A stretch of DNA of 64,000 nucleotides from Candidatus Liptonbacteria bacterium (lineage in GTDB: Bacteria > Patescibacteriota > Minisyncoccia > UBA6257 > 2-01-FULL-56-20), in contig JACQKT010000018.1 in NCBI GenBank assembly GCA_016204355.1, positions 4,987 through 68,986 of the forward strand. Direction: 5' to 3'. A program made the position numbers and the translations under genes. The notes beneath the pieces were generated by a model, which was given only the letters and a program-made list of their open reading frames with translations, was not told the origin of the DNA and did no database searches. Each line of letters begins with the position of its first letter. The stretch's first letter is position 1. Positions 1-64,000 of the stretch are shown here, one piece after another.

Positions 1-153
1 GACGTGCTCGACTTGCGCGTGCCCCTTATAGTCGGCAGGCATTACAATCAGACCGACAAAGAATCCCGCGAACGCGCGGCGATGGAGAAAATCTTCGCTC
101 GCTACAGGACATGGCAAGAACGCATCAGCAAGGTCGTCGAGAAATTCAGTTAG
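1..153 (+). CDS. 3' end of a gene running off the window start (partial); strand not fully resolved
   Basis: Frame +1 is open from the window edge to TAG at 151-153 and has a GC-rich third position (about 70%), unlike the AT-rich flank. A minus-strand frame (ATG at 195-193) is also open across the same bases. Confidence 0.3.
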   Translation, partial: DVLDLRVPLIVGRHYNQTDKESRERAAMEKIFARYRTWQERISKVVEKFS

Positions 154-430
154 CAGGTTTTCCGCCGGTTGCTCCATGAGCGCCGGCGGATTCATTTTAT
201 AGAACTAAAATATCGGTCCCATAAGTCCGAGGACGACTATCACCGCGAAGATTATGATAAGAACCTTTTTGAGAATATTCACGTTTCAATCTTAACTCAT
301 TTTTTACTTATTGAATAATTCCCGGAAAGAGATTAAATTTAATGAGAATATAGGTGGCGGGCTGTAAGAAAAGCTTGCATCCCGGACGTTCGAATAAAAT
401 GGTTATAAGCAACCATTTTATTCCTCACTA

Positions 431-504
431 CGGGCTGTAGTATACCGGCAGTACGTGCGCTTCGGGTGCGTAAAGACCGGGTTCGATTCCCGGCAGCCCG
501 ACCA
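431..504 (+). tRNA. tRNA-Pro (anticodon CGG)
   Basis: Hand-folded cloverleaf: acceptor CGGGCUG/CAGCCCG, D-stem GUAU/GUAC, anticodon stem UGCGC/GCGUA with loop UUCGGGU, T-arm CCGGG-UUCGAUU-CCCGG, encoded CCA. Confidence 0.65.
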
Positions 505-520
505 AAAAATTTCTTGAAGT

Positions 521-556
521 AAAAAAATCCGCGTGGGCAGTTGTTCCACGCGGGCG
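521..556 (-). terminator. intrinsic terminator downstream of the 586..969 gene
   Basis: Perfect 8-bp hairpin CCGCGTGG-gcagttgtt-CCACGCGG followed on the minus strand by a U7 tract, about 30 nt after the stop codon. Confidence 0.55.
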
Positions 557-585
557 CTTCTTGGAGGGGCGGACGTTTTTCAAAC

Positions 586-969
586 TCATCGCTTTGAGGG
601 ACTCTTGCCCTTTCGACGATGTTTCACTCCTATCTTTTCAAAAACATGCCAATGAGGAGATCCGCCACCTAGGGTGTATGAACTTTTCGTGTCTGCATTA
701 ACGACCGTACCGACGAACCGAAGCTGGCTCAATTTTTCCTTTGTGAGCCTAAGCGTGTCTCCGACGCGCAAAGCTACAAAATGCCTTTTCATTTCCATCT
801 TTCTGGTGTCAGCGAGTGCGAAAAGCGTCAGAATTCCTCCAACCATCTTGCACGAAAGGATCTGCGCTCCGCGATTTATTTTGATTATTGCGCTTCGCTC
901 AATCATCAGAAACTGATATATCTGGTACACGATAACCTCCTTTATGGTAGACGTTAAGGCTTTAGCCAT
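586..969 (-). CDS. hypothetical protein (127 aa)
   Basis: Complete ORF with an intrinsic terminator directly downstream. No family recognised. Confidence 0.4.
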   Translation of the reverse strand: MAKALTSTIKEVIVYQIYQFLMIERSAIIKINRGAQILSCKMVGGILTLFALADTRKMEMKRHFVALRVGDTLRLTKEKLSQLRFVGTVVNADTKSSYTLGGGSPHWHVFEKIGVKHRRKGKSPSKR

Positions 970-1124
970 TCTCTCAAGGTACGGAAACCCTGTGGCGCAA
1001 GCGCCGCAGAGGTATCAAGCATAGCTGTAGCAAGCCTGATTACGAAACTAAATATAATATAATCTGCATTAAAAGCCAGTTAAATCGGCGAGGAAATAAA
1101 TGTTTAAAGTTTAATTATTCAGAC

Positions 1125-1577
1125 CTATTCTTCTAGCTTCTTTTCGATGCTTTCGAGATGTTCGTCAAGATGATTAGTCACATCTTCGAACTTTTTTTCG
1201 AGATCTTTCAGGCGCTGCGTTTCTGTTTTCTCCTCTGATTCGGTTTCTCTCGCAATTTTTTCCACTTTTTCTTCTTCCTTTTCAACGGTAGATAATATTT
1301 GTGAACCGATAAAATCCGTTACAAAAAGTCCGGTCGCAAAAAGCATCACGAACCCGATAAGCGTTGAAACAGCCCCATCCCAAAATTGGTTGTAGTTTAC
1401 GACAAAAGTGCTGTCATGCCCAAAAAAGAAAATGGAAAAGAAATCCGCCATATACCATACTCCACGCCAAAAAAGAACTATACCTATTGCTCCGATTACC
1501 GCGTAAGCTACCGGATATTCCTTTAATTTTGTCCTGACTCCCTTGAAAAATTTTCCTACGGGCGCGAATAGTTTCAT
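1125..1577 (-). CDS. hypothetical membrane protein with acidic coiled-coil C-terminus
   Basis: 150-aa ORF with hydrophobic N-terminal segments, then an E/K-rich helical tail (EKEEEKVEKIARETESEEK...). Confidence 0.5.
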   Translation of the reverse strand: MKLFAPVGKFFKGVRTKLKEYPVAYAVIGAIGIVLFWRGVWYMADFFSIFFFGHDSTFVVNYNQFWDGAVSTLIGFVMLFATGLFVTDFIGSQILSTVEKEEEKVEKIARETESEEKTETQRLKDLEKKFEDVTNHLDEHLESIEKKLEE

Positions 1578-1696
1578 AATTCTAAACGTTAAGTGCTTCG
1601 CGGCGGTTACTGTACATAGTACTTTTCCTTCACCTCATCTTTCCGCCTAGGCAATCCGGGCGGGGCTTGCCAAATTTTATTGGGCAGCAATTTTGC

Positions 1697-3169
1697 CTAC
1701 TTAACAAAATATCTTTTTTTCATACTTTCTTCAATCCCCTCTTCGAATTCGTCTTTTTTGTCCTTGGCTTTTTCGGCAAGCACAGAGAGTTCCTTTTCCT
1801 TCATTTTGCCGAGTTCGCGGACCCTAGATTCCAGATATTCCGCGTCGTTTTTCGCCGGGTCATCAAGAACTTCTTCAAGAAGTACCGAAAGAATATTGCC
1901 GACACGCGGACCGGGTTCGATTCCCAAAATTTTCATTACGCCATCGCCTTTTATTTTCAACATCTTCGGCGAAACGGGGTCCTTTTTCACCTTCTCCATC
2001 ATAAAAAGCAGGTGACGCGTTTTGTAAGGTACGGCCTTGGGCACGCCGGAACCGATTCTGTCCGCCTCTCTCAATTTCAAAAGGTCGGGAATCGTTTCGG
2101 GGCCGACGCGCGCAATGAATCTCCGTACTCCGGCTTCGCTGACCTCGCCGACGTTGTAATAAAACATATGATATCGGACGAGGTGCGCCACTTTTTCTAT
2201 CGTTTCTTTTGAAAAGCGCAGATTTTCCAGGACCGCTACCGTCATTTTGGCGCCAATAACATCGTGCCCATAAAAAGTGGAGCTAGGACCTTCCCCTCTT
2301 TTTGCTTTGGGTTTGCCGAGATCATGAAGAAGCGATGCAAGACGAATCTCAATTGAATAATTTTTTTTAGCGGCATAATCGAGCGATCTAACGTTGTGCT
2401 CGAAAACAGTATAAATATGGTGCTTGTTCTGCGCTACGCCGATTCCCTCGCGGAGTTCCGGCAAAACGTAACGGAGCAAATTCAATTCTTCCAAAAGTAT
2501 TATTCCGCCGGCGGCATTGTCGGATATTATTATCTTTACGAATTCATCGCGTATCCTTTCCTTGGCTATCGTTTCCAAAATGCCGGACAATTTCTCCACG
2601 GCGCGTCTTGTATTGAATTCTACCTGCCATCCCGATTCCGTTGCGAAACGAACCGCCCTCATTAGGCGAAGCGCGTCTTCGTTGAATCTTTCCTCCGGGT
2701 TGCCGACTGTTTTTATAATTCCGTCTTTGACGTCCTTCTGTCCGTCGAAAGGGTCAATTATTTTCTTGCTGGATTCCGACAGGTCCATTGCTATGGCGTT
2801 TACGGTAAAATCGCGGCGGCTTAGGTCTTCTTCGACTGTTTTCGCGAATTTTATTTCGTCGGGATGGCGTTTGTCGGTATATTTCCCCTCTAGTCTGAAA
2901 GTGGTTATTTCCACTATTTTTAATTTTTCGTTTTCCGAATCTGTTTTTACGGCAACAGTGCCGAAATTGTTTTCATAAAGGCTCTCCGGAAAAATATTTT
3001 GTATTTCTTCCGGTTTGGCGTCCGTGGTTATATCCCAGTCTTTCGGTTCTTTCCCTATCAAAATGTCCCTGACGCATCCCCCAACCAAATACGCCTTGAA
3101 GCCCGCCTTTTTCAACTTGGCGCCAACCGCGGATATTTCTTTGGGAATGACTGCTTTCATACTTTCCAT
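1697..3169 (-). CDS. cca: CCA-adding tRNA nucleotidyltransferase (Pol-beta head plus HD domain)
   Basis: GGCVRDILIG...DWDITTD nucleotidyltransferase signature, a downstream HD-domain motif (HDLGKP) and a long charged C-terminal tail. Family call is from established motifs. Confidence 0.8.
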   Translation of the reverse strand: MESMKAVIPKEISAVGAKLKKAGFKAYLVGGCVRDILIGKEPKDWDITTDAKPEEIQNIFPESLYENNFGTVAVKTDSENEKLKIVEITTFRLEGKYTDKRHPDEIKFAKTVEEDLSRRDFTVNAIAMDLSESSKKIIDPFDGQKDVKDGIIKTVGNPEERFNEDALRLMRAVRFATESGWQVEFNTRRAVEKLSGILETIAKERIRDEFVKIIISDNAAGGIILLEELNLLRYVLPELREGIGVAQNKHHIYTVFEHNVRSLDYAAKKNYSIEIRLASLLHDLGKPKAKRGEGPSSTFYGHDVIGAKMTVAVLENLRFSKETIEKVAHLVRYHMFYYNVGEVSEAGVRRFIARVGPETIPDLLKLREADRIGSGVPKAVPYKTRHLLFMMEKVKKDPVSPKMLKIKGDGVMKILGIEPGPRVGNILSVLLEEVLDDPAKNDAEYLESRVRELGKMKEKELSVLAEKAKDKKDEFEEGIEESMKKRYFVK

Positions 3170-3198
3170 TATATATCCTGACGGCTATGTCTGCTTCC

Positions 3199-4332
3199 CT
3201 ACCTGATTTCGGCGCCGAATTGTTTTTTGGTTTCCTCCGTGATTTTTTCCTGCAAAGGCGAAATTTCTTCCGTAAGAAGAGTACGTTCGTTGCTTCTGTA
3301 AACTATTCTGTACGTATAACTTATTTTACCGAGGCCGAATTTCTCCGGATTCTCGTATTTATCGAGTAATGAGACTTCTTCAACCAAATCCCCGCCGATA
3401 TCGCGGATAAGGTCGAAATAATTGTTCGGAACAAAATCCGCGCCAACGATGAAAGAAATATCCCGTGTAATCTGCGGATACTTGGAAACCTCCGCAAATT
3501 TCTGTCCGAGCTTCAATTGTTTAACCACTCTTGGGTCTTTCGACCATAAAATCCGGATGTCAGGCAGCTCCATGGAAGCAATGGCCAAGCGTTCCAAGCC
3601 GAAGCCGAAAGCCCAGCCGTTATAACCGGTCAAACCCAAATTTGCGAGCACGCTTTTTCTCACCAAGCCCGAACCGAGCATTTCTATCCATTGGCCGTTG
3701 ATCTCCGCTTCCATTTCATAACTAGGGTCGGTGTACGGAAAGTTGTGGTCGTAAAAGCGGAATTTGGTACTGCCGAAAATGCTCGTGGCTATTTCCGATA
3801 AGACGTTTTTCAAATCATCTGAAGTAATGATTCTTTTGTCATCGGGGGCGATAAGCCAGCCTCCGAATTGATGAAAGACGTTCATGTGACGTCTGTCGAT
3901 TTCGTCTTTACGATATACCTTGCCGTAGCAAATCGCGCCAAGAGTTTCTTTATTTTCGATTCTTTTTTTAATTTCCGGCTGATTCAGGTAGTAATACCAA
4001 AAAACCGTATCGTGAGTCCTAAGCACGTTTTCGTCATCTACGTAATATGTATCGGACTTGCTGCGTGCGGGATGTCCCGGCGGCATGTTAAAAAGATCGA
4101 ACAGAATTCGCGCGGGAACTATCTCGGGGATTTTTATATCGTCGAATCCTTCGAGGCTTTTTACTTTCTTTGCCCTATCCACTATTTCTTTAAGAGGACT
4201 GCCCTCGGTCCGGGATAAATCGGGCATATCGAGGAATCTTTTTATCCGCGCCGTCTCCGCATCCGTCCGCTTTTCGAGTTCGGCCTTCAAATGTTCTTCC
4301 TCTGGAGAAGCGACAATTATTTCGGAATTCAT
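3199..4332 (-). CDS. pheS: phenylalanine--tRNA ligase alpha subunit
   Basis: Class II aaRS motifs: HPARSKSDTYY (motif 2 region) and GFGLERLAIASMELPDIR (motif 3 region) typical of PheS. Confidence 0.85.
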   Translation of the reverse strand: MNSEIIVASPEEEHLKAELEKRTDAETARIKRFLDMPDLSRTEGSPLKEIVDRAKKVKSLEGFDDIKIPEIVPARILFDLFNMPPGHPARSKSDTYYVDDENVLRTHDTVFWYYYLNQPEIKKRIENKETLGAICYGKVYRKDEIDRRHMNVFHQFGGWLIAPDDKRIITSDDLKNVLSEIATSIFGSTKFRFYDHNFPYTDPSYEMEAEINGQWIEMLGSGLVRKSVLANLGLTGYNGWAFGFGLERLAIASMELPDIRILWSKDPRVVKQLKLGQKFAEVSKYPQITRDISFIVGADFVPNNYFDLIRDIGGDLVEEVSLLDKYENPEKFGLGKISYTYRIVYRSNERTLLTEEISPLQEKITEETKKQFGAEIR

Positions 4333-4424
4333 ATGTATTTATCGTTTCTAATTCAATTAATCGTATAAAAAAAGTGTTTTTTATTCAATATTTCGTTAGG
4401 CGAACATCGTATAAAGCTTTTAAG

Positions 4425-4460
4425 TAAAAAAAAAGGGCAGCGACTGGTGTGCCCTGCCCT
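4425..4460 (-). terminator. intrinsic terminator downstream of the GC-rich gene 4521..5090
   Basis: Hairpin AGGGCAG-cgactggtgtgc-CCTGCCCT followed on the minus strand by U9 (plus-strand A9 at 4425-4433). Confidence 0.5.
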
Positions 4461-4520
4461 AATGTGCCTTTCCGGAACTTTTGATCCCGGGTGGCGCTCG
4501 CTTCTGCCTACTCGCTGTGG

Positions 4521-5090
4521 TCAGGCAGCCTTGCTAGTTGTCCGGCTGGCGGCGCGGGCGGCTTTGCGTGCCGTTCTGCTCAACCTTCCGGAAAACCTGA
4601 CGCAGCGGTGAAAATGTTCCGCCACGCGCTTGATCTCAACTGCGCTTCCTTTTCGTTTTCCGTCACCAACTTTCTCGAGGATTTCTTTTTCGATTCGCTC
4701 GGTGTAAACGAGCGACGCTTGGAGGATTTCCATAAAGTGATCCAGCAAGCACATGGTTCCGCCGTGCATCAGCGTCAAAACAACATTCTGCCACGGTTCG
4801 CTGTTGAAAACCTGACCCGCGTTTATCCAATCTTCGCGAGTGGGGCGTGGTACGCCGCGCTCGCCGTTCAAGATAAACGACTTTTGCGCTTCAAGCAAGC
4901 TCAGCGCCCGCCAAAGATTGTCTTTCGACGTTGATACCATTTGCAGTACTGCTTCAGAATTCAGTTTCGTCCCCTTGAGGATTGTGTCCTCCAGGTCGAC
5001 GCTGGCTCTCCCCAGCATTTCATAGGCCAGTTTTGCCGGCCCGAATGCGACAGCCAGTCCTGCAAAGAAATCGTGGTGGTCCATCTTCAT
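4521..5090 (-). CDS. hypothetical protein (189 aa), compositionally distinct (GC-rich)
   Basis: Complete ORF in a locally GC-rich segment (about 4440-5100) with its own terminator and an Arg/Ala-rich C-terminus. No confident family. Confidence 0.55.
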   Translation of the reverse strand: MKMDHHDFFAGLAVAFGPAKLAYEMLGRASVDLEDTILKGTKLNSEAVLQMVSTSKDNLWRALSLLEAQKSFILNGERGVPRPTREDWINAGQVFNSEPWQNVVLTLMHGGTMCLLDHFMEILQASLVYTERIEKEILEKVGDGKRKGSAVEIKRVAEHFHRCVRFSGRLSRTARKAARAASRTTSKAA

Positions 5091-5353
5091 CTTCTTTCTC
5101 CTGGTTCTGCGTTTTTTCGATTAAAGTTACCGCGAACAAAAGGCTTTCCTTGTCCGCTCAAAAACATTATAACCAAAAGTACATTTAAATCAAATTTCGG
5201 AGCGAGCCGCCCAATAAAATTTTGGGCAAGCCCCGCTCAAAAATTGCTTCCACTTTTTGAGCAGGTGAAGGGAATCCCTATCCGCCGAAACCTTGCCGCA
5301 GGCGGAGAACTCACCTCACTACGCTTGGCCCCACACAAATTTTTGCGAGATTT

Positions 5354-5427
5354 TGGAGCGAGAGACGGGAATCGAACCCGCGTATCTTGCTTGGGAAGCA
5401 AGCGCACTACCATTGTGCTACTCTCGC
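5354..5427 (-). tRNA. tRNA-Gly (anticodon CCC)
   Basis: Reverse complement folds as GCGAGAG-UA-GCAC-AAUGGUA-GUGC-G-CUUGC-UUCCCAA-GCAAG-AUAC-GCGGG-UUCGAUU-CCCGU-CUCUCGC-U-CCA. Confidence 0.8.
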
Positions 5428-5537
5428 AAAAATTATGCGGGATTGCGTTTTTGTAATTAGCTTCGCTCAAACAAAAACGGGAAGAAGGTCGCGTACCGCC
5501 ACTGTACTACACCCGCAAAAGCTTCGAAAATTTTTTA

Positions 5538-6170
5538 TCAATCTTTTATCAGAGGAACGAAACTGAAACCCGGATATTCCTTTTCCTCAAAACTTTTTTC
5601 GGAAACCTTCTCGAAAACAAAAACGCTGTTTTTTATAGGGACAATCATTTTACCGCCTACTTTAAGCTGCTCTTTCCATGCGTCAGGCAATGACTTTCCC
5701 GATGCAGCCGCGATTATCTTATCAAAAGGAGCTTCTCCGGGAAAGCCTTTTGAGCCGTCCGCCAAAATCGCGCGTACGATTCCACTTTCGATAAAGCCGT
5801 ATTTCGAGACGTTAGTTTCGGTCATTTTCCGCAATTCCGGAATTCTCTCGACGGCTACGACTTTTCCCTTTGACGATTTGCCTACTACATAAGCGAGCAG
5901 GCACGTCTGCCAACCCGAGCCGGAACCGATATCCAAGATTTTTTCTCCGGGATGCGGCTGAAGAAGCTCGAGCATAAACGCTACAGTCAAAGGCTGGGAA
6001 ATTGTTTGTCCGAAGCCTATTGGCAAAGGATAATTGCCATAAGCTTCGCCCTTAAGGTCTTCTGGAACGAAATCTTTTCTGTCTATTTTTGTGAATGCGT
6101 CTTTTAGGGCGGGAGTTTTCAAATAACCTTCGTTCAGCAGTCCTTCGACAAGTTTTTCGTTTTCGTTCAT
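5538..6170 (-). CDS. pcm: protein-L-isoaspartate O-methyltransferase
   Basis: GQTISQPLTVAFMLELL and ILDIGSGSGWQT SAM-binding motifs characteristic of PCMT. Confidence 0.75.
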   Translation of the reverse strand: MNENEKLVEGLLNEGYLKTPALKDAFTKIDRKDFVPEDLKGEAYGNYPLPIGFGQTISQPLTVAFMLELLQPHPGEKILDIGSGSGWQTCLLAYVVGKSSKGKVVAVERIPELRKMTETNVSKYGFIESGIVRAILADGSKGFPGEAPFDKIIAAASGKSLPDAWKEQLKVGGKMIVPIKNSVFVFEKVSEKSFEEKEYPGFSFVPLIKD

Positions 6171-6188
6171 ATCGCAAACCGAAATGAA

Positions 6189-6758
6189 TCACCGCACGCC
6201 GACATTTTCTCCGTCCCAGTAAAATCTGCCGGACAGAACAATTACGCTGCTTGATTTCTTAGCCGTTTGAAGCCAGTCGTCTATTTTTTCTCCTTTCAAA
6301 AGGAGGTTTCCGGTAAGAATGTCCCGCTTCGCCTGGGGAACCAGAATATCTTTTTTAAAATCCTCGAGCGTAATCCCATAAAAGGCGCTTATCGCCTTTT
6401 CCGCGTCCGGGAAAGCAATCGCCTGATTCACCTTTTCATCGATCATTTTATTCAGATTGCCGCCAACCTCTTTCCGCACTCCTCCGTCTATCAGCGCATT
6501 TTCTATCAACTGCGACAAAACGGACTGTCCTATTTGGTCCTCTGTTAAAGAAGTTTGGGCAGAAGAACTTGCATTGCCGGCTTTCAACAAATTTTTATAA
6601 TATGTCGAGGCTATTGAATAATCATGCGCAAAACTCTTTGCCGGTATGAAGTGGCCGTTAACGATGGCTACCGGATAGTATCCTGAAGAAACCAGAAAAA
6701 CCGCGGAAGTGCCTATTCCAAAAATAATAAAGAAAGCGATATAGAATCTGTAATTCAT
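6189..6758 (-). CDS. membrane-anchored hypothetical protein (SurA N-domain-like chaperone fold suspected)
   Basis: N-terminal signal-anchor followed by a helical domain. Weak resemblance only. Confidence 0.45.
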   Translation of the reverse strand: MNYRFYIAFFIIFGIGTSAVFLVSSGYYPVAIVNGHFIPAKSFAHDYSIASTYYKNLLKAGNASSSAQTSLTEDQIGQSVLSQLIENALIDGGVRKEVGGNLNKMIDEKVNQAIAFPDAEKAISAFYGITLEDFKKDILVPQAKRDILTGNLLLKGEKIDDWLQTAKKSSSVIVLSGRFYWDGENVGVR

Positions 6759-6879
6759 CCCTTTAGAGACAGGTTGTCTTTAGACAGCTGTATATCAGCG
6801 GCTTGAACCACAACCGATTTCTTTAAGCAGAAATTAAAAGATGTTCTACGAATCGTGGATTGATTGTTTCTAACGGGAT

Positions 6880-7161
6880 TCATTGGTTGGTGGAAGAAGA
6901 TTCGGGCACTATTATTATCATCTTTTCTCCCGGAAGTTTGTAATTAAATCTTGCTCGCAGTTCTTTTTCGAGGTTATTGGGGTTTGTGTAATAGCTGAAA
7001 TTGGCTTCCACCTTGCCGTAATCGCGCCGCGCTTCTTCAAGCTCTTTCTTCACCTGCGCGTAGCGGGTCTCGTTTTCGGTGTTTTTGGCAGAAAAAAAAC
7101 GTATTTGATTCCCGAGAACTATGAGTATGAGAGACAAGAAAATTGTTGCGGCTATTTTCAT
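6880..7161 (-). CDS. septum formation initiator family protein (FtsB/DivIC-like)
   Basis: Single N-terminal TM, coiled coil, and a C-terminal ELRARFNYKLPGEKMIIIV motif matching the FtsB/DivIC LxxxAREQLGMVxPGExV(I/V) signature. Confidence 0.55.
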   Translation of the reverse strand: MKIAATIFLSLILIVLGNQIRFFSAKNTENETRYAQVKKELEEARRDYGKVEANFSYYTNPNNLEKELRARFNYKLPGEKMIIIVPESSSTNQ

Positions 7162-7184
7162 TTACCTTAGAATAATTCAAACCC

Positions 7185-8987
7185 TCATTTTTTCAAAAGG
7201 TCGCGGAAAACTTTTGTCGGTACCACCACTCGCGACATTTCTTTAAGCTTCTTTTTGCCTTCTTTTTGCTTTTTCCAAAGCTTCATCTTCCTTGTTCTGT
7301 CGCCGCCGGTTTTGCCGAAGTTTCCCAAAAGCTTCTTCATCGCCGAGATGGTTTCCCTCGCAATTATACGGCCGCGCACTTTTGCCTGTACCGCCTGCAC
7401 GAATTGTTGTTTCGGTAAAAGTTCTTTCAGGCGTTCGACCGTAGTTCTCGCCTCGGATTCCGCTTCGTCCTTGAAAATTATCCTGGTTAGCGCGGATATC
7501 GGGTCTCCATTTACGAGTATTTCCAGTTTTTCCACCTCGGCAGGCGCTTCTCCCGCAACTTCGTAACTGAAAGATGCAAAACCCGAAGAAGCCGATTTTA
7601 TCTTGTCGTCGAATCCCCGCATAAGTTCTGCAAGGGGCATTCTCGCCGAGATAACGACGTAATTCCCGATGTTTTTTATTTCTATTATTTCGATGTGGAA
7701 CTTTTCGTTGAGCCCCAGAATTTGGTTTACAAATTCTGCCGGAGAAAATATTTCCACATCGATCATCGGCTGCAAAACTTTTTCCGGATTATCGGGAAAA
7801 TCGTTCGGGTCTTTTACAACTCTCGTTTCGCCGCCGCCTCTTACTGTATAGGCAGTCGACGGGAAACTTGCCAAAAACTCCAGCCCGAATTCCCTTTCGA
7901 GACGGCTTGTCGCAATTTCAAAATGCAGCTGGCCGAGAAACCCTACCTTCAACCCCCGCCCTAGAGCTTCGCTTGAATCCGGTTCGAATATCAAAGCCGA
8001 ATCGGTAAGATGCAGTCTCTCGAACGCCCTTTTCAGGTCTTCGAATTTGGTCTGCCCGTCCGGATATAAAGACACGAAAACAACTGGTGTCGGTTCCCTG
8101 TATCCTGGAAGCGACGCCCTTTCGGATTTGCGCGAAAACGGACCTGATTCAAAAATTGTATCCCCTATTTTAACAAGAGAAGGGTCTTTCATGCCCGTGG
8201 CCATGTATCCTATTTCGCCGGCAGAAATCTCTTTTCCGGGTTTAAGCTGAGGAGTGAAATATCCCAATTCTTTTATTTTGCACTTCGACTTCGCCGCAGC
8301 GAGTTCTATTTCGTCGCCTTCTTCGAATTTTCCGTCGAAAATTCTGACGAAAGCTATTATTCCCTTGTGATCGTCGTAAAGCGAGTCGAAAATAAGCGAA
8401 CGCGACGGCGACTCGGCAAAAACGTTTTTTGAGGAAGGCGCCGGGACTTTTTTCACGACCGCTTCGAGGAGCATCGGTACGCCTTCGCCGGTTTTTCCCG
8501 AGATGCGGAAGATTTCATTTTCGGCGACGCCTATCAGTTCCGCTAGAAGCTTTGCGGATTCGTCGGCTCGCGGCGGGTTCAAATCGATTTTGTTTATGGC
8601 TCCGATTATTTTCAAGCCGGCTTTTCTTGCCGCGCGAAAATTGGAAAGGGTCTGGGCTTGTATTCCTTTCGTCGCGTCGACCAAAAGTATCGCGCCCTCC
8701 ACTGCGGCAAGCGCGCGCGAAACCTCGTAAGAAAAATCCGAATGACCCGGCGTGTCTATCAGATTCAAAATGTAACTTTCCCCGTTGAGCGAGTAACTCA
8801 TGCGAACCGGCGCCATTTTTATGGTTATGCCGCGTTCTCTTTCAAGCTCAAGCTGGTCGAGATATTGGGGCTTCATACGTCGGGCTTCAACCGTTCCCGT
8901 CAATTCCAAAAGCCTGTCGGCCAGAGTCGATTTCCCGTGATCGATATGTGCGATTATTACGAAATTCCTTATATCTTCCTGATTCAT
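7185..8987 (-). CDS. lepA: elongation factor 4 (LepA)
   Basis: IRNFVIIAHIDHGKSTLADRL G1 motif and the LepA-specific basic C-terminal tail. Confidence 0.9.
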   Translation of the reverse strand: MNQEDIRNFVIIAHIDHGKSTLADRLLELTGTVEARRMKPQYLDQLELERERGITIKMAPVRMSYSLNGESYILNLIDTPGHSDFSYEVSRALAAVEGAILLVDATKGIQAQTLSNFRAARKAGLKIIGAINKIDLNPPRADESAKLLAELIGVAENEIFRISGKTGEGVPMLLEAVVKKVPAPSSKNVFAESPSRSLIFDSLYDDHKGIIAFVRIFDGKFEEGDEIELAAAKSKCKIKELGYFTPQLKPGKEISAGEIGYMATGMKDPSLVKIGDTIFESGPFSRKSERASLPGYREPTPVVFVSLYPDGQTKFEDLKRAFERLHLTDSALIFEPDSSEALGRGLKVGFLGQLHFEIATSRLEREFGLEFLASFPSTAYTVRGGGETRVVKDPNDFPDNPEKVLQPMIDVEIFSPAEFVNQILGLNEKFHIEIIEIKNIGNYVVISARMPLAELMRGFDDKIKSASSGFASFSYEVAGEAPAEVEKLEILVNGDPISALTRIIFKDEAESEARTTVERLKELLPKQQFVQAVQAKVRGRIIARETISAMKKLLGNFGKTGGDRTRKMKLWKKQKEGKKKLKEMSRVVVPTKVFRDLLKK

Positions 8988-8988
8988 T

Positions 8989-11055
8989 TCAAATTTTTTC
9001 CATGGTTAGTCCGAATGTCATTGTACCCTCGGGGTTATCCGTTTCATATTCGAAAACCGGAGAATTATTCTCTTTCCAGATAAAGCCGACCGGCGCATAT
9101 ATTTCAAGTTTGTAAGTTCCTTCGCTTCCCGATTGTTTTTGGAAAATAAACTCGTATTTTTGGCCGCTCTTCGCCGGAGAAAATAAGTTGACCGAATAAT
9201 TCAGAATTATTCTGCTTGTTTTTCCGGGATCGGTCTTTGTCCAGAATCCGAATACTTTTTTCCCGCTTTCCCTGAATTCATCAACTCCCGGATACAAGAA
9301 ATTTTTCTTCGAGGTGGATTCTATTTCAAAAACCAACGGGTCGGATTTATAACCGTTTTTTGAATAATCGGTTTTAGGAACTATTTTCCTGTCCCATCCT
9401 CCGCCGAAACTTGAAAGAGATGTTGTTCCCGGAACAAAAATTTTCGAATAGGTTTCGTTGGTAAGTCTGTACCACCACGGATCGTTTTTCCCCCCATTGT
9501 GACGTCTTTCTACCTCAAGTTGATTCACGGCTGTCCCGTCCGAATTAAGCTGTGTTTTGAAAAAGACTTTTTGGCCCATCAGAAAATCGCTTTTCCCGCC
9601 GCCAACGTTGGCGTTGACAACAGCGAGATAGTCGCCGTTGAAATCCGCTGGCAAATCCAAAACCTTTCCGGAAATTCCGTAGAAATCGGCGAAATTTTCA
9701 AAGGCCGGGTCTTTGAAATACATCACGATATCTTTATTTCTTATCCATTCATAGAATTTTTCCGTTGCTGCCGAACTGTCTTTCGGCTGCAACGAAACGA
9801 GCCTGGACAAAAACTGCGGAACAAGTTCTATAATGATTTTTTTGGATTTTGTTCCGCCTGCTTGCGCGTTTTGGACTTCCTTTTGTATTTCCTTCAGGAA
9901 ATTGTTTTTGTCGATGATTAAATCCCTGTTTTCCAGTTTAATGGGTCCGGTCAATTCCAATACGTCGCCCAATACTTTCGGTGAAATCGCTATCGCTCCG
10001 TCAAAAGACACCTTTCCGGCGTACATTTTCGATTTTTCCATCAGTTCAATGGCCTTCGACATGGAAAGGCCTGCGTCGAAAAACCAGTTTGAATCGGCTA
10101 TGGTCCAGGCTTTTTCTATCGCCTGCAGGGGCTTGGGAGGAATTATGTTCTCTTCGAGCAATTTGTCCGGGTCATTTATGTCGTGAACCTCGACTGATTT
10201 CACGTTTCCACCCGAAAAAATCACGTCGGCGTAACTTCCTATAAATCCGCCGCTCGGCCTTATCTCCGAAGAATTTTCAAAAAGCACGAGAATATGCTTG
10301 TCCTCTTCCGAAGACAAAAAATTTATGAGGGCGAAAAGAAAATCGTTCATACGCCTGAAATTCAACTGGACCGACAAAGGAGATCCGTATCCGCCCGACA
10401 AAAAGTTGTCTATTCCCAAATCGAGAGAATTGAGTTTGTTGTTGGATTCGTTGATCAGTTCGATGTATTTCTTCGTATTTTCAAGTTTGGATATCAGTTC
10501 TTGCCCGTCTCCGCTTAAAAGAAGCTTCGGCCAGTTTTCGGTGAAATCCTCCAATTCGCGGATCAACCCCATGCCCGCGAGCGAAAAATTCTGGAAGCTC
10601 GAGTAAATCGAGCCGGCATTCTCCCATAATGATTTTGTCTTCACCAAATCCAAAACGCTTAACCGCGAATCTCCCAGATAGCTGTCCGCATTGTCTCCGT
10701 TGGTTTTCAAAAGCAGATGACCTACGTCGCCGCTCGCAAGATTGAAGTAACCTATCAAGTTGTTCCACTTGGCATAAACTCCGGCCCCCCACAAAAGAGC
10801 GACAATAACGAAAACGCCCAAAGAAATGAAAACAAGCTTCTTAATAAATTTTTTTTTGCCGCGCGAAGGTGCGGGAACGGAAAAGCCGTTTTTCGATTCC
10901 GCCTTTTCCGTTCCGAAAAATTGAGGGAATACTCTCTCGTTGAAGTTACCGTCCGAAAAAAGCCGCTTTTTCTGGTAGGCATCATTAATGCCCGGATTTT
11001 TCTGTATGTCAGCGAGGTCGCTGGAAACATTTTTTCTGGGAACTTTCCGCTTCAT
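8989..11055 (-). CDS. large membrane-anchored protein, DUF4012-like
   Basis: N-terminal TM plus a large extracytoplasmic domain. The IRPSGGFIGSYADV motif resembles the DUF4012 core. 688 aa. Confidence 0.55.
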   Translation of the reverse strand: MKRKVPRKNVSSDLADIQKNPGINDAYQKKRLFSDGNFNERVFPQFFGTEKAESKNGFSVPAPSRGKKKFIKKLVFISLGVFVIVALLWGAGVYAKWNNLIGYFNLASGDVGHLLLKTNGDNADSYLGDSRLSVLDLVKTKSLWENAGSIYSSFQNFSLAGMGLIRELEDFTENWPKLLLSGDGQELISKLENTKKYIELINESNNKLNSLDLGIDNFLSGGYGSPLSVQLNFRRMNDFLFALINFLSSEEDKHILVLFENSSEIRPSGGFIGSYADVIFSGGNVKSVEVHDINDPDKLLEENIIPPKPLQAIEKAWTIADSNWFFDAGLSMSKAIELMEKSKMYAGKVSFDGAIAISPKVLGDVLELTGPIKLENRDLIIDKNNFLKEIQKEVQNAQAGGTKSKKIIIELVPQFLSRLVSLQPKDSSAATEKFYEWIRNKDIVMYFKDPAFENFADFYGISGKVLDLPADFNGDYLAVVNANVGGGKSDFLMGQKVFFKTQLNSDGTAVNQLEVERRHNGGKNDPWWYRLTNETYSKIFVPGTTSLSSFGGGWDRKIVPKTDYSKNGYKSDPLVFEIESTSKKNFLYPGVDEFRESGKKVFGFWTKTDPGKTSRIILNYSVNLFSPAKSGQKYEFIFQKQSGSEGTYKLEIYAPVGFIWKENNSPVFEYETDNPEGTMTFGLTMEKI

Positions 11056-11298
11056 TCTCCAAGAATTCTACTCGTCCAAACACGGAAATTCAATTTGTTT
11101 TCAGCGCCCTATTTGAGGAGAAATCTGTCTTGCTCTATTTCGATTTTGATACCGTTCAAATAATTTTTTATTGCCTTTTTTGCCCCTAAATCCATAGCTT
11201 TGGATGGCTCAAACCACGAAAATTCCTTCAGTTCTCTTTCTTCCAAAACGACGTCTTCCGTAAGCGCTTCGCAAACGCAATGGAAGTAAATAAACTTG

Positions 11299-11372
11299 TT
11301 GCGGGGGCGGGACTCGAACCCGCTTCGGGAGCTTATGGGGCTCCCCGGTAAACCTTTCCCAACCCTCCCGCG
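11299..11372 (-). tRNA. tRNA with CAU anticodon, initiator-like acceptor end (tRNA-fMet candidate)
   Basis: Reverse complement ends ...GCGGG-UUCGAGU-CCCGC-CCCCGCA-A, identical to the E. coli tRNA-fMet 3' end. The 5' end CGCGGGA gives a C1.A72 mismatch. Anticodon loop CCCAUAA (C33 unusual). One extra acceptor mismatch, so not a clean fold. Confidence 0.45.
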
Positions 11373-11477
11373 ATTTCGATGCGAGGCTCGCCAAAGGCGG
11401 CCCGCGGTGCCCGAAGATTATATTTCCCGGAGTTTAAATTGTCAAAACCGTTTATTGATGTCAAAATAATTCCTGAA

Positions 11478-11549
11478 GTCAGGGTAGCTCAACGGTGGAG
11501 CAGGGCTTTCATAAGGCCAAGGTTGTGGGTTCGAGTCCCGCCCCTGACA
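11478..11549 (+). tRNA. tRNA-Met or tRNA-Ile2 (anticodon CAU)
   Basis: Acceptor GUCAGGG/CCCUGAC, D-arm GCUC-AACGGUG-GAGC, anticodon loop UUCAUAA, T-arm GUGGG-UUCGAGU-CCCGC. No encoded CCA. Confidence 0.6.
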
Positions 11550-11556
11550 CACTAAC

Positions 11557-12912
11557 ATGAAAATCGCCATTTTGGGCTTCGCAAGAGAAGGACGCTCGGT
11601 CCTTAAATTCCTTCAAAAGGACCGAGAATTCAAAAAATCTGAGATTTGGATTTTGGACAAAAATCCCAATTCGGTATCGGGTATTAACCGGGTGCCCGGG
11701 ATACGAACCGGCAAGAATTATCTAAAAAATCTGCATGTCTTCGATGTTGTTTTTCGCTCGCCCGGAATACCTTATTTGTCGCCGGAAATACAAAAGGCGG
11801 AAAGAAAAGGCACAGAAATATTGAGCGCAACCAAGATATTTTTCGAAAGATGCCCCGGAACTATTATCGGCATCACAGGGACGAAAGGTAAAGGAACCAC
11901 GTCTACGATTCTCTACAAGATGCTTAAAGCCCATTCGACAAGCTCAGGGCAAGCCGGAGGCAGGAAGGTTTTTCTGGCGGGAAATATAGGCAGGCCGGCG
12001 CTGGATATGCTTTCGAAAATCGACAAAAAATCTCTTGTTGTTTTCGAACTCTCGAGCTTCCAGCTTCAAGACATGAAAATGTCCCCGGAGATAGCCGTTG
12101 TTCTGGATATTTTCCCCGACCATCTGGACGCACACAAAAATGTCAGAGAATATTACGCGGCTAAAGCTAATATCACGAAATATCAGAGCAAAAAGGACAG
12201 GGTTTTTTCCTTCAAAAACAACAGCTTGAGCGGGAAAATGGCTGCAAACGGTAAAGGCCTCAAGATTGTCGTGGACGAAAAGAAATTCGGACTTTTTTCT
12301 TCCGGCGACCTGAAAATCGATGGGCCGCATAATTTCAAAAACGCCGTTATGGCTGCGACTGTCGCGAAATCGCTGGGCGTGTCGAATAAAGCCATTGTTA
12401 AAACGATAAGGAATTTCCGCGGGATGGAGCACAGATTGGAATTTGTAAGGAAAATTAAATTGCAAATTCATTCGCATACAATTTCGCGTAATTTGCATTA
12501 TGTTTACTTTTACAACGATTCCGCTTCGACAAATCCGCAGACCGCCGCGGCGGCCATGGAATCTTTTCCGAAAAAAGAAAAAATACTTGTAGCGGGAGGA
12601 CAGGATAAAAATCTGAGTTATGCTCCTCTTAAAAAAGCGATTGAGAAATCCGGAACGAAATTTTTGGTTCTCTTCGGAGAAAACAAAAGCAAAATCGGAA
12701 AATCGGTAAGAGGGTCCGGAGCCGAGATAGCGTTTACGAAAAATCTCGCCGAGGCGATTAAAGAATCGCGTAAACGCGCGGAACACCTGGCGGCCCGAAA
12801 AGATTCTGATGTAGCCGTTCTTTTTTCTCCCGCTTCGACAAGTTTCGATATGTTCGAAAATTACGAGGATCGCGGCGATAAGTTCAAAAAAATCGTAAAA
12901 CAGTTAAAATAA
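11557..12912 (+). CDS. murD: UDP-N-acetylmuramoylalanine--D-glutamate ligase
   Basis: Mur ligase P-loop GITGTKGKGTTS, HRLEFV...NDSASTN block typical of MurD and a MurD N-terminal Rossmann start. Carries a 15-aa in-frame insert (see findings). Confidence 0.8.
   Translation: MKIAILGFAREGRSVLKFLQKDREFKKSEIWILDKNPNSVSGINRVPGIRTGKNYLKNLHVFDVVFRSPGIPYLSPEIQKAERKGTEILSATKIFFERCPGTIIGITGTKGKGTTSTILYKMLKAHSTSSGQAGGRKVFLAGNIGRPALDMLSKIDKKSLVVFELSSFQLQDMKMSPEIAVVLDIFPDHLDAHKNVREYYAAKANITKYQSKKDRVFSFKNNSLSGKMAANGKGLKIVVDEKKFGLFSSGDLKIDGPHNFKNAVMAATVAKSLGVSNKAIVKTIRNFRGMEHRLEFVRKIKLQIHSHTISRNLHYVYFYNDSASTNPQTAAAAMESFPKKEKILVAGGQDKNLSYAPLKKAIEKSGTKFLVLFGENKSKIGKSVRGSGAEIAFTKNLAEAIKESRKRAEHLAARKDSDVAVLFSPASTSFDMFENYEDRGDKFKKIVKQLK
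12457..12502. repeat. 45-nt palindromic GCGAAT-family element lying in-frame inside murD
   Basis: Sequence aaattgcaaattcattcgcatacaatttcgcgtaatttgcattat shares ATTCGCA / TTCGCG / ATTTGCAT words with the intergenic element family. It encodes KLQIHSHTISRNLHY, which is absent from the canonical MurD block. Confidence 0.5.
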
Positions 12913-12916
12913 ACGA

Positions 12917-13210
12917 ATGCTTTCAGAGATAGATAAAAAAACCATAGAATATCTCGCCGAACTCTCCAGGATAAAGCTCGGCGCCGACGAAGAAAATAAA
13001 ATACTTAAGGACTTGAAAAAAATCCTCGTTTATTTCGAGGAGCTGAAATCACTCGATACTTCCGGCATAGAAACCATGAATGGAGGTACCGAGGCTAAAA
13101 ACGAATTCAGGAACGACGATGACAGGACGGATACCGACAAAGGAAATGGCGTTGAGGCGTTCCCCGAAAAAGAAAACGGCTTTTTAAAAGTGCCTCCGGT
13201 GTTCGAATGA
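12917..13210 (+). CDS. gatC: Asp/Glu-tRNA amidotransferase subunit C
   Basis: 97-aa protein with GatC pattern (EYLAELSRIKLGADEE...ILVYFEELKSLDTSGIE), directly upstream of gatA. Confidence 0.8.
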   Translation: MLSEIDKKTIEYLAELSRIKLGADEENKILKDLKKILVYFEELKSLDTSGIETMNGGTEAKNEFRNDDDRTDTDKGNGVEAFPEKENGFLKVPPVFE

Positions 13211-13269
13211 ACATAATGCGAACGATGCGAATTTGTATGCGAATACCACGAATGTATTAGGAAAATCGA
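13211..13269. repeat. half (non-palindromic) GCGAAT-motif element in the gatC-gatA spacer
   Basis: Direct iterations AATGCGAAC, GATGCGAAT, TATGCGAATA, CACGAATG, ATCGAATG fill the gap from the gatC stop to the gatA ATG. Confidence 0.5.
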
Positions 13270-14751
13270 ATGACTCCACTAAAGAATCTCACAATAAAAA
13301 AATTCAATGAGGGCCTCGTAAAAAAGGATTTTTCCGCAGCTGAAATAGCTGACGCTTTTCTCCGGGAAATTTCACGAAAAGACGGCGAAATAGGAGCTTA
13401 TTTGAGCATCAACGAAGAAGGCGCGCTACGGGAAGCGGAAGCTGTAGATGCTTCGTTGGCAAAAGGAGAAAAAATCGGCCCTTTTGCCGGAGTTCCCATC
13501 GCAATAAAGGACAACATTCTTATAAAGGGCCTGCGGGCAACGGCCGCTTCAAAAATTCTCGAAAACTACACGGCAAGTTATGACGCGGGCATAATAAAAA
13601 AGTTAAAAAACGAACGCGCAGTTTTTCTCGGCAAAACGAACATGGACGAATTTGCAATGGGTTCTTCGACGGAAAATTCGGCCTTTAAAATGACAAAAAA
13701 TCCGCATGATAACGAGCGGGTTCCCGGGGGCTCTTCCGGCGGGTCCGCTGCCGCAGTGGCGGCCGATCTTGCCGTAGCGGCATTAGGCTCTGATACCGGC
13801 GGCTCCATTCGCGAACCGGCTGCGTTTTGCGGCGTGGTCGGATTGAAACCTACGTACGGCGCGGTCTCCCGCTCCGGCTTAATCGCTATGGCTTCGAGCC
13901 TGGATCAAATCGGGCCGATAACGAAAACGGTTCAGGATTCGGCTCTTCTTTTCAACGCAATACGCGGACAGGACGCGCTCGATGCCACCAGTACGGAAAT
14001 TCCCGGAAGTGAAAATTATATCAGGGAACTCTTGGATCCAGATCTGAAAAAAATAAAAGATTTGGTAATCGGCATTCCGGGAGAGTACTTCCCCGAAGAA
14101 TTGGATGAAACAACAAAGAAAAGCATAGATGTCACAATAAAAACTGTCCAAAGTCTCGGAGTTAAATTCAAAAAAATCTCATTACCCAACACCAGATACG
14201 CACTATCGTGCTATTACATAATCATGCCGGCGGAGGTAAGTTCCAATTTGGCGCGTTTCGATGGAATAAGGTACGGCAGAAAGACGGAAGGCGTACAGCC
14301 GGCAACAAACCTGAAAGATATTTATTTCAAGACAAGAGGCGAAGGGTTCGGAAATGAAGCGAAAAGAAGAATTATTTTAGGAACTTTTGTCTTGTCGTCG
14401 GGTTACTACGATTCTTACTATAAAAAAGCGCAGCAGGTAAGGAGACTTATAAAAAATGATTTTGAAAACGCGCTCAAAGAAGTAGACGCTATAATGACGC
14501 CGGTGACTCCCGGCCCAGCTTTCAAAATCGGAGAAAAAACAGAAGACCCTTTAACAATGTATCTATCTGACATTTTCACTATACCGGCAAACTTAGCCGG
14601 ACTGCCGGCCGTTTCCATACCTGTCCGCGAAAAAAAGGAGGGCCTGCCGATAGGATTCCAGCTTATCGGCAAAGCATGGCGCGAACCCGATATACTCGGA
14701 CTCGGTTTTTATTACGAAAAAACAACCGCTCCCGAACTTTACGAGAATTAA
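13270..14751 (+). CDS. gatA: glutamyl-tRNA(Gln) amidotransferase subunit A
   Basis: Amidase signature GGSSGGSAAAVAA with GVPIAIKDN. Confidence 0.9.
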   Translation: MTPLKNLTIKKFNEGLVKKDFSAAEIADAFLREISRKDGEIGAYLSINEEGALREAEAVDASLAKGEKIGPFAGVPIAIKDNILIKGLRATAASKILENYTASYDAGIIKKLKNERAVFLGKTNMDEFAMGSSTENSAFKMTKNPHDNERVPGGSSGGSAAAVAADLAVAALGSDTGGSIREPAAFCGVVGLKPTYGAVSRSGLIAMASSLDQIGPITKTVQDSALLFNAIRGQDALDATSTEIPGSENYIRELLDPDLKKIKDLVIGIPGEYFPEELDETTKKSIDVTIKTVQSLGVKFKKISLPNTRYALSCYYIIMPAEVSSNLARFDGIRYGRKTEGVQPATNLKDIYFKTRGEGFGNEAKRRIILGTFVLSSGYYDSYYKKAQQVRRLIKNDFENALKEVDAIMTPVTPGPAFKIGEKTEDPLTMYLSDIFTIPANLAGLPAVSIPVREKKEGLPIGFQLIGKAWREPDILGLGFYYEKTTAPELYEN

Positions 14752-14755
14752 AGGA

Positions 14756-15751
14756 TTATTGCCCGGGAGCCGTACTCGTGGCGCTTTGTGCTACCTGTCC
14801 GTTAACGGTTGTAACAGTAAGCTGATTCGATCCCGGCTGATGCGTTCCTTTGAGTTCAACCGATGAGCCGAGCAGGGGTTTAAGCGCTGCGTCTACTGCG
14901 GCATCTTTGGAATTTTTTACAACGAGAAAAACATTCTTGTCGGTTACCAGAGAATAAAGCGATTTTCCTCCGCCTCCTAGCGTTCCGGAGATGCTGAAAG
15001 CGACCGGTTCCGTTGAACTACCCTCTCCCAAGGCAAAAATGGAGAGCTGGTTGCCGAGATTTTCTATAGTTTTATCTAGTGTTGTAATTTGTTCCGTCAG
15101 GGCGTTTTTTTCTTTCGTAACCGATTCAAGTTGTCCTTCTACCGCCCCCTTGGCGGTCGTCAAGGATTGTATTTCGGAATTTACGCTGCCGCCTTTCACA
15201 TAAAAATGAATATTTCCTCCGAGAAGCACGATTGAAAGAATTCCCAAGGAAAGAATGGCATAAAAATTTTTACCGCCCTTAAAACCGTTTTTTTTCTGCT
15301 GTGAAAGCGAAATTACTTCCGGTTTTGCCCCGGACGGCTTTGCCGGGTCCGTCCCTGTGACGCTTTTGGGCTGGAAAACGCTTTCACCTTTCGGCTGGAA
15401 TATGTCGCTTGTGACAAAAGACACCGGCGATGATTTTGCCGGGGACGGGGAAGGCTGTTCCGCTGTAGGCTTGGCGACTACAATCGGCTCCAGGGGTTTT
15501 GGTTGCTGGGTCGGTTGTTGCTGCTGCACAGGTTGAACCTGAGTCGTCTGAATTGGTTGAACCGGTTGGATCGGTAATGTTGGTTTTAAAGGAGTTCCGT
15601 TTTCCGGCGAAATTTCCGTTTCCGCGATTGCCTGACTTATGTCCACCTCTCTCCATCCTGCAGTAACAAGAGCACTCTTTATGGTGTCCTTCGAAACGCC
15701 GAGTTTTGTCTGCTGGATGATGTAATCTTTAAGTTCTTGATTGGCTGCCAT
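14756..15751 (-). CDS. hypothetical single-pass membrane protein with Pro/Gln-rich linker
   Basis: 331 aa: small N-terminal cytoplasmic domain, PQ-rich low-complexity region, TM segment, then an extracellular coiled-coil/beta region. Confidence 0.5.
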   Translation of the reverse strand: MAANQELKDYIIQQTKLGVSKDTIKSALVTAGWREVDISQAIAETEISPENGTPLKPTLPIQPVQPIQTTQVQPVQQQQPTQQPKPLEPIVVAKPTAEQPSPSPAKSSPVSFVTSDIFQPKGESVFQPKSVTGTDPAKPSGAKPEVISLSQQKKNGFKGGKNFYAILSLGILSIVLLGGNIHFYVKGGSVNSEIQSLTTAKGAVEGQLESVTKEKNALTEQITTLDKTIENLGNQLSIFALGEGSSTEPVAFSISGTLGGGGKSLYSLVTDKNVFLVVKNSKDAAVDAALKPLLGSSVELKGTHQPGSNQLTVTTVNGQVAQSATSTAPGQ

Positions 15752-15838
15752 CGGACTTATTATAGCAAATCCATTTAAAAAGATATGTGGAAAATAATGT
15801 CTCTTTGCCGGCGAAATGATGTCAGGTAGAATGAACGG

Positions 15839-16339
15839 ATGATTTTAGCGACGCATGCCGTGGTTGGAGCCGCCTCAGCTATCGTTTTCCGCGACAATCC
15901 CGCGATTGCATTGACTGTCGCTTTTTTGAGTCATTTCGTTCTCGATGCCATCCCTCATTGGCACTACAGGCTCCTTTCGAGAATAATCGATGCCTCTTTG
16001 CAATTCGGAGAAAAGCTCAATTTTAACGGGGAGTTTTTAAAAGACACCTTCCGCACCGGTATTGATTTCGGGGTCGGATTGGTTATTTCGCTTGCGATTT
16101 CGCAATCTTTTTATCCAGATTACTTCTGGCTGACGGCTTTCGGCGCTTTCGCCGGCGCTTTGCCTGACTTACTGCAAGTGATTTATGAAAGATTTCCGAA
16201 TACACCGCTCTATCATTTCAAAAAATTCCACGAAAACGTTCATGCAAAAACTTCTCTTGACGAACAACCGCTGGTCGGCATTTCCCAGCAGATAATCGTA
16301 TCAATAGCGGCGGCTTTTGTGATGATTTATTTTAGCTGA
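15839..16339 (+). CDS. membrane-bound metal-dependent hydrolase-like protein (YdjM/DUF457-like)
   Basis: Polytopic 166-aa protein with the HFVLDAIPHWH His/Asp motif reminiscent of DUF457. Confidence 0.45.
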   Translation: MILATHAVVGAASAIVFRDNPAIALTVAFLSHFVLDAIPHWHYRLLSRIIDASLQFGEKLNFNGEFLKDTFRTGIDFGVGLVISLAISQSFYPDYFWLTAFGAFAGALPDLLQVIYERFPNTPLYHFKKFHENVHAKTSLDEQPLVGISQQIIVSIAAAFVMIYFS

Positions 16340-16443
16340 TCTGCGTATCGTTCAAATCCAGCCACCCGAAAAGTTAGTCCTTCGACTTCGCTCAGGACAG
16401 CGAAATTCTAAAGCCCGCAAAAGTGGGCTAAGAATTTCAGCTG

Positions 16444-16517
16444 CGCGGGCGGCCGGATTTGAACCGGTGACCTTCCCCGTGACAGGGGGACGTTCTGCCA
16501 GGCTGAACTACGCCCGC
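16444..16517 (-). tRNA. tRNA-Asp (anticodon GUC)
   Basis: Reverse complement folds as GCGGGCG-UA-GUUC-AGCCUGGCA-GAAC-G-UCCCC-CUGUCAC-GGGGA-AGGUC-ACCGG-UUCAAAU-CCGGC-CGCCCGC-G (one A.C at 49-65). Confidence 0.7.
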
Positions 16518-16570
16518 ATGCGTACAACAAATGATATTGTTTTGAAAGCAAAAAATCAAACCTGCTATCG

Positions 16571-18685
16571 CTATTTAATCAACTTTATGAATTCCTCTTC
16601 GGAAATTATTTTTATACCCAGTTTTTGCGCTTTTTCAAGCTTGGAACCCGGTTCGCTGCCTGCCACGACATAAGACGTTTTCTTGCCAACCGATTCCGAA
16701 ACGTCTCCGCCGAGACTAAGGATTTTTTCTTTAGCTTCATCGCGAGGCATCGATTCCAGTCCTCCTGTCAGAACGAACGTTTTACCTTTCAGCCTGCCGC
16801 TTGCCTGCCTTGGGCGCAGCCGGGGAGTTGCTATCATAATCCCGGCCGATTCCAATTTTTCAACAAGATTGATATTTCTACGCTCACGGAACCAACCATA
16901 AATGCTTTGCGAGACTTTCGGACCAATATCTTGGATTTCTTGCAGATTTTCCAAAGACATTTTCTGAAATATTTTGAGGATATCAATCGGCTTCGATATT
17001 CCGCTCTTGATACTCGATATATTCTGTGCGAGCAAATTTGCAGTTTCTTCACCGACATGAAGAATCCCCAATGAATAAATGAATCTGTTCAATAATATTT
17101 TTTTTTTGTTTTCTATTTCACCGATGATATTTTCTGCTGATTTTTCGCCGAAACGTTCAAGCGCCGCTATGTCCCCTTCCTCCAGCTCAAAAATGTCCGC
17201 AGCGTCGGAGATAAGGCCTTCGTCGAGAAATCTATCCATTATCTTGGGGCCTAGACCCCGGATATCGAATGCCGGACGCGAAACGGAATGATAAAGCGCT
17301 TCCCTGTGACGCGCCCCGCATTGCGGGTTCGAACACCGCCACGCGACACCGTCGCGCACGACTTTCGAACCGTCTATCGGGCACTTGTCCGGCATTTTGA
17401 ATTCTCTTTCTTTTCCGGTCCTCATCTCTTCAAGGACCTTTGTAATTTGAGGAATTACGTCTCCCGCGCGGCTGACGACAACAGTATCGCCGACTTTCAA
17501 GCCGAGCCGTTTTATTTCGTCCGCGTTATGAAGTGTCGCGTGCGCGATGGTAACTCCGCCGACCTGAACCGGCCGCATAACGGCCACCGGAGTAAGCACT
17601 CCGGTCCTTCCGACCTGCACCTTTATGTCCTCGACGACCGTCGTGGCTTCTTTGGGAGAAAACTTATAGGCGATCGCGGCGCGCGGAGCTTTCCCGATCA
17701 CTCCCGCAGCATCATGACTTTTGTTATCATCCAAAACCACGACTATCCCGTCTATTTCGTAAGGGAGCCTTTCTCTGTTTTTGTTCCAATAATCGCGGAA
17801 CTCGAATACGTCTTCGACTGTCCGGCAAATTTTGTTGTTAGAATTCACGCGGAATCCCAATTTGTGGAGAATTTCATGTTCTTCGCTGTGTCTTTTTTGC
17901 CCCAATCTGGTTACGATGCCGTATTGAAAAGAATCGAGTTTTCTCTCGGCGGTGATTTTGGGGTCGAGTTGACGGACGGAACCCGCCGCGACATTGCGCG
18001 GATTGGCGTAAAGCTTAAGCCCCATTTTTTTCTGTTCCCGATTTATCGAATCGAATTCTCTCTTGTTCAAAAAAACTTCTCCGCGAACAACCATGCGCTC
18101 TGGTATTTTGAATTTGGAGCCTGGTGCTTTGATTTTGAGCGGTATCGCCTCTATTGTTTTGAGATTTTGCGTGACGTCTTCCCCAATTTCTCCATCCCCG
18201 CGGGTGGAACCTTCCGTTAAAATTCCTTTTTCGTAAACGAGTTCTATTGCAAGGCCGTCTATTTTCAATTCTGCATAAAACGGGCCGCCTATTTTTCTTC
18301 CCAAAAAGTTCGATAATCGTTCGAGCCAGTCATGAGTATCTTCTTCCGAAAAAGCGTCGTTGAACGAAAGCATTCTTTTTTCATGGCGGACTTTTTTGAA
18401 TTGTTTCAGCGGTTCGCCGCCGACACGTTGGGTCGGCGAATCAGGCGTTATAAATTCCGGAAAGAGCTGTTCAAGATCAAACAGCTCTTTCTTAAGGGTG
18501 TCCTCGGCTTCCGGAGAAATTTTTTCTTTGTTCAATACAAGACGGCTATATCTGTACGCATTTATGGTTTTCTTTAGGTGTTCGATTCTTTCTTTGGCCG
18601 ATTTTTTTTTCGTGCTATCCGTCTTCATATGCGATTTGTTACAAGCGCAATTCAAAAACTCTGTATAGCCCCCCGGCTCTTCCAA
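16571..18685 (-). CDS. ligA: NAD-dependent DNA ligase
   Basis: KxDG adenylation motif (LKIDGLAIELVYEKG), OB fold, Zn-finger cysteines, helix-hairpin-helix (HhH) region and a C-terminal BRCT domain. Confidence 0.9.
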   Translation of the reverse strand: MEEPGGYTEFLNCACNKSHMKTDSTKKKSAKERIEHLKKTINAYRYSRLVLNKEKISPEAEDTLKKELFDLEQLFPEFITPDSPTQRVGGEPLKQFKKVRHEKRMLSFNDAFSEEDTHDWLERLSNFLGRKIGGPFYAELKIDGLAIELVYEKGILTEGSTRGDGEIGEDVTQNLKTIEAIPLKIKAPGSKFKIPERMVVRGEVFLNKREFDSINREQKKMGLKLYANPRNVAAGSVRQLDPKITAERKLDSFQYGIVTRLGQKRHSEEHEILHKLGFRVNSNNKICRTVEDVFEFRDYWNKNRERLPYEIDGIVVVLDDNKSHDAAGVIGKAPRAAIAYKFSPKEATTVVEDIKVQVGRTGVLTPVAVMRPVQVGGVTIAHATLHNADEIKRLGLKVGDTVVVSRAGDVIPQITKVLEEMRTGKEREFKMPDKCPIDGSKVVRDGVAWRCSNPQCGARHREALYHSVSRPAFDIRGLGPKIMDRFLDEGLISDAADIFELEEGDIAALERFGEKSAENIIGEIENKKKILLNRFIYSLGILHVGEETANLLAQNISSIKSGISKPIDILKIFQKMSLENLQEIQDIGPKVSQSIYGWFRERRNINLVEKLESAGIMIATPRLRPRQASGRLKGKTFVLTGGLESMPRDEAKEKILSLGGDVSESVGKKTSYVVAGSEPGSKLEKAQKLGIKIISEEEFIKLIK

Positions 18686-19043
18686 AAGACCTTATAATCG
18701 TCGTTGAGGCGCTTCCGCAGCCGCTAAGTTGGTTAAGCGAAGAATCATAGCAACTGACCGTAAAAGATGCGCCGTTTGAAAATACCGGTTGTGCCACAGT
18801 GGATGTCGGATGGATGAATTGATAAAGCCCCCAGTCTACTCCGGCATCGGCCGCGAAAATCGCTTTCGCGGAATCGGCGGAGTTCGACGACATTTTTATC
18901 TGGTAAATTATCAAAAGGCTTGCGATAGCGGTAGCTCCGAGCATTATCGCGCCCAGCGTCAAAACGCTGAGCAGCATAACCTGCCCTTTCTTGAAGGAAT
19001 TTTTCAATCTGCCGAATTGTGGCGGAAAAGTCAAATTCCTCAT
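18639..19043 (-). CDS. small membrane protein, possibly divergent pseudopilin
   Basis: 134 aa with one N-terminal hydrophobic helix after a Gly (KKGQVMLLSVLTLGAIM). Lacks the canonical Glu5. Overlaps the ligA start by about 45 nt. Confidence 0.35.
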   Translation of the reverse strand: MRNLTFPPQFGRLKNSFKKGQVMLLSVLTLGAIMLGATAIASLLIIYQIKMSSNSADSAKAIFAADAGVDWGLYQFIHPTSTVAQPVFSNGASFTVSCYDSSLNQLSGCGSASTTIIRSFGRAGGLYRVFELRL

Positions 19044-19046
19044 ATT

Positions 19047-19604
19047 TTATGTCCCTATGATTCTCGAACTTACTGTTGTTTGAAGATTTACTTTATAACT
19101 CGACGCGGACTGATCTTTAGGTCCCCCGCTTATAAGAATGGTCACCCGCGGGGGGCGGTGATCGTTGTCCCGATTGCCTGAAATTATGAACGACAGATAA
19201 CTTATCGAAACTTTGCTGCTCGTTATTGTCTGTCCGGACCCGCAACCCAAGCCGCTATTGCGGACGATGGCCGCATTTTGAAGGCAATATGTCACGTCAT
19301 TCCCGTAAGCGTCGACGAACGAAATCGTGTTTTGAGAAGAACACGACGTATTCCCCGTGCATATATCTTTTGCGGTTCTTATCTCTCTCGTGATCTGTTC
19401 TATTATCGTGCTCAGATTGTCATTAACGTATGTAAAAGACGATGCCTGGCGCTCGGTTTTTAATGCCCTTACAAAACCGCCGGTAACTATGAGCATTGCG
19501 ATCGAAAAAACTCCCAGCGCGACCATTACTTCAATCAGAGTAAATCCCCCCCATAGTTCCATGCATGGAATAAATCTTCGTTGTTTTTTGAAATCTCTTT
19601 TCAT
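19047..19604 (-). CDS. type IV pilin-like protein (prepilin-type N-terminal cleavage/methylation domain)
   Basis: GFTLIEVMVALGVFSIAMLI class III signal-peptide motif. Confidence 0.7.
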   Translation of the reverse strand: MKRDFKKQRRFIPCMELWGGFTLIEVMVALGVFSIAMLIVTGGFVRALKTERQASSFTYVNDNLSTIIEQITREIRTAKDICTGNTSCSSQNTISFVDAYGNDVTYCLQNAAIVRNSGLGCGSGQTITSSKVSISYLSFIISGNRDNDHRPPRVTILISGGPKDQSASSYKVNLQTTVSSRIIGT

Positions 19605-19608
19605 TTTC

Positions 19609-20142
19609 TTAATTTCTCCAATTCATGAAATGATCTTCCAAATTGACCTGGAAGCTTCCTCCGCCGAGCCCGGTCCATGAAACTATAGAATTGATTTTTA
19701 TCTCGTTCTGTCCGACAGGAGTCACCCTGATAATCCGCATGAAGGGTGTCTGTCCAGAACCGCCGTAGCGGTAAACATGTCTATTAGAATCATATGCCAA
19801 AAATCTGTTTCGATTTTCCCTTAAAGAATTGCTGTCATACTCGACCTCGTAATCGCCGGCCGCAAACCCGTCGTTCCAGGCGTCCCTTCGAAGAGCGTTT
19901 TCATCAAATATGTTCTTGGCAACCTCGATTCCTTCCGTTGCAAGGTACGTGGCCGTATAGCTGTCGGTGGAAGATCTGTTAAGGCTCAGCGAACGTCCGA
20001 GCAGAGAAAGCACTGCCATAAATCCGACCACCAAAAAAGAAATTGCCACGAGTGCCTCGATAATAGATTGCCCTCCTTCGGAAAAAAAGCGCTTTTTCTC
20101 TCTTTTCGAACGAACAAAAAAACTTTTTGTCGGAATTAACAT
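19609..20142 (-). CDS. pilin-like/pseudopilin protein
   Basis: GQSIIEALVAISFLVVGFMAV N-terminal motif with Glu at +5. Confidence 0.6.
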   Translation of the reverse strand: MLIPTKSFFVRSKREKKRFFSEGGQSIIEALVAISFLVVGFMAVLSLLGRSLSLNRSSTDSYTATYLATEGIEVAKNIFDENALRRDAWNDGFAAGDYEVEYDSNSLRENRNRFLAYDSNRHVYRYGGSGQTPFMRIIRVTPVGQNEIKINSIVSWTGLGGGSFQVNLEDHFMNWRN

Positions 20143-20196
20143 GGTCGAAATTATTATAATCCCGAAGAGCTTTTAAAAAAATGCCGGATAAAAATG

Positions 20197-20811
20197 TTAA
20201 AAATCTATAAGCCCCGCAGAATTAATGTTTATTGAAGCCGACAGAGAACTATCCAGTGTTCTCAGCGAAACGGCTGCCGAGCCGTTCCTTATAATGCTCC
20301 CTCCGGAACCGACCAACGTCAGGGGTTGGGGCGGGATAAAAAGAACGTCGTCTAGTCGTTGCCCTGACGAAATGACGGTTGTAAATGAAACATTGTTGTC
20401 CAATTTAAAAGTTGAAATTATGTTTTCCGAGGCAGGATTTATGGAACTTATTCCCTGGCAGTCTGTTACTCCCGCCTTGCTGTAGCTGAAAATAGAATAA
20501 CTCATTTCGGAATAGCCTATATGAACGCCGTAACCGCAAATGTTCGAGGCCGAGGAACCGACATAAGAGCCTAACGCAAGCGATTTCGCCCTGAATATGG
20601 ATTGTATAAGTTTTGTCTGTTCGGCATAAAAAGCGATTTGCTGGCGGCTGGTATGGTTGTAAGAAATCAAAATTGACGAGAAAAGCGCGGTAATGGCCAT
20701 AACCACCAAAAGTTCGATGATTGTGTAACCTTCACTGCCGCACTTCTTAATTCTTTTCATTATGCGTGTGTAGTTTAATTTTATCACCTTGTCGCCATTA
20801 AAACCACGCAT
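20197..20811 (-). CDS. pilin-like/pseudopilin protein
   Basis: GYTIIELLVVMAITALFSSIL prepilin N-terminus. Confidence 0.65.
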   Translation of the reverse strand: MRGFNGDKVIKLNYTRIMKRIKKCGSEGYTIIELLVVMAITALFSSILISYNHTSRQQIAFYAEQTKLIQSIFRAKSLALGSYVGSSASNICGYGVHIGYSEMSYSIFSYSKAGVTDCQGISSINPASENIISTFKLDNNVSFTTVISSGQRLDDVLFIPPQPLTLVGSGGSIIRNGSAAVSLRTLDSSLSASININSAGLIDF

Positions 20812-20888
20812 TCGGACGTTTTACTTCAAAACCTGTCCTGTTTTCTATCCTGACCAATAGCGATATTTTGCCGACCGTTGCGGAATTT

Positions 20889-21743
20889 TTATTGCGACGG
20901 TAAAAAACTCAAGTAAAAATCGATGATTTCGTAACCGAAGAAAAAAACCGCGGCAGCAGAAAGCGCAATAAAAGGCCCGAAGGCAATTTGGCTTTTGAGT
21001 TTTTCCTTTTTAAGCGCTATCGCAATAATCCCGAAAATCGAACCGGTGATGAATGCGAGCATCATTACAAGAAGAATATCTGGCCAGCCGAAAATAAAAC
21101 CAATCGCCGCTACGAGTTTCAGGTCGCCGCCGCCCATGCCGCGGCCTTTTGTGACCGCTATCAAAAAAGCGAAGAAAATGGCGGCTACGGCAGCCGCAGC
21201 AATATGATTTATCCATACATTGGAGCGCAAACCCAGAAAAGAACCGTAATGCCCGAGAAAAGATCCTGTTAGCGCATCGAGCGGCTGGATTGCGGTTATA
21301 AGAAATCCCAAAAAAACAAGGGTTATACTCAGCTCATCGGGAATTATCTTCAGGCGAAAATCTATCAAAAGAACGAGAAGGAGTATCGAAAAAATGGCTA
21401 TCCATATGGCCGATAATAAATAAAAATTCTGATTGGTAAAGTAATAATACGAATACTCTATTTTCCTCGCGATAAAAACGAAAAGCAGCCCGCTCGTCAA
21501 TTCCGTAAATAAGTAATGCCATCCGATCCAGCGCCCGCACGAAAGGCATCTGCCTCTTTGAAAGAGGAAACTCAATACCGGAATCAGTTCGAACCAGCGC
21601 AGCTTCTTTCCGCATGTTTCGCATCGCGATCGTCCTCCGACGATGCTTTTGTCCAAAATAAAAACACCTTCCCTGTAACGGTCTCCGATCACGCCCAAAA
21701 AGCTGCCTATCCCAGCGCCCAAAAAAAATAGAAGCAAATTCAT
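20889..21743 (-). CDS. pilD: prepilin peptidase (A24 family)
   Basis: N-terminal CxxC...CxxC zinc motif followed by a polytopic A24 peptidase body with conserved Asp regions. Confidence 0.8.
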   Translation of the reverse strand: MNLLLFFLGAGIGSFLGVIGDRYREGVFILDKSIVGGRSRCETCGKKLRWFELIPVLSFLFQRGRCLSCGRWIGWHYLFTELTSGLLFVFIARKIEYSYYYFTNQNFYLLSAIWIAIFSILLLVLLIDFRLKIIPDELSITLVFLGFLITAIQPLDALTGSFLGHYGSFLGLRSNVWINHIAAAAVAAIFFAFLIAVTKGRGMGGGDLKLVAAIGFIFGWPDILLVMMLAFITGSIFGIIAIALKKEKLKSQIAFGPFIALSAAAVFFFGYEIIDFYLSFLPSQ

Positions 21744-21801
21744 GTTTGATCAAAATTCGGACAATACAACAAAAGCCCGGATGTTACCGGGCTGGAGTCT
21801 A

Positions 21802-22266
21802 TCAGAATTTTATGCAGTAATTGGCACCCGTACAGGTAACTCCGTACTCACTTGTTTTGTAGCTGTTTTGAAGCGCGGGGTTGTTCTGATCCTCAAGTGT
21901 TGCTCCTATCACATAACTGGTTCCGTTGCCGTCAGTTCCGTAGTAATACGTCGCTCCGCCGCTGAGATCATTTGGAATTTGACTGACTCCGATATTGCTG
22001 CCCGTAAGCGCAGCTTGCACTCCACTCCAGGTGTTTACCGAGGCACGGGCGCCACAGGGGTAAGTTGCCTGCGCGGTTCCCGGGTAATATCCGCATTTCG
22101 AATAATAAAGTTCAAGGGCGTTCTGACTTTGCCGGAGATCCGATATTCTTCTCGCGTCTCTTCCCTGACGCTGGGCGGGACCGAAACCTATCAGCACTAT
22201 GCTCGCCAAAACGGCTATTATCGCAACCACTATCAAAATTTCTATAAGCGTAAAACCTTTTTTCAT
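21802..22266 (-). CDS. pilA: major type IV pilin
   Basis: MKKGFTLIEILIVVAIIAVLASIV canonical prepilin leader and N-terminal helix, 154 aa. Confidence 0.8.
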   Translation of the reverse strand: MKKGFTLIEILIVVAIIAVLASIVLIGFGPAQRQGRDARRISDLRQSQNALELYYSKCGYYPGTAQATYPCGARASVNTWSGVQAALTGSNIGVSQIPNDLSGGATYYYGTDGNGTSYVIGATLEDQNNPALQNSYKTSEYGVTCTGANYCIKF

Positions 22267-22316
22267 AGCTTTATTTTAACATATTGATATCCGACCCATA
22301 TGTGGATAACGCGAAT

Positions 22317-23543
22317 TTAGTGAATTGTCCCGACAAGCTGGTAAAGCGGCAGAAGAACCGAAGCAAAAAGTATCCCTATCACGATTCCTATCCCTATAAT
22401 CAAGACCGGCTGTATCAACTCGACTATGTTACCTATGGCCGCATCTGCTTCCCGGCCGTAGAATGCCGATATGCGCGAAAAAGTTGACTCCAGCTGCCCC
22501 GCTTCTTCTCCCACGGCGATCATTTGCGTAACAAGCGACGGAAAATATTGTGGATATTTTGAAGCGGATGCCGAAATCGTTTGCCCCTGGCGCACGTCTT
22601 CGGCAATTTGATGCATTATTTCGCGATAAACGACATTGTCGGCCGTTTCGCCGATTATCTCCATAGATTGGACGACTGGCACGCCTCCTTTCAAAAGCAT
22701 GGATGCCGAATTCGATATACGGGTGATCGTCAACGGGAGATAAATTTTATTCAATATCGGGAGAGAAATCTTGAATTCGTCCTTAACGGCTTTTCCTTCC
22801 GGGGTCCGAAAATAATCGACGATCATCAGGGCGATTCCGAAAAGCGCAAAAAGGATAACTGGCCACCACTGATTGAGAAACGCGCTTACCGCCACTATTA
22901 TCAATGTGAACAGAGGAAGTTCAACGCCCGCTTCCGAGAATATCGGCCCGACTTGTGGAACGACGAATGTCGCCAATATGAACGAAACGACGAAAAATAG
23001 AATTATCAAAATGGCCGGATAAATAAGCGCGGACTGCGCTTTCTGCTCGAGAGAATATTCGCGTTCAAGATAGTCGGCCAAAAATCCCATGACATTTTCA
23101 AGATTGCCCGTTAATTCGGCTGACCTGACCATGCTCGTAAAAAATCCAGAAAAGATTTCCGGCTGCCTTTCCAGCGCCTGCGAAAACGACAAGCCGGCAT
23201 CGATGTTTTCGGAAATTTGGAGCACTGCCTCTTTTAGCATCGGGCTGGTCGTCTGTTTATGCAAAGTTTTCAGGCTTATATTAAGAGGAACGCGCGCTTC
23301 AAGAAGTATGGCGAGTTGGCGAGTGAATATGACAAAATCCTTTTTGTGCAGGCGATTAGAAAAATAATCGCTCAATTTTTCATACCATCTGGATTTCTCC
23401 GCTTCCTCCAGGCTGAGAATGAAAAGGTTGTGTTCCGCCAAAATGCTAGTCGCCGCTTCTTTGCTTGCGGCTTCAACCACTCCGATTTGGTTTTCTCCTT
23501 CTTTAGTTTTAGCCTGATATTTGAATTTCATATGCTTACGCAC
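22317..23543 (-). CDS. pilC: type IV pilus platform protein (GspF/PilC family)
   Basis: Two T2SS-F repeats with three TM segments, 408 aa. GTG start. Confidence 0.85.
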   Translation of the reverse strand: MRKHMKFKYQAKTKEGENQIGVVEAASKEAATSILAEHNLFILSLEEAEKSRWYEKLSDYFSNRLHKKDFVIFTRQLAILLEARVPLNISLKTLHKQTTSPMLKEAVLQISENIDAGLSFSQALERQPEIFSGFFTSMVRSAELTGNLENVMGFLADYLEREYSLEQKAQSALIYPAILIILFFVVSFILATFVVPQVGPIFSEAGVELPLFTLIIVAVSAFLNQWWPVILFALFGIALMIVDYFRTPEGKAVKDEFKISLPILNKIYLPLTITRISNSASMLLKGGVPVVQSMEIIGETADNVVYREIMHQIAEDVRQGQTISASASKYPQYFPSLVTQMIAVGEEAGQLESTFSRISAFYGREADAAIGNIVELIQPVLIIGIGIVIGILFASVLLPLYQLVGTIH

Positions 23544-23646
23544 ATAATGCGAATGACACTAATTTTGTGCGAATGTTGCAAATACCGCGAATGCATTTCT
23601 TGGTTTTTTGCATTATTCGCATACATTCGTAGGTTGGCATTATGTC
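23537..23646. repeat. palindromic GCGAAT-family element spanning the pilT-stop to pilC-start gap
   Basis: AATGCGAATG, GTGCGAATG, CCGCGAATG direct iterations followed by inverted CATTATTCGCAT, CATTCGTAG, GCATTATG. Ends resemble CATAATGC inverted. Confidence 0.55.
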
Positions 23647-24723
23647 TCACTGCATCCTCTCCAAAAGAATTCTCAATTCCGCAGGATTCGGCGAATAAAG
23701 CTCGGCATTTTCGAGCGATACTTCTTTGTTTTTTACTAACCCGGCCAGCGAGCGGTTCAACGTAACCATTCCTTCCTGCAGGCTTGTCTCTATGACCAAA
23801 TCTATCTGATATATCTTTTTTTCGCGTATAAGATTCCGTATTGCCGGATTGACGATCATTACTTCAAGAACAGGAACGCGTCCGCCGGAAAGACGCGGAA
23901 GAAGTCTTTCGGAAACTATCGCAACGAGAGTCGAAGCGAGCTGGGAGATCACCTGCCCCTGCTGTTCCGAAGCGAAAGAATCTATTATTCTGTCGACGGT
24001 TTGAGAAGCGGAATTCGTGTGGAGCGTCGAGAAAACAAGATGCCCGGTTTCTGCCGCCGTCATTGCGGTGGAGATGGAAACGGAATCGCGCATTTCCCCT
24101 ATCATGATAACGTCGGGGTCCTGGCGGAGCACCGTTCTGAGACCGGCGTGGAAACTTGGTGTATCGCTGCCGACTTCTCTTTGTGAAACTATGCACCTGT
24201 CCTGAACGAAAATATATTCTATGGGGTCTTCAATTGTTACGATGTGATCGGTTCTGTCGTGGTTTATTTCATCGAGCATCGCCGCGAGCGTCGTCGATTT
24301 TCCGTGTCCCGCTGGCCCGACAACAAGAATGAATCCCTGGGATAATTTGGTGAAGTCATGCAATATCGGCAAAAGTCCAAGTTCTTCTATTGTTCTTATC
24401 CTTGAAGGTATGAGACGGAGCGACGCAGCCATATATCCGCGTTGGAAGTAAACGTTGACCCTGAACCTCGCTTTATCTTCGAAATTGTAAGCGAAATCGA
24501 GTTGGCGCTTTTCCAAAAAAGTTTTTTTCTGTTCCGGAGTAAGCAGGGTCGAAATAAGCTGGTCGATTGTTTCCGGCGTCAGCTGCGGTTCTTTTTGTAT
24601 CGGAATCAAAACTCCGTCGACTCTCAGCGTGGGCCTGCGCCCGACCGACATATGCAAATCCGAAGCGTTCTGCCGCGCCGCGGTCAGCATGATTTCTTTC
24701 ATTTGTTCCTGCGGAGTTGCCAT
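23647..24723 (-). CDS. pilT: twitching motility (retraction) ATPase
   Basis: 358 aa with Walker A GPAGHGKSTTLAAM and PilT-type Asp/His boxes. Confidence 0.85.
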   Translation of the reverse strand: MATPQEQMKEIMLTAARQNASDLHMSVGRRPTLRVDGVLIPIQKEPQLTPETIDQLISTLLTPEQKKTFLEKRQLDFAYNFEDKARFRVNVYFQRGYMAASLRLIPSRIRTIEELGLLPILHDFTKLSQGFILVVGPAGHGKSTTLAAMLDEINHDRTDHIVTIEDPIEYIFVQDRCIVSQREVGSDTPSFHAGLRTVLRQDPDVIMIGEMRDSVSISTAMTAAETGHLVFSTLHTNSASQTVDRIIDSFASEQQGQVISQLASTLVAIVSERLLPRLSGGRVPVLEVMIVNPAIRNLIREKKIYQIDLVIETSLQEGMVTLNRSLAGLVKNKEVSLENAELYSPNPAELRILLERMQ

Positions 24724-24800
24724 GTTCTTATTAAATTTATGATTTAAGAATTAGGATTTAAGAAATTAACTTAATGACATCATGATTCTTATCCAGTATA

Positions 24801-26528
24801 TCACGATTCCTGTGTTTCCCCAATAACTTCTTCGATGCTTATCAATCCCGAAAGCGCTTTTAAAATCCCATCCTGGCGCAAAGTTGCCATCCCTTGACGC
24901 CTCGCTTCACCGTAAATCCTTTGCGCAGTCGGTCCGGAGTTTACTATGCCCTCGAGTTCTTTAGACATCTTCAAAATCTCGAATATCGCTATTCTTCCGA
25001 CTATTCCTCTCCCTTGGCATTTGGCACAGCCCTGACTTTTATATATTTTGTATGGTTCGGAATAATCCGCTCCCATTTTCGGAGGCAGGCCGGAAAGTTC
25101 CTTCTTTATTATTTTTTGGATTTCCGCAGGGGCAGTTTCTGGTTTCTCGCAATCCTGGCAAAGTTTCCCGACCAGACGCTGGGATACCATAAGATTCAGA
25201 GCGGAAGGGAGCAGAAAGGGTTCCACTTTCATGTCGATGAGGCGCGGTATCACTCCCACCGCGTCATTTGTGTGGAGCGTAGAAAGAACTATGTGTCCGG
25301 TAAGAGCGGCATGAACGGCCAAGCCGGCTGTTTCGTTGTCTCTTATTTCTCCGACCATTATGATGTCGGGGTCCTGGCGCAAAATTTCGCGCAATCCCGA
25401 GGCGAAATCATAACCTATCTCCGGCCGCACCTGAGACTGATTCAGCCCCGGAATAAAATACTCGACGGGGTCCTCGAGGCTGAGTATATTGACGTTTTCT
25501 TTGTTCAGACCTTGTAGGAGCGCGTAAAGCGTGGTTGTTTTTCCGGACCCGGTCGGCCCTGTGAGCAATATCATCCCGAACGGCTTCAATAAAGCTTCTT
25601 TAACAATCTCAAGATTATTTCCTTCAAGCCCGAGCTGATCGAAGCTTTTAAGGCCGACTGAGGGATCCAGAACGCGTATGGCAACTTTTTCCCCCATCGG
25701 GGTCGGGAAAGTGGAAACCCTGAAGTCTATTTCCCTGTCGAATACCCGGGTTCTGAAACGCCCGTCCTGCGGCACTCTTGTTTCGTCGATTTTAAGGTTG
25801 GACATGACCTTAACGCGCGAAACAACGGCCTGCGAAAGTTCCGCCGGCAGACTTATTTCTTCTTTAAGGCGTCCGTCTATTCTGAACCTCACCCTCAAAT
25901 AATTTTCCAAGGGTTCTATATGAACGTCCGAAGCTCCTCTTTGAACCGCCTCGCTGAAAGTTTTCGCGACTATTTTTATTATCGGCGCATCATCGGAATT
26001 GCTTGAAACGGCTTCATCCAATCTTACCAGCGGCCTGCCGGCAGATTCGCTTTTCAGATTCAGAGAACGCACCGCAGCCTCGACTTCGCTCTTGTATGGA
26101 GAATACTTTTTAAGGACATTCTGCCAATCAGAATAGGAAATTAGATATACTCCCAGGTTCAGCCGGAGCCTGCGAGCTATGAACTTTAAAGCTTCCTGGG
26201 CTTTCGGGTCGTCTGGGTGAATCATTCCGACGACCAAAAGATTGTCGTTCTTGGAAATCGGCACGGCTCCGTAAGTTCTTACGGTCTCTTCGGGAATGGT
26301 TCCCAAAACGTTTTCATCCAACTTGGAAACGTCTACTTTTTGATACGGTATTTTGAGGATTTCGCTTTTTATATTCGCTACAGCCGTATCATCAAGAAGC
26401 CGCTGCGAATAAATAAGGTCTTCGACAGAACGCCCGGAAAGAAGCGACTCCCTTTTGAGCTTATTGGATGTTTCTTCGTTTATCAGCCCCTGTTTTTGGA
26501 TTTCTCCCAAAAGTTGTTCTGTAGTCAT
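24801..26528 (-). CDS. pilB: type IV pilus assembly ATPase (GspE/PilB family)
   Basis: N-terminal GSPII domains, Walker A GPTGSGKTTTLYA and a C-terminal tetracysteine motif (CQDCEKPE...CAKCQGRG). Confidence 0.85.
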   Translation of the reverse strand: MTTEQLLGEIQKQGLINEETSNKLKRESLLSGRSVEDLIYSQRLLDDTAVANIKSEILKIPYQKVDVSKLDENVLGTIPEETVRTYGAVPISKNDNLLVVGMIHPDDPKAQEALKFIARRLRLNLGVYLISYSDWQNVLKKYSPYKSEVEAAVRSLNLKSESAGRPLVRLDEAVSSNSDDAPIIKIVAKTFSEAVQRGASDVHIEPLENYLRVRFRIDGRLKEEISLPAELSQAVVSRVKVMSNLKIDETRVPQDGRFRTRVFDREIDFRVSTFPTPMGEKVAIRVLDPSVGLKSFDQLGLEGNNLEIVKEALLKPFGMILLTGPTGSGKTTTLYALLQGLNKENVNILSLEDPVEYFIPGLNQSQVRPEIGYDFASGLREILRQDPDIIMVGEIRDNETAGLAVHAALTGHIVLSTLHTNDAVGVIPRLIDMKVEPFLLPSALNLMVSQRLVGKLCQDCEKPETAPAEIQKIIKKELSGLPPKMGADYSEPYKIYKSQGCAKCQGRGIVGRIAIFEILKMSKELEGIVNSGPTAQRIYGEARRQGMATLRQDGILKALSGLISIEEVIGETQES

Positions 26529-26616
26529 GCCAATTTTTGGTGTGGGTTTGGTTTTGGGCGCCTGTCTTTTTTATTTCTGCTTTAACCGGCGTCCACACCT
26601 AAACCCAAAATCAAAT

Positions 26617-26907
26617 TTAGAATCCCAGAAACGGATTCGTCCTGCCAATATTCTTCGGCTCCGGAGCATCAATGTATTTTTCCAAAGATTGGAATACGGA
26701 ATCGTTGATGAGCTTGTCCGAGTTTATGCTTATTTTCGCCAGTTCCTGGATATTGTTCAAAGAAGGCGATGCCGTAAATTCAACTAGTTCCGGCTTTTTG
26801 AAAAAAATATAATAAACGCTTGTCGTAATTATGCCCAGCGTGATTATCCAGATCAAAAGGCTCGCCAATATACCGCTATCTCTTTTTTCTTCGATTATTA
26901 TTGCCAT
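26617..26907 (-). CDS. small T4P-associated membrane protein (C-terminal GRTNPF motif)
   Basis: 96 aa, one TM, ends in ...IGRTNPFLGF, resembling C-termini of small pilus-assembly components. Position within the pil operon. Confidence 0.4.
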   Translation of the reverse strand: MAIIIEEKRDSGILASLLIWIITLGIITTSVYYIFFKKPELVEFTASPSLNNIQELAKISINSDKLINDSVFQSLEKYIDAPEPKNIGRTNPFLGF

Positions 26908-26909
26908 GT

Positions 26910-27521
26910 TTATTGCGTCTGATAATAGGTTGTGACCGTTAAATTGTACAGGTAAACATCTTGGTTTGATTTTCCTGTAGGCTGAAGATCTATTCTTTTG
27001 ACATCGAATATCCTGACATTTGTTTCGAGATTTTTCATGAAAGATTTAAAATCGCCGTAAGAGCCGGCCATTTTTACCTGTAAATCGATAGATGCGAACG
27101 GCTTTGCCGTCGTTTGGCTGGAAAGATTACCGCCGCCGGTGGATGATATCTGGTTCACCGGCGCATTTACGGTGATGCCCTGCAATAAAAGCTTATTTAC
27201 CTGTATGAGACCGCTTATCTGCGAAAAAGCTCCGGCGAGATCGGGAGAAACGGGAAGAATGGATGAAACAAGATTTTGCAATTCCCCTTCTCCTTTGTAT
27301 GAATTTATCAGGCCCTGAACCTGCGTGATAGCGGCCTTTTGCCCGTCGACGAATTCCTGCCTGCCTATCATTTCCGCCTTGATGTGCTGATTTTCGTCGT
27401 TGGCAGGCAATATCAGATTGAAATAAATAACCATCGCGGATGCGAAAAGAATGAATGACACTATGAGACTCAAGAATCTTTTTGCGGTTTGCTTCATTTT
27501 AAAATTATTGTTGGGAGACAA
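26910..27521 (-). CDS. pilO: PilO-like pilus assembly protein
   Basis: N-terminal TM plus coiled coil plus periplasmic domain. Follows the pilN-like gene with a 4-codon overlap. Confidence 0.45.
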   Translation of the reverse strand: MSPNNNFKMKQTAKRFLSLIVSFILFASAMVIYFNLILPANDENQHIKAEMIGRQEFVDGQKAAITQVQGLINSYKGEGELQNLVSSILPVSPDLAGAFSQISGLIQVNKLLLQGITVNAPVNQISSTGGGNLSSQTTAKPFASIDLQVKMAGSYGDFKSFMKNLETNVRIFDVKRIDLQPTGKSNQDVYLYNLTVTTYYQTQ

Positions 27522-28068
27522 TTTTATTAAGCGTACCCTCTCTCAATGTTAGGGTAACATCGAATTCCCATAAATTGCCGCTCGAAATCGTAAAACTGTT
27601 TATTGCCACTTTTTCTATAAGCGGATCATTTTGAAAAACTGAGAGCTGGGCCGCGAAATCATCCGCCGTTCTTGAAAACCCCCTGAGACTGATTTCGTTC
27701 GTTAAAGACAAAAGAACGAATTTCGAGTAATAAACGCTGGCTTCGGTGTTCTTTTCGAGCCAATCAAAAACCTGCGACGAAATAATATGTTCCGAAAGAA
27801 TATTCTGAAGATTGGCTATTTGTGAGTAAAACGAAATAAGTTTTTGCTGATCCTCAGGCGGAACCTGCTGAGCAAAAGTTTGAATTTGCTTGTCCAAGTC
27901 CGCAACCCGGCTTTCAAGATAAGGTTCATACCCATAAATAAGCCCGACATAAACGGCGACGCTCAGAAAAAAAACTGTTCCACTGAACATCATTAGCCGC
28001 CCCGACCACCCCGAGGTTTGAACTCTTTTTTCGCTGAGCCTATCGACTAATTGTTCAGGAAGCGCCAT
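27505..28068 (-). CDS. pilN: PilN-like pilus assembly protein
   Basis: Short cytoplasmic N-terminus, single TM, periplasmic coiled coil. Immediately downstream of pilM, as in canonical pilMNO. Confidence 0.45.
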   Translation of the reverse strand: MALPEQLVDRLSEKRVQTSGWSGRLMMFSGTVFFLSVAVYVGLIYGYEPYLESRVADLDKQIQTFAQQVPPEDQQKLISFYSQIANLQNILSEHIISSQVFDWLEKNTEASVYYSKFVLLSLTNEISLRGFSRTADDFAAQLSVFQNDPLIEKVAINSFTISSGNLWEFDVTLTLREGTLNKIVSQQ

Positions 28069-28108
28069 TTTGATTTTTAAAAGACTGGGCCCTTGATAAT
28101 CGGCGTCT

Positions 28109-29215
28109 TTATGTAAATTCTCTCAGAGCGAGCCCCAAAGATACGCTCAAAAAAGAATTCAATTCTTTGGCGAGCGGCTCTACTGCCGCGGGGTACTCGA
28201 ATTTGGAAAGAGGAGCCGCCTTTACCGTCGGTATTCCGAGACTGGATTCGAAATATTTCTCCAATCCAGCCAAATTCGCGCCGCCGCCACTAACCACTGC
28301 GCGTTCTATCTTTTTCGAATTCGGAACTTGGCTTTTGTAATTCGCTTCCACCCTCTTTACCTCACTAATTATAGCATCCAAAAAAGGCATCATTATTGTG
28401 GATAACTCGTAATTCGGTCCCGTTCCTCCTACGCCTCTCTCTCTTTTAAGCTCTTCGGCGCGAAGCGGATTTATATTGAGGCCCGAAGAGACTGCCTGGG
28501 TTATCGAAGCACCCCCGAAATCGCTCTGACCGGAAAAACGTATTGTTCCACCTTCTGTTATGACTATCGCCGTGGAACGGCTTCCGATGTCTATTATAAA
28601 AGTAGGCGTTGGGTCGTTTCCGACAAGCGCCCTGAGCAAACTCAGGCTTTCTATTTCGAGAGCAGCCAAACGAAGTCCGGCCTCGCTGAAAATGCGCTGA
28701 TATTTTTTTACCTGTTCTTGAGGAACGGATATCAAAAGAATCTGCTGAAGAAGAAATCCTTTTTCGTCGCGGTACTCGCCGACTTTCATCCAATCTATGA
28801 CAACTTCGGGAACTGGCATCGGTATGTACTGTTTGATGCCGAAAGAAATCGCTTTCTCGAGATCTTTTTTCGACATCTCGGGAAAAGTCAAAATGGTGGT
28901 AAAAGCAGAAAATACCGGAAGAGAAGCAAGTGCTTCCGTCGTCATCGGCTTCATTTGCTCGACGGCAACCTTCAAAAGTCTCGCAACTTCGTTTTCGAAA
29001 AGTTTGAGGCTGCTTGTCTGAATGGCGGTATTGGCGCGGAGCAAGGACCCCTTGTCTTCCAATATGCAATAATTCATGAGTTGCGGAAGGTTTTCTCCCT
29101 GGCCAACTTCGGCTATTTTTATCGAAGTCGTTCCTATATCCACGCCGAGGTAAACGGGGGCTATTTTTTGTTTTATCGAACCGAGCAAATTTATGGATTT
29201 GAAGATGTCGTCCAT
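28109..29215 (-). CDS. pilM: type IV pilus assembly protein PilM (actin-like ATPase fold)
   Basis: VYLGVDIGTTSIKIAEV phosphate-1 motif of the FtsA/PilM family, 368 aa. Confidence 0.75.
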   Translation of the reverse strand: MDDIFKSINLLGSIKQKIAPVYLGVDIGTTSIKIAEVGQGENLPQLMNYCILEDKGSLLRANTAIQTSSLKLFENEVARLLKVAVEQMKPMTTEALASLPVFSAFTTILTFPEMSKKDLEKAISFGIKQYIPMPVPEVVIDWMKVGEYRDEKGFLLQQILLISVPQEQVKKYQRIFSEAGLRLAALEIESLSLLRALVGNDPTPTFIIDIGSRSTAIVITEGGTIRFSGQSDFGGASITQAVSSGLNINPLRAEELKRERGVGGTGPNYELSTIMMPFLDAIISEVKRVEANYKSQVPNSKKIERAVVSGGGANLAGLEKYFESSLGIPTVKAAPLSKFEYPAAVEPLAKELNSFLSVSLGLALREFT

Positions 29216-29259
29216 CGTTATTAACAGTTATTATTATAGCATGAGTTTAAACGCCGAAT

Positions 29260-30021
29260 GTGCGGCGCGCGACTCCGCCGACAATAAAGAAATTAAATTT
29301 TAGTTCGCTTTCTATGAAAAAAATCCTGAGTTCATTTTTCGATTCCGTAATGGATATCTTGTTTCCGTCTCTTTGTCTTGATTGCGGCGAAAGTATAGTT
29401 TCCGACGAAATGCTCTGCGCCCGGTGTTTTGAAAACATTTACATAAACCGCTCTCTTTTTTGCGGAAAATGCGGCGCACGGCTTCCAAGTCTAAAAAAAA
29501 TTTGCCATTTGGATTTTCCATATATTCTCGGAGCTGCCGCCTCTTACAAGGACGAACTGCCGCGGCTTTTGGTTCATGAACTAAAATTTAAATTTGTCAG
29601 AAATGCGGCACGGCCGCTCGCGGAAATTTTGGCGATTTACGCAAGAAATGCGGGGCTTACCGAAGATGATTGGCTTGTTGTTCCCGTTCCACTCGGGCCA
29701 AAGCGCTTTCGTCGCCGCGGATACAATCAGTCGGAAATCATCGCAAAAATCTTCGCCGAGACACTTTCTATAAAAATTGAAAATGACGGTTTTGTTCGTT
29801 CGAAGGAAACGAAGCCGCAAAGCGAAATGAGAGACTTCGAATCGCGCGTGGAAAATACGAAAGAATGTTTTTCCGTTGTTTCGCCGGAAAAATTTGCGGG
29901 GAAAAACATAATTCTTATCGATGACGTTTCGACTTCCGGGATAACATTTTTCGAGGCGGCAACTTCCTTGAAAAAATCGGGGGCGAAAAAGATAGTGGCG
30001 TTGGCCTCGGTGAAAGGATGA
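29260..30021 (+). CDS. comF: competence protein ComF (phosphoribosyltransferase-like)
   Basis: N-terminal double CxxC zinc finger plus C-terminal PRTase fold (IILIDDVSTSGITF). Probable true start at MKKILSS. Confidence 0.75.
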   Translation: MRRATPPTIKKLNFSSLSMKKILSSFFDSVMDILFPSLCLDCGESIVSDEMLCARCFENIYINRSLFCGKCGARLPSLKKICHLDFPYILGAAASYKDELPRLLVHELKFKFVRNAARPLAEILAIYARNAGLTEDDWLVVPVPLGPKRFRRRGYNQSEIIAKIFAETLSIKIENDGFVRSKETKPQSEMRDFESRVENTKECFSVVSPEKFAGKNIILIDDVSTSGITFFEAATSLKKSGAKKIVALASVKG

Positions 30022-30067
30022 GGCAGGTTCTGTGGCAAAAACTACCCGGCGGTGTTAACATTTTCTA

Positions 30068-30538
30068 ATGGAACGTTTCAGTATAGAATGGCAGGCTCCC
30101 GAATTCGAATACAGGGAAAAAGATGTTTCCTGGTACTGGCTCAGCGCGATGATAGCCGCCATTCTGTTAAGCGCTTCCATTTGGCAAAAAAACTTTCTTT
30201 TCACTATTTTCATAATCGTCGCCGAAATCCTGGTCCTTGTATGGGCGGGCAGAAAACCGAGAACACTTTTATTCAAAATAGACGAGAAGGGGCTTACCAT
30301 AAACAGGAATAAGTTTTATCCTTATTCCCAGATGGAGGCTTTTTCCATAAGAGAGGGCGCATCGAATGAATGGGCCGAGGCAGTATTCAAATTCAGAAAG
30401 GGCGCGCGGCATCTGATTAAAGCGCTGATTCCCGCAAAAAGAGCCGCCGAAATAGAAAAAGCACTGGCGCCGGTTCTGGATAAGAAAGACTTTGAAGAGG
30501 GGCTGATCGATTCCATGGAAAGATTCCTTGGATTCTAG
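30068..30538 (+). CDS. membrane protein with bacterial PH-like domain (bPH_2-like)
   Basis: Two TM helices followed by a small beta-rich soluble domain. Weak family resemblance. Confidence 0.4.
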   Translation: MERFSIEWQAPEFEYREKDVSWYWLSAMIAAILLSASIWQKNFLFTIFIIVAEILVLVWAGRKPRTLLFKIDEKGLTINRNKFYPYSQMEAFSIREGASNEWAEAVFKFRKGARHLIKALIPAKRAAEIEKALAPVLDKKDFEEGLIDSMERFLGF

Positions 30539-30588
30539 ACTATGGAATGGATATCGTGTCGTTCGGTTTAACAAAAAAATAAACGCAT

Positions 30589-30660
30589 GCCCTCGTCGTT
30601 CAACGGATAGGACGCGAGATTGCGGATCTCGTAATAGAGGTTCGATTCCTCTCGAGGGCA
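30589..30660 (+). tRNA. tRNA-Arg (anticodon GCG)
   Basis: GCCCUCG-UC-GUUC-AACGGAUA-GGAC-G-CGAGA-UUGCGGA-UCUCG-UAAU-AGAGG-UUCGAUU-CCUCU-CGAGGGC-A. No encoded CCA. Confidence 0.7.
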
Positions 30661-30669
30661 CAAAATAAA

Positions 30670-30927
30670 ATGAGATTTGTTTTTCTCCTGCTGATAATCT
30701 TTATAGCGTTGACGGGTTTGTTTTTTTATTTCTCGAACAACTTCGACCAAATTGCGGATTTGGATTACTTTATAAAAACCTCCGTTCAAAAAAAACAAAT
30801 TGAACAGGCGCAGCAAACGACTGGCACGACGACAACTCCTGCAAAAATGGCAGTGCCCGAGGGATTTAATGGCCCGACCGGGGAACCTCACATAATAGGG
30901 CCGCAGGGAGGGCCGCCGAACTATTAG
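30670..30927 (+). CDS. small secreted/membrane-anchored hypothetical protein
   Basis: 85 aa with a hydrophobic N-terminus and a Thr/Pro/Gly-rich tail. Confidence 0.4.
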   Translation: MRFVFLLLIIFIALTGLFFYFSNNFDQIADLDYFIKTSVQKKQIEQAQQTTGTTTTPAKMAVPEGFNGPTGEPHIIGPQGGPPNY

Positions 30928-31040
30928 TAAATTTCAGGTGTCACGTATCAAGTGTCATTAGTTATTTGACGCTGGTGTTATCGTTGCCTGTATTTGAACT
31001 CTTGACACCCGACACATGATACTTGAAACTTTACGCGCAG

Positions 31041-31114
31041 GCGGGTGTAGCACAGTGGCAGTGCGTCTGGTTGCCAATCAGAATACGAGGGTTCGATTCC
31101 CTTCACCCGCTCCA
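31041..31114 (+). tRNA. tRNA-Gly (anticodon GCC)
   Basis: GCGGGUG-UA-GCAC-AGUGGCA-GUGC-G-UCUGG-UUGCCAA-UCAGA-AUAC-GAGGG-UUCGAUU-CCCUU-CACCCGC-U-CCA, with encoded CCA. Confidence 0.85.
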
Positions 31115-31207
31115 GAATTAAACTCAAGTCCTTCTTTATTTAAGAAGTGCGCGGTTTTTATAAGTACTTTGACTAATTTCATTTCCGTTTTAGTATAATA
31201 TCCTAAT

Positions 31208-31807
31208 ATGGCCATAAGTAACCGGCCGCTTTTTATATCGTTTCCTATGTTAGATGGCGAAGCAAAATTAGTTGAAAGCGCCGTCAGGGGTAAGGCCTCG
31301 GCTTTTGGCCTTCTTTATGACCATTATCAGCCGAAAATATATCGGTTCATATTGATAAAGATAGGCCGGCGTGAGGATGCCGAGGACCTTACTCATCAGG
31401 TATTTCTTAACGCCTGGCAGAGTATTTCCAATTACAAAGACCTTGGATTCCCCTTTTCGAGCTGGCTTTACCGGATAGCGAGAAACCAGGTAATCGACAA
31501 ATACCGGACAAAAAAGCGGGAAATCGACATTGAAAAAGTAGAGGCGGAATATTTTTCAGACTTGGGCCTTAACGAAGAAAGCATCGAGGGGAAAATCCGC
31601 ATTGAACTGGTAATGGAAGCGGTAAAGACTCTCAAGCAGGATTATCAGGACGTCTTGATAATGAGATTCGTCGAAGATCTTTCGATAAAAGAAGTTGCCG
31701 CTACAATAGAAAAAACGGAGGGGGCGGTAAAACTCATGCAGCACCGCGCGGTAAAGGAATTAAAAAAAATCCTCGAAAAAAAACATGGAACCAATCGAAC
31801 TTCTTAA
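31208..31807 (+). CDS. ECF-family RNA polymerase sigma factor
   Basis: Sigma-70 region 2 (FLNAWQSISNY...FSSWLYRIARNQVIDKYR) and region 4 HTH (LIMRFVEDLSIKEVAATIEKTEGAVKLMQHRAVKEL). Confidence 0.8.
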   Translation: MAISNRPLFISFPMLDGEAKLVESAVRGKASAFGLLYDHYQPKIYRFILIKIGRREDAEDLTHQVFLNAWQSISNYKDLGFPFSSWLYRIARNQVIDKYRTKKREIDIEKVEAEYFSDLGLNEESIEGKIRIELVMEAVKTLKQDYQDVLIMRFVEDLSIKEVAATIEKTEGAVKLMQHRAVKELKKILEKKHGTNRTS

Positions 31808-32273
31808 AAAATTTAAAAATCTGGAACCGGACCCGGACTATACAAAGAGATCCAGAAATCTTATTTTGAGCAACGGCAGGTGGGCCGGCTTTCCTGTATC
31901 CATGAAAGAAATAACTATGGGAATTTTCAAATCCGGCTGGTCAATAGCCCTGACGGCGGCAATGCTTCTTTTGGCTGTGGGAAGTTTTTCTGCATTGAAA
32001 ATATTTTCACCGGTAAGAAATTCTGTTGTCGACATTACCGGCCTCAAGGCGGAGGCTGAAGCGATAGACGCGCAGATAGAACTGGGCAACGTAGTCTATA
32101 CCTCAGCCCTCGGCATTGAGAACAAAACAAGCACAACGAGTATTGCGTCACCAAAAGCCACCGTGAAAATTTCCCCCCCGGCAAAAACCGAAAATATAGG
32201 CCAAGAAAGCGGGGAAGAAGGCACTTCCACAGAGCCGACCATCGATTCGGTACTGGACGCGCTTTCCCAATAA
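31785..32273 (+). CDS. putative membrane-anchored anti-sigma factor
   Basis: Overlaps the sigma gene by 23 nt. Short cytoplasmic N-terminus, one TM, extracytoplasmic tail. Call is by context only. Confidence 0.4.
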   Translation: MEPIELLKKFKNLEPDPDYTKRSRNLILSNGRWAGFPVSMKEITMGIFKSGWSIALTAAMLLLAVGSFSALKIFSPVRNSVVDITGLKAEAEAIDAQIELGNVVYTSALGIENKTSTTSIASPKATVKISPPAKTENIGQESGEEGTSTEPTIDSVLDALSQ

Positions 32274-32277
32274 AACT

Positions 32278-33042
32278 ATGCGAAAAGGCACAATATTGAC
32301 CGGCGCCTTTCTTGTTTCGGCGCTTACGGTAACAATTTTTAACCAGGCGCGCGCGCAAACGAACTGCGATTTCAAAAACAACCTTGAGAAACTTTCGGTT
32401 GCAGAAGAAGCCTCGAAAATCGACGACGGCGCCGAGAATATAAAAAACGAGCTGTCGATAAGAAAAGAACTGCTTAATCAGGCGCTTGATTGTTCGATAA
32501 GCGATGCCCTGAGCCTCCAATCCGAAGTAAAATCAACTCAGGTAGGCTATTCTGACCTCAAAAATTATCAGGCAAGACTTGTATCCAAAATCGACGAAAT
32601 AATCGGATACTATCATAATCAAAAAGAAGTTGTTAAAGATCTCGGCATAGAAGGAAGCAAAATTTTTTCCGCGAATCTGAGAACATGGAGAGATTCCAAC
32701 TACGCTCCGATAGAAGAACTGGGCAAAAATTTCCCTATCTTTGCACGCAACCAGGACTTTCTTCAGACTGCGCAGAACAGGCTGTATCAAATAAGCTTGA
32801 CATTAAGGGCGCTTGAATTGGACGGTGATCAGGAAATAGGAAACCTCGTAAATCAGGCAAGAAGGCAAATCTACTCGGCTAATGAAGATAACGGTTACGC
32901 GGCGGACATTTATAAAAGGCTGTCGTGGCCGAACAATGTATCCGGCCTTGTTCTTTCAACACTCCAGCATTTGAAAGACGCCTATCAAAGCTTTTTTGAA
33001 ATCGGGAGCGAGGCCCAAAAAATAATATCCGAATCTAAGTAA
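32278..33042 (+). CDS. secreted hypothetical protein
   Basis: Signal peptide (…TIFNQARAQ) and a helical body, co-oriented with the sigma/anti-sigma pair. Confidence 0.5.
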   Translation: MRKGTILTGAFLVSALTVTIFNQARAQTNCDFKNNLEKLSVAEEASKIDDGAENIKNELSIRKELLNQALDCSISDALSLQSEVKSTQVGYSDLKNYQARLVSKIDEIIGYYHNQKEVVKDLGIEGSKIFSANLRTWRDSNYAPIEELGKNFPIFARNQDFLQTAQNRLYQISLTLRALELDGDQEIGNLVNQARRQIYSANEDNGYAADIYKRLSWPNNVSGLVLSTLQHLKDAYQSFFEIGSEAQKIISESK

Positions 33043-33052
33043 ATCAAGAAAC

Positions 33053-33081
33053 CAAGAGCCGCTTTTAAAAGCGGCTCTTGG
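33053..33081. terminator. bidirectional intrinsic terminator between convergent genes
   Basis: Perfect 11-bp stem CCAAGAGCCGC-ttttaaaa-GCGGCTCTTGG flanked by AAA/TTT, between the 32278..33042 (+) stop and the hup (-) stop. Confidence 0.6.
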
Positions 33082-33128
33082 TTTCTGCGGTACTTTTCCC
33101 TTTGCAAGCCTTCTGCCCGCAAAATTCT

Positions 33129-33404
33129 CTACTTAACGGCTTCCTTGAGAACTTTGCCGGCGCGAAATTTCGGCTTGGTTGAAGCCGCAATCTGTATCGT
33201 TTCGCCGGTTTTCGGGTTTCGACCCTGGCGGGCCGCCCTTTTGGCAACGCGGAAAGTTCCGAAACCGGTTATGGCAACGTCTTCGCCGCGCCCCATTGTT
33301 TTCACGATCGTGTCGAAAACAGCTTCGACTGCGCGGTGCGCGGCGGCTTTTGTTTCAAAACCGCCCGCTTTCATCACTGCCTCGACTAATCCGTCTTTGG
33401 TCAT
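33129..33404 (-). CDS. hup: DNA-binding protein HU
   Basis: 91 aa with the HU/IHF signature (GFGTFRVAKRAARQGRNPKTGE). Confidence 0.9.
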   Translation of the reverse strand: MTKDGLVEAVMKAGGFETKAAAHRAVEAVFDTIVKTMGRGEDVAITGFGTFRVAKRAARQGRNPKTGETIQIAASTKPKFRAGKVLKEAVK

Positions 33405-33584
33405 GAATTAATTTTTGGAAATGTAACCGACCTTTTTACCCTCCCAAATTTTGCCCCGCAAAACTTGGTTGGGTTAAATCTCTGATTGCTGTAAAGTATA
33501 GCAAAATCGGGCTGAAACGCCAATGTGTGCATAGATATAAAGGTTTGGGCGTGGAAGTCTGTCAACTGGCGCCCAAATTTAAAC

Positions 33585-35852
33585 CTAAAACCCTATGCCG
33601 AGCTGCCTTAAAATCGGCTCGAGTTGGGCGTATGAAGGACTGTCTTTTATATTCAGCTTCTTGACGGCTTCTACGAGGTACTCGCGGGCATCATCGAACT
33701 GCCGCGCGTAGAAGTAAGCCACGCCAAGTTTTATCTCTGTCTCCAAATCGGAATGTTCCGACATGTTCCATGCCGTTTTATAAAGTTCGATCGCCTCGGA
33801 AAGATGTCCGGAATCGGCGAAATAACCCGCAATGGTTCTCGGCTCATAAAAATTTTTCCATTCACGGCCCATTTTGATGGCTGTTTTTATTTCTGCGTAG
33901 CCGGTAGCGGGGTCGCCTGTTGCGAAAGCAAGGAGTCCGTAATAAAAATGCGCGTCGGGCACGCCGGGATTATCATCCAAAACCTGCTTCAGTATCGATA
34001 AAGCTCCCGTATAATCACCTTCTATGGTTTTTGTTTTGGCGAGGTAAAAATATGTTTCCTGCCTTTTCGGGCTTATTTCAAGAGCGACTTTCGCTTCGTC
34101 CTCGGCTTTTTTCGTATACGTTTCGGGGTCGATGCTCGCGACCTCGTTGTAAAGATTTACCAAGGCGTAGTGGTTGAATGCGTCAGCGGGATGTTCGTTG
34201 CGAACTTCTTCCATCGCTTTTATCGCCTTAAGCGCATCCTCGTCGGAAACCGTCCCCGGGTAGTTGAAATACTGACTGGCAACCGCTATCGCGTAATCGC
34301 GTTTGAAATTCCAGGAATAAGGGCTCCATGTTGCCGCCGCTTTTTCGAAATCGCCGAGACCGCGGAAGATATCCTGATGCAAAAAATTTTGAAAGCCATT
34401 ATATAGATGATTCGAGGCTTTTAAAGAATTGATGTTTACAAAATAAACGGGGACGAATGCGGCGACAAGGCATACGCCCGCCACAGCCGGCGAAATTTTC
34501 GTCGGTACGGCGTTTTTCTGCGAAATGTTTCTTATCGCCGCTATATCGCCGGATTTTTCTCTGAAAGCGCCGTTGGTCGCCCCCAGAAATAGAAACATCA
34601 TCAAAAGCGGGCCGATTGTTTCAAAAAAGAAGAGTTGACTTACGGCGTATGACGCAAGCATCGCCATGAAAACCGACCGCCAAATCCGATCGCCTTGTCT
34701 GAATGACTCATAGACTGCGGCCGCGAAAAAACCGATAAAAGCGATGAAAAGGATTATTCCGCCGGCGTTTGCGTACTCGAGAAAAAGATTGTGCGGCTTG
34801 TCGAAATTGGTTTCTCTGTAGGAAGATGCGAGCGCCTTCGGGTCGTAATGGCGGTCGTATATCACTATGAAATTCCCCGGCCCCCATCCGAGAATCGGCT
34901 TTTCAAGAAATCCCTCCCAACCGGCCTTGAGCGCCGAAAGACGCGGCGTCAGCGAACTGTCTCCCGAGAGCGACAAAGAACTGAAACGTGAAATCCCGGG
35001 AATTTTGCTCCAAAAAGGATTTTCTTTTGTTACGAAGAATAAAGCCGCAGACAGCACGATAGCTATCATTAAAACAATGTAAACTTTGCGGTTTCCCAAA
35101 AACCCCCGTATCTCTTCAAGTGGTTTTATCGAAAAGATAAACAAAAGCGTCATGATACCGGCCGCAAGTCCCAATATGTCCCCCCTTGTTTGGGCAAAAA
35201 ATACCGCGACCAGAGCATTAAGCGTTCCTGCCGCGCCCGTGAAAAAAAGTTTGATGCGCGCGTTTTTATTTTCTTGGAGCTGGCGTAGAAAAAGATAAAT
35301 CGCGAGGAAAACATGGAGAACAAGATACCCTGCCATGAATGTCGGGTTGCCGAATGTCGCGCCGGGCCTGTCTCCCGGATTTTCTATGAGAAGAAGATTG
35401 GGAACATAAAGCTGCGCGTAGGCTATAAAACCGATGAATATTGAAACGGCAAGGGAACTGTAAAAAATTTTTCGCCATGGCAACTCGTTGAAAAGCGAGG
35501 AAACAATCAGTCCGAATACCGCGAAATGAAGCATTGCAAAAAACCCTATTCCGCGCTCATAGGTCGACCAAAGGCTTCTCCAAAGATCTATGCCGGCAAA
35601 AGAAGTAAGCAGATAAATTCCAAAAAAAACAGCTCCTGCGGAAATCAAAGGGGTGAATTTCGGGCGATAGCGCGGAAAAGAAATCGCAAGCGCAAGCCAC
35701 AAGAAAAAAGCTATTTCAACGAATATCTGAAAAAAAAGCGTTTTGGTGAGCGTGTAAGGATATACGCTGGGGTTGAAATAAAAAAGCGGCGTGCCTATTA
35801 CAATTATAAAAATCAAACCGATAATTGTTTTCAAAAGATTCTTTTCGCTCAT
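33585..35852 (-). CDS. O-antigen ligase-like polytopic membrane protein with C-terminal TPR repeats
   Basis: About 12 TM helices (Wzy_C-like core) followed by a soluble region of about 300 aa with repeated TPR-like helices. Confidence 0.55.
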   Translation of the reverse strand: MSEKNLLKTIIGLIFIIVIGTPLFYFNPSVYPYTLTKTLFFQIFVEIAFFLWLALAISFPRYRPKFTPLISAGAVFFGIYLLTSFAGIDLWRSLWSTYERGIGFFAMLHFAVFGLIVSSLFNELPWRKIFYSSLAVSIFIGFIAYAQLYVPNLLLIENPGDRPGATFGNPTFMAGYLVLHVFLAIYLFLRQLQENKNARIKLFFTGAAGTLNALVAVFFAQTRGDILGLAAGIMTLLFIFSIKPLEEIRGFLGNRKVYIVLMIAIVLSAALFFVTKENPFWSKIPGISRFSSLSLSGDSSLTPRLSALKAGWEGFLEKPILGWGPGNFIVIYDRHYDPKALASSYRETNFDKPHNLFLEYANAGGIILFIAFIGFFAAAVYESFRQGDRIWRSVFMAMLASYAVSQLFFFETIGPLLMMFLFLGATNGAFREKSGDIAAIRNISQKNAVPTKISPAVAGVCLVAAFVPVYFVNINSLKASNHLYNGFQNFLHQDIFRGLGDFEKAAATWSPYSWNFKRDYAIAVASQYFNYPGTVSDEDALKAIKAMEEVRNEHPADAFNHYALVNLYNEVASIDPETYTKKAEDEAKVALEISPKRQETYFYLAKTKTIEGDYTGALSILKQVLDDNPGVPDAHFYYGLLAFATGDPATGYAEIKTAIKMGREWKNFYEPRTIAGYFADSGHLSEAIELYKTAWNMSEHSDLETEIKLGVAYFYARQFDDAREYLVEAVKKLNIKDSPSYAQLEPILRQLGIGF

Positions 35853-35929
35853 AGATAAACGCTGGCGTGGGTTTAGTTATAGTCGCCGGTGAACTTGCTG
35901 GTGTGGAGAAATATTAACAGACCGGCGGC

Positions 35930-35969
35930 CAAAACCAAACCAAAACCCCCCTAACGAAAGTTAGAGGGG
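35930..35969 (-). terminator. intrinsic terminator downstream of the 1131-aa surface protein gene
   Basis: GNRA-capped hairpin CCCCCTAAC-gaaa-GTTAGAGGGG followed on the minus strand by GGUUUUGGUUUGGUUUU. Confidence 0.4.
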
Positions 35970-36042
35970 TCTCAGGTTTCCGGTTCAGACGGCTACCAAA
36001 CCGCCAACCGGGCTCAACTCGATCGCTAGATCAGAATCAGCT

Positions 36043-39000
36043 TTAGGAGCCGGCAGCGTACGAAACGGAGTTGACGGTTATCGGTATCGTGGTCGCCGGA
36101 ACGTTAAGTCCGGTTACACCTCCCGAAACCGCATCTGTCCATATCACGTTGCCTGCAGCGCTAATTGTAGCCGACAAGGTCTGCGACACACCGTTTTGCG
36201 CGGCACCCATGACTCCAGTCTGCGAAGAGTTAATTCGGAGAGTGAAGCTCTTGCTGGAACCGGCGCTGATAGTGTAGTTGTTGAGGTCGAACGACAAACT
36301 GGTCGTCGTGGAAGCCACAGCGTAGTACGAGCGGCCGTTAGCCGAGTCATACAGAGTGACATAACACGTTGTACAAGTGGCGACACTGCTGTTGCCAGTG
36401 CTCGTAGCGTTGAAGAAGTTTGTCGTCGAAGGACCGGAACCGCTGAAGGTAACCGTTATCGATTGGAGCTTCAGAGCGCCGGCGGAATCGGCCGCGAAGT
36501 TCAGGAGACCGATGTCATCGGTCGCCGATTTCGCGCGTCCGGTTGTAACACCGTTGGCAGTGCCAGTAAGCGTGAGTTTTGTTCTCAAGAGTGTCTGGGC
36601 ATTGCCGTTCGGAGACGAAGTAGCGACTGTTGCAGTCGCATTCGACGTCTGGCCGAGCACGGTCACGAGCTCAGCGGCTGTGTCGTTGCTCGGATCACCC
36701 GAGGTGTCGAACTTGAAGGTGTGCGCTTCGTTGTCTATCGCACCGCTCGAGCTGAACGAAGCAACGTCGCCCTTAAGCGTAAGGACAACCGAGTTGGACT
36801 TCGTTATGGTCACTGGGCTCGCAAAGTGGAACGTGTAGGTGTACGTGGTAGACGTACCGTTCACGCCTGCAGAACCGGCGCATCCCAACTGGCTGGCGCC
36901 ATTGTAGAGACAGAGGTTCTGGAAGCCCGTGGAGGTCGAGGTCGCGCTGACCGAGTCGGTCAAGCGCAGGTCGGTTACCTTCACGTCGTCGGCGTTCGAT
37001 GTCTCGGTGACGAGGAACGCGGCGAGGTTGTTGCCGGTTGAACCCATAACGATCTGGTTTGCGGACGGGTTGGAAGAATCGGCCGAAATCGTGATCGCTG
37101 GCTGGCCGGCGATGGCCACGTTCTGACCCGCGGTCGAGGTGCAGGTGACGGACGTGTACGAGGTCGCGCCGCTGCCTGTGCAGCTGCTGAGAGTCGTAGC
37201 TGTCGTCAGAGTACCTGACGCGTTCGAAAGAAGGTCGGCGTAAACGTCAACATACGTCGTGCCGCCGGAAGGAACCGTAAACGGTGCGCCGGAGAACGCG
37301 AATGTGCCGTTGGCACTCAGCGAAGCTTGCGTGCTGCCGAACTGCGTGCTTCCGACCATTACTTTCAGGTTTTGCATCGAGGCGCCGAAGAGAACCTGGA
37401 CCGAAACGTTCGATATCGACACTCCTTCAGCCGATGAGGCCGTCAGGGCGTACGAACCGATTTTCCGGTTGGTCGAATTTGCTGCGTAAGTCGGAGCTCC
37501 GAAAGCCGTGTTCTTGGCCGTGGTTAGCTGACTCGTCGCCAAAGTGAGGGCGGCTCCTGTCGCCGAACCGCTGTTCGCGGTCTGGCTCGAAGTCAAACCC
37601 TGCAAGTTGTTGTTGGTGGACGCTACCAAGCTGGCCGTTACGGTGCTGAAGTCGGCACCCGATTGTACGTCGCCTCTCAAAGACAAGACTCTGGTCGTGT
37701 TGGCCGGAATCGTGTAGTTGATCGGCGAGCTCGAGTTGCCGAAACACTTCGTAGCGGTTGTTGTGGCCGCGGATTCGGTTCCGTCAGTACACGACAAGGT
37801 TGTTGTCAGAGAGCTGATGGTGGAACCGACCTGACCGCCTGCATCATCGTCCAAGTGGACATTCTTGATGTAGCTGTCAAGCGTGTTTCCAGTGCCGCCA
37901 GTGAAAGCGAGCTGGAAGCTCAAGAACTTGACTTTGACCGGTTCGCCTGCCGCGTAGAAATCGAACTTGGCAAGTGTTACTCCGCTCTGACCCTTGGCAA
38001 TGTTGCCGGTCGGGGTGCTGGAGTCCTGAGTAACGGTTATGCTGCCCTGTTTGATGCTCACCTGCGTGCCGACGTTCGAACCTGCGGTTACAGGCGTGTT
38101 GTATTGCGAGTCAACCGCGTAAACGTCGTAGGCGTTCAAAATCTCAAATTGGAAGTTGAACGAAGGCGAACCCATCACGTCGGCGTAAACTTGAACGTTG
38201 TTCGCGCCGGTGTTGACGGTTGCAGGCGAAGCCGACAAATCGAAGTAGGCCGAGCCGTCGGATGCGACCGCGGCGAGCGTTTGTCCTACTTGCGTGCCGT
38301 TAACCATAAGTTTCACGTTCCTGATGTCGGCTTTGTTGGCCGAACCGATAACGGTGAACTTTATGTTCTTCAAGTACGTCTTGCTGTTGGCTCCCGTGAA
38401 AGTGAAAGCTCCCACAAGGTTGTTCTGGGTGCCTGCCGTCACTGAGGTTCCGATAGAAGACGAAGCAACTGTTATGCTCGCGATGGACGGGTTTGAAACC
38501 GTGGTCATCGTGAACGTGTTTCCGTTAACCGGGACTCCCGTTTCCGTTATGGAATTTCCGGAAGCGTCCATTGAAGAAACGCTGTCCGCTGAAGCCACCT
38601 GGAAGGAAACCGTGTTTCCGGCGTTGACGCTCGAAGAGATGTCAACCTGCAGCCAGAGCTCTCTTGTCTGTCCGGCGGCAACGTTAAGGCCTAAGCCCGA
38701 GAACGTGAGAACGCCGTTAGAGAGAGACTGGTATTGCGCGATTACTTTGCCTCCTTCGACAAGGTAAGCGCCGGTAATGTTGTTGTCAGCAACGACTCCG
38801 ACTTTCGTGAATTTAAGATCCGAAACGGTGACGCCGCTGGCTGTTCCAGCCGTAAGGTTTACGGCCAAAATCGAATTTCTTGCCGACCCGGCAATCAGAG
38901 AACCTGCAGCCGGATTGTTGGCAGAAAGCGAAACTTTAAGGCCCGAAGCCGGAGCAGGAACCGTTGTTCCTCCGCCAGTCGTACCTCCCGTGGTTCCGCC

Positions 39001-39438
39001 CATTGAGGCAATCTTGGCCCTTGTTATGGGACCGAAGTACCCCACAGCCGGTGAAACGCCGTTTGCAGCCTGCCATTTGGCAACCGCGGCCTGTGTCAGC
39101 GAACCAAAGTATGTAGTCTCATTGCCCGGCGAACCTGCGCCGCTCGCGGCAACTTGCGCGCCGTTGGCGTTGAGAAACTGCTGAAGAGCCCTTACGTCAT
39201 CTCCTGTCGAACCCACTGTGAGGCTGCGGGTGAAGTTGTATGAAGTAGTGACACCTCCTTGTGCTGAATTAAGCTGGGCCTGTAATTGCTGTATCTGCGC
39301 GAGCAGTGCGGCAATTTGAGCCTGTAAATCGGCGACCGACTGAGCCTGGGCAACTGGAACCAAGAGAAGCGCTCCTGACATCCACACACTGGTGGTGAGA
39401 GTAAGCGCCGCTGATGTTATTTTTTTGCTTGTGCTCAT
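36043..39438 (-). CDS. giant Ser/Thr/Gly/Ala-rich secreted surface protein with N-terminal peptidoglycan-binding domain
   Basis: Signal peptide, a QAQ coiled coil, a PG_binding_1-like block (GSTGDDVRALQQFLNANGA...VAKWQAANGV) and then about 950 aa of low-complexity T/S/G/A-rich predicted beta-repeats. Locally GC-rich. Confidence 0.7.
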   Translation of the reverse strand: MSTSKKITSAALTLTTSVWMSGALLLVPVAQAQSVADLQAQIAALLAQIQQLQAQLNSAQGGVTTSYNFTRSLTVGSTGDDVRALQQFLNANGAQVAASGAGSPGNETTYFGSLTQAAVAKWQAANGVSPAVGYFGPITRAKIASMGGTTGGTTGGGTTVPAPASGLKVSLSANNPAAGSLIAGSARNSILAVNLTAGTASGVTVSDLKFTKVGVVADNNITGAYLVEGGKVIAQYQSLSNGVLTFSGLGLNVAAGQTRELWLQVDISSSVNAGNTVSFQVASADSVSSMDASGNSITETGVPVNGNTFTMTTVSNPSIASITVASSSIGTSVTAGTQNNLVGAFTFTGANSKTYLKNIKFTVIGSANKADIRNVKLMVNGTQVGQTLAAVASDGSAYFDLSASPATVNTGANNVQVYADVMGSPSFNFQFEILNAYDVYAVDSQYNTPVTAGSNVGTQVSIKQGSITVTQDSSTPTGNIAKGQSGVTLAKFDFYAAGEPVKVKFLSFQLAFTGGTGNTLDSYIKNVHLDDDAGGQVGSTISSLTTTLSCTDGTESAATTTATKCFGNSSSPINYTIPANTTRVLSLRGDVQSGADFSTVTASLVASTNNNLQGLTSSQTANSGSATGAALTLATSQLTTAKNTAFGAPTYAANSTNRKIGSYALTASSAEGVSISNVSVQVLFGASMQNLKVMVGSTQFGSTQASLSANGTFAFSGAPFTVPSGGTTYVDVYADLLSNASGTLTTATTLSSCTGSGATSYTSVTCTSTAGQNVAIAGQPAITISADSSNPSANQIVMGSTGNNLAAFLVTETSNADDVKVTDLRLTDSVSATSTSTGFQNLCLYNGASQLGCAGSAGVNGTSTTYTYTFHFASPVTITKSNSVVLTLKGDVASFSSSGAIDNEAHTFKFDTSGDPSNDTAAELVTVLGQTSNATATVATSSPNGNAQTLLRTKLTLTGTANGVTTGRAKSATDDIGLLNFAADSAGALKLQSITVTFSGSGPSTTNFFNATSTGNSSVATCTTCYVTLYDSANGRSYYAVASTTTSLSFDLNNYTISAGSSKSFTLRINSSQTGVMGAAQNGVSQTLSATISAAGNVIWTDAVSGGVTGLNVPATTIPITVNSVSYAAGS

Positions 39439-39458
39439 TTGGTAATTTTTTTTCGACT

Positions 39459-39731
39459 TTATCCTCCCAACTTTTTGGACTTCAAGTAGCGTTTTAGGAC
39501 TCGATTAAGGTAATTTTTGCCCCAGCCGGTTTTAAGAAATTTTTCCCTGGCAAATGCGTCTTGTTGATTAAGAAAAATTTCTGAGTAAATTAGCTTGAGT
39601 GGTATCCTATTTTTTGTTGAGTAAACGCCGCCTGAATTATGCAATCTCAACCTCTTGGTTAAATTATTTGTGCACCCAACATAGTTATGCCCACCAGCCC
39701 CGCTTTTCAAAACGTAAACGAAGTGCGGCAC
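39459..39731 (-). CDS. GIY-YIG nuclease domain protein (90 aa)
   Basis: HFVYVLKSGAGGHNYVGCTNNLTKRLRLHNSGG matches the GIY-...-YVG core. GTG start. Confidence 0.8.
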   Translation of the reverse strand: MPHFVYVLKSGAGGHNYVGCTNNLTKRLRLHNSGGVYSTKNRIPLKLIYSEIFLNQQDAFAREKFLKTGWGKNYLNRVLKRYLKSKKLGG

Positions 39732-39753
39732 GGGTCCAAAAAGTTGGGAGGAT
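39461..39753. repeat. perfect 20-bp inverted repeats bracketing the GIY-YIG ORF
   Basis: ATCCTCCCAACTTTTTGGAC at 39461-39480 (overlapping the last codons and stop) and its exact reverse complement GTCCAAAAAGTTGGGAGGAT at 39734-39753 (3 nt upstream of the GTG start). Confidence 0.6.
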
Positions 39754-39789
39754 TAATTTTAATTTTTTCGTTTATCGACCTAGTTTATA

Positions 39790-40227
39790 GGACGTCGACC
39801 TTTTCTTAATTTATTTTTTTCTGGACCCCATCATTGCTTTTATATCGACCGTCGTCTTCTAGTGAGGTTAGAGACGGAGATTTTAAAAGCCGATGGTTTG
39901 GTATCTAAAAAAATGAAAAACTCGCTTTTGGAGCGAGGCATCATCTGCGCAATGACTTAAAACTTAGGCAATGATTTCAAGGAATCATTGTCATTAGCCA
40001 CAGCACCCCTGCCGATGCAGGGTTGATTCAGCCTCACTCTGAATCAGTGCGTCCCTTTTACGGGAGCGCTGTTTTTATCGTTTTTATACTATACTACAAA
40101 GCCGAAAAGGCGAGTTGTGGATAACTCCGATGCTCGATAAACGAAACCGGAGTCCAACTCCCATCGGACTTGCCTTCCTGTTTTCAGCATATATTACAAC
40201 GGTAACAGCCAAAAAAGGGTTACTTGG
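39790..40227 (-). other. gene-free structured segment, candidate ncRNA or long 3' UTR (unclassified)
   Basis: About 440 bp with no ORF of 60 aa or more in a dense genome. Several 6-8-bp hairpins. A minus-strand intrinsic terminator lies at about 39907-39937. Confidence 0.25.
39907..39937 (-). terminator. intrinsic terminator inside the gene-free segment
   Basis: CTCGCT-tttgg-AGCGAG hairpin followed on the minus strand by UUUUUCAUUUUUUU. Confidence 0.45.
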
Positions 40228-40965
40228 CTAAAAGCTGTTTATGGGCGCTGACGGGGCAGGCAACTCTATTATTCCGCTTTCTTTGGCGGTGAGACGGTAA
40301 ATGCTGTTTTTGCGACTTCCTACTCTTTCAACGGTTCCCTTCAAAATGAGTGACTCGAGATCATAGCGGAGAGTTCTGTCGCTGACTTCGGTAAATACCG
40401 ACTGCAGCTCGTTCAAGCGGCAGTTTTCCATTTCTCTAAGCTTTTCCACTATAGCCAGTTGTCTTGATTCGGATTTATCGGAAATTTTATCGGAAAAAGA
40501 CTTATCGGAAATTTCCGATACAGTTTTTTGGTCAATTTCCGATAAATCTGCCGTTTTCGGAGATGTATTGGCAATCTGCTTCTTATTCGGCAATCCCGAT
40601 TTTGAAAAAACTTTTCCGAGATTCAAATCCGGTAAAATACCCTTTTTCGGCACTGCGCGTATAGCAAGCGTTACATTTTCCGATTCTCTCATCAGAACTT
40701 CCCTGTTTATCGGATTCAGGATACCGCCGTCAACCATGAGCCCGACGAGGCTTATTATCGAACTCGATATAATTCCCGTTCTTTCGTAATCGGAAGTCAA
40801 AACGGAATCGAGCAGAAAAAATGCCTTGCTTTCAAGCAGTCCGGCGATTTCTTTACTTTTTGCCGATGAAGCTATGCTCAATGTGGCATAGGCAAATTCG
40901 TAAGTTTTTTTGTAAAGAAAGTCTTCCTGTATGCTCTTTGTCATCCGAAACATTATTAACGGCAA
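40228..40965 (-). CDS. hypothetical protein with C-terminal winged-helix (DeoR-like) DNA-binding domain
   Basis: C-terminus LAIVEKLREMENCRLNELQSVFTEVSDRTLRYDLESL resembles a DeoR-type HTH. Helical N-terminal domain. Internal low-complexity (I/F)SDKS repeats. Confidence 0.45.
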   Translation of the reverse strand: MPLIMFRMTKSIQEDFLYKKTYEFAYATLSIASSAKSKEIAGLLESKAFFLLDSVLTSDYERTGIISSSIISLVGLMVDGGILNPINREVLMRESENVTLAIRAVPKKGILPDLNLGKVFSKSGLPNKKQIANTSPKTADLSEIDQKTVSEISDKSFSDKISDKSESRQLAIVEKLREMENCRLNELQSVFTEVSDRTLRYDLESLILKGTVERVGSRKNSIYRLTAKESGIIELPAPSAPINSF

Positions 40966-41084
40966 CGATGCCCGGTGTCAACTCCGCCCTGTCCCCCGTT
41001 ATTTATGTTTGTTATTGGAAACAAAAAACCGTCCTTGGTCGTTTATCGGAAAACCGACCTCTTTTTAAATAATTTGTAACGGAA

Positions 41085-41915
41085 CTAATGACCAAACTTT
41101 TTCAGTATTTTTTCGGCATTTCTGAATTTTTCCAGGGTTCCGCAGTCAAAACGTTTGCCTTTAAGCTCCCACCCATAAATTTTTTTCCCTGTAATAAGCT
41201 CTATCTGAAGGGCGACATTTATAGGAATCGAATCGGGAGCGGCGTTTGGCAACGATTCCGCTACTTTTATGAGATTACGGAGAACGGTCGGCATCAAAAC
41301 GTATCCCCCGACTATTATAAGGTTCGAAGGGGCGGATTTTACCGAAGGTTTTTCCACTACGCCGGCGACCTCATAAACTTTGCCTTCTACTCCCTTTATT
41401 TTTAATGAACCTCTGAGCTTTACAACCCCGAAACGGCTGACTTGATTTCTTGGAATTCGTTCAAGGAGAATTGCCGACGAATTGCGCTTCTCGAATATTT
41501 TCATAAGGGAAGAAAGAGGAGATGTTTCCGAAACTATAACATCATCGCAAAAACGAACGGCGAACGGCTCGTTTTTCAAAATGTCGGAAGCCGAAATGAG
41601 GGCATGGCCGTTTCCTGCAGGAATTTCCTGAAAACGTATGCGGAAACGGAGAGAGGGAAATTTTTTCCTGGCTTCCTTCATGTATTTCTCGAAATAATGT
41701 TCTATTTTTGGATTTATTATCAAAATGACTTCTTTTATCCCCGATTCGATGGCTTCTTCCAGGACATATTCAATCAACGGCTTCCCATTGACCCTGAGAA
41801 GATTTTTGGGGGTTTTTCTGGTAAGAGGCATCAACCTTTTGCCAAGGCCTGCTAGGGGCAACACGAGCTTCGTTATTTTTTTCATTTGCTTCTTATTTTC
41901 CGACATTTTACGCAC
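41085..41915 (-). CDS. sugar-1-phosphate nucleotidyltransferase (GalU-like UTP--glucose-1-phosphate uridylyltransferase)
   Basis: LPLAGLGKRLMPLTRKTPKNLLRVNGKPLIEY matches the AGLGTR...P.TK..PKE.L....KP.IQY signature. Confidence 0.65.
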   Translation of the reverse strand: MRKMSENKKQMKKITKLVLPLAGLGKRLMPLTRKTPKNLLRVNGKPLIEYVLEEAIESGIKEVILIINPKIEHYFEKYMKEARKKFPSLRFRIRFQEIPAGNGHALISASDILKNEPFAVRFCDDVIVSETSPLSSLMKIFEKRNSSAILLERIPRNQVSRFGVVKLRGSLKIKGVEGKVYEVAGVVEKPSVKSAPSNLIIVGGYVLMPTVLRNLIKVAESLPNAAPDSIPINVALQIELITGKKIYGWELKGKRFDCGTLEKFRNAEKILKKFGH

Positions 41916-41969
41916 AATTACATTAAAACTTGGTTAATTATAGCTTCGCCGCCAGCCTGCTTCCAGCAA

Positions 41970-42674
41970 TCACAATCCCCAATTCGCGGACGCGAGCATC
42001 ACCGCGGTCACCGTGAAAAATATCGAAAAATCTCCTAGCATCTTTCTCTTATTCAAAGTCCCGTTGAGATGCTCCAGAAAAATGTCGGTCAAAATTACCG
42101 AAGACAAGAACAAAAGAGCTGTCTGATAGAAATAATTAAGCGGAAGGAAAAGCGCAATTATGAAGGCCTGCCATATGAGAAAAGCCCCCAAACCCGCCAT
42201 TAAATTTATTTTACGCCTGTCGCGCTCGACGCAATAATCGCAGAGTTCCCTAAACAGAAAGAAAAACGACAACGCTACGGCGGGCGAAACGATGGAAATA
42301 AACCATTTCTGCCAATTTTCGAAATGAGAGAAAGCTCCGAAAAAAATCACGAAAAGAAGGAGAAAAACCATCATCTGGTGGTTTTCATAACGGTTTACGA
42401 AAATAAGATTTTTTATGCCGAGAATCAAAAAGAAAAGTATGCCGAGAAAAACCGCAAACCAAAAACCCTGCGGAATGTAAAGCGATGCCGCCAGCGTGAG
42501 AACAAACGGGACCAAAAGTTTAAACGGCTGGAAAAACGGCGTGAAATAAAAATACAGGCCTACTAAAAAAACCGCCCAGAATGGCAGTAAAAGCCAGCTT
42601 GCGCCGAATGCGCAGGCTTTAAGTATTAAAGACCAGGGAGTCCGATTTAAAGTTGACTTTAACTTTTCCTCCAT
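41970..42674 (-). CDS. polytopic membrane protein, hypothetical
   Basis: 234 aa, about 7 hydrophobic helices. ORF start overlaps the clpB 3' end, so the real start is probably internal. Confidence 0.45.
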   Translation of the reverse strand: MEEKLKSTLNRTPWSLILKACAFGASWLLLPFWAVFLVGLYFYFTPFFQPFKLLVPFVLTLAASLYIPQGFWFAVFLGILFFLILGIKNLIFVNRYENHQMMVFLLLFVIFFGAFSHFENWQKWFISIVSPAVALSFFFLFRELCDYCVERDRRKINLMAGLGAFLIWQAFIIALFLPLNYFYQTALLFLSSVILTDIFLEHLNGTLNKRKMLGDFSIFFTVTAVMLASANWGL

Positions 42675-45273
42675 CTTTAAGTTCGCCGCGGATTATTTTG
42701 TCCGCAAGCGTGTCCAAAATCAGTTTCTGAATCAGTCTTTTCAGCGGTCTGGCGCCGAATTCCGGGTCGAATCCCTGTGCCGCAAGGTACTTCTTTGCGG
42801 CAGGATCAATCGTTATTTTTATCTTCTTTTCTTCAAGCCTCTTTCCTATCTGGGCAAGTTGTATGTCGACTATCTTTTCTATGTTCTCAGGGCGGAGCGG
42901 GTTGAAAATTATTATTTCGTCGATCCGGTTCAAAAATTCCGGGCGGAAACTATCGCGAAGCGCATTTTTTATTTTCCCGCGATAATTCTGTTCGTCTTCT
43001 TCCTTGCTGCTTTCATCGGAAGAACTGAATCCGAGCCCAGAAATAGCCCGTATGTACTGGCTGCCGACATTGGATGTCATTATTATTATCGAATTTTTGA
43101 AGTTGACGAACTTGCCCTTGCTGTCGGTGAGCCGCCCATTGTCGAGTATCTGGAGCAAAAGATTGAAAACCTCCGGATGGGCTTTTTCTATCTCGTCGAA
43201 AAGTATCAGGCTGTAGGGTCGATGCCTGATAATTTCCGTCAGCTGCCCGCCCTCTTCGTGTCCGACGTACCCAGGCGGCGAACCTATAAGCCGGCTTATA
43301 GAATGCCGCTCCATGTATTCGGACATATCTATTCTCACCAGGGCTTTTTCGTCGTTGAACATGAACTCCGCGAGAGCGCGCGCGAGTTCCGTTTTACCGA
43401 CTCCGGTCGGTCCCAAAAACATGAACGAGCCGAGAGGGCGGTTTATGTCGGAAAGGCCGGCACGGGCCCGTCTCAAGGCGCTTGCAACCGACTGTATCGC
43501 CTCGTCCTGCCCTACAACTCTATCGTGAAGTTCTTCCTCTATTTTGACCAGTTTTTCGCTTTCGGTTTCGAGCATTCTGTAAAGAGGTATGCCTGTCCAG
43601 GAGGAAACGACTGCGGCGACATCTTCCTTGTCGACCGCTTCCTTCAAAAATTGCCTGTCGCTTTCGGTGTTTTTCGAGCCCCGCCTTGTTTTCATGCCGA
43701 CAAAATTTTTCTTTTCGAAAGCCTCGAAATCCTTTTGCGCCTGAGGCAATTCTCCGTAAGTTATCTGGGCGAGGCGCTCGAGATTTCCTTCCCTTTCGGC
43801 GATTTCGGCTTCACGTTTCAGATTTTCAACTTTTTGGCGCAGCTGGTGAAGGGTTTCGAATTTTATTTTTTCCGCGTGCCATTTCGAAGAAAGTTCATCA
43901 TTCTCTTCTTTGTATTTTTTGAGTTCCGAATTTATTTTCTTAAGCCGCTCGGAATTTTTTGCGCTTCCCTCTTTCGAAAGCGCCTGTTTTTCGACTTCGA
44001 GTTTCGTTATTTCCCTGCGAACACGGTCTATCTCGGTCGGCAGGCTCTCGGTCTCGAGACGCCTTGCGGAAGCGGCTTCGTCGATCAGGTCCACCGCTTT
44101 GTCAGGAAGAAATCTGTCGGTTATGTATCTTGCAGAAAGCTGGACTGCGGCCGTAATCGCCTCGTCGCTTATCCGGAGTCCGTGATGTATCTCATATTTT
44201 TCCTTGAGCCCGCGTAGTATCGAAACGCTGTCTTCCAGGCTCGGTTCTTCGACGATTATCGGCTGAAGCCTTCTCTCGAGCGCCGGGTCTTTTTCTATAT
44301 AGCGTTGGTATTCGCGGATTGTCGTGGCGCCGATGCAATGCAATTCTCCTCTTGCCAGCGCCGGTTTCAGAAGATTTGAAGCATCCACGGCTCCTTCGGC
44401 GGCTCCGGCTCCGACTATAGTGTGGATTTCGTCTATAAAAAGTATAAGCTGGCCGCTGGCGTTTTTTATTTCCTTTATAAAGGCCTTGAGCCTGTCTTCG
44501 AACTCGCCCCGGAATTTCGTTCCGGCTATGAGCGCTCCGAGATCAAGCATTGTTATCTGTTTGTCTTTAAGCGGCTCGGGAACTTCGCCTGCCACAATTT
44601 TTTGTGCCAATCCTTCGACAATCGCCGTTTTCCCTACACCCGGCTCGCCTATAAGAACCGGATTGTTTTTGGTACGCCTGCTCAAAACCTGTATAACGCG
44701 CCTTAATTCCGATTCCCGCCCTATAACGGGGTCCAGCTGCCCGGATTTGGCCTTTTCCGTCAGATTTATCGCGTATTTTTCGAGAACCTGGAACTTGCTT
44801 TCCGGCGTTTCGTCTGTAACTCTGACCGAGCCGCGAAGCTGGGCGAGAACGCGTATCATCGATTCGCGTTTTATTCCGAAGCGGCCGAGAATTTGCTGCG
44901 CCAAAGAATCGACGTCGAGAATTGCCAACAAAAGATGTTCGCACGAAATAAATTCGTCTTTTTGCTGGGATGCGATTTTTGCCGCCTGGTCGAGCACTCG
45001 CATCAATTCCTGAGAAAGATAAAGTTGTCCGACATTGGAACCGCTTACCATTTTCGGCAGGCGGTTCATTTCGGCTTCGAGCTCCCGATGAAGCTTTTCG
45101 AGATTTACTCCCGAACGCAGCAGCATCGGCTGAACGAGCGACTGTTGGTCCTCCAGCAAACTTTCCAGAAGATGCATCGCTTTCAGTTCGCCGTGGCTTT
45201 TTTGCGCCGCAAGCTCCTGCGCATTCTGAAGCGCTTCCTGGGCCTTAATTGTAAAACGGTGAAAATTCGGCAT
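42619..45273 (-). CDS. clpB: ATP-dependent chaperone ClpB
   Basis: Clp N-domain repeats, two AAA+ modules (GEPGVGKTAIVEGLA; GPTGVGKTELARALA) separated by a long coiled-coil M-domain. Confidence 0.9.
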   Translation of the reverse strand: MPNFHRFTIKAQEALQNAQELAAQKSHGELKAMHLLESLLEDQQSLVQPMLLRSGVNLEKLHRELEAEMNRLPKMVSGSNVGQLYLSQELMRVLDQAAKIASQQKDEFISCEHLLLAILDVDSLAQQILGRFGIKRESMIRVLAQLRGSVRVTDETPESKFQVLEKYAINLTEKAKSGQLDPVIGRESELRRVIQVLSRRTKNNPVLIGEPGVGKTAIVEGLAQKIVAGEVPEPLKDKQITMLDLGALIAGTKFRGEFEDRLKAFIKEIKNASGQLILFIDEIHTIVGAGAAEGAVDASNLLKPALARGELHCIGATTIREYQRYIEKDPALERRLQPIIVEEPSLEDSVSILRGLKEKYEIHHGLRISDEAITAAVQLSARYITDRFLPDKAVDLIDEAASARRLETESLPTEIDRVRREITKLEVEKQALSKEGSAKNSERLKKINSELKKYKEENDELSSKWHAEKIKFETLHQLRQKVENLKREAEIAEREGNLERLAQITYGELPQAQKDFEAFEKKNFVGMKTRRGSKNTESDRQFLKEAVDKEDVAAVVSSWTGIPLYRMLETESEKLVKIEEELHDRVVGQDEAIQSVASALRRARAGLSDINRPLGSFMFLGPTGVGKTELARALAEFMFNDEKALVRIDMSEYMERHSISRLIGSPPGYVGHEEGGQLTEIIRHRPYSLILFDEIEKAHPEVFNLLLQILDNGRLTDSKGKFVNFKNSIIIMTSNVGSQYIRAISGLGFSSSDESSKEEDEQNYRGKIKNALRDSFRPEFLNRIDEIIIFNPLRPENIEKIVDIQLAQIGKRLEEKKIKITIDPAAKKYLAAQGFDPEFGARPLKRLIQKLILDTLADKIIRGELKDGGKVKVNFKSDSLVFNT

Positions 45274-45282
45274 AAGTTTACG

Positions 45283-45384
45283 AAGTACGAATAATTACGA
45301 AAATACGAATTTTGCGGCGCTAATAACTTTGTTGAAGTTATTCGTATTTTCGTACTTGATTAGCAATTTCGTAAATGTACGGTA
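45283..45384. repeat. palindromic TACGAAT-family element upstream of clpB
   Basis: TACGAAAATACGAAT (45296-45310) is the reverse complement of ATTCGTATTTTCGTA (45340-45354). Inner hairpin AATAACTT-tgttg-AAGTTATT. Shares ATTCGTATTTTCGTAC and TTCGTAAATG with the 47612 element. Confidence 0.55.
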
Positions 45385-45648
45385 TCACGAATTCGGGCGT
45401 TTTTCAAGGGTCGCATTCACGGTCATTTCATTTTCGTCGCGCAATATTTTAATTGTAATCGTTTCTCCCACTCTCAGGTCCGAGATAGCGCTCCCGAGCG
45501 GATTGTAGGGTTGAGCGTTGCTTTGGCTTTGCGCTTCCTGCGAAGAAGTGGCGCTTTTTCCGGTAAAAGGAGAAATGAAATCATTCCAGAGGTCGTTAAA
45601 AAAGTTTGCGTTGGCAAGCGGCGCCGAGAGAACGGGCGCCATGATCAT
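45385..45648 (-). CDS. PDZ-domain fragment (possible remnant of an HtrA-type protease gene)
   Basis: 87-aa ORF whose C-terminal 35 aa (ISDLRVGETITIKILRDENEMTVNATLEKRP) look like the end of a PDZ domain. No protease domain upstream. Confidence 0.3.
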   Translation of the reverse strand: MIMAPVLSAPLANANFFNDLWNDFISPFTGKSATSSQEAQSQSNAQPYNPLGSAISDLRVGETITIKILRDENEMTVNATLEKRPNS

Positions 45649-45699
45649 TCCCGCAAAAATTCCCGCCGCAAGAACTAAAATCGTTTTTTGTCGAAATCA

Positions 45700-47055
45700 T
45701 TATTTTCCATGCGAGGGTATGAGTAATTTTTTAGTTATTTTTAAAGCGCTGTCAATATCCTTTTTGGAAGTCGGCCTGCCAAAAGTGAAACGAATGCTCC
45801 GGCGGGCGCGTTTCTCGGAAAAACCCATCTCTTTTATCACATAAGAGGGTCCCGAAGACCGCGCGGAGCACGCAGATCCTGCCGAAGCCGCGAGACCTGC
45901 CAAATCGAAACTCGTCAACAAATCCTGCGCTTCATAATCCGGAAAATGAACATTCAAAAAATTCGGGAGGGTTTTCCTCGCGCTGCCGTTGCGCTCCGCT
46001 CTCGGATATATTTTTTTCAATTCCTTCCAAAAATAATCTCGCAGTGCCGATGTTCTTTTGCTTTCCGAAACGCGCAGACGGGGAACAATCTCCGCGGCTT
46101 TTGCGAATCCGACGATCAAAGGAATGTTTTCGGTGCCGGACCGGATCCCGAATTCCTGGCCGCCCCCCATTATAATTGGGTTTAAGATGTAGGAATTATG
46201 ATTCATGAGCCCCCTGTTTCTTAATAAATCTTTTTTCTTAAATCCTAATTCGCGCGCATAAAGGGCTCCGGCGCCTTTCGGACCGTAAATTTTGTGAGCG
46301 GATAAAGTCATAAGATCGACTCCCAGCCTGCCTACATCGCAATCGAAAAATTGGAACGCTTGAACGGCATCTGTATGAAAGAGGGGGTAGAAGCTGGAAT
46401 TTGTTTCGGCTTTCCGCTTTTTGAAATCATTAATTATTTTTTTTATTTCGAAAAGCGGCTGTATCGTGCCGATTTCGTTGTTGGCGTACATGACCGACAC
46501 CAAAACTGTCCGCTCATTCAGCGATTCTTCGAGTTTTTTCAAATCGACCAGTCCCTCCTCCGATACCGGAATGAAAGTTACTTCAACTCCGTCTTTTTCC
46601 AGCTCGTGCGCAGTTTCAAGAACCGATTCATGCTCGATAGACGAAACGATGACGCGAAGCGGAAATCGCTTTTTGAAGAAGCTCTCGGAGGTGCGCCGGG
46701 TTTGGTCTCCAAAGGAGCCGGCGCGCCGAGAGCGCAGGTGGGTGCTAGTCGTCGGAGTGAGCAAACCGCCGGTTCCCAAAAAAGCGATTTCCGCCGCTTT
46801 CACCGCTCCCCGCAACGCAAGGTTGTTAGCTTCCGTAGCCGAGCCGGTAAAAACGACTTCACGGAATCCCGCGCCTATCGTTTTTGAAATAGCTTCGCGC
46901 GATTCGTCGAGTGCCCTTATCGCTTCCTGACCGAAATAATGCAGCGAGCCGGCGTTGCCGTATTTTTCGGCAAAGTACGGACGCATCGCTTTTTCCGCTT
47001 CCGGCGCAACCGGAGTAGAAGCGGCGTAATCAAAATAGAGTCTGGCTCTTGGCAT
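45700..47055 (-). CDS. cysteine desulfurase (class V aminotransferase; IscS/NifS-like)
   Basis: SAHKIYGPKGAGALY PLP-lysine motif, SSIEHESVLET and ATEANNLAL blocks. Carries an in-frame insert of about 44 aa between the latter two (see findings). Confidence 0.8.
   Translation of the reverse strand: MPRARLYFDYAASTPVAPEAEKAMRPYFAEKYGNAGSLHYFGQEAIRALDESREAISKTIGAGFREVVFTGSATEANNLALRGAVKAAEIAFLGTGGLLTPTTSTHLRSRRAGSFGDQTRRTSESFFKKRFPLRVIVSSIEHESVLETAHELEKDGVEVTFIPVSEEGLVDLKKLEESLNERTVLVSVMYANNEIGTIQPLFEIKKIINDFKKRKAETNSSFYPLFHTDAVQAFQFFDCDVGRLGVDLMTLSAHKIYGPKGAGALYARELGFKKKDLLRNRGLMNHNSYILNPIIMGGGQEFGIRSGTENIPLIVGFAKAAEIVPRLRVSESKRTSALRDYFWKELKKIYPRAERNGSARKTLPNFLNVHFPDYEAQDLLTSFDLAGLAASAGSACSARSSGPSYVIKEMGFSEKRARRSIRFTFGRPTSKKDIDSALKITKKLLIPSHGK
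46659..46793. repeat. GC-rich palindromic insertion inside the cysteine desulfurase ORF
   Basis: Terminal inverted repeats GCGGAAATCGCTTTTTG / CAAAAAAGCGATTTCCGC enclose about 100 nt holding nested palindromes (GCTCTCGG..CCGAGAGC, GCGCCGG..CCGGCGC, GGTTTG..CAAACC). Confidence 0.5.
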
Positions 47056-47605
47056 CGCTAAAAGTCAAAATTACCGATTCTCCGTTCATGGAGTCGGGAA
47101 TGATGAGCTCGTTTTTAATTCTATACAAATCGTATAAATCTTTCGTGAGTTTTACGTCCTGAAGACAATACTTCTTAAGTTCTTCTATCTCGCCGTTTTT
47201 ATAAAGAGTTATCGCTTCGTATCCTTTCCTTTCTTTGCCGATGCCGAGATTCGCGCGCGAAAGTTTGTCGAGGCTTATTTTTTTGCCGAATTTTATCTCT
47301 ATTTCCTCAAGAAGATCTATTCTTTCCTTTTTCCGAAGTTCCGGCTTTATTCCAGGCAATCTGCCGAAATGCGAGTCCAGGACCGGTATGTCATATGTAT
47401 TGATGCTGAAGCCGACGAGGCGCAATGCCGAATCGAAAAGTTTTGCCGCTTCCTCCAGTTCGTTTTCACCGAAAGAAAAATATTTGTTTTTCGAATAGGA
47501 ATAAGCACAGACCATCGAAATCTCGAGCGCATTGAAATTGTTCCAGCCAACCCCGGGGTCGGTGAAAAAATTTTTTGTTTCTATATCGAAAACAAGGGTG
47601 TCCAT
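47030..47605 (-). CDS. RNase H-like 3'-5' exonuclease (YprB/PolB-exo-like)
   Basis: N-terminal VFDIETKN Exo I motif with downstream conserved acidic residues. Confidence 0.5.
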   Translation of the reverse strand: MDTLVFDIETKNFFTDPGVGWNNFNALEISMVCAYSYSKNKYFSFGENELEEAAKLFDSALRLVGFSINTYDIPVLDSHFGRLPGIKPELRKKERIDLLEEIEIKFGKKISLDKLSRANLGIGKERKGYEAITLYKNGEIEELKKYCLQDVKLTKDLYDLYRIKNELIIPDSMNGESVILTFSDAKSQTLF

Positions 47606-47681
47606 GGAAATTTTACGAAATTACTAATTTTTACGAATATACGAATTCGTATTTTCGTACTCATTCGTAACTTCGTAAATG
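47606..47681. repeat. palindromic TACGAAT-family element
   Basis: TTACGAATATACGAATTCGTATTTTCGTAC near-perfect palindrome centred on CGAATTCG, followed by TTCGTAACTTCGTAAATG. Confidence 0.55.
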
Positions 47682-48179
47682 CTAAACGTGCCTGTCGGCT
47701 ACGTTGGAAGCGGCATAACTGACCGGTTTTGTTACCGGTTCGAAATCGTGAGCGCGTATCATGCCGACGACTTCCTGTATCATCGCTTTCGTCGGTCCGT
47801 TTTCGCCGACATCAGCGTGTATCTCGAAATCCCATTCGGGCATTTCACGCCCTTCGGCGTCGGAAAGCCTTTTCAATTCGGTAAGAATTTCCTTTCCGAG
47901 GTCTATTGATATCAGAACTTCGCGTATTATCCTGTCGCGGAGCGTATGGAATTTTCCGAGCTGAGCGCGGCGCCAAAAATATCTTCCTCCGTTTCCTACC
48001 CGATGAACCACCGCGGCAGTGACGAAATCGGCCCTGCCGTCGGCAAGCCTTTCGGAATCCGTTCCTATCATTATTTTGTATTTGCGTTTCGGCTGTTCCT
48101 TCATAAAGCGGATTATCTCCTCCGCGACCCTATGAACGGTTAGCTTGATTCCGAAAGAACTGTTGAAAAATTCGGGCAT
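47682..48179 (-). CDS. DUF458/YkuK-like protein (predicted RNase H-like fold)
   Basis: 165 aa with the KIMIGTDSE motif typical of YkuK-family proteins. Confidence 0.45.
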   Translation of the reverse strand: MPEFFNSSFGIKLTVHRVAEEIIRFMKEQPKRKYKIMIGTDSERLADGRADFVTAAVVHRVGNGGRYFWRRAQLGKFHTLRDRIIREVLISIDLGKEILTELKRLSDAEGREMPEWDFEIHADVGENGPTKAMIQEVVGMIRAHDFEPVTKPVSYAASNVADRHV

Positions 48180-48253
48180 TGTTTCATTACTCTACGCTTA
48201 ACAAAGGTTCTGTGTCAACAGAATACCGGCTGTTCGCCCTCTTGAATTGTTTA

Positions 48254-48286
48254 GCGCCCGTCGGGGTTACCCGCGGGCGCTTTTTT
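48254..48286 (+). terminator. orphan plus-strand intrinsic terminator between two minus-strand genes
   Basis: GCGCCCGTCGGGG-tta-CCCGCGGGCGC hairpin followed by T6 on the plus strand only. Confidence 0.4.
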
Positions 48287-48298
48287 CTGGTTCGATTT

Positions 48299-48664
48299 TC
48301 ATGAGGCTTCCTTTCTTGCGAGGGTTATCGATACGCTCAGGCTTTCGATAAGCTGTCTGAGTTGTCCGGAGGGCAGTTCTCTTCCTTCCGTTGAAGTAAC
48401 TGACCCTTCGAGAGCCTCGACGAACTGCTCAAGTTCTCGAAGAACCGATTCTCCTTCCCGAATCACATCATCGGCTTCTTTTCCCGACAGCGTTCCGCAG
48501 AAAATCGAATCTATTTTGGGCAGCAATCTTTCCGCCCTTTCTGCCGGTGTTTCAATATTTCCTATCGCCATCAGCATAAAATCACCTCCTTTCTCTGATG
48601 GTATTGCGTTTACTAAATTGGCAAAATGCCACTTAAAAATAGCAGGAAAATTAACCGCAATCAA
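48299..48664 (-). CDS. hypothetical small protein
   Basis: 121-aa ORF with acidic helical composition. No family recognised. Confidence 0.4.
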   Translation of the reverse strand: MIAVNFPAIFKWHFANLVNAIPSEKGGDFMLMAIGNIETPAERAERLLPKIDSIFCGTLSGKEADDVIREGESVLRELEQFVEALEGSVTSTEGRELPSGQLRQLIESLSVSITLARKEAS

Positions 48665-48666
48665 TA

Positions 48667-49461
48667 TTAATTTAAAAGAAAGCGTATGAATTTTGCCGTT
48701 TCACTCGGGCCAGAAACCTGAAAACACTCCACTCCGGTTTTTTTGGCGGCGTAGTCGTTGCCGCCCGGATAAAGCGCGTCTCCGACAAAAATCATTTTTT
48801 TGACGGGAGTGCGGAGATTTTTTTCTATCTGCCTCACCCCGTACGCCTTGTCTATTCCTTTTTTCGTTATATCGATGGACGTATAACCGGCGGAATGGAC
48901 CTCGAGGTCCGGGAGTTTTTTCTGAAGCATTTTCGCCATTTTCAGTTTCAACGCGGTGTTTTTCTTTTTCCATTCATTTTTAAGGCGCACCCCTTCTCTT
49001 TCTCCAAGCATAGCAACGACTTCCTGGCCCAAAGCCGAGAAAGTTATTTGCGTGCCGCGATCCTCGATAACTTTTCCGTAAGTTTTTTCCGGATGAACAT
49101 AGTTCGCTTCTCTGAAAACTTCCGCGAATGCCTTTTTTATCCTCGCGCGGTCTCTTTTGGAAAGCTCGTGTCTGTAAACTTTTTTCCAGCCGTTTTTATA
49201 GCGATAGAAAGCGGTCGACGTTGTCGGAAAAAGGAAGAGGTTTTTCAAAAGTTCTTTGGGGCATCTGAAGCGCGCGATGAATTGTTTTTTGAAAAGTTCA
49301 TATTTCCCTCCGCCGATTATCGCAACACGTTTTTTCTTGAGCAGCTTGACTAGCAGTGCTGACATCTCCGGCTTCAGATAACTCTTGCTTTCCGTGAGTG
49401 TTCCGTCGAGGTCAAAAACGACGAGTTCCTTCGTTTTATATTTTTCTTTAAGCGATTTCAT
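48667..49461 (-). CDS. HAD-family hydrolase of the eukaryotic-type phosphomannomutase (PMM) subfamily
   Basis: VVFDLDGTLTESKSYLKPEMSALLVKLLKKKRVAIIGGGKYEL parallels the PMM motif LFDVDGTLT...IGVVGGSD. C-terminal HSAGYTSIDITKKGIDK parallels SIGGQISFDVFPxGWDK. Confidence 0.6.
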   Translation of the reverse strand: MKSLKEKYKTKELVVFDLDGTLTESKSYLKPEMSALLVKLLKKKRVAIIGGGKYELFKKQFIARFRCPKELLKNLFLFPTTSTAFYRYKNGWKKVYRHELSKRDRARIKKAFAEVFREANYVHPEKTYGKVIEDRGTQITFSALGQEVVAMLGEREGVRLKNEWKKKNTALKLKMAKMLQKKLPDLEVHSAGYTSIDITKKGIDKAYGVRQIEKNLRTPVKKMIFVGDALYPGGNDYAAKKTGVECFQVSGPSETAKFIRFLLN

Positions 49462-49638
49462 TTGAAGCTTACAATATCACAATTTTACTATGAATCAATT
49501 TGAACTTTGCCTGCTGAAACTTTTGGCAAAAAATTGGACTCCGCCGCCCTGCGGGAGTAGCATACTGCCCAAGCGGCTTCGGCCGTCAGCACTATTGAAA
49601 AATCCATAGAACCTCACTCTCGCTCAAGGAGAATCGCG

Positions 49639-51294
49639 ATGTTAGACACATTCAAGAAGGCAACGGCCGAAGCCATGCAGGCGATTGAAGAAGAAATGCG
49701 CGTCCGCCGCACAAAGGAGGTCTTTCTCCTTTTCGCGATGGGCAGCCAATACGACCACCTGATTTTCCAGGCGCTCAGCAAGCTTGGCGTTTATTGTCTT
49801 GTTGCCGACCCTGCGTCGGTTACGGCTAAAGACGTTGAAAAGCTTGGACCGAAGGGCATTATCGTTTCCGGCGGACCTACGTCCGTGGAAACGGAACCGC
49901 CTCCGTTCGATTCGAAAATCTTCGACCTTGAAATTCCCGTCTTCGGAATATGCCTCGGTTTTCAGATGTGGGCAAAACACATCGGCGTCCGCGTGAGCGG
50001 CGGCAGCGAATTCGGCAGACACGACATGCGCGTCGTGAATGCAGAAAACTTGTTCGCCGGCTGCGACCCCGTTATGACCGTTCTCCAAAGCCACGGTGAG
50101 CGGGTCGAGTTCAACGATATGATGACAACGCTCGGCGCGACAGACGGCATCTTGGCAGCTGCGTGGTATCAAAACCTTTGGGGCGTTCAGTTCCACCCCG
50201 AGGTTACCGACACTCCGCAAGGGCTTAAGGTTTTCGAGAACTTTTGCTTCAAGATTTGCGGCGCGAAGGACCGTTTTCCCGCCCGCGACGTCGCGAAGCA
50301 GAAAGTCGAGAAACTGCGGGAGCAAACAAAGGATAAGGCAGTATTACTTCTCCTGTCCGGCGGATCGGACTCCTCTACGGTCGCCTACCTGCTGAAAGAA
50401 GCACTACGAGGAGAACAACGGGTACGTGGCGTTTACATCAAGGGCATTGATCGCCCTGAGGATGAAGCGTTCGTTCAGAAACATTTCGGCAACCAGGACT
50501 GGATCGATCTTGTGATCGTCGATGCCACAGACCGCTTCCTCGAAGCATTTTCGGGGCCGAAGACAACGCTTCAACGCCTTTGGTGGTGGCTAACCCGCAA
50601 AAAGCCGCCGACAACGATGAAAGAAAAGCGGCTCGCAATGCGCGGAGTTTACAAGGCGATCGCCGAAGAAGAAGCGAAAAGATACAGCGCCGAAATTCGG
50701 ATGCCTGTAGAGATAGCTCAGGGGACGCTTTACACCGATATCTCCGAAAGCGGCGGCGGACATTCAAGCGGCGCGCGGAAAGCGGTAATCAAGATACATC
50801 ACAATGTAAAACTTGGGCTCCGTTTTCCCGAACTGACTCCGCTCGACGACTGCGTCAAAGACGGCGGCCGGAACATCGGCAGAGAAATCGGCGTTCCCGA
50901 AGAACTGCTTGTCCGACATCCGTTCCCCGGAGTCGGGCTCGCGGTGCGCATCGAAGGGCGGGTAACCCGAGAAAAACTCGCGATGGCTAGGCAAATTGAC
51001 GGGATTTACATCGACGAACTCCGTCGCGCAAATCTCTACGATTCGGTCTGGCAAGCGGGCGCCGTCGTTACCTCATCAATGCACACTTATACCAAGGGTG
51101 ACGACGCGGGAATCGGTCCGGCAATCGCAATTTGGGCCGTCTGGAGCGAGAACGGGTTTACCGCAAAAGCAGCGGCTCTTCCGTTAGACTTCAGGATTCG
51201 GCTTTCGCGGCGCATCGGCAACGAAGTGCCTGGCGTTGGCGCGGTTGTGGAACGCATCTCCGGCAAACCTTTCTCAACCATCGAGTGGGGGTAA
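49639..51294 (+). CDS. guaA: GMP synthase (glutamine-hydrolysing)
   Basis: Class-I glutamine amidotransferase (GATase) Cys box (GICLGFQMW), PP-loop SGGSDSS and the canonical GuaA C-terminus ...TIEWG. About 58% GC, the highest in the window. Confidence 0.8.
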   Translation: MLDTFKKATAEAMQAIEEEMRVRRTKEVFLLFAMGSQYDHLIFQALSKLGVYCLVADPASVTAKDVEKLGPKGIIVSGGPTSVETEPPPFDSKIFDLEIPVFGICLGFQMWAKHIGVRVSGGSEFGRHDMRVVNAENLFAGCDPVMTVLQSHGERVEFNDMMTTLGATDGILAAAWYQNLWGVQFHPEVTDTPQGLKVFENFCFKICGAKDRFPARDVAKQKVEKLREQTKDKAVLLLLSGGSDSSTVAYLLKEALRGEQRVRGVYIKGIDRPEDEAFVQKHFGNQDWIDLVIVDATDRFLEAFSGPKTTLQRLWWWLTRKKPPTTMKEKRLAMRGVYKAIAEEEAKRYSAEIRMPVEIAQGTLYTDISESGGGHSSGARKAVIKIHHNVKLGLRFPELTPLDDCVKDGGRNIGREIGVPEELLVRHPFPGVGLAVRIEGRVTREKLAMARQIDGIYIDELRRANLYDSVWQAGAVVTSSMHTYTKGDDAGIGPAIAIWAVWSENGFTAKAAALPLDFRIRLSRRIGNEVPGVGAVVERISGKPFSTIEWG

Positions 51295-51311
51295 GTCGGG
51301 CAAGGTCAAGG

Positions 51312-51350
51312 GGTCAGCCATCTTCTTCATTTGGCTGACCTCCTTTTTTT
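51312..51350 (+). terminator. intrinsic terminator downstream of guaA
   Basis: GGTCAGCCA-tcttcttcat-TGGCTGACC 9-bp stem followed by TCCTTTTTTT. Confidence 0.6.
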
Positions 51351-51411
51351 ATAAAGACTTCAACTGCATGGGATTTTGAAATATACTTGGGATGTATAAA
51401 TCAATATCGAA

Positions 51412-53520
51412 ATGGCGAGGAATAACGACTCCAAAAATGGCAGGAGCGGAAACGGACAGCGGGAAAAAGAACATCGTCTCCGTCCTGAAACAAAGCGAAG
51501 CATATGGGCCATAGCTTTCATTGGTCTCGCCACTATTTTTTTTCTTGCGGGCTTTCATAAAGCAGGGCTGGGCGGCGAGTTTTTGTTCGAAATTTTTCAG
51601 ACGCTTCTGGGTTACGGTTACTTCGCACTGCCGACGATACTTTTGATAGTTGCCGGAGTTTTTTTGACATCCGAGGGGCGCTTCGTCGGAATGACGCTTT
51701 TCGGCGGATTCCTTATGATACTTTCTTCCCTTGGCCTGATAGATATCGCTCAGGCGGGGAACGGCGGCTGGCTGGGCGTTGTTCTAGGCTCCCTTAAAAT
51801 ACCCTTCGGCGGCCTCGCGGCGGCGATAATAGATTCGATAGTTTTTGTTGCGGCAATTCTCGTAACGCTTAACGTTCCGCTGAAAATAAAGTTGCCAAAA
51901 AGAAAAGAAAAAGAATATCCCCTTACGAAAAGCGAGGAAAAAAATGTAGCCGAAGCCGAAGAGGAAGAAAGCGAAAAAGAAGACAAAGACGAAGAAGAGC
52001 CTGCTGCCGTAAAAGTTGCCGAAACCAAAACTCCGATTTTCGCGAAAATAAAAAGAACCGCGCGGCCTGTTTTCCAGAATTATGTCCCGCCGCCGCTCGA
52101 CCTTTTGAAATCTTCCACCGAAAAACCGACGACCGGCGACCTGCGCGCGAACGCGAACATTATAAAGAGAACTCTCGACAGCTTCGGAATTCCCGTCGAA
52201 ATGGGCGAGATAAACATAGGACCGAAAGTTACCCGATACACATTGAAGCCGGCGGAGGGCGTGAAACTTTCAAGAATTATGGCGCTCGGGCAGGACCTCG
52301 CGCTTGCTCTCGCGGCGCATCCGATAAGAATAGAAGCGCCGATACCTGGAAAATCGCTCGTCGGAATCGAAGTGCCGAACAAAGCGGCGGCGCTCGTCCG
52401 GCTCGGAAGCCTCATGGCCTACCAGGAATTCAATTCTTCCGGCTTGCTCGGTTTCACGCTCGGAAGAGACGTAACCGGCGAGCCGATATTCGCCGACCTC
52501 GAACGGATGCCCCACCTTCTGATAGCGGGTTCGACCGGCAGCGGAAAATCGATAATGATCCAGTCGCTCATAATCTCGCTTCTTTACAAAAATTCCCCGG
52601 CCACGCTGAAGCTCATAATGCTGGACCCGAAGCGCGTGGAACTTTCGGGATATGAAGGAATCCCCCATCTCGTAAGCCCGGTGATAGTCGAAAACAAAAA
52701 ATCGCTCAACGTTTTCCGCTGGGCGATAAAGGAAATGGAACAGAGATACGAGATTCTCCAGAAATCGGGCAACCGCGATATCAAGAGCTACAACTCGAAA
52801 ATCGTCGGCGAAACAGGCGGCGAAAACCAAAACCAGCCCGACGTTCTCCCTTATATAGTGATAATCGTCGACGAACTCGCCGACCTGATGACTTCCTACG
52901 GGCGCGAAGTGGAAGGTTCCGTCGTCCGTCTCGCGCAGATGGCGAGGGCAACAGGCATACATTTAGTTCTTTCGACCCAGAGACCGTCTGTCGAAATAAT
53001 CACAGGGCTAATCAAGGCGAATATTACGAGCCGCATCGCGCTTCAGGTTGCGAGCCAGGTCGATTCGCGCACGATAATCGACACGTCGGGCGCCGAAAAA
53101 TTGCTCGGCGCGGGAGATTTGCTTTTTGTTTCATCCGAACTTTCGAAACCGAAAAGAATTCAGGGAGCATACATAACCGAAGAAGAAATAAAGAAGGTCG
53201 CGGACTTTATAAGAGACAACAATGCCGCCCCCGAAGAGGAAATCCAGTTCTCCGCCGAAAACGGAAATGGCAACGGCGGAGCGATGTCGATTTTCGACGA
53301 ATCGCTTGAAGAAGACTTGGACGAAATGTACGATGAGGCCGTGGAGGTTGTCCGCCAGGCGCAAAAAGCTTCCGCCTCCCTTTTGCAGCGACGCCTCAAA
53401 GTCGGCTATGCCCGCGCCGCCCGTCTCCTCGATCTTATGGAAGAAAAAGGAATAATCGGCCCGGGAGACGGAGCGAAGCCGAGGGATGTTTATTTGAGTA
53501 AGGATACTTTTCAGGAATAA
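51412..53520 (+). CDS. ftsK: DNA translocase FtsK/SpoIIIE
   Basis: N-terminal TM helices, acidic linker, motor domain with Walker A GSTGSGKS and a C-terminal gamma winged-helix (QRRLKVGYARAARLLDLMEEKGIIG). Confidence 0.9.
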   Translation: MARNNDSKNGRSGNGQREKEHRLRPETKRSIWAIAFIGLATIFFLAGFHKAGLGGEFLFEIFQTLLGYGYFALPTILLIVAGVFLTSEGRFVGMTLFGGFLMILSSLGLIDIAQAGNGGWLGVVLGSLKIPFGGLAAAIIDSIVFVAAILVTLNVPLKIKLPKRKEKEYPLTKSEEKNVAEAEEEESEKEDKDEEEPAAVKVAETKTPIFAKIKRTARPVFQNYVPPPLDLLKSSTEKPTTGDLRANANIIKRTLDSFGIPVEMGEINIGPKVTRYTLKPAEGVKLSRIMALGQDLALALAAHPIRIEAPIPGKSLVGIEVPNKAAALVRLGSLMAYQEFNSSGLLGFTLGRDVTGEPIFADLERMPHLLIAGSTGSGKSIMIQSLIISLLYKNSPATLKLIMLDPKRVELSGYEGIPHLVSPVIVENKKSLNVFRWAIKEMEQRYEILQKSGNRDIKSYNSKIVGETGGENQNQPDVLPYIVIIVDELADLMTSYGREVEGSVVRLAQMARATGIHLVLSTQRPSVEIITGLIKANITSRIALQVASQVDSRTIIDTSGAEKLLGAGDLLFVSSELSKPKRIQGAYITEEEIKKVADFIRDNNAAPEEEIQFSAENGNGNGGAMSIFDESLEEDLDEMYDEAVEVVRQAQKASASLLQRRLKVGYARAARLLDLMEEKGIIGPGDGAKPRDVYLSKDTFQE

Positions 53521-53524
53521 AAGA

Positions 53525-54193
53525 ATGGACTACTCCGAATTTTCAACTTTTTTGAATGAGCGGATGCGTGAACGCGGATTCAACATACGGCGTCTGTCGG
53601 AACTTACTGGTGTTTCTCTGCAGCATCTTGAAGCGATTTTTTCCGGCAATTACGACCGCCTGCCGCCGGCACCTTATTTAAAAGGATACATTTCGCGGCT
53701 TGGTGATGTTCTGGATTTCGATTCCGACGAAGCATGGGAACACATTAAAAAATTCGCCAATCCCAAGAGTTCAGGAAAGGCGGACGAACTGCCGAAGAAC
53801 AGGTTTTCGCAAAAACCTATAGGCGGATATCTGGTGGCCGGAGCGGTCGCCTTGGTTCTTCTTATATATCTCGGTTTCAGGTTTTATACGATATCGGGAA
53901 CGCCCGTGATAACGGTAACTTACCCAACCGAGGACATGACGGTGGTTTACGGAAATTACATCAATATAACCGGTAAGGTATCGAACAGCGACGAACTTAG
54001 AATCGGCAACGAACAGATAGAGGTTCAGCCGAACGGAGAATGGCAGAAAACCGTTATGCTTTCGCCGGAAATGAACAATATAGAAATAACTGCAAAAAAA
54101 TTTCTGGGCAAGGAAACTAAAGTAGCTCTCCGCGTCTTTTACCAACAACCCGCGGCACAGCCGACAAGCACTCAGCAAAACGGCGGTTTTTAA
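53525..54193 (+). CDS. HTH-XRE membrane protein (RodZ-like)
   Basis: N-terminal helix-turn-helix (LSELTGVSLQHLEAIFSG), central TM, extracytoplasmic beta domain. Confidence 0.5.
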   Translation: MDYSEFSTFLNERMRERGFNIRRLSELTGVSLQHLEAIFSGNYDRLPPAPYLKGYISRLGDVLDFDSDEAWEHIKKFANPKSSGKADELPKNRFSQKPIGGYLVAGAVALVLLIYLGFRFYTISGTPVITVTYPTEDMTVVYGNYINITGKVSNSDELRIGNEQIEVQPNGEWQKTVMLSPEMNNIEITAKKFLGKETKVALRVFYQQPAAQPTSTQQNGGF

Positions 54194-54222
54194 TTTGCCG
54201 GAGATAAAGTAGAATTAACCCG

Positions 54223-55284
54223 ATGTCGCCAAAAAAACAAAAAGAAGAAAGCAAAGTGGTTCGACCCATTCAACAAGCTCAGGGCAAGCAAAACTCACCG
54301 CAGGAAACCAAAAATCAGCTCGATGAGCTGATGACTTCCCTTCAGGAGAAGTTCGGCGAAGGCGCGATAATGAAGCTCGGCGAAGTAAGGCATGTCGACG
54401 TGTCCGTGATTCCGACCGGTTCTTTTTCACTTGACCTCGCGCTTGGAGTCGGCGGATTGCCGCGGGGACGCGTAATCGAAATTTTCGGGCCCGAAGGCAG
54501 CGGGAAAACGACGCTCGCCCTTAACGTCGTCGCCCAGGCGCAAAAACAGGGCGGCAAAGCGGCATACATAGACGCCGAACACGCCCTCGACCCGGAATAC
54601 GCTGCGCGCCTCGGAGTGAAAATAAACGACCTTTTGATATCCCAGCCGGACAATGGAGAAGAAGCGTTGAATATTCTCGAGAGTTTGGTGCGCTCGGAAG
54701 CGATTTCCGTGGTAGTCGTCGATTCGGTGGCGGCACTTACGCCGAAAGCCGAAATCGAGGGAGAAATGGGAGACCAGCACATCGGCAGGCAGGCGAGAAT
54801 GATGTCGCAGGCGCTCCGCAAGCTCACGGCGCTCTCGGCGAGGTCTCAAACGATGATAATTTTTATAAACCAGATAAGGATGAAAATCGGCATTATGTTC
54901 GGAAATCCGGAAACGACTCCCGGCGGGCTTGCTCTTAAGTTCGCTTCTTCCGTTCGGCTTGATGTCCGGAGAATCGCGCAGGTTAAAAAAGGAGAAGACG
55001 TCGTCGGCAGCCGTGTCAAAGTTAAAGTTGTAAAAAACAAAGTCGCTCCGCCGTTCAGACTCGCGGAATTCGACATTATGTACGGCAAAGGAATTTCATA
55101 CGAAGCCGATGTTTTGAACGCCGGGCTCAAATACGGAGCACTCACTAAATCCGGCGCTTCCTATTCGTTCGAAGGAGAAAAAATCGCAGTCGGAATGGAA
55201 AAAGCCTGCGAAAAACTCGCCGAAGACAAAAAACTTTTGAACGCGATTAAAGCCAAGGTTAAAACGCTGGCAGCGGAGAAGTAG
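54223..55284 (+). CDS. recA: recombinase RecA
   Basis: [17 protein letters not shown] Walker [16 protein letters not shown]1/L2 loop regions. 353 aa. Confidence 0.95.
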
Positions 55285-55314
55285 GTTTTATTTATAAGTA
55301 CGTCATATAAAAAT

Positions 55315-55536
55315 ATGAAAATTCTTAGGGCTCTCACAATTTTAGGAGATATTGGAATTGTCATTTTCTTAGTCAATGCCTTAATTGATGAATCTAACTC
55401 CGGTTATAGCACCGCAGGAAGTATGTTTATAATTGTTGTGGTTTTCCTTTTAATAATACCTAACCTCTATTTTGTTATTTTTGGAAAAGAGGGGGGGAAA
55501 CTGGATTGGGCTTTTTCTTCAGCGGAAAGCACTTGA
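55315..55536 (+). CDS. small two-TM membrane peptide (73 aa)
   Basis: Two hydrophobic helices. Lies in an AT-rich (about 35% GC) islet. Confidence 0.35.
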   Translation: MKILRALTILGDIGIVIFLVNALIDESNSGYSTAGSMFIIVVVFLLIIPNLYFVIFGKEGGKLDWAFSSAEST

Positions 55537-55621
55537 AGAAAAAAAGAGGATTAGGGATTTGTAGGTTTAGAATCGCGCTCAAAAAGCTGGGAAGGTTTTT
55601 GTCAAAATGATATTCTAATTG

Positions 55622-55630
55622 TGGTATATT
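55622..55630 (+). promoter_or_regulatory. extended -10 promoter element (TGgTATATT)
   Basis: TG-n-TATATT extended -10 with TTGTCA 20 nt upstream. A GAGGAAAAA Shine-Dalgarno follows 8 nt before the ATG at 55661. Confidence 0.35.
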
Positions 55631-55660
55631 GGCCGCCAACAACTGAGTGAGGAAAAACAG

Positions 55661-55900
55661 ATGGATGCGATAATCGCTACCGAAATCGCAGGAAAACTGC
55701 TGAAGCTTTTCAGAAAACATCAGGGTGTCCGCGGAAACACCGGTTGCATGGGTGAAGCTTGCCAGTGCGATGCTTGTCAGGCAGACATGGCAATGGCGGT
55801 GCGGGACATCGTCGAGGAAGGGAAATTTTTCATCGTTAGGAAAGAAGACGTGACCGCGGCACTTGAAAAACTCACGCACCAGGGAATTTTCCAGAACTAA
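55661..55900 (+). CDS. small Cys-rich hypothetical protein (79 aa from the ATG with a good RBS)
   Basis: Contains CMGEACQCDACQ. The track ORF (55619..) starts at TTG inside the predicted promoter, so the ATG at 55661 is the preferred start. Confidence 0.4.
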   Translation: MDAIIATEIAGKLLKLFRKHQGVRGNTGCMGEACQCDACQADMAMAVRDIVEEGKFFIVRKEDVTAALEKLTHQGIFQN

Positions 55901-55977
55901 GATCGGAACACCCTACAGCCCTGCCGGACAGCAAACCAGCCCAGGAATGTTCTCCCCTGGGCTGAACTTTATAAAAT

Positions 55978-56331
55978 TTATTGCGGATTGAGCAGCGGGA
56001 AAATCAGATAATATCCGGCAAAGAAGAAAGCTATCAATAATATCGCGATAAAAGAATAGACAACTGCTGGTTTGGAAAAGAGCGATTCTTTGCGGGGCTT
56101 TTCCGAAAAATCGCTTGCAGGAGCTTTACTTACTGCCGGAATCGCGGTGGCCGCAGGCTTGTTTTCTTTTTCCCTTTCTTCCGCACTTTTGAAAGAAAAT
56201 TTTATTGTTTGCGCTTTCGGAAGAAATCCTCCGCTTTCGGCGACGGATGCGATGTCCGAAGCCATAGTCCTTACGGTTATTTCTGCCGGCGGCGGCGGGA
56301 TATTAGGATTTTGATTTTGCCCCGGTTCCAT
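55978..56331 (-). CDS. hypothetical tail-anchored membrane protein
   Basis: Pro-rich N-terminus, single C-terminal TM (YSFIAILLIAFFFAGYYLIF). Confidence 0.4.
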   Translation of the reverse strand: MEPGQNQNPNIPPPPAEITVRTMASDIASVAESGGFLPKAQTIKFSFKSAEEREKENKPAATAIPAVSKAPASDFSEKPRKESLFSKPAVVYSFIAILLIAFFFAGYYLIFPLLNPQ

Positions 56332-56394
56332 CTCGTTACCGAGATTATAGCAGGTAGCCGGATTTCACAAAACTGCGGTTGGCTTGCCGCAAAC

Positions 56395-58488
56395 TTATTG
56401 AAGTTGTTTCAACGACAATCCGATGTGCCCGTCGGCATCCACGCGGATGATTTTTGCGCGCACGAAATCGCCTACCTTCACCACTTCGTTGACGGTTTTT
56501 ACGAATCCGTTTTTGAGTTCGGAGACATGAATCATTCCGTCGCGCCCGCCGCCCAAATCGACGATAGCACCGAAGTCGAGAATCTTAATAACACTCCCTT
56601 CGATTATCTCTCCAACTTTGTATTCGCGGGTAAGCGCCTTTATTTCCTCGAGCGCCGCGTTCGCCTTTTCGATGTCCGTTCCCGATATGAAAACCCTTCC
56701 GTCTTCTTCGATGTCGATGCTCCCGAGTCCATATTTTTCGATAAGCCCGTTTATCACTTTCCCTCCTGAACCGATGACTGCCCCGATTTTATCCGGATTT
56801 ATCTGAAGCTGTATTATCGTCGGCGCGTAAACCGAAAGTTTTTCCCGCGGAGCCGCAAGTATTCCGGCCATAAAATCGAGTATGCCGAGCCTCGCTTCTT
56901 TCGCCTGCGCCAAAGTTTTTTCTATCATTTCGTAAGTAAGGCCTTCGACTTTCACGTCGAGCTGGACCGCCGTAACGCCGTCCTTTGTTCCTGCAACCTT
57001 GAAATCCATTCCTCCGTAAAAATCTTCGGGGCCCTGTATGTCCGTAAGGATTTTATATTTTCCGTCTCCGCTCACGACAATTCCCATCGCGATTCCCGCA
57101 GCCGGTTTTTCCAAAGGCACGCCGGCATCCATAAGCGAAAGAGTCGATGCGCAAACCGTCGCCATCGAAGAAGAGCCGTTCGAAGAAAGCGTCTCGGCGA
57201 CAACGCGAATGGTATACGGAAATTGCTCTTGCGGCGGAATCAGCGGACGGAGAGCTTTTTCGGCGAGCGCGCCGTGCCCTATCTCGCGCCGTCCCGGTCC
57301 GCGGAAAGTGCCTGTTTCGCCGACGGAATACGGCGGAAAATTATAGTGCAGCATGAACCGCCTTTTGCCGGTTATCTCCATCGTTTCGATGAATTGTTCC
57401 GCGCCCGGCGCGGCGAGTGTCGTTACCGCGAGAGTCTGCGTGTTTCCGCGGATGAAAATCCCCGAGCCGTGCGTTCTTTCGAAAAGGCCTACTTCTCCGT
57501 TGAGATTCCTGACCTGGTTCAGCTTCCTGCCATCGGGGCGTTTCTCCTGCTCCAAAATATTTTTTTGAACGATGGAATTGACAGCGTCTTCCCAGACGAA
57601 ATTCGCCGAGCGCTCATCGAATTTTTCGTTTTCTGAAAGATTCGCAATGTATTCGGCGCGCAGTTTCGACATCGCTTCGTTGTATTCGAGCTTGTTCGGC
57701 TTGTATATCGCGCCTTCAAGTTTGCCTTCCAAAAATTTTTCAGCCGCCGTTTTCAATTCCGCGTCCACTTCGAAAAGTTTCAAATCGGTTTTCTTTTTCC
57801 CGTTTTCCTTTATTATCTTTTCCTGAAAACTCACAAGCTTGTCTATTTCTTTCTGGGCGATGGCGCACGCTTCCAAAATATCTTTTTCGTCGGCCTCTTT
57901 CCCGCCGAGCTCTATCATGCTGATTTTTCCTTTCGGTCCGGCGGCGAATATTTCAAAAACGCAATCGGATTGCCTGATTTGCGAAGATGTCGGATTGATT
58001 ACGAGTTGGTCTCCTATCTTGCCGACACGAACGCCGGAAGCCGGCCCGTTCCAGAGAATATCGGATATGCCGATCGCCATCGATGCCGCCGCAAGCCCGA
58101 CGAAATCCGGGTCGTTTTCTTCGTCGAACGCGAGAACTGTCGCCACAACCTGCATTTCGCGCCTGATGCGTTCGTCAAAAAGCGGCCTGATGACGCGGTC
58201 GACGAGGCGCGCCGAAAGTATCGCGTCTTCTGACGGCCTGCCTTCGCGCCTTACGTAGCGGCTGCCTATAACTTTCCCGGCGGCATAAAATCTTTCCTCA
58301 TAATCCACCTTCAACGGCACGTAATCGAAGTTCCCCTCCGATGCGCCCATCACGGCCGTTACCAAAACAACCGTCTCGCCGTATTTGGCCAAAACCGCTC
58401 CGTTCGCCTGTTCGGCGAGCGAAGATATTTCTATAGTCAATGTTTTCCCGCCGACTTCAGTTGTATATTGTTTTCTTTGTATGGCCAT
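56395..58488 (-). CDS. pnp: polyribonucleotide nucleotidyltransferase (PNPase)
   Basis: Two RNase PH-like domains with C-terminal KH and S1 domains. 697 aa. Confidence 0.9.
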   Translation of the reverse strand: MAIQRKQYTTEVGGKTLTIEISSLAEQANGAVLAKYGETVVLVTAVMGASEGNFDYVPLKVDYEERFYAAGKVIGSRYVRREGRPSEDAILSARLVDRVIRPLFDERIRREMQVVATVLAFDEENDPDFVGLAAASMAIGISDILWNGPASGVRVGKIGDQLVINPTSSQIRQSDCVFEIFAAGPKGKISMIELGGKEADEKDILEACAIAQKEIDKLVSFQEKIIKENGKKKTDLKLFEVDAELKTAAEKFLEGKLEGAIYKPNKLEYNEAMSKLRAEYIANLSENEKFDERSANFVWEDAVNSIVQKNILEQEKRPDGRKLNQVRNLNGEVGLFERTHGSGIFIRGNTQTLAVTTLAAPGAEQFIETMEITGKRRFMLHYNFPPYSVGETGTFRGPGRREIGHGALAEKALRPLIPPQEQFPYTIRVVAETLSSNGSSSMATVCASTLSLMDAGVPLEKPAAGIAMGIVVSGDGKYKILTDIQGPEDFYGGMDFKVAGTKDGVTAVQLDVKVEGLTYEMIEKTLAQAKEARLGILDFMAGILAAPREKLSVYAPTIIQLQINPDKIGAVIGSGGKVINGLIEKYGLGSIDIEEDGRVFISGTDIEKANAALEEIKALTREYKVGEIIEGSVIKILDFGAIVDLGGGRDGMIHVSELKNGFVKTVNEVVKVGDFVRAKIIRVDADGHIGLSLKQLQ

Positions 58489-58562
58489 TTGATATGATTT
58501 ACGATTTATGATTCGAGATTTATGTTTTAAAAATTTTTGCGGAACGATTCATAAATCTTAAA

Positions 58563-59075
58563 TCACTTTCGCAAAATTATCCTCGGTATGTCTTCAATAT
58601 TGACAAATCTGTCGGCCGCTTCCTGTATTTTCCCCGAAGCGCTGCGACGAAAAGCGGCCACTTCCACCAGCCGGCCCACTCCCCATTTCAGATAATCTAC
58701 GAGGGGGCAAAAATCTCCGTCTCCGGTAACAAGTATCACCGAGTCGAGAAACGGCGCCATTCTTATTGCGTCAACCGCCATGCCGACATCCCAATCCGCT
58801 TTTTTCGTGCCGTCCGGATAAATTTGCAAATCTTTCGAGCGCAATTCGAGCCCTTCTTTCTCAAGCGCTTCGAAAAAAGCGGCTTCTCCTATCGCCGTTT
58901 CGCTTTTCACGACGTAAGCGACGGCTCTTATCAGCTGCCGTCCGGCAACAAGATTTTTTATGAGTTCCTTATAATTGACGCGCCCGTGATAAAGATTCTT
59001 GGCCGAATGGTAAAGATTCTGGACGTCGATGAAGATACCGACCCTTTGGTCGGCGTGGATGCTGTTTCCTTTCAT
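58563..59075 (-). CDS. NYN-domain (LabA-like, PIN-fold) predicted ribonuclease
   Basis: IFIDVQNLY...DWDVGMAVDAI...ILVTGDGDF NYN/LabA signature with conserved acidic residues. Confidence 0.65.
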   Translation of the reverse strand: MKGNSIHADQRVGIFIDVQNLYHSAKNLYHGRVNYKELIKNLVAGRQLIRAVAYVVKSETAIGEAAFFEALEKEGLELRSKDLQIYPDGTKKADWDVGMAVDAIRMAPFLDSVILVTGDGDFCPLVDYLKWGVGRLVEVAAFRRSASGKIQEAADRFVNIEDIPRIILRK

Positions 59076-59082
59076 TATTTGT

Positions 59083-59349
59083 TTATTTATTCAGTCCCAG
59101 CTTCTTGACGAGCTTCTGGTGCACCGACGGGTGCCTCTCTTTAAGATAGTTCAAAAACTTGCGGCGCTGGCTGACCATTTTCAAAAGCCCTCTTCTCGAG
59201 TGCTGGTCTTTGGGGTTCTTTTTGAGATGACCGGAAAGCTCGTCTATTCTCCGCGAAAGCACGGCCACCTGAACCTCGGCCGAGCCGGTGTCTTTTTCAT
59301 GTTTCTGCGTATCTTTTATTATTTTTGATTTTACCCGTTTGGTTAACAT
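59083..59349 (-). CDS. rpsO: 30S ribosomal protein S15
   Basis: GSAEVQVAVLSRRIDELSGHLKKNPKDQHSRRGLLKMVSQRRKFLNYL matches the S15 signature. Confidence 0.9.
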   Translation of the reverse strand: MLTKRVKSKIIKDTQKHEKDTGSAEVQVAVLSRRIDELSGHLKKNPKDQHSRRGLLKMVSQRRKFLNYLKERHPSVHQKLVKKLGLNK

Positions 59350-59576
59350 TGCCCAATTATAAAAGGTATTGACGAATAATGCAAATTTTTCCGTTTTTTC
59401 CGTTTGAAATTAAGCCGTTTTTGCGGTAAAATTAGGCACACATGCCAGGTAGTGAAAATTCGATTACTCCCAGGCATGCCGCCGTGATGCATCGCAGCGG
59501 CAGGAACTACTGTTAGCTAAATTATTGCGAAAATTTGTCGTTTAATATTAACTAAATCGAATTTCTACTACCTGGT

Positions 59577-60137
59577 ATGGTAATAAACTATTTCGGAGAC
59601 GGATGCTTCCGGCTGCAAAGCGGCGATATTTCCCTCCTGGTGGACCCTAATAACAATCGCCTCAAGGCAGACATTGTTCTAAAAACGATAATGGCCCCGA
59701 ATGCGGAGATGGCCGAAACGAACGAAATCTCGTTTCCCGGAGAATACGAATTCAAGGATATACATATACAAGGATGGCCGGTCGACAAGGAATCGACGGA
59801 AAAGTTTTTGAAAACGGTCTATCTGGTCAAATGGGAGAATCTCGGTTTTGTTTTTCTTGGACATCTTTCAAACGGCCTTGAGCCGGAAATTGCCGAAGAA
59901 TTCAGCGAACAGGATGTCATTTTTGTCCCTGTCGGAGACCATTTTCTCTCCGAAGAAAACGCCGCGAAGCTCGCGAAAAAGCTTGAGCCCGCCGTCATCA
60001 TACCGGGATTCCTGAAAAAACACGACTCGTTCGCAAAGGCGCTCGGGCAAAAACCGGAAATACAGGAAAAGTTCGTTTTCAAGAAAAAAGACCTGGAAAA
60101 CCTGAAGAATAAACCTATCATTTTGAAAAGTGCGTGA
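59577..60137 (+). CDS. MBL-fold metal-dependent hydrolase-like protein
   Basis: 186 aa with a beta-lactamase-like beta-sandwich pattern (LVDPNNNR...). Weak. Confidence 0.45.
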   Translation: MVINYFGDGCFRLQSGDISLLVDPNNNRLKADIVLKTIMAPNAEMAETNEISFPGEYEFKDIHIQGWPVDKESTEKFLKTVYLVKWENLGFVFLGHLSNGLEPEIAEEFSEQDVIFVPVGDHFLSEENAAKLAKKLEPAVIIPGFLKKHDSFAKALGQKPEIQEKFVFKKKDLENLKNKPIILKSA

Positions 60138-60239
60138 CATAATGCAAATCTACGAATGTATGCTAATGATGCAAATATTACGAATACAATGGAAATAAAA
60201 ATTTGCGGTATTCGCATAAATTAGCGTATTAGCATTACC
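60138..60239. repeat. palindromic GCGAAT/TACGAAT-family element (contains direct-repeat copy A)
   Basis: AATGCAAAT, TACGAATG, ATGCTAATG, ATGCAAAT, TACGAATA followed by inverted TATTCGCAT, TATTAGCAT. The 46-bp segment 60170-60215 is repeated exactly at 60559-60604. Confidence 0.55.
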
Positions 60240-60551
60240 TTGTGGGCATTAGCGAACATGTACGATTTCATAAAAAAATTGCGCGAGGGCGACGACGCCA
60301 CTAAAAGGAAATGGCTCGTTCTTTTTTCGAGCATAGCCATGATACTGGTCGTCTTTGTCTGGATAAAATATTTCAATACCCTGGTGACGTCGGTTGGCGT
60401 TCCTCAGCAGCAGGAAAATGTTTCCGAAAAATTTACTTTTTTGCAAACGCTTGAATCCGGATTGGCTACGATCGGCAACGGAATCGCAGGACTTGCCGGT
60501 TCTCTATTCGAGACGATAAGCCAGCCGAAAAGTTATCTGATACAGCCATGA
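60240..60551 (+). CDS. small single-TM membrane protein (probable start at ATG 60258)
   Basis: MYDFIKKL..., one TM helix (WLVLFSSIAMILVVFVWI). Flanked by the 46-bp direct repeats. Confidence 0.4.
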   Translation: MWALANMYDFIKKLREGDDATKRKWLVLFSSIAMILVVFVWIKYFNTLVTSVGVPQQQENVSEKFTFLQTLESGLATIGNGIAGLAGSLFETISQPKSYLIQP

Positions 60552-60671
60552 AATATAATGCAAATATTACGAATACAATGGAAATAAAAATTTGCGGTAT
60601 TCGCGGCATTCCTGCCTACCGGCAGGCAGGCGTATAAAAATTCGCGTCGTTAGCATTATGTTTTACACACC
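60552..60671. repeat. GCGAAT/TACGAAT-family element (direct-repeat copy B) with hairpin, upstream of gyrA
   Basis: Exact 46-bp copy of 60170-60215, then CCTGCC-tacc-GGCAGG hairpin and TTCGCG / TAGCATTATG words ending 10 nt before the gyrA ATG. Confidence 0.55.
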
Positions 60672-63113
60672 ATGAGCAACATAGAAAAAAGGGAAATAAC
60701 AAAAGAGCTTCAGGAATCGTATCTCAATTACGCGATGTCCGTCATAGTCAGCCGCGCCCTTCCCGACGTACGCGACGGAATGAAACCGGTTCAGCGGCGC
60801 ATTTTGTGGGCAATGTGGGATAGCGGACTGACCCATCTCGCCAAGACCAGGAAATCGGCGAACGTGGTTGGCGAAACAATGGCTCGCTATCACCCTCACG
60901 GCGATACTTCAATCTATGACGCGCTGGCGCGAATGGTGCAGGACTGGTCACTGCGCTATCCGCTTGTCACAGGTCAGGGAAACTTCGGTTCGATAGATGG
61001 CGACTCGCCTGCGGCCATGCGTTACACGGAAGCCAAGCTTTCCAAAATAAGTGAGGAACTGCTCGTCGACATAGAAAAGGAAACTGTCGACTGGCAGGAT
61101 AACTACGACGGTACGCGCCAGGAGCCGAAAGTCCTTCCCGCGAAACTCCCGAACCTTCTTCTTAACGGAACGGTTGGGATTGCCGTGGGAATGGCGACGA
61201 ACATTCCTCCGCACAATCTCAACGAAGTCGCCGACGCCATTCTTCATTTTGCGGAAAATCCCGATGCCGACACCGACGACCTCCTTAAATTCGTAAAAGG
61301 CCCCGATTTCCCAACAGGAGGCGTTATCTTCGACAAAAAAGCCATTCGCGAAGCCTATTCTTCCGGAAAAGGCCCCATTCTGGCGCGCGCGAAAGCCGAC
61401 ATACAGGAAAGAAAAAGCAGGCAATTCGATATCATAATCACCGAAATTCCGTACCAGGTGAACAAATCGGAACTGATAAAACACATGGCGGAGCTGGTGC
61501 AGAACAAAAAGATAGAAGGGATAAGGGACATCCGCGACGAATCGGACCGTGAAGGATTGCGCATCGTCGTCGAGCTTAAATCGGACGCGAACCCGCAGAA
61601 AATTCTGAACCAGCTTTATCAATACACCGACCTTCAGAAATATTTTCATATGAATATGATTGCACTCGTCGACGGAATACAGCCTCAGCTTTTGACGCTG
61701 AAGGATGTGATTGCCGAACATCTCGAATACAGAAAAAAAATCGTACGGTGCCGGACCGAATTCGACCTCAAAAAAGCCAAGGAGCGTGCGCATATTCTTG
61801 AAGGACTGCACAAGGCTCTCGGAGTGATAGACAAAATAATCGCGGCGATAAAAAAATCTAAAGACAGGAATGACGCGCATCAGAATCTCGTAAAGCAATT
61901 CAAATTGAGCGACATCCAGGCGAACGCGATACTCGAAATGCGTCTCCAAACCCTGGCCGCGCTCGAAAGAAAAAAAATAGAAGACGAATTGAAAGAGAAG
62001 CTCGCGCTGATAAAAGATCTGGAGACGATACTCAAAAGCCCGGCGAAAATACTGGGCATAATAAAAACGGAAGTAAAAGAGTTGAAGGGAAAATACGGCG
62101 ACGACAGAAAAACTTCCGTTGTAGACGGCGGCGTGAAAACTTTCAGCGAAGAAGACCTGGTTCCAGAAGAAGAAGCGGTTATAACACTGTCGTCGGGAGG
62201 ATACATAAAACGCCTTCCCCCCGATTCGTTCAAGGCGCAGAAGCGCGGCGGGAAAGGGTTGATAGGGTCGGAAGTGAGCGAAGAAGATTTCATAACGCAA
62301 TTTTTCGCAGCAGGAACCCACGACAACATACTTTTCTTCACCGACCGCGGCAGGGTTTTCCAGACGAAGGTTTACGAAATTCCGGCAGCGAGCAGGGTTT
62401 CCAAGGGCAGGGCGATACATAACTTTCTCGAACTGCCGTCGGATGAAAACGTCAGCGCAGTTGTGAACTACAGCGAAAAGAAAGAGCCCTCCGAAGGCAA
62501 GTATCTGATAATGGTCACCAAAAGCGGCGTCATCAAAAAAACGCCGCTTGAGGATTTCAAAAATATACGCCGGACCGGCATCATCGCGATTAAACTCTCC
62601 GCCCAGGGCGGAAAAAAAGGAGACAGCCTCAAATGGGCGCGTCTATCAAGCGGCTCCGACCAGATAATCCTGGGAACCAAAAACGGCCAGGCGATAAGAT
62701 TCAAGGAAACGCAGGCTAGGCCGATGTCGAGAACGGCGAGCGGAATCAGGGCGATAAAACTGAAGAAGAACGACGAAGTCGCCGGGTTTGATATAATAAA
62801 AAGCGAAACGAAAGAAGCGAAAGTTCTCGCGGTGATGGCGAACGGCTTCGGGAAACAAACCCCTCTGAAGGAGTATAAAATCCAGAACAGGGGCGGCTCC
62901 GGGATAAAGATAGCGAATATCACCCCGAAAACCGGCTCGTTGATCGCGACCCAGCTTATCACCGAACAAACCGAAATTCTCGCACTTTCGGAAAAAGGAC
63001 AGGTTATAAGAACGGGTTTGTCTGGAGTAAGGACCACGGGGCGTTCCGCGCAGGGAGTCCGTATAATGAATCTCAAGCAGGGAGACAAGCTTGCCGGAAT
63101 AGTTTTAATATAA
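60672..63113 (+). CDS. gyrA: DNA gyrase subunit A
   Basis: YAMSVIVSRALPDVRDGMKPVQRRIL and HPHGDTSIYDALARM (GyrA signature including the quinolone-resistance-determining region (QRDR)), six C-terminal beta-pinwheel blades. 813 aa. Confidence 0.95.
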   Translation: MSNIEKREITKELQESYLNYAMSVIVSRALPDVRDGMKPVQRRILWAMWDSGLTHLAKTRKSANVVGETMARYHPHGDTSIYDALARMVQDWSLRYPLVTGQGNFGSIDGDSPAAMRYTEAKLSKISEELLVDIEKETVDWQDNYDGTRQEPKVLPAKLPNLLLNGTVGIAVGMATNIPPHNLNEVADAILHFAENPDADTDDLLKFVKGPDFPTGGVIFDKKAIREAYSSGKGPILARAKADIQERKSRQFDIIITEIPYQVNKSELIKHMAELVQNKKIEGIRDIRDESDREGLRIVVELKSDANPQKILNQLYQYTDLQKYFHMNMIALVDGIQPQLLTLKDVIAEHLEYRKKIVRCRTEFDLKKAKERAHILEGLHKALGVIDKIIAAIKKSKDRNDAHQNLVKQFKLSDIQANAILEMRLQTLAALERKKIEDELKEKLALIKDLETILKSPAKILGIIKTEVKELKGKYGDDRKTSVVDGGVKTFSEEDLVPEEEAVITLSSGGYIKRLPPDSFKAQKRGGKGLIGSEVSEEDFITQFFAAGTHDNILFFTDRGRVFQTKVYEIPAASRVSKGRAIHNFLELPSDENVSAVVNYSEKKEPSEGKYLIMVTKSGVIKKTPLEDFKNIRRTGIIAIKLSAQGGKKGDSLKWARLSSGSDQIILGTKNGQAIRFKETQARPMSRTASGIRAIKLKKNDEVAGFDIIKSETKEAKVLAVMANGFGKQTPLKEYKIQNRGGSGIKIANITPKTGSLIATQLITEQTEILALSEKGQVIRTGLSGVRTTGRSAQGVRIMNLKQGDKLAGIVLI

Positions 63114-63210
63114 TGCGAATGATGCCAATTTTATCGCGAATGACACGAAAATATTTTAGACTGTTTTTCGCATAATTCGCGTCTTATTTCGCATCATTCG
63201 CATTATATTA
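63106..63210. repeat. about 105-bp palindromic GCGAAT-family element exactly filling the gyrA-stop to next-ATG gap
   Basis: TAATATAATGCGAATGATGC (63106-63125, containing the gyrA TAA) and its perfect reverse complement GCATCATTCGCATTATATTA (63191-63210, abutting the ATG at 63211). Interior has CGCGAAT / ATTCGCG. Confidence 0.6.
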
Positions 63211-64000
63211 ATGAACCTATCTTCAAAGCAGACAGTTATCATAGGAACGACAATAGCCGTTCTTTTGCTTATCGCAGTATTGGTTCTCTTCAATCTTCGC
63301 CCCAGCGAAACTGCGGGAGTGCAGCTCGTGATGTGGGGCTTTGAAAAAGAAACTGTCATAAAGCCCATCATAAGCGCGTACAGACAATCGCATCCGAACG
63401 TAAACGTAACTTATAAGGAGGTAAGTAAAAATAATTATGAAACTACGCTCCTGAACGCGCTTGCGTCGGGACAGGGGCCGGATATTTTTCCGGTTCATAA
63501 CAGAAGTCTGATAAAAAACGCCAACGTTCTTTATCCTGCGCCGCCTTCGCAGTTCAACACGAGCCAGCTTGAAAATCTTTTCCCCGCCGAAGTCGCGCAG
63601 GATTTCGTTTTGACATCCGGCGGCAATACCCAAACCCGTCAGGTGTACGCGTTGCCTACTTATTTCGATACTCTTTCTTTGATTTACAACAAAGAATTGT
63701 TTGACCAGGCGGGAATCGCGAATCCCCCGTCGACATGGGAACAGTTTCAGTCCGATATTCCCAAATTGCGGATAATTTCCGTAAGTGGACAAATAACGAG
63801 AGCGGGCGCCGCTCTGGGAGGTTCGCAAAAAACGGTGACAAACGCGGTTGATATTTTGAACGCGATAATGCTTCAAAACGGGGTCGCAATGACGACCGGA
63901 AATTACGCGTCGTTCGCTTCCGAAAAGGGAATCGGCGCTTTTAACTTTTACCTTCGTTTCGCGGATTCCGGTTCCACCTATTACACATGGAACGAAACCC
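63211..64000 (+). CDS. extracellular solute-binding protein (ABC transporter substrate-binding, family 1-like), 3' partial
   Basis: ATG at 63211 with an open frame to the window end (hand-translated, no stops). N-terminal signal-anchor, then an SBP-like sequence (…GQGPDIFPVHN…YALPTYFDTLSLIYNKELF…). Not in the ORF track because it has no stop. Confidence 0.55.
   Translation, partial: MNLSSKQTVIIGTTIAVLLLIAVLVLFNLRPSETAGVQLVMWGFEKETVIKPIISAYRQSHPNVNVTYKEVSKNNYETTLLNALASGQGPDIFPVHNRSLIKNANVLYPAPPSQFNTSQLENLFPAEVAQDFVLTSGGNTQTRQVYALPTYFDTLSLIYNKELFDQAGIANPPSTWEQFQSDIPKLRIISVSGQITRAGAALGGSQKTVTNAVDILNAIMLQNGVAMTTGNYASFASEKGIGAFNFYLRFADSGSTYYTWNET

Follow-up and report, generated by a model that had tools for sequence, protein, structure and literature searches.

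Short palindromic elements built from word arrays, widespread in the Candidate Phyla Radiation and probably the ORF-less form of a putative nuclease-gene cassette

The window analysed here, a 64-kb stretch of a Candidatus Liptonbacteria MAG, holds eight loci at which an earlier note had reported arrays of short words, and the question is what these arrays are and how they came to lie between genes. We read them as copies of a palindromic insertion element, short (~70-105 nt) and non-autonomous, with a wide distribution across the Candidate Phyla Radiation (CPR, Patescibacteria), and the window copies as the ORF-less form of a cassette that carries a putative Cas4-like nuclease gene (GxxExxY); for the two statements jointly we estimate a probability of about 0.68. 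The element lies between housekeeping genes and is sometimes in frame within genes. The note had recognised no described element, and the searchable literature likewise gave us no description of it.

Copies in the window and their anatomy

Reading of the sequence located the words at all eight loci, in the direct-then-inverted order proposed before. The window tally is four full elements, whose ends are ATAATGC(G/A)AAT...ATT(C/T)GCATTAT, plus two solo arms, a pair of TACGAAT-type palindromes and an extra variant:

12466..12501, plus strand: solo right arm, in frame within murD; words TTGCAAAT-TCATTCGCAT-ACAATTTCGCG-TAATTTGCATTAT, inverted
13212..13257, plus strand: solo left arm, filling the gatC-gatA spacer; words CATAATGCGAAC-GATGCGAAT-TTGTATGCGAAT-ACCACGAAT
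23544..23643, unstranded: full GCGAAT-class element (full-element profile E 1.2e-13); plus-strand hairpin -39.6 kcal/mol, z -4.8; neighbours by Pfam, a pilB/pilT-like T2SSE gene (23647-24723, minus) and a pilC-like T2SSF gene (22317-23543, minus)
45283..45381, unstranded: TACGAAT-class palindrome with inverted repeats I10, I12 and I17 (GC-class profile weak, E 0.17); hairpin z -3.7 and -2.5; between an 87-aa ORF (45385-45648, minus) and clpB (42619-45273, minus)
47612..47679, unstranded: TACGAAT-class palindrome, TTTACGAA...TTCGTAAA, 38-nt arms, 84% complementary; hairpin z -5.3 and -5.2; flanked by genes for an RNaseH-like protein (47682-48179, minus) and an RNase_H_2 exonuclease (47030-47605, minus)
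58495..58565, unstranded: variant palindrome, tentative member, TGATTTACGATTTATGATTCG / CGATTCATAAATCTTAAATCA, 21-nt arms, 90% complementary; hairpin z -4.8; between an NYN-domain gene and pnp
60139..60237, unstranded: full GCGAAT-class element (full profile E 2.6e-13); flanked by a beta-lactamase-fold gene (59577-60137) and the gene of a 103-aa membrane protein
60555..60659, unstranded: full GCGAAT-class element (full profile E 3.3e-6), upstream of gyrA
63110..63206, unstranded: full GCGAAT-class element (profile E 4.9e-13), 47-nt arms, 81% complementary; hairpin -43.6 kcal/mol, z -7.45; flanked by gyrA and the gene of a solute-binding protein (Pfam), which starts with the ATG at 63211

Each arm is made of about four imperfect words of 8-10 nt with the form x-Y-R-C-(G/A)-A-A-T, typically ATAATGCGAAT, CTACGAAT, ATGCGAAT and GCCGCGAAT, and the opposite arm is the same array inverted. 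The GCGAAT class, with ATAATGC ends, comprises the copies at 23544, 60139, 60555 and 63110 and the half copies at 13212 and 12466. The TACGAAT class (45283 and 47612) has weak profile similarity to it (E 0.2-1), and the family link of these two copies and of the 58495 copy is one of architecture and word core only (E 0.17-1). The latter, a ninth copy absent from the earlier list, has TTTACGATT/TATGATTCG words resembling those around a four-helix-bundle ORF in the locus L046, and we place it in the family tentatively. The word type of 45283..45381 recurs in L112, L119, L156 and L177. In the 60555 copy, the initial ~50 nt are identical to 60165-60214 within the 60139 copy, and the right half nests a G+C-rich mini-hairpin (60611-60629, CCTGCCTACCGGCAGGCAGG).

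Similar word density in coding DNA genome-wide would, according to the note, have spoken against a dedicated repeat family. In the window, the density of [TA][GA]CGAAT, taken together with its reverse complement, is 24.9 per kb in the elements, 0.40 in coding DNA and 0.37 in other intergenic DNA. Arrays with at least four words number 5 against 0.025 expected from shuffles; we do not count one of the five, 57596-57645 in coding DNA, among the copies. For the two-terminus pattern ATAATGCRAA...TTNGCATTAT, three loci gave 4 matches in all, compared with 0.00 for 100 shuffles. Together with the profile matches across genomes described below, this enrichment supports a dedicated family of the REP/MITE kind, as had been suggested.

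Spread across genomes and insertion status

The element is not lineage-specific, as had been supposed, since the same termini and word order occur in many CPR lineages. A pattern scan of GTDB genomes returned ~45 elements with matching word order among 118 stretches, in MAGs labelled Parcubacteria and Falkow-, Buchanan-, Uhr-, Wildermuth-, Nealson-, Sungi(i)- and Saccharibacteria. A profile built solely from 44 non-window copies matched the window copies with E 1.2e-13 to about 2e-5 and nothing else below E 0.1, which demonstrates membership across genomes. The word dialect differs genome by genome, with near-identical copies within some.

Copies differ in word number, as local slippage, chance palindromes or guide-RNA-type arrays (TIGR-Tas or CRISPR-like) might lead one to expect, and CPR genomes do contain TIGR arrays, which are short-repeat arrays (PMC12045711). 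We consider these origins highly improbable. A TIGR unit has two alternating 8-12 nt repeats and 9-nt spacers, in 5-15 tandem 36-nt units adjoining a Nop-domain gene (PMC12045711), whereas the words here are 0-4 nt apart in inverted arrays, and the dispersed copies have no adjacent Nop-domain gene. A guide-RNA-type array is thus effectively refuted by anatomy, and the profile matches across genomes, with the shuffle results, exclude an origin by chance or local events.

Presence or absence at orthologous junctions was read around gyrA. Arm matches were 3 in the gyrA loci of 80 relatives (644 kb) versus 8 in the 64-kb window, and the gyrA-flanking junctions of these relatives are mostly without the element. 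Among the closest relatives read, these junctions span 1-12 nt and nearly all lack it, the junction of the 60555 copy measuring 1-5 nt and that of the 63110 copy 1-10 nt; CGAAT-type arrays occur at these junctions in L135, L156 and L165. Because the same junctions are mostly without the element in relatives, the window copies are insertions and not conserved regulators. Neither a target-site duplication nor an exact filled/empty pair at nucleotide resolution was found, so that transposition as such is not demonstrated.

The locus 12457-12502, previously taken for non-coding DNA, is an in-frame insert in murD. The insert, KLQIHSHTISRNLHYV, is for the most part encoded by the arm and separates the conserved segments EHRLEFVRKI and YFYNDSASTNP; an arm profile from other genomes matches 12469-12501 (E 2.2e-5). 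In a MurD alignment the insert is missing from relatives P0003-P0013, while P0002, P0014 and P0030 have inserts with ATTCGCAT words that match it in site and orientation. In-frame murD copies occur in the window and in L002, L004 and L005, and a full element lies in frame within a UvrD/REP helicase in L044. The genomes with the murD half copy have only 55-62% MurD identity, which could reflect long retention instead of recent mobility.

The gatC-gatA spacer carries the direct half alone, as described before (13212..13257, arm profile E 2.1e-8). In the syntenic L002 this spacer is 26 nt long with no element, and in L005 it contains a four-helix-bundle gene cassette.

Folding, placement and possible functions for the host

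The full copies are long imperfect palindromes, 74-94% complementary, that fold as RNA into long hairpins (z -2.5 to -7.5), consistent with the original description; the two half copies fail to fold (z +0.34 for 13212 and -0.8 for the other). The proposed stop-to-start placement is borne out. In the 63110 copy, element bases 2-4, within ATAATGC, are the TAA stop of gyrA and the next ATG is 4 nt past the end, the 60555 copy starts 3 nt past the stop and ends 12 nt before the ATG, and the 23544 copy abuts both stop and start.

Such hairpins, beginning at the upstream stop codon or no more than a few nt from it and slightly under-used in convergent gaps (2 observed vs 5.7-8 expected), could be RNA structures serving the host, that is, intercistronic terminators, attenuators, RNase processing sites or REP-like 3'-end stabilisers that tune operon expression. 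We regard this as unlikely. The distribution over gap types shows no significant departure from background (p 0.13 and 0.055), and a terminator consensus scan found no T-tract and no terminator-like call among the copies. Arm covariation is absent (paired cells 85.5% vs 85.2 +/- 0.4 in shuffles), conservation being concentrated on the 8-10 nt words (xYRC[G/A]AAT) rather than on arm pairing. Moreover, the antisense RNA out-folds the sense strand in 24 of 34 copies (p 0.002), and weaker folding of the sense strand does not fit a simple model of selection for mRNA stems. Half copies and in-frame coding copies are incapable of a hairpin role, and the mostly empty gyrA junctions of the relatives also argue against it. 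The terminator function raised in the note is therefore not upheld.

The note had also offered a promoter or a protein-binding array. If the arrays were a DNA-level module serving a conserved CPR protein, their words would be operators or -35-like and the terminal GCATTAT would be -10-like for leaderless genes. Invariant C..AAT cores every 9-10 nt with unconstrained pairing are in keeping with this, as are a downstream ATG often 4-12 nt past GCATTAT, TATAAT 6-12 nt ahead of several start codons in the genome, and a promoter-like site (59385-59356) with a ATTTGCATTAT word as its -35. However, a sigma-70 scan returned no outward -35/-10 pair at any element end and totals not above shuffles, the only promoter-like calls inside copies being two inward-facing 9/12 matches in 23544-23643. 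The consensus spacing from TTCGCA to CATTAT is ~19-20 nt, copies lie within the murD and UvrD helicase ORFs, relatives mostly lack the element at the corresponding junctions, and the genes served are unrelated (pilC, clpB, pnp, gyrA, gatA). We thus find a promoter role not supported and hold such a module to be quite improbable.

Cassettes with a GxxExxY gene share the arms

A search for a protein that co-varies with the element, as advised in the note, yielded a candidate in GxxExxY genes flanked by the same word arrays. In these longer relatives a ~130-aa GxxExxY gene, of the PDDEXK_3 family whose model shows a Cas4/RecB-like nuclease fold, lies between the same arms; in L063, arms at 978-1016 and 1430-1467 enclose such an ORF (TIGR04256, 84.5 bits). 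Word arrays surround the gene in 9/9 cases, and it is co-directional between housekeeping genes. All six further genes, independently fetched, show this placement and AATGCAAAT/CTACAAAT/ATGCTAAT arrays on their flanks; since the six were selected for close homology (~60-70% identity) to a single protein, the 9/9 figure is valid for one clade only. Flank inverted-repeat scores were 38-76 in 9/10 GxxExxY or four-helix-bundle ORFs found in the loci analysed (26 in L113), compared with a median of 20 and a 99th percentile of 39 in control ORFs.

A profile made solely from cassette arms retrieved the window elements as its top matches (E 2.9e-6 to 0.1), the best being 60139..60237 (E 2.9e-6). The four-helix-bundle genes, of the 23S rRNA IVS-protein family, have the same layout with different words. 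Neither gene was found within the 64-kb window. Because the same word arrays flank inserted GxxExxY genes, we take ORF-less, MITE/IVS-like derivatives to be the best reading of the window copies.

Discussion

Several known systems share part of this architecture. The 23S rRNA IVSs, for example those of Coxiella burnetii, Leptospira and Salmonella, are, like the window element, short selfish insertions with inverted repeats forming a long stem, with or without a small ORF. That of Coxiella is RNase III-cut and has terminal inverted repeats, a four-helix-bundle ORF and tandem heptamer words that vary in number (PMC4990558). The IVS ORF family (S23p, four-helix bundle, TIGR02436) is present in CPR relatives within the same word-array architecture (L005, L125 and others). 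Unlike IVSs, the window copies lie in mRNA operon junctions and protein-coding genes and not in 23S rRNA helices, and the ORF tied to this word family is GxxExxY and not S23p.

Rickettsia palindromic elements are likewise ~100-nt palindromic repeats of a reduced genome, both intergenic and in frame in essential genes, to which they add a peptide (here murD, and the UvrD helicase in L044); the phylum differs and the likeness is drawn from architecture. To our knowledge, they lack both an internal periodicity of 8-10 nt words and an associated form with a cargo gene. With bacterial MITEs (Neisseria Correia elements, IS630-derived MITEs) the family shares its non-autonomous nature, terminal inverted repeats, many dispersed copies, genome-specific subfamilies, presence/absence polymorphism and a longer relative with the same ends, and the two binding-unit repeats per arm resemble the IR/DR layout of eukaryotic Tc1-type ends. 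It differs from MITEs in that no target-site duplication was found and the longer relative encodes a small PD-(D/E)XK nuclease and no recognised transposase; a lone nuclease of this kind is, as far as we know, not a known transposase. REP/BIME elements with RAYT transposases are also extragenic palindromes past stop codons in operons, many per genome, but the elements here are longer word arrays without a GTAG-type tetranucleotide or hairpin covariation, and no RAYT gene was seen. Mycobacterial MIRUs are likewise intercistronic operon repeats with ends overlapping the flanking stop and start codons; they are direct tandem units of 46-101 bp, non-palindromic and oriented with transcription, in contrast to the palindromes here.

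For the mode of movement and the RNA processing we infer the following scheme. The words would serve a mobilising protein as recognition sites, the likeliest candidate being the GxxExxY nuclease in trans; this would explain why word cores are conserved without arm covariation. The copies that persist would mostly lie in the 1-12 nt stop-start junctions of operons, since at these places they would be co-transcribed and could fold back, bringing the upstream stop near the downstream start; RNase III may cut the stem, by analogy with rRNA IVSs. Half copies, unable to fold, would be tolerated if translated in frame (murD) or as a spacer (gatC-gatA). By the same analogy, the ORF-less and GxxExxY forms would resemble a MITE and its parent, or ORF-less and S23p-carrying 23S rRNA IVSs.

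Structure of the window copies

An earlier note had described eight loci made of T(G/A)CGAAT-type words, direct and then inverted, and words of this type in that order were found at all eight. The words are not a general feature of the coding DNA: [TA][GA]CGAAT and its complement occur at 24.9/kb in the elements, against 0.40/kb in coding DNA and 0.37/kb in the other intergenic DNA. Five arrays of at least four words were observed where shuffled sequences gave an expectation of 0.025, and a pattern requiring both termini matched three loci and none in 100 shuffles. An inverted-repeat search added a ninth locus, 58495-58565, giving nine copies in the 64 kb window.

Copies of the element in the window
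23544-23643: full copy, GCGAAT class, between a pilB/T-like gene and pilC
45283-45381: TACGAAT class, between an 87-aa ORF and clpB
47612-47679: TACGAAT class, between two RNase H-like genes
58495-58565: assigned by architecture, between an NYN-domain gene and pnp
60139-60237: full copy, GCGAAT class, between a lactamase-fold gene and a small membrane-protein gene
60555-60659: full copy, GCGAAT class, between the small membrane-protein gene and gyrA
63110-63206: full copy, GCGAAT class, between gyrA and a solute-binding-protein gene
13212: single arm, between gatC and gatA
12466: single arm, inside murD

The elements are 70-105 nt long, with arms that are 74-94% complementary, and contain no ORF. 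The four full copies of the GCGAAT class start with ATAATGC(G/A)AAT and end with ATT(C/T)GCATTAT. Alignment with about 35 foreign copies resolved four words per arm, ATAATGCGAAT, (A)CYRC(G/A)AAT, ATGCGAAT and RYYRC(G/A)AAT, followed by a short loop and the same four words inverted. Each arm thus consists of two double-word units of ~20 nt; the C and the AAT of every word are invariant, with a period of 9-10 nt. The TACGAAT class has TTTACGAA...TTCGTAAA ends and resembles the GCGAAT-class profile weakly (E 0.17-1); these copies and the one at 58495 are assigned by architecture, not by a significant profile score.

A G+C-rich mini-hairpin, CCTGCCTACCGGCAGGCAGG, is nested in the 60555 copy (60611-60629). 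Read in frame it would give LPAGRQ-like peptides, and one MurD homolog, P0030, has an extra LPAGRRGASGG segment; the hairpin may represent another small palindromic insert family. At L058, a locus from a genome of 29% G+C, element right arms (ATTAGCGTCATTAGCATATATTCGCGTATTAGCATTAT) are repeated head to tail at 103-184 and 1472-1597, indicating that arms can also amplify as tandem units.

Copies are inserted at very short gene junctions

All intergenic window copies lie between co-directional housekeeping genes, and the stop-to-start placement noticed earlier is borne out; the copies fill the spacers almost exactly. In the copy at 63110, bases 2-4 are the gyrA stop codon TAA, and the next ATG lies 4 nt beyond the end of the element. 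The orthologous junctions are empty in most relatives. In the closest of them the junctions corresponding to the 60555 and 63110 copies measure 1-12 nt (TAAattaATG and TAAcATG, for example), and the native gyrA C-terminus, ...ATA TAA, is identical in these relatives and in the window. A syntenic 21-kb locus (L002) has a gatC-gatA spacer of 26 nt and no intergenic copy. In the gyrA loci of 80 relatives (644 kb; GyrA 56-78% identical), the arm profile found three matches, as compared with eight in the 64-kb window. In the window, the copies are insertions that occupy very short junctions within operons; they are not conserved features. The flanks of about 45 copies showed no direct repeat indicative of a target-site duplication, a comparison that would miss a 2-bp TA/AT duplication because it would fall within the palindrome.

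Other relatives carry at their gyrA junctions palindromes of the same architecture made from other words, namely TTTCTAAT, TTTTCAAT, ACAGATA/TACGGAT, GCAAAACGC, ATCCTCC and CCCCATA (among the gyrA loci L124-L203, for example L125 6343-6440, L136 about 3850-3990, L156 about 2120-2270, and L134, L128 and L165). Word-array palindromes whose words vary with the genome look like a general trait of the CPR.

Could the copies be biased towards particular gap types, for instance towards promoters or 5' ends? For 39 classifiable copies, with foreign genes called crudely as longest ORFs, the neighbours were co-directional in 29, divergent in 8 and convergent in 2, against 28, 5 and 6 expected from gap counts (p 0.13). 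The gap types did not differ significantly from background, and a 5'-end or promoter bias was dropped.

Some copies are translated in frame

The locus at 12457-12502 had been taken as non-coding; it lies inside murD, in frame. The insert encodes KLQIHSHTISRNLHYV, in which cATTCGCAT reads as HSH, and is flanked by the conserved motifs EHRLEFVRKI and YFYNDSASTNP. MurD relatives P0003-P0013 (57-62% identical) lack it. In three other homologs, P0002, P0014 and P0030, this site is occupied by four or five ATTCGCAT words in identical orientation, the array ending in ATTCGCATTAT or, at the P0030 locus, in the close variant ATTCGCATTGT. A full element is also in frame in a UvrD helicase at L044, a locus of another genome, where it occupies residues 76-104.

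Several further observations concern coding inserts. MurD residues 126-137 (11932-11967) form a 12-aa insert shared with P0015 and P0019 and missing from the other aligned relatives, and other MurD homologs have variable inserts such as INADGNADKRRYKKISENLRSNQRKS and SAKGGSASGGK; variable inserts of this kind read like translated repeats of ACGCAGAT/ATCTGCGT words. A second type of word-array palindrome, three TTATCGGAAA followed by two inverted TTTCCGATA, occupies 40472-40553 of the window, in frame in the minus-strand ORF 40228-40965. Its translation, ...SEIDQKTVSEISDKSFSDKISDKSE..., falls in a linker that precedes a weak DeoR-like HTH domain. It is a coding insert with the architecture of the elements studied here and different words. 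At L153, the gyrA locus of a relative, solo left arms (8305-8345 and 8758-8797) stand at the 5' ends of two tandem paralogous genes for small, TrbC/VirB2-like membrane proteins; they would read MRIMRMQNAN... from the annotated start codon, and the arm appears to have been duplicated along with its gene.

The element family extends across CPR genomes

GTDB representative genomes were scanned with a two-terminus pattern. Among the 118 stretches listed, about 45 were true elements with the same word order; the others were chance matches without words. The listed elements occur in MAGs labelled Parcubacteria (GW2011_GWA2_49_9, on at least eight contigs, and Greene0416_39), Patescibacteria (STB_78 and others), Falkowbacteria, Buchananbacteria, Uhrbacteria, Wildermuthbacteria, Nealsonbacteria, Sungiibacteriota and Saccharibacteria. 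The element had been thought to look lineage-specific, which this distribution does not support: a profile made from 44 non-window copies matched the full window copies with E 1.2e-13 to 3e-6, the gatC-gatA arm with E 2e-8 and the murD arm with E 2e-5, and nothing else below E 0.1. Each genome has its own word dialect, and near-identical copies within some genomes point to within-genome amplification. In 2.9 million viral contigs the two-terminus pattern gave 15 matches, all due to chance and none with word arrays.

True elements were also seen on MAGs labelled Gammaproteobacteria (L036, L037, L039, L045, L066, L082 and L086), Lysobacteraceae (L058) and Bacteroidetes (L016 and L024). Among the genes on some of these non-CPR-labelled contigs are those for V-type ATPase subunits, a VirB4 of Gram-positive type and a DnaB that fails the cut-off of every gammaproteobacterial model. 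Mislabelling or mis-binning is probable; as such gene content is unlike that of the three named groups and suggests mislabelled CPR-like contigs, we do not claim a spread beyond CPR.

No support for a role as terminator, promoter or conserved RNA stem

Folding predicted long hairpins for the full copies, with energies from -24 to -44 kcal/mol and z from -2.5 to -7.5; the single arms at 13212 and 12466 do not fold. Such hairpins could reflect a selected RNA structure, a possibility addressed with 37 copies. As the RNAalifold consensus was mis-registered and of near-zero energy, arm-to-arm pairing was specified by hand. Pairing amounted to 85.5% of cells versus 85.2 +/- 0.4 with the 3' partners shuffled, a level reached by 115 of 500 shuffles, and covariation between the arms of these copies scored no higher than in shuffles. 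The likeness of the arms is a matter of words kept on both sides, not of pairing maintained. In 24 of 34 copies, RNA antisense to the flanking genes folded better than the sense RNA (p 0.002), and transition mismatches were skewed likewise (46 vs 71), which together indicate that the elements have a preferred orientation and that the sense-strand stem is not what is optimised. An Rfam scan of the window at gathering thresholds returned tRNAs only and no rRNA.

It had also been proposed that the elements double as terminators or promoters, and neither role found support. No copy was terminator-like in our scan, the stems being A+T-rich and without a T tail; the sole promoter calls inside copies were two weak inward-facing 9/12 matches to sigma-70 hexamers (-35 and -10, 16-18 nt apart), both in 23544-23643, and the totals of the scan were not above those of shuffles. 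A perfect 20+20 nt palindrome (AGAAACCAAGAGCCGCTTTT/AAAAGCGGCTCTTGGTTTCT) at 33047-33086, between convergent genes and beside an HU-like gene, looks like an ordinary bidirectional terminator. It shows that terminators of the conventional kind occur in this organism, and the elements described here are unlike them.

Several genes of the window have a near-consensus TATAAT 6-12 nt before the ATG with no intervening Shine-Dalgarno sequence (31170-31210 and 15815-15841, and, on the minus strand, 59349-59385, 20143-20175 and 56332-56375), which suggests that mRNAs with no leader, or a very short one, are common here. The murD start lies 6 nt past a tRNA-Met gene. Two other repeats were noticed. At 59441-59579, 89 nt that run up to the start codon of the 59577 gene are enclosed by the arms of a 25-nt inverted repeat (CATGCCAGGTAGTGAAAATTCGATT / AATCGAATTTCTACTACCTGGTATG; 88% complementary); the repeat is unrelated to the word family and has no Rfam match. 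About 80 nt from the real tRNA-Asp gene, and inverted relative to it, lie 19 nt that resemble the 3' end of this tRNA (GTTCAAATCCAGCCACCCG; 16350-16368 and 16446-16464); they could be a remnant of integration at the tRNA.

The same arms enclose a putative nuclease gene

All loci examined were scanned for unpaired arms. At L063, a locus of another genome, a left and a right arm (21 nt, 95% complementary) enclose an ORF of 144 aa encoding a GxxExxY protein (TIGR04256, 84.5 bits; cut-off 35). This cassette was the only such case: no arms were found around a transposase-sized gene in the loci examined. At the gatC-gatA junction, where the window has its solo arm, locus L005 carries a gene of the four-helix-bundle family (TIGR02436, the S23p or 23S rRNA IVS-protein family; 115.6 bits), which is also related to DGR Avd. 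Inverted ATGCGACATG word arrays flank this gene, and three tandem CATGTCGCATGTCGCATTACACAATTTAAC copies were noticed on its right side.

Altogether, the loci examined contain three GxxExxY and seven four-helix-bundle ORFs. The inverted-repeat score of the flanks was 38-76 in nine of these ten (26 in L113); control ORFs of similar size scored 20 at the median and 39 at the 99th percentile.

Four-helix-bundle genes in the loci examined
L005: 12951-13313
L036: 6456-6836
L113: 5339-5743
L039: 2388-2759
L028: 246-617
L046: 1061-1438
L125: 7750-8112

These seven genes lie between housekeeping genes, each with its own inverted word arrays. In L125, TTTCTAAT words occur both in the four-helix-bundle cassette and in the ORF-less palindromes beside gyrA.

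More than 1,500 homologs of the L063 protein reach E <= 1e-10. The top 120 share 57-83% identity with it, and those with a named source come from Sungbacteria, Doudnabacteria, Staskawiczbacteria and Parcubacteria. Six further GxxExxY loci, all of one protein clade, were fetched independently.

Sites of the six further GxxExxY genes (X)
Site 1: (306-aa ORF downstream of dnaK)-X-dnaJ
Site 2: unassigned upstream region (miaB-like gene further up)-X-miaA
Sites 3 and 4: pgk-X-DHH
Site 5: polA-X-ppa
Site 6: argS-X-ileS

At each of the six sites the GxxExxY gene runs in the direction of its neighbours, between inverted AATGCAAAT, CTACAAAT, ATGCTAAT and TTACGAAA arrays (scores 39-60). In these cassettes, the left arm sometimes supplies the stop codon of the upstream gene, and the last word the ATG of the ORF. 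A crude profile built from cassette arms alone had the window elements as its top matches, with E from 2.9e-6 (60139) to 0.1 (63111); further matches at element loci extended to E 0.73, and nothing outside the window elements fell below E 0.8. GxxExxY genes were associated with the element's word family in nine of nine cases, and the seven four-helix-bundle genes with other words in this sample. The search for a co-varying protein proposed earlier thus led to GxxExxY genes with the same arms, in a sample that lies within one clade. A fold search assigned the GxxExxY product a Cas4-like nuclease fold, and a PDB sequence search with the GxxExxY profile gave no match. A survey of PD-(D/E)XK proteins lists the abundant GxxExxY/PDDEXK_3 family as 'function unknown, multiple transfers' (PMC3424549).

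Discussion

The elements of the window belong to a cross-genome family of palindromic word arrays, and longer relatives carry a conserved putative nuclease gene between these arms. We infer that the copies in the window are derived forms that lack the ORF and are mobilised in trans. Their words would be the recognition sites of the mobilising protein. Folding back of the transcript may be the reason why operons tolerate the copies, and RNase III may then cut the stem, as in 23S rRNA IVSs (PMC4990558). More broadly, we tentatively propose, at a probability of about 0.35, that GxxExxY genes and their word-array arms form an unrecognised class of mobile cassette, in which the nuclease would recognise words of 8-10 nt and spread gene-bearing and gene-less forms into CPR operon junctions and coding sequences; the four-helix-bundle cassettes, and hence 23S rRNA IVSs, would be a sister branch. 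In the literature searched on CPR/Patescibacteria repeats, terminal sequences and GxxExxY/PF13366 we found no description of the element or of word-array arms around GxxExxY.

Several known systems are comparable. Like MITEs, the elements are small, have terminal inverted repeats and contain no gene; their ends are also found around a gene in longer relatives, and dialects, dispersed copies and presence/absence polymorphism add to the likeness. They differ in that no target-site duplication was found and no transposase recognised: the GxxExxY cassettes, candidate autonomous partners with shared arms, encode a Cas4-like nuclease fold that is not a known transposase. REP/BIME elements, imperfect palindromes of 20-40 nt, have a tetranucleotide conserved at the 5' end and are accompanied by a RAYT gene, whereas the elements described here are word arrays of 70-105 nt without the REP tetranucleotide, and no Y1 transposase (RAYT) was present among ten window proteins scanned.

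23S rRNA IVSs lie in helices 9, 25 or 45 of that molecule. They share with the element the form of a selfish insert bounded by complementary, stem-forming ends with an optional small ORF; the element copies, however, lie between or inside protein genes, not in rRNA. The S23p/four-helix-bundle ORF of IVSs is absent from the window copies and occurs in CPR relatives in the same architecture with other words, while the ORF enclosed by arms of the present word family is GxxExxY. RPEs resemble the elements in being palindromic repeats in frame in protein genes (the half copy in murD, the full copy in L044); the taxa differ, Rickettsia versus Liptonbacteria, and the likeness described is one of behaviour. 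TIGR arrays consist of tandem units of 36 nt, in which edge repeats alternate with loop repeats across spacers of 9-12 nt, next to a Tas gene with a Nop domain (PMC12045711). They are rejected on anatomy, as the words here are 0-4 nt apart and the arrays inverted and dispersed.

CPR genomes are very small and tightly packed, yet about one insert per 7 kb is tolerated here, including the murD copy and copies between translationally coupled genes. In Rickettsia, RPEs add peptide segments to essential proteins; the element links such peptide-adding palindromes to the GxxExxY/PDDEXK_3 family and to the four-helix-bundle IVS proteins. It also accounts for peculiar low-complexity segments (HSH..., NAN...) in predicted CPR proteins, as well as assembly breaks at these repeats, and offers a testable pair of nuclease and recognition word. 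The origin and mobility of 23S rRNA IVSs 'remain unclear' (PMC4990558). If the proposed cassette class is real, two very large families listed without a function would gain one, and the origin of IVSs would be explained.

Follow-up and report, generated by a model that had tools for sequence, protein, structure and literature searches.

A 45-nt segment inside murD of a Candidatus Liptonbacteria bacterium very probably derives from a non-coding palindromic repeat, of which a solo or internally deleted copy became fixed in frame and is now translated at the tip of a protein hairpin. That hairpin tip has been occupied by repeats again and again in related MurD proteins, and the element family is present in other genes and other genomes. 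Coordinates below refer to the window, the whole stretch of 64,000 nt that was analyzed, unless another sequence is named. The gene and the segment are laid out as follows.

11557-12912, + strand: murD, encoding UDP-N-acetylmuramoyl-L-alanine--D-glutamate ligase; intact open reading frame of 451 amino acids.
12457-12501, + strand: element-derived in-frame segment of 15 codons, peptide KLQIHSHTISRNLHY, defined by sequence reading and by empty-site and structure comparison.
12468-12503, + strand: core of the murD copy, with the right-arm sub-repeats ATTCGCAT / TTTCGCGT / ATTTGCATTATGT, from nhmmer and repeat search.
12457-12469, + strand: possible remnant of the left terminus of the element, AAATTGCAAAT, from direct reading and conjectural.

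Mur ligases have three domains, a P-loop of the form GxxGKT/S and the C-terminal motifs NDSxxTN and SPxxxSFDxF. The murD product shows all of these features, with Pfam matches to MurD-like_N, Mur_ligase_M and Mur_ligase_C and with the motifs GITGTKGKGTT, NDSASTN and SPASTSFDMF in its translation. A MAG protein from Candidatus Liptonbacteria is 100% identical to it, and the top match of the murD product among solved structures is 3lk7, itself a MurD (E=1.4e-56). The AF2 model has a mean pLDDT of 91.4 and a pTM of 0.89, and in the homolog alignment every invariant Mur-ligase column is retained despite the insert. An initial sequence-only reading had taken the segment for an in-frame insertion tolerated in an essential cell-wall enzyme, a view that the analysis supports.

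The window contains the 45-nt string a single time, and its first base lies 900 nt from the start codon (12457-11557 = 900), placing it in the murD frame as that reading had stated. The start and the length of 45 nt given there also hold; the end had been put at 12502 and is in fact 12501. In the protein, the peptide is preceded by HRLEFVRKI and followed by VYFYNDSASTN.

Repeat search and direct reading of the window revealed a family of imperfect palindromes of ∼100 nt to which this segment can be compared. The members on which the comparison draws, all unstranded, are the following.

13207-13258: solo left arm that takes up the gatC-gatA spacer (arm profile E=1.4e-11, repeat search).
23541-23646: full palindromic element that occupies a gap between cistrons (repeats, profile, fold).
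60136-60240: full palindromic element that likewise occupies a gap between cistrons (repeats, profile, fold).
60555-60663: full element in which a GC-rich hairpin is nested (repeats, profile, fold).
63105-63211: best-preserved full palindrome of the family (RNA fold of -43.6 kcal/mol, z=-8.35).

Each arm is built of about four sub-repeats with the core ATTCGCR (or TTTGCA or TTAGCA), mostly 9 nt apart, and terminates in GCATTATRT. The outer ends of the elements read ACATAATGC / GCATTATGT, and full copies carry the terminal inverted repeats ATAATGCRAAT...ATTYGCATTAT. Folding is strong for the well-preserved elements (z=-8.35, -7.3, and -4.4) and weaker for eroded copies (z=-1.5 to -2.8). On a rough longest-ORF map, each intergenic copy spans the whole gap of 59 to 120 nt from one stop codon to the next start. 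Most of these gaps separate ORFs of the same strand, so the elements should be transcribed inside operons. A promoter or terminator role was rejected, as no sigma-70-like or intrinsic-terminator-like consensus is present at the elements, and a known RNA family was ruled out by an Rfam search of the 64-kb window that returned only tRNAs and nothing at the elements. The window also holds sister families of the same build, one with the core TACGAA (45277-45378 and 47609-47682) and one of GATTTA type (24735-24781 and 58490-58536).

We trained an nhmmer profile on nine intergenic arms, with murD excluded, and searched it against the 64-kb window. The profile matched 12468-12503 with an E value of 1.4e-6 and 24.6 bits, the only significant match outside the training set and the only one in coding sequence. 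Positions 12470-12504 and the reverse complement of 13210-13244 agree at 30 of 35 positions with the register preserved, and the murD copy and the right arm at 60631-60663 share 82% identity across a stretch of 33 nt. The solo arm at 13207-13258, located ∼700 nt downstream in inverted orientation, is its closest relative. The murD copy further has ATTCGCR-type sub-repeats ∼9 nt apart and the GCATTATRT end, with imperfect terminal inverted repeats compared to those of full copies. This sequence evidence confirms the earlier proposal that murD carries an embedded copy of the repeat element, and the stretch is a member of the intergenic family.

What murD lacks is the second complementary arm and the stable hairpin that characterize the family. 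Folded alone, the copy reaches -8.2 kcal/mol, no better than shuffles (z=-1.27), which rules out a self-contained hairpin in murD, and its dyad consists only of an 8-bp stem (12457-12469 with 12486-12496). The partial dyad symmetry reported at first is thus real as a stem and without significance as a fold. The murD copy is essentially a solo or truncated right arm, comparable to the solo arm at 13207-13258, and not a full palindrome. Its first bases, AAATTGCAAAT, resemble the outer left end ATAATGCAAAT of the 60136 and 60555 elements, so the 45 nt may instead represent an internally deleted element with a remnant of its left end and not a pure half.

The effect of the segment on the protein can be read from an empty site in a canonical relative, L127, where the sequence FVRKI-GG-VEFW is encoded by AAA ATC|GGC GGC|GTA GAA. 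The 15 codons in the murD of the window occupy the position of this two-residue GG turn, so the net gain is 13 amino acids and not the 15 first counted, although the count of 15 codons was right. HMMER alignments to the solved MurD structures 3lk7 and 7sir likewise place a 13-residue gap opposite klqihshtisrnl. In the AF2 model, strands 295-302 and 314-320 are joined by a loop of residues 303-313, where the local pLDDT is ∼72. Taken together, the gap and the modeled loop indicate that the insert extends the first β-hairpin of the MurD C-terminal domain, and its predicted site is the tip of that hairpin. The tip is probably solvent exposed and far from the D-Glu site, as the model and the general features of MurD structures suggest.

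We aligned 40 and then 120 MurD homologs, 117 of which could be scored for tip length. The distance from HRLE to NDS was the canonical 11 residues in 51 sequences, 4 residues longer in 15, and 5 to 34 residues longer in 51. The long tips (at least 5 extra residues) comprise several types of repeat peptide, which are scattered among canonical-loop lineages on a neighbor-joining tree used for topology and pairwise identities only, its support values being unusable owing to a rooting mismatch. Other peptides at the tip include MVRQAHHKNKSA, IRINQ..KSA, and VLKNLRI, and some sister lineages carry nothing there. The IRINQ..KSA and VLKNLRI types are probably repeat derived as well, since these peptides recur.

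Four orthologs, L001 (P0002), L003 (P0030), L004 (P0014), and L005 (P0029), have segments built of ATTCGCA-type or ATTCGGG-type sub-repeats at the identical site and in the identical orientation; that of L004, for example, reads AATTCGCATCATTCGCATAAACATTCGCAACATTCGCATTAT. The inserts in the murD of the window and of L001 differ by exactly one 9-nt sub-repeat. In the four ATTCGCA-type murD inserts, all 11 spacings between sub-repeats measure 9 or 12 nt, and those in intergenic arms range over 8 to 12 nt, a restriction in genic copies that is expected from a filter against frames containing stop codons. In the five murD inserts, all 17 serine codons are TCG and all 19 histidine codons are CAT (background in the genes of the window, 0.30 and 0.57, respectively). 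It follows that the DNA motif itself gives rise to the His/Ser richness as a by-product. L005 has an element variant of its own, ATTCGGG...TTCGGGTCGC, which is found in an intergenic palindrome (13344-13460 of L005) and at two murD sites, one of them the hairpin tip. The same variant lies in L005 gatA in the opposite orientation, read as DPKLRIHPNDPNKSE. The presence of this variant both between genes and in murD indicates that the copy in murD is of the element type resident in that genome.

These comparisons leave very little room for an ordinary variable loop that resembles the element by compositional coincidence, or for an assembly artifact. Tip length does vary in many MurD proteins, and in an AT-rich genome short motifs such as those that make up the element might arise by chance. 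Such a loop does not account for the profile match that is unique among coding sequences of the window, for the 30/35 identity to the neighboring arm, for the uniform codons across inserts, or for the own-genome variant in L005. As the ortholog insert is present on 7 independent contigs from several samples, it is not an assembly artifact. We consider this reading largely refuted and its residual probability negligible.

Each check that the sequence-only reading had called for came out in its favor. It had asked whether the insert is lineage specific, and it is: the close relatives P0003-P0013 and 51 of 117 homologs are without it. It had asked whether the insert maps to a surface loop, and the model places it at the hairpin tip, where model confidence is lowered. 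It had also asked whether copies occur in other ORFs and in lengths that are multiples of three: they occur in murD of the four other genomes, at the second murD site and in gatA of L005, and in uvrD of L124 (see below), and the spacings in the ATTCGCA-type murD inserts are those just described. A homologous segment in MurD of unrelated lineages had been named as the observation that would speak for an ordinary loop. The homologous segments are confined to related Patescibacteria and are built of ATTCGCA/ATTCGGG sub-repeats, which leaves the proposal intact in spirit.

P0001 (KLQIHS-HTISRNLHY) and P0002 (KLPIHSWHSHTVSRNSHY) have the insert at an identical position with a conserved peptide. In the neighbor-joining topology, P0001 branches outside the clade containing P0002, most members of which are without the HSH insert. 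The insert shared by these two lineages may therefore be old; it may be ancient with several or repeated losses, or repeated insertions may take the place of one old insertion. Across the 120 MurD sequences as a whole, several independent events seem unavoidable.

Long retention could be a sign of acquired function. The element-derived loop might now be kept because its His/Ser-rich extension serves MurD, for instance in metal binding or in contacts with a Mur-pathway partner, and the conservation of the peptide between P0001 and P0002, whose MurD proteins are about 62 to 66% identical, together with the recurrence of His-rich versions in at least five lineages, would fit this. However, sister lineages have unrelated peptides or nothing at the same tip, AF2 confidence falls within the loop, and the invariant TCG and CAT codons point to a constraint or an origin at the level of DNA and not of protein. 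We therefore consider such an exaptation unlikely, and we favor a passively translated repeat.

A role for the RNA is less probable still. The murD arm could pair with the arm in the gatC-gatA spacer, and the resulting stem could control how the operon mRNA is processed or how stable it is, for instance by offering a site to RNase III. The predicted duplex is indeed strong, at -46.9 kcal/mol compared to -14.5 ± 3.6 for shuffles; 34 bp between 12470-12504 and the spacer arm form in the minimum free energy structure of an 851-nt RNA with pair probabilities near 1, and neither arm has a closer relative in the window than the other. However, ribosomes translating murD would melt the stem, and L001, L003, and L004 have the murD copy with no downstream partner arm. 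The absence of the partner rules out a conserved long-range pairing and makes a regulatory role very unlikely in our view.

Returning to the repeat as a translated insertion, we scanned GTDB genome contigs with the degenerate pattern TTCGCRYNRTTNGCATTAT, obtaining at least 119 loci, mostly by chance, and re-scored these with the arm profile. Among the matches listed, at least ∼20 are true element loci, nearly all in Patescibacteria, with hosts among Sungii-, Buchanan-, Falkow-, and Wildermuthbacteria, Saccharibacteria, and Paceibacterota. The element family thus appears to be widespread in Patescibacteria. In the Patescibacterium L124, a UvrD-family helicase contains a complete palindrome in frame (622-708 of L124; fold z=-7.05), placed between the motifs TFTNKAAKEM and GTFHSFG, and in L033 a 489-codon membrane protein holds an element arm in one of its loops. 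In viral contigs, all that the pattern TTCGCRYNRTTNGCATTAT matched were simple (ATTATTCGC)n tandem arrays in giant-virus MAGs, with no element among them.

The murD of the window also contains a second in-frame repeat unrelated to the first.

11932-11955, + strand: second in-frame murD repeat, CATTCGACAAGCTCAGGGCAAGCC, from repeat search; 8 extra residues compared to 3lk7.

This repeat reads AHSTSSGQA, opposite an 8-residue gap in 3lk7. Its sole other copy in the window lies in the N-terminal tail of recA (54267-54290) in a different frame. The hairpin insert of P0021 murD, MVRQAHRKNKSA, contains the TTCGACAAGCTCA core found in the 11932-11955 repeat, and a hairpin between genes on the P0021 contig repeats 19 nt of this insert exactly. 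That a single DNA motif is translated in three frames across different proteins is strong evidence of a nucleic acid origin.

We propose that the element would have entered murD by transposition of a MITE- or REP-like element followed by internal deletion; recombination or template switching could have led to the same result. Mobility of the murD copy is putative, the nearest other MurD being only 62% identical to the protein encoded in the window. One arm would then have been fixed in frame at the hairpin tip, turning a two-residue turn into a 15-residue His/Ser-rich loop. Its persistence may be due to a structurally permissive tip at which the peptide is a tolerated, neutral passenger. Selection would spare only stop-free copies with sub-repeat spacings in multiples of three, and slippage between the 9-nt sub-repeats could alter the length of the insert while keeping the frame intact.

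More tentatively, and as a real possibility that we would not yet call probable, several palindromic families of Patescibacteria (the candidate phyla radiation, CPR) may recurrently colonize the same permissive loops, in MurD (at more than one site), GatA, UvrD, and RecA, and much of the lineage-specific insertion in CPR proteins may be translated selfish DNA. If so, a process like that of the Rickettsia palindromic elements (RPEs) would operate phylum-wide, and hairpin tips such as MurD 303-313 would be hot spots of gain, replacement, and trimming. The murD case itself extends selfish DNA in protein-coding genes, so far known chiefly from Rickettsia, to the candidate phyla radiation and pinpoints a concrete and repeatedly used insertion hot spot in an essential peptidoglycan enzyme. 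Such inserts make CPR proteins seem more divergent than they are and disturb alignments and phylogenies. They can also break domain detection, as in lost Mur_ligase_C matches; several MurD homologs are without a Pfam match to this domain. The inserts could in turn be used as strain markers. The findings raise the questions of how repeats that form hairpins move into and out of coding DNA in very small genomes and whether the encoded loops or RNA pairings ever gain function.

Among known systems, REPs are 20 to 40 nt long, have a GTAG head and cognate RAYT transposases, and are extragenic by definition. The elements described here resemble REPs and BIMEs in being imperfect palindromes in intercistronic gaps inside operons, transcribed as hairpins, but they differ in their length, in their ends (ACATAATGC...GCATTATGT, with no GTAG/CTAC head), and in having copies inside genes. 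With MITEs such as Correia, ERIC, and Nezha, they share a short, non-autonomous, AT-rich build and terminal inverted repeats, as well as occasional in-frame fusions with host ORFs, which MITEs are reported to yield (PMC10969869). A target-site duplication, expected of classical MITEs, is not visible by eye at the murD copy or at the intergenic copies, no transposase or RAYT gene was noticed in the window, and the internal periodic sub-repeats are unusual for MITEs. In-frame coding minisatellites offer another parallel, since 9-nt units permit frame-preserving slippage, but here the spacers between sub-repeats vary and the family is a dispersed palindromic one, from which the giant-virus (ATTATTCGC)n arrays are distinct. 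The TIGR (Tas-associated) arrays of Parcubacteria consist of tandem units with paired box C/D-like motifs beside a tas (Nop-domain) gene (PMC12045711); they were ruled out because the element copies are single and dispersed in intercistronic gaps and form no tandem array. We found no account of such elements in CPR/Patescibacteria in the open-access literature, including that on in-frame palindromic elements generally, which is not proof of novelty.

By analogy, the RPE appears to be the closest known relative in kind. RPEs are dispersed repeats of 100 to 150 bp that are abundant between genes and, in frame, within them, and some inserts are common to entire lineages, such as an RPE-7-like insert in PheT, or at times to an entire genus (PMC1779305; PMC10969869). 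The present elements are set apart from RPEs by host, size, and architecture: the host, Candidatus Liptonbacteria, is a Patescibacterium and not a member of the Rickettsiales, and a sequence relationship would not be expected; each RPE encodes a conserved peptide, whereas the Patescibacteria elements are ∼100 nt long, assembled from 9-nt sub-repeats, and frequently reduced to one arm; and murD carries a single arm of 45 nt at a tip for which several unrelated families compete. The murD case would therefore not be an RPE but would work alike. Both are interspersed palindromes of reduced-genome bacteria, found between genes and in frame in housekeeping genes, here murD, gatA, and uvrD, and both are translated as extra peptides compatible with the fold of the host protein, with some inserts carried lineage-wide.

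The element-derived arm in murD and the solo left arm in the gatC-gatA spacer are inverted copies over 12470-12504 and 13210-13244 (30 of 35 positions identical), and the two are predicted to form a long-range RNA helix of 34 bp (-46.9 kcal/mol) that encloses the whole of gatC together with the 3' end of murD. The pairing of these arms was not conserved among the relatives examined.

MurD carries a second repeat in frame, and this repeat is also found in recA:

11932-11955 of the window: second repeat CATTCGACAAGCTCAGGGCAAGCC, in frame in murD, translated AHSTSSGQA
54267-54290 of the window: copy with 2 mismatches to CATTCGACAAGCTCAGGGCAAGCC, in the N-terminal tail of recA

The recA copy is read in a different frame from that in murD, giving a 10-residue peptide. 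The same core encodes the MVRQAH hairpin insert of other MurD (L185, 10871-10918) and is present in an intergenic hairpin at 4961-4979 of that locus. At least half a dozen further loops of patescibacterial MurD hold lineage-specific inserts whose peptides resemble repeats (INADGNADKRRYK..NQRKSA, SAKGGSASGGKN, PSTTLRTGE and LSRISARINADE) in our alignment of MurD homologs, for example at columns 40-90, 205-240, 315-345, 408-435, 455-475 and 590-607, and some homologs have lost the Mur_ligase_C Pfam match.

Copies were also observed in other genomes:

L124, 622-708 (Patescibacteria H43-bin079, JBBTVY010000006.1): complete palindromic element of the window's family, in frame in a UvrD-family helicase
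L005, 10781-10830, 10965-11030, 16419-16470 and 13344-13460: this genome's own element variant, with an ATTCGGG core

The helicase element sits between helicase motifs and adds ∼20-29 residues; the ATTCGGG variant occupies, within one genome, two sites in murD, one in gatA (in the opposite orientation) and an intergenic palindrome. Separately, in the P0030 genome (L003) a serine recombinase gene (8052-9632) lies directly upstream of murD, and local synteny is disturbed at gatC-gatA because a bAvd/23S-rRNA-IVP-like gene (12951-13313) intervenes.

Two 47-nt element stretches of the window (60169-60215 and 60558-60604) are 100% identical and bracket a small ORF of 103 codons (60240-60551), which suggests either that the locus was duplicated recently or that the arrangement is composite. 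The palindromic element at 60555-60663 contains a nested GC-rich hairpin, CCTGCCTACCGGCAGGCAGG (60604-60632), and so has the look of one element inserted into another.

Intercistronic gaps are exactly filled by sister palindromic or periodic families as well, with TACGAA or GATTTA as sub-repeat core and the same core variant in both arms of any one element:

45277-45378, sister-family element
47609-47682, sister-family element
24735-24781, sister-family element
58490-58536, sister-family element

Contigs of giant-virus MAGs (L157, L174, L160 and L180) contain pure (ATTATTCGC)n tandem arrays with a 9-nt unit. Although they have the ATTCGCA core in common with the window's family, these arrays are simple minisatellites rather than palindromic elements.

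Follow-up and report, generated by a model that had tools for sequence, protein, structure and literature searches.

Among the closest described counterparts of the locus analyzed here are the Ssn nucleases, single-domain GIY-YIG proteins of ~94 aa that cut single-stranded DNA beside hairpin repeats flanking their own genes (PMC11893778). Cleavage persists when the two halves of the hairpin are placed on separate strands. The family (CDD cd10448) is delimited by a top CDD match to cd10448, or by a blastp match to N. meningitidis SsnA (CAX49033.1) at E<1e-10 over at least 75% of the length, and by site-specific cutting that spares dsDNA and RNA. The arrangement NTS-ssnA-NTS has already been likened to an insertion sequence, and only 2% of the NTS copies of N. 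meningitidis are intragenic (Chenal et al. 2025, PMC11893778). In the REP/RAYT systems (REPtrons; Nunvar 2010 and Ton-Hoang 2012, as cited in PMC11893778), as at the present locus, a nuclease- or transposase-like gene lies between copies, inverted relative to each other, of a short palindrome that is dispersed throughout the genome. The REPs, however, are extragenic, and each flank of a RAYT gene is a complete REP hairpin. The RAYTs are HUH/Y1 enzymes of the IS200/IS605 type, whereas Pfam shows only a GIY-YIG domain here.

Transposon/MITE pairs and the IS200/IS605 "peel and paste" elements share with the present locus terminal inverted repeats, short gene-less derivatives, insertion polymorphism, and dependence on a DNA hairpin. 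A further likeness to the IS200/IS605 elements is the absence of a target duplication, which is judged here from one parsed insertion. Unlike the transposon/MITE pairs, the present locus contains no known prokaryotic transposase family, and its ORF-bearing unit of only 299 bp is well below the size of known autonomous IS elements, which measure roughly 0.6–0.7 kb and more. The GIY-YIG homing endonucleases (I-TevI and the Seg proteins) have the same catalytic domain, a selfish behavior, and a habit of insertion between or beside conserved genes. They differ in having C-terminal DNA-binding domains, a length of at least 200 aa, and no terminal repeats, and they are mostly borne by phages or introns, whereas the family described here is absent from viral contigs.

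The Rickettsia palindromic elements (RPE) were reportedly described by Ogata et al. in 2000. They are alphaproteobacterial elements of ~100–150 bp, and we know of no enzyme gene associated with them. The resemblance, drawn by comparison of descriptions only, is that short palindromes occupy conserved protein-coding genes in frame, adding a peptide without destroying the gene. The element described here is shorter (39 nt) and also has an ORF-bearing form. In-frame insertion in conserved ORFs is seen for gene-less copies in related genomes, whereas the copy in the window is intergenic. The Rickettsia elements are also mentioned in PMC1779305.

The window is the whole stretch of DNA that was analyzed, 64 kb in length, and its relevant features are collected in Table 1. 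The two 23-nt arms, located from the sequence and with a repeat finder, are 96% complementary (22/23). The perfect core of the dyad is the 20-mer ATCCTCCCAACTTTTTGGAC, which is found at 39461–39480 on the plus strand and at 39734–39753 on the minus strand. When up to three mismatches are allowed, this 20-mer has exactly 2 matches in the 64 kb, against 0.00 expected from 100 shuffles. The perfect 20-bp dyad around a 90-aa GIY-YIG ORF that had been reported in the first-pass annotation is therefore confirmed. Also confirmed are the overlap of an arm with the end of the ORF (where the final six codons, S K K L G G, and the first base of TAA are read from the arm) and the distance of 20 nt between the nuclease stop and the ATG of the giant gene. 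The gap between the upstream arm and the GTG is 2 nt (39732–39733) rather than the 3 nt given there. The predicted long-range stem was recovered as well; the minimum-energy fold of 39440–39775 closes on the arm-arm stem for single-stranded DNA and RNA alike, with z values of -4.2 and -4.5. The edges of the element include the conserved 4-nt flanks TTAA...TAAA, and they agree both with the family-wide unit YTYR-CCCTCCCAA.TTTT...AAAA.TTGGGAGGG-YRAR and with the junctions of the empty orthologous sites. In an Rfam scan of the window, tRNAs alone passed the gathering thresholds, and a permissive scan of 39300–40300 returned only chance-level matches.

Table 1. Coordinates of the nuclease-bearing element and associated features in the window
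Feature	Position	Strand	Description
Whole element	39458..39756	-	299 bp; order in gene orientation: TTAA flank, left arm, GIY-YIG ORF, right arm, TAAA flank
Left (5') terminal arm, gene orientation	39734..39756	-	TTAATCCTCCCAACTTTTTGGAC; homologous arm in 33/39 related loci; covaries with the other arm
Nuclease ORF	39459..39731	-	90 aa; GTG start; single-domain GIY-YIG; occupies the loop of the palindrome
Right (3') terminal arm	39458..39480	-	GTCCAAAAAGTTGGGAGGATAAA; the nuclease ORF ends in it, with SKKLGG as its final six codons and TAA as its stop
Native A-rich leader of the giant gene	39439..39457	-	AAGTCGAAAAAAAATTACCAA; intact downstream of the insertion
Giant host gene (context, not part of the element)	36043..39438	-	1131-aa secreted/surface protein; directly downstream; ATG at 39438
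Solo copy in the window	33435..33477	.	TTTACCCTCCCAAATTTTGCCCCGCAAAACTTGGTTGGGTTAA; slightly decayed; intergenic, between two minus-strand genes

The nuclease ORF matches Pfam family PF01541 with an E value of 3.8e-12 over residues 3–68, and no further domain was found. Members of the family are 83–108 aa in length, and residues Y6, Y17, G19, R27, H31, and E63 are retained across the alignment. The closest solved relatives are the UPF0213 proteins 1zg2 (E 2e-9) and 1ywl. A search of NCBIfam returned nothing, with TIGR01453 at an E value of only 0.064, far below the cutoff. A dN/dS ratio of ~0.10–0.14, where it could be computed, indicates that the ORF is under purifying selection; dS is saturated elsewhere. 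About 5 of 40 copies are pseudogenes, and the decayed copies are L016 and L034 with stops, L038 with a frameshift, and L037 and L039 as fragments. In the family, the ORF starts 0–8 nt inside the left arm, and its end codons and stop (KKLGG-TAA) are provided by the right arm. The C-terminal SKKLGG is kept in homologues, despite a varying linker length or read-through of the arm by the ORF, because the arm is conserved at the level of DNA. Among 2.9 million viral contigs no member of the nuclease family was found, and the solo hairpin is likewise absent from the viral contigs searched. A plasmid collection gave only weak matches, to YazA-like GIY-YIG genes, and an exact look-up of proteins from the contig of the window gave no record.

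In the Ssn systems and at the present locus alike, the protein has a single GIY-YIG domain, is ~90–94 aa in length, and carries no DNA-binding domain; at 90 aa, with PF01541 spanning residues 3–68, the window protein falls within the ~90–150 aa of single-domain Ssn proteins. On both sides of the gene, 5' and 3', the two systems have the sequence of a repeat that forms hairpins and is found dispersed in the genome, and separate nuclease subfamilies are paired with separate repeats. The latter is seen here at L135, where a nuclease of another subfamily is bracketed by another dyad, ATGCCCCGTAAGAAA/TTTCTTACGGGGTAT, with extra copies nearby, and complete hairpins of another sequence adjoin the nuclease gene. 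The topology of the window locus is altered, however. Each flank is a half-hairpin, the halves pair across the gene, the gene lies in the loop, and complete solo hairpins are found elsewhere. Other differences are that copies here often lie in frame within coding genes, that the hosts are Patescibacteria, and that the repeat differs in sequence from the published SRM. The SRM pattern HGTCWYN(0-2)YYVSBRHN(0-5)WNVSBRGN(0-2)RNCYNB has 0 matches in the 49 kb around 41 cassettes (500 nt to each side); in a control, the same expression recovers NTS.

The dyad brackets a homologous nuclease ORF in 33 of 39 related loci, with stems of 14–29 bp. A single dyad type is found around homologous nuclease genes in unrelated contexts, beside glyS, tktB, nusG, and tRNA genes, and the contexts vary between subclades. 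Upstream of the giant gene, whose orthologues carry PF01471 (PG_binding_1), the order ClpB–NTP_transferase–wHTH–giant gene is conserved, and the orthologous site occurs in three states. It is empty in L136–L139, it holds a solo hairpin in L134, and it is filled with the nuclease-bearing form in the window, in L004 and L005, and in the Wolfebacteria contigs L040-49. The leader AAGTCGAAAAAAAATTACCAA aligns with TAGTCGAAAAAAATAAAATACAAATG of the empty orthologues L136 and L138 and with the leader of the solo-bearing L134. The first-pass annotation had asked whether loci lacking the cassette join cleanly, and those of L136–L139 do so, with junctions that lie about 3 nt or less from the edge of the repeat. 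The lineages that have the filled site in common carry nucleases that are only 63–79% identical, which means that the ORF-bearing form is either ancient at this site or specific to it. The loci compared gave no sign of its recent movement.

Gene-less solo hairpins are 35–43 nt in length; they occur in the cassette loci, and one lies in the window. A hairpin fold is predicted for both strands of the window copy, with z values of -3.8 and -4.1. The solo palindrome has 82 exact matches in metagenome contigs, about half of which are in frame within conserved genes, including those for UvrB, LysRS, AspRS, ThrRS, a Clp-type AAA protein, a GTPase, YbeY, and MsrA. These in-frame copies, often of exactly 39 nt, appear as insertions of 13–15 aa relative to solved structures, and solos occur in both orientations relative to their host genes. 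The insert in UvrB is absent from 69 of 70 scorable homologues (up to 83% identical). At the DNA level, the empty site of L132 reads CCTATT^AGGAAT and the filled site of L096 reads CCAATT[39 nt]AGAAAT. No target-site duplication is present at this 39-nt insertion (TT^AG), the sole insertion parsed to the nucleotide; other junctions are ambiguous. A nuclease gene was found in the DNA around only 2 of 80 solo-bearing metagenome loci, and the linkage between the two is therefore loose. Two elements, L015:2885 and L006:4244, combine arms of the cassette type with loops of 33–70 nt and look like internal deletions. The loop of L006 is weakly similar to the C-terminus of the nuclease (score of 41 versus a null of 27 +/- 3.8).

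The ORF-bearing and the short gene-less copies have terminal inverted repeats in common. Presence/absence polymorphism with clean junctions is observed at orthologous sites for UvrB (L132/L096) and for the giant gene, and this comparison indicates that the solo and the nuclease-bearing forms are both insertion-polymorphic. Given the family-wide bracket, the dispersed solos, and the empty, solo, and filled states of one site, the dyad therefore probably represents the inverted repeats at the two ends of a selfish palindromic element, ~300 bp in length, that is found in Patescibacteria. One record, P0001, gives a Candidatus Liptonbacteria MAG as the source. The interpretation offered in the first-pass annotation is thus upheld in part. 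Its suggestion of a minimal selfish cassette holds in substance, given the empty sites, the solo at the same site, the unrelated contexts, and the polymorphic gene-less insertions. It had also been argued there that absence of the 20-mer elsewhere, together with conservation of the arrangement in distant relatives, would point to a gene-specific regulatory structure. Outside the dyad the window indeed holds no second exact 20-mer, and the arrangement is kept in distant relatives, but the conclusion attached to these observations is wrong.

The element would consist of a 39–43-nt hairpin repeat of the form YTYR-CCCTCCCAA.TTTT-loop-AAAA.TTGGGAGGG-YRAR, split by a 90-aa nuclease ORF in its loop. 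By analogy with the Ssn nucleases (PMC11893778), we infer that the nuclease would act on the arm-arm hairpin, recognizing it in single-stranded DNA at replication or DNA uptake and cutting at the hairpin base. Cleavage followed by host repair or ligation could then allow the element to spread, with hairpin-only copies spreading in trans. Hairpin-only copies may persist inside genes because their length is a multiple of three and they are open in all six frames. In the window, the element would have landed inside the leader of the giant gene, 20 nt upstream, with the A-rich initiation region of the gene spared. To our knowledge, GIY-YIG nucleases cut only and have no known strand-transfer activity, and any transposition would therefore need host functions. 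A stronger proposal is advanced tentatively and is somewhat doubtful: that the element belongs to a new class of autonomous DNA transposons and is possibly the smallest known (~300 bp), that the loop of its terminal hairpin encodes the nuclease, and that the element mobilizes both itself and the 39-nt hairpin-only copies via single-stranded DNA intermediates, the copies colonizing essential genes of Patescibacteria in frame.

The numerical excess of solos over ORF-bearing copies, together with the one site that is occupied by a solo in L134 and, in the window, by a hairpin bearing the ORF, can also be read as homing. According to this explanation, a free-standing GIY-YIG gene, resembling those of homing endonucleases, targets the center of an independent palindrome, of host or selfish origin, and its ORF is copied into the loops of solos, so that the solos are targets and not deletion derivatives; a symmetric nuclease would fit a palindromic target. 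The arms, however, are only ~20 bp in length and would not suffice for ordinary homing by recombination between sites that are not allelic, and the 90-aa one-domain protein has none of the DNA-binding domains of known GIY-YIG homing enzymes. The apparent internal deletions at L015:2885 and L006:4244, the latter with its weak likeness to the nuclease C-terminus, also speak against targets that precede the gene. Homing is considered unlikely.

The strong purifying selection on the ORF and the conservation of its position across several lineages would also be expected of a domesticated host system of the Ssn type, for which there is a precedent in the proposal made for Neisseria (PMC11893778). 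The nuclease and the dispersed hairpins would have a cellular function, such as the modulation of recombination through cuts made at marked sites in single-stranded DNA that is entering the cell or being replicated, and the gene, situated between two half-sites, would no longer be mobile. Patescibacteria are believed to be dependent on DNA uptake, which is in keeping with such a role. Domestication is nevertheless quite improbable when set against the frequency of pseudogenes, the variable presence of the cassette at orthologous sites, the differing contexts between subclades, and the hairpins within essential genes, which look parasitic rather than functional.

A selfish DNA element was also compared with an RNA-level reading, in which a long-range stem between the arms would close the nuclease mRNA and govern how it is translated or how stable it is, the 5' arm resembling an anti-SD sequence and the 3' arm an SD sequence. 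The RNA fold closes on the arms, the nuclease start lies 0–8 nt from the stem without an SD of its own, and in some loci (tktB, glyS, and several operon contexts) an ORF from upstream continues across the 5' arm and terminates where the nuclease ORF begins. The arms covary along a 22-bp helix, with both sides changed in 15 of 25 pairs (76 cells). The covariation score is 0.324, compared with 0.160 for shuffles (0 of 500 reach 0.324) and at most 0.109 for slid controls, and the arm sequence is retained even though the synonymous sites of the ORF are saturated. The compensations are full Watson-Crick, and the mismatches (28 G:T, 23 A:C, and 26 others) show no G-U bias on the sense strand. The alignment therefore indicates that the constraint on the arms is exerted on DNA, symmetrically for both strands, and not on the mRNA. 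The palindrome also occurs in copies that have no ORF, that lie in either orientation, and that sit within other genes, no Rfam family matches, and the coupling to an upstream ORF is not general. The pairing of SD with anti-SD receives no support either. The organism hardly uses SD sequences, with SD-like motifs before 8 of 52 crude gene starts versus 6 of 52 in a control window, a usage near background; the GGGAGGA lies 23 nt from the ATG of the giant gene, and in the empty orthologues the giant gene has a similar A-rich leader without GGAGG. Control of the nuclease mRNA by the stem is very improbable. An invertible switch of the fimS or Bacteroides type, with the 20-bp repeats as recombinase sites for phase variation of the giant gene, fits the geometry (inverted repeats of ~20 bp, ~250 bp apart, immediately before a surface-protein gene) but is rejected as next to impossible, given the uniform orientation of the segment wherever the orthologous site is filled (the window, L004, L005, and 10 Wolfebacteria contigs), the same dyad around nuclease genes beside glyS, tktB, nusG, and tRNA genes, and the lack of a recombinase within the conserved neighborhood.

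Few mobile elements have been recognized in the Patescibacteria, whose genomes are tiny (about 1 Mb). The selfish palindromic family proposed here is compact and insertion-polymorphic, is found in frame in core genes (aminoacyl-tRNA synthetases, UvrB, a Clp ATPase, and MsrA), and has a nuclease-bearing form. It accounts for short insertions in proteins of Patescibacteria (CPR), insertions which may confound annotation, alignments, and phylogenomics. The nuclease is a testable enzyme candidate for the spread of intragenic palindromes of the RPE type, a question open since 2000. By analogy, the locus would broaden the range of Ssn nuclease/hairpin pairs, with a phylum, a repeat, and a topology (the gene within the hairpin) that are all new to them, and each such pair would offer a ready combination of enzyme and site for single-stranded DNA tools. 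If the nuclease mobilizes the element, it would represent a new and exceptionally small type of transposon. If it does so as an autonomous transposon, it would be the missing enzyme partner for RPE-type palindromes and the first bacterial GIY-YIG "transposase".

Several smaller observations were made at these loci. At the tktB and glyS cassettes, the 5' end of the host gene is duplicated over 18–29 codons, a feature for which the selfish-element model does not account. In a search of the DNA around the cassettes for target duplications, direct repeats were significant only between flanking tRNAs and at the glyS loci, where they belong to the long duplication of the 5' end. A general rule by which translation of an upstream ORF is coupled to the nuclease start was rejected, since such coupling is absent from the window and many other loci. 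A candidate third copy of the repeat at 45957–45972 was rejected, as it codes for the native cysteine-desulfurase motif KTLPNFLNV. Nor does the motif AGGTCG form part of the element; it shows no enrichment across the window and is kept in the empty orthologues, and it therefore belongs to the host regulatory region. An element at L015:2885 has identical arms and a loop of 33 nt. The arms themselves occur as variants of the CCCTCCC, CCCGCCC, and GCCCCGTAAGAAA types.

The 20-mer ATCCTCCCAACTTTTTGGAC is located at 39461-39480 of the window, and its exact reverse complement appears at 39734-39753 when the sequence is read directly. A repeat finder reports the dyad as 23 nt long (39458-39480 / 39734-39756, 96%). 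These are the only two copies of the 20-mer in the 64 kb at ≤3 mismatches, and shuffled sequences are expected to contain 0.00. The enclosed ORF encodes a GIY-YIG domain protein (PF01541, E 3.8e-12), and no second copy of its gene occurs in the window. In the orientation of this gene, the GTG start lies 2 nt beyond the end of the left (5′) arm, and the right (3′) arm supplies the terminal S-K-K-L-G-G and the stop codon. A gap of 20 nt separates the stop codon and the start (ATG) of the giant gene, which encodes an 1131-aa surface protein (36043..39438, minus strand). DNA and RNA folds of the cassette segment both close on the 20-bp stem. The perfect inverted repeats described around the nuclease gene in the first-pass annotation were confirmed by direct sequence, repeat finder, and shuffles. 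The dyad is genuine, and of greater interest than the two readings offered there, a minimal selfish cassette or a long-range structure of the nuclease mRNA. It is interpreted here, with high confidence, as the termini of a selfish palindromic element.

The window nuclease is identical to a protein record from a Candidatus Liptonbacteria MAG, and relatives at 55-77% identity are found in Wolfebacteria, Paceibacterota, and other Patescibacteria. Almost all of these carry a C-terminal ..SKKLGG despite a variable-length linker before it, and two read through, which pointed to conservation of the 3′ arm at the DNA level. Of 39 loci encoding relatives, 33 have an ORF enclosed like that of the window. 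In these bracketed loci the start codon follows the arm (A)CCCTCCCAACTTTTTGGAN at a distance of 0-8 nt (rarely more), and the complement of the arm forms the last codons of the ORF or lies directly past the stop. Conservation covers the outer half of the arm, and the inner half varies by locus (GGAC, AGAC, GAAA, ATACCA, GTCCTTA, GAGAA, GCGC, and others) and remains complementary inside each locus, in L001 at the cost of a K to N amino acid change. In an ungapped alignment of 26 loci, changes on both sides of the 22-bp helix are seen at 15 of 25 pairs (76 cells). For covariation the helix scores 0.324, versus 0.160 for shuffles (0/500 reach it) and ≤0.109 for slid registers. About five cassette copies are decayed by stop codons (L016 and L034), a frameshift (L038), or fragmentation (L037 and L039). 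The genes next to cassettes of other subclades are presented in the table, and further cassettes adjoin tRNA and RNase P RNA genes. Both the hairpin and the nuclease family are absent from 2.9 million viral contigs, and the element is therefore taken to be chromosomal.

Positions of the window features and of cassettes in other subclades (L numbers are fetched loci of related genomes or contigs)
Feature	Location	Strand	Description
Nuclease ORF	39459..39731	minus	90 aa, GTG start, between the arms
Solo (gene-less) hairpin TTTACCCTCCCAAATTTTGCCCCGCAAAACTTGGTTGGGTTAA	33435-33477		between 755-aa gene (33585..35852, minus) and 91-aa gene (33129..33404, minus)
Cassette	L022, L025, L029		directly upstream of glyS
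Cassette	L010, L039		directly upstream of nusG
Cassette	L007, L038		directly upstream of DnaQ-like exonuclease gene
Cassette	L006, L011, L018, L021		directly upstream of transketolase C-subunit gene (tktB)

Through its homologues, the winged-helix protein encoded upstream (40228..40965) gave access to six loci orthologous to the window site. They share the order ClpB - 237-aa gene - NTP_transferase - wHTH - spacer - giant protein, and a GIY-YIG gene is present between the wHTH and giant genes in none of the six. The empty site reads ..GATAAACTTAGAAAAAAATTA^TAGTCGAAAAAAATAAAATACAAATGAGC.. in L136 (a Liptonbacteria MAG) and L138, and the site is equally empty in L137 and L139. A solo hairpin appears at exactly the same site in L134, ..AAATTCA[CCCTCCAAAATTTTCGCAAGGCGAAAACTTGGGAGGG]TAAAGTCGAAAAATAAAAATACCAAATGAGC... 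The site is filled in the window, ..AAAATTAA[TCCTCCC..nuclease ORF..GGGAGGA]TAAAGTCGAAAAAAAATTACCAAATGAGC.., in L004 and L005, in ten Wolfebacteria contigs (L040-49), and probably in L001. Comparison of the empty, solo, and filled states indicates that the cassette joins cleanly, within about 3 nt of the repeat boundary, and the native A-rich leader of the giant gene is left in place beside it. By this comparison, the window site is insertion-polymorphic. With clean empty sites (L136-L139) and a solo hairpin at the same site, the earlier selfish-cassette reading stands in substance. An unlikely alternative is that the ORF homed into palindromes already in place. The giant-gene site is also empty in L135, where a GIY-YIG gene of another subfamily (2551-3005, not gene-called in the source) lies 1.2 kb upstream with the dyad ATGCCCCGTAAGAAA / TTTCTTACGGGGTAT, 287 nt apart. 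This repeat is present as a complete hairpin at 2853-2880 and as a further copy at 2988-3005. A different subfamily with a different dyad indicates that nuclease subfamily and repeat go together.

Complete short hairpins of arm sequence were found among the fetched loci by a scan for arm-like sequences (e.g., TTTACCCTCCCAAATTTTGCCAGGCAAAACTTAGGAGGGTGAA in L040), with loops of 3-5 nt up to 33-70 nt. The arms at L015:2885, ..TTTTTGGAC / GTCCAAAAA.., are identical to the cassette arms and enclose a loop of 33 nt. An exact-pattern scan of metagenome contigs provided 82 stretches matching CCCTCCCAAATTTTG-N3-9-CAAAAYTTGGGAGGG, and approximately 100 hairpins in 477 kb are present in the solo-bearing metagenome loci. 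The flanks of the solo copies are conserved (YTYR...YRAR), so the hairpin unit is 43 nt. The solo copy in the window has two mismatches, both in the 3′ half. The loop of a mid-size element at L006:4244 weakly resembles the nuclease C-terminus. Judged from these sequences, the arms are the two halves of a dispersed hairpin repeat. The loci compared show the element family to be palindromic and insertion-polymorphic, with an ORF-bearing form of about 300 bp and hairpin-only forms of 39-43 nt. The stretch AAAAATTCGGGAGGGT at 45957-45972 was rejected as an element half-site; it encodes the motif KTLPNFLNV, native to cysteine desulfurase (ORF 45700..47055, minus strand), and is therefore a chance look-alike.

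Roughly 35 of about 60 distinct solo copies sit within long ORFs. The host genes encode class II aminoacyl-tRNA synthetases (Asp/Lys), ThrRS, a Clp-type AAA ATPase, a GTPase, YbeY, UvrB, and MsrA. The peptides added, depending on frame, are PSQILxxKTWEG, PSQVLxxKIWEG (opposite orientation), HPPKFCxAKLGRA, and TLP(N/S)FxxQNLGGQ. By inspection, the consensus hairpin core is stop-free in six frames unless the 5-nt loop creates a stop. In the flank, TRA gives a stop in the frame of the nuclease ORF alone (KKLGG-TAA), and host-read copies in that frame have CRA. Relative to solved structures, exactly 13 extra residues are found in the UvrB and LysRS segments and about 15 in MsrA. UvrB homologues up to 83% identical were scorable in 70 cases: 69 lack the insert and one has a decayed copy. 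The uvrB DNA reads ..CCTATT^AGGAATCAG.. in L132 versus ..CCAATT[CACCCTCCCAAATTTTGCAATGCAAAACTTGGGAGGGCA]AGAAATCAG.. in L096, an insertion of 39 nt at TT^AG with no target duplication relative to L132. A second in-frame palindromic element of 72 nt is present in the L096 UvrB (2636-2712), with CCCGCCC-type arms CTCGCCCGCCCAAGTTTTT / AAAAATTTGGGCGGG; it reads LARPSF...KKNLGG and is missing in L132 (..ATTAAT^CAGGTA..). Such alignments identify the solo hairpins as insertions, many of which preserve the reading frame of an essential gene.

The Ssn nucleases (about 94 aa) consist of one GIY-YIG domain. They cleave single-stranded DNA only, beside hairpin repeats flanking their own genes, and each homologue has its own repeat (PMC11893778). 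Cleavage persists when the hairpin halves are on two strands, and the IS-like layout NTS-ssnA-NTS, where NTS is the Ssn repeat, was remarked on by the authors (PMC11893778). The window nuclease is also a single-domain protein, a likeness that does not establish membership of the Ssn family. Flanking repeats occur here in an altered topology, as half-hairpins with the gene in the loop, and the published Ssn repeat motif, SRM, has no matches around the cassettes. Domain searches return GIY-YIG only; identification of the nuclease as a RAYT, a known transposase, or a classical homing endonuclease was rejected. In its working, the element may resemble an Ssn/hairpin pair or a REP/RAYT unit, and the solo copies behave like Rickettsia palindromic elements.

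On the Ssn precedent, we infer that the nuclease acts on the hairpin. The arms would pair with each other in single-stranded DNA, the nuclease would cut at the base of the stem, and host functions would finish copying, or excision and insertion. Hairpin-only copies would be moved in trans and would persist in genes because the reading frame is preserved. The chances are about even that the window nuclease drives the element in this manner; the combined proposal, of selfish palindromic termini together with a driving nuclease, is considered probable. The nuclease ORF is, by its substitution pattern, under purifying selection (dN 0.12-0.29, dN/dS about 0.10-0.14 where computable), with synonymous sites saturated in most pairs. 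That the pair is a domesticated host system is rather improbable. The selfish nuclease/hairpin unit is found here in a new phylum, with its gene arranged in a new topology and with intragenic derivatives that keep the frame. Full-text literature searches returned no account of an element of this sort from Patescibacteria. GIY-YIG proteins are among the genes predicted to be horizontally donated by Patescibacteria (PMC12455944).

The proposed control of the nuclease mRNA by a long-range RNA stem did not hold up and is very unlikely. The non-Watson-Crick cells in the stems of all loci number 28 for G:T, 23 for A:C, and 26 for others, an unselected transition/transversion spectrum without any special tolerance of wobble pairs on the sense strand. 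Compensation at the variable inner arm positions is full Watson-Crick, with almost no one-sided intermediates. Together with retention of the arms despite saturated synonymous sites, these patterns argue that both the sequence and the pairing of the arms are constrained as DNA, on the two strands equally. The element matches no Rfam family. The resemblance of the arms to Shine-Dalgarno and anti-Shine-Dalgarno sequences found no support: Shine-Dalgarno-like motifs precede only 8 of 52 crudely called gene starts in the whole window versus 6 of 52 in a control window, and the organism appears to make little use of Shine-Dalgarno sequences. An invertible switch is hardly credible.

The 5′ end of the downstream gene is duplicated at the tktB (L006, L011, L018, and L021) and glyS (L022, L025, and L029) cassettes. 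A copy of its leader (about 25 nt) and first 18-29 codons stands upstream of the left arm. This copy is an open mini-ORF; it continues into the arm ((S/L)PSQLF..), and its end is at the nuclease start or overlaps it. In L018 the upstream copy reads MPANPQMHLVENLLDLKSIEQTPTRNGYG|SPSQLFR* and the downstream copy MPINPRAQLVENILDLRSIEQKPTRDGYGQGL... The duplicate may have arisen as a by-product of repair or as a long duplication of the target, or the element may have brought a replacement 5′ end with it.

L015:2860-3320 holds a tandem of three elements (33-nt-loop hairpin, nuclease cassette, and tight hairpin) with CAAG(C/T)CC spacers, which recalls clustered REP/BIME or NTS arrays. The uvrB of L132 is split at 1400-1500 into ORFs 422-1480 and 1501-2415, and the split falls on two other small palindromes, CCAGCACC..GGTGCTGG and CCCGCACC..GGTGCGGG; another intragenic hairpin family, a frameshift, or an assembly error may be responsible.

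Upstream of the giant gene (window 39770-39860; spacers of L134-L139), all orthologues keep the boxes TAGGTCGATAAAC and AAAGGTCGACGTCC, with the element present or not. The box motif is not enriched window-wide, and the boxes may be promoter elements or may bind the neighbouring winged-helix protein. A candidate small RNA gene at 39916-40124 (minus strand), without an Rfam match, is conserved in all of the orthologous loci L134-L139. It begins with GAGTTATCCACA (DnaA-box-like TTATCCACA), followed after ~20 nt by TAGTATAGTATA (-10-like) and a variable stretch of 150-330 nt that holds the conserved hairpin GATTCAGAGTGAGGCTGAATC, and the terminator GCCTCGCT..AGCGAGTTTTT (window 39937-39921) closes it.
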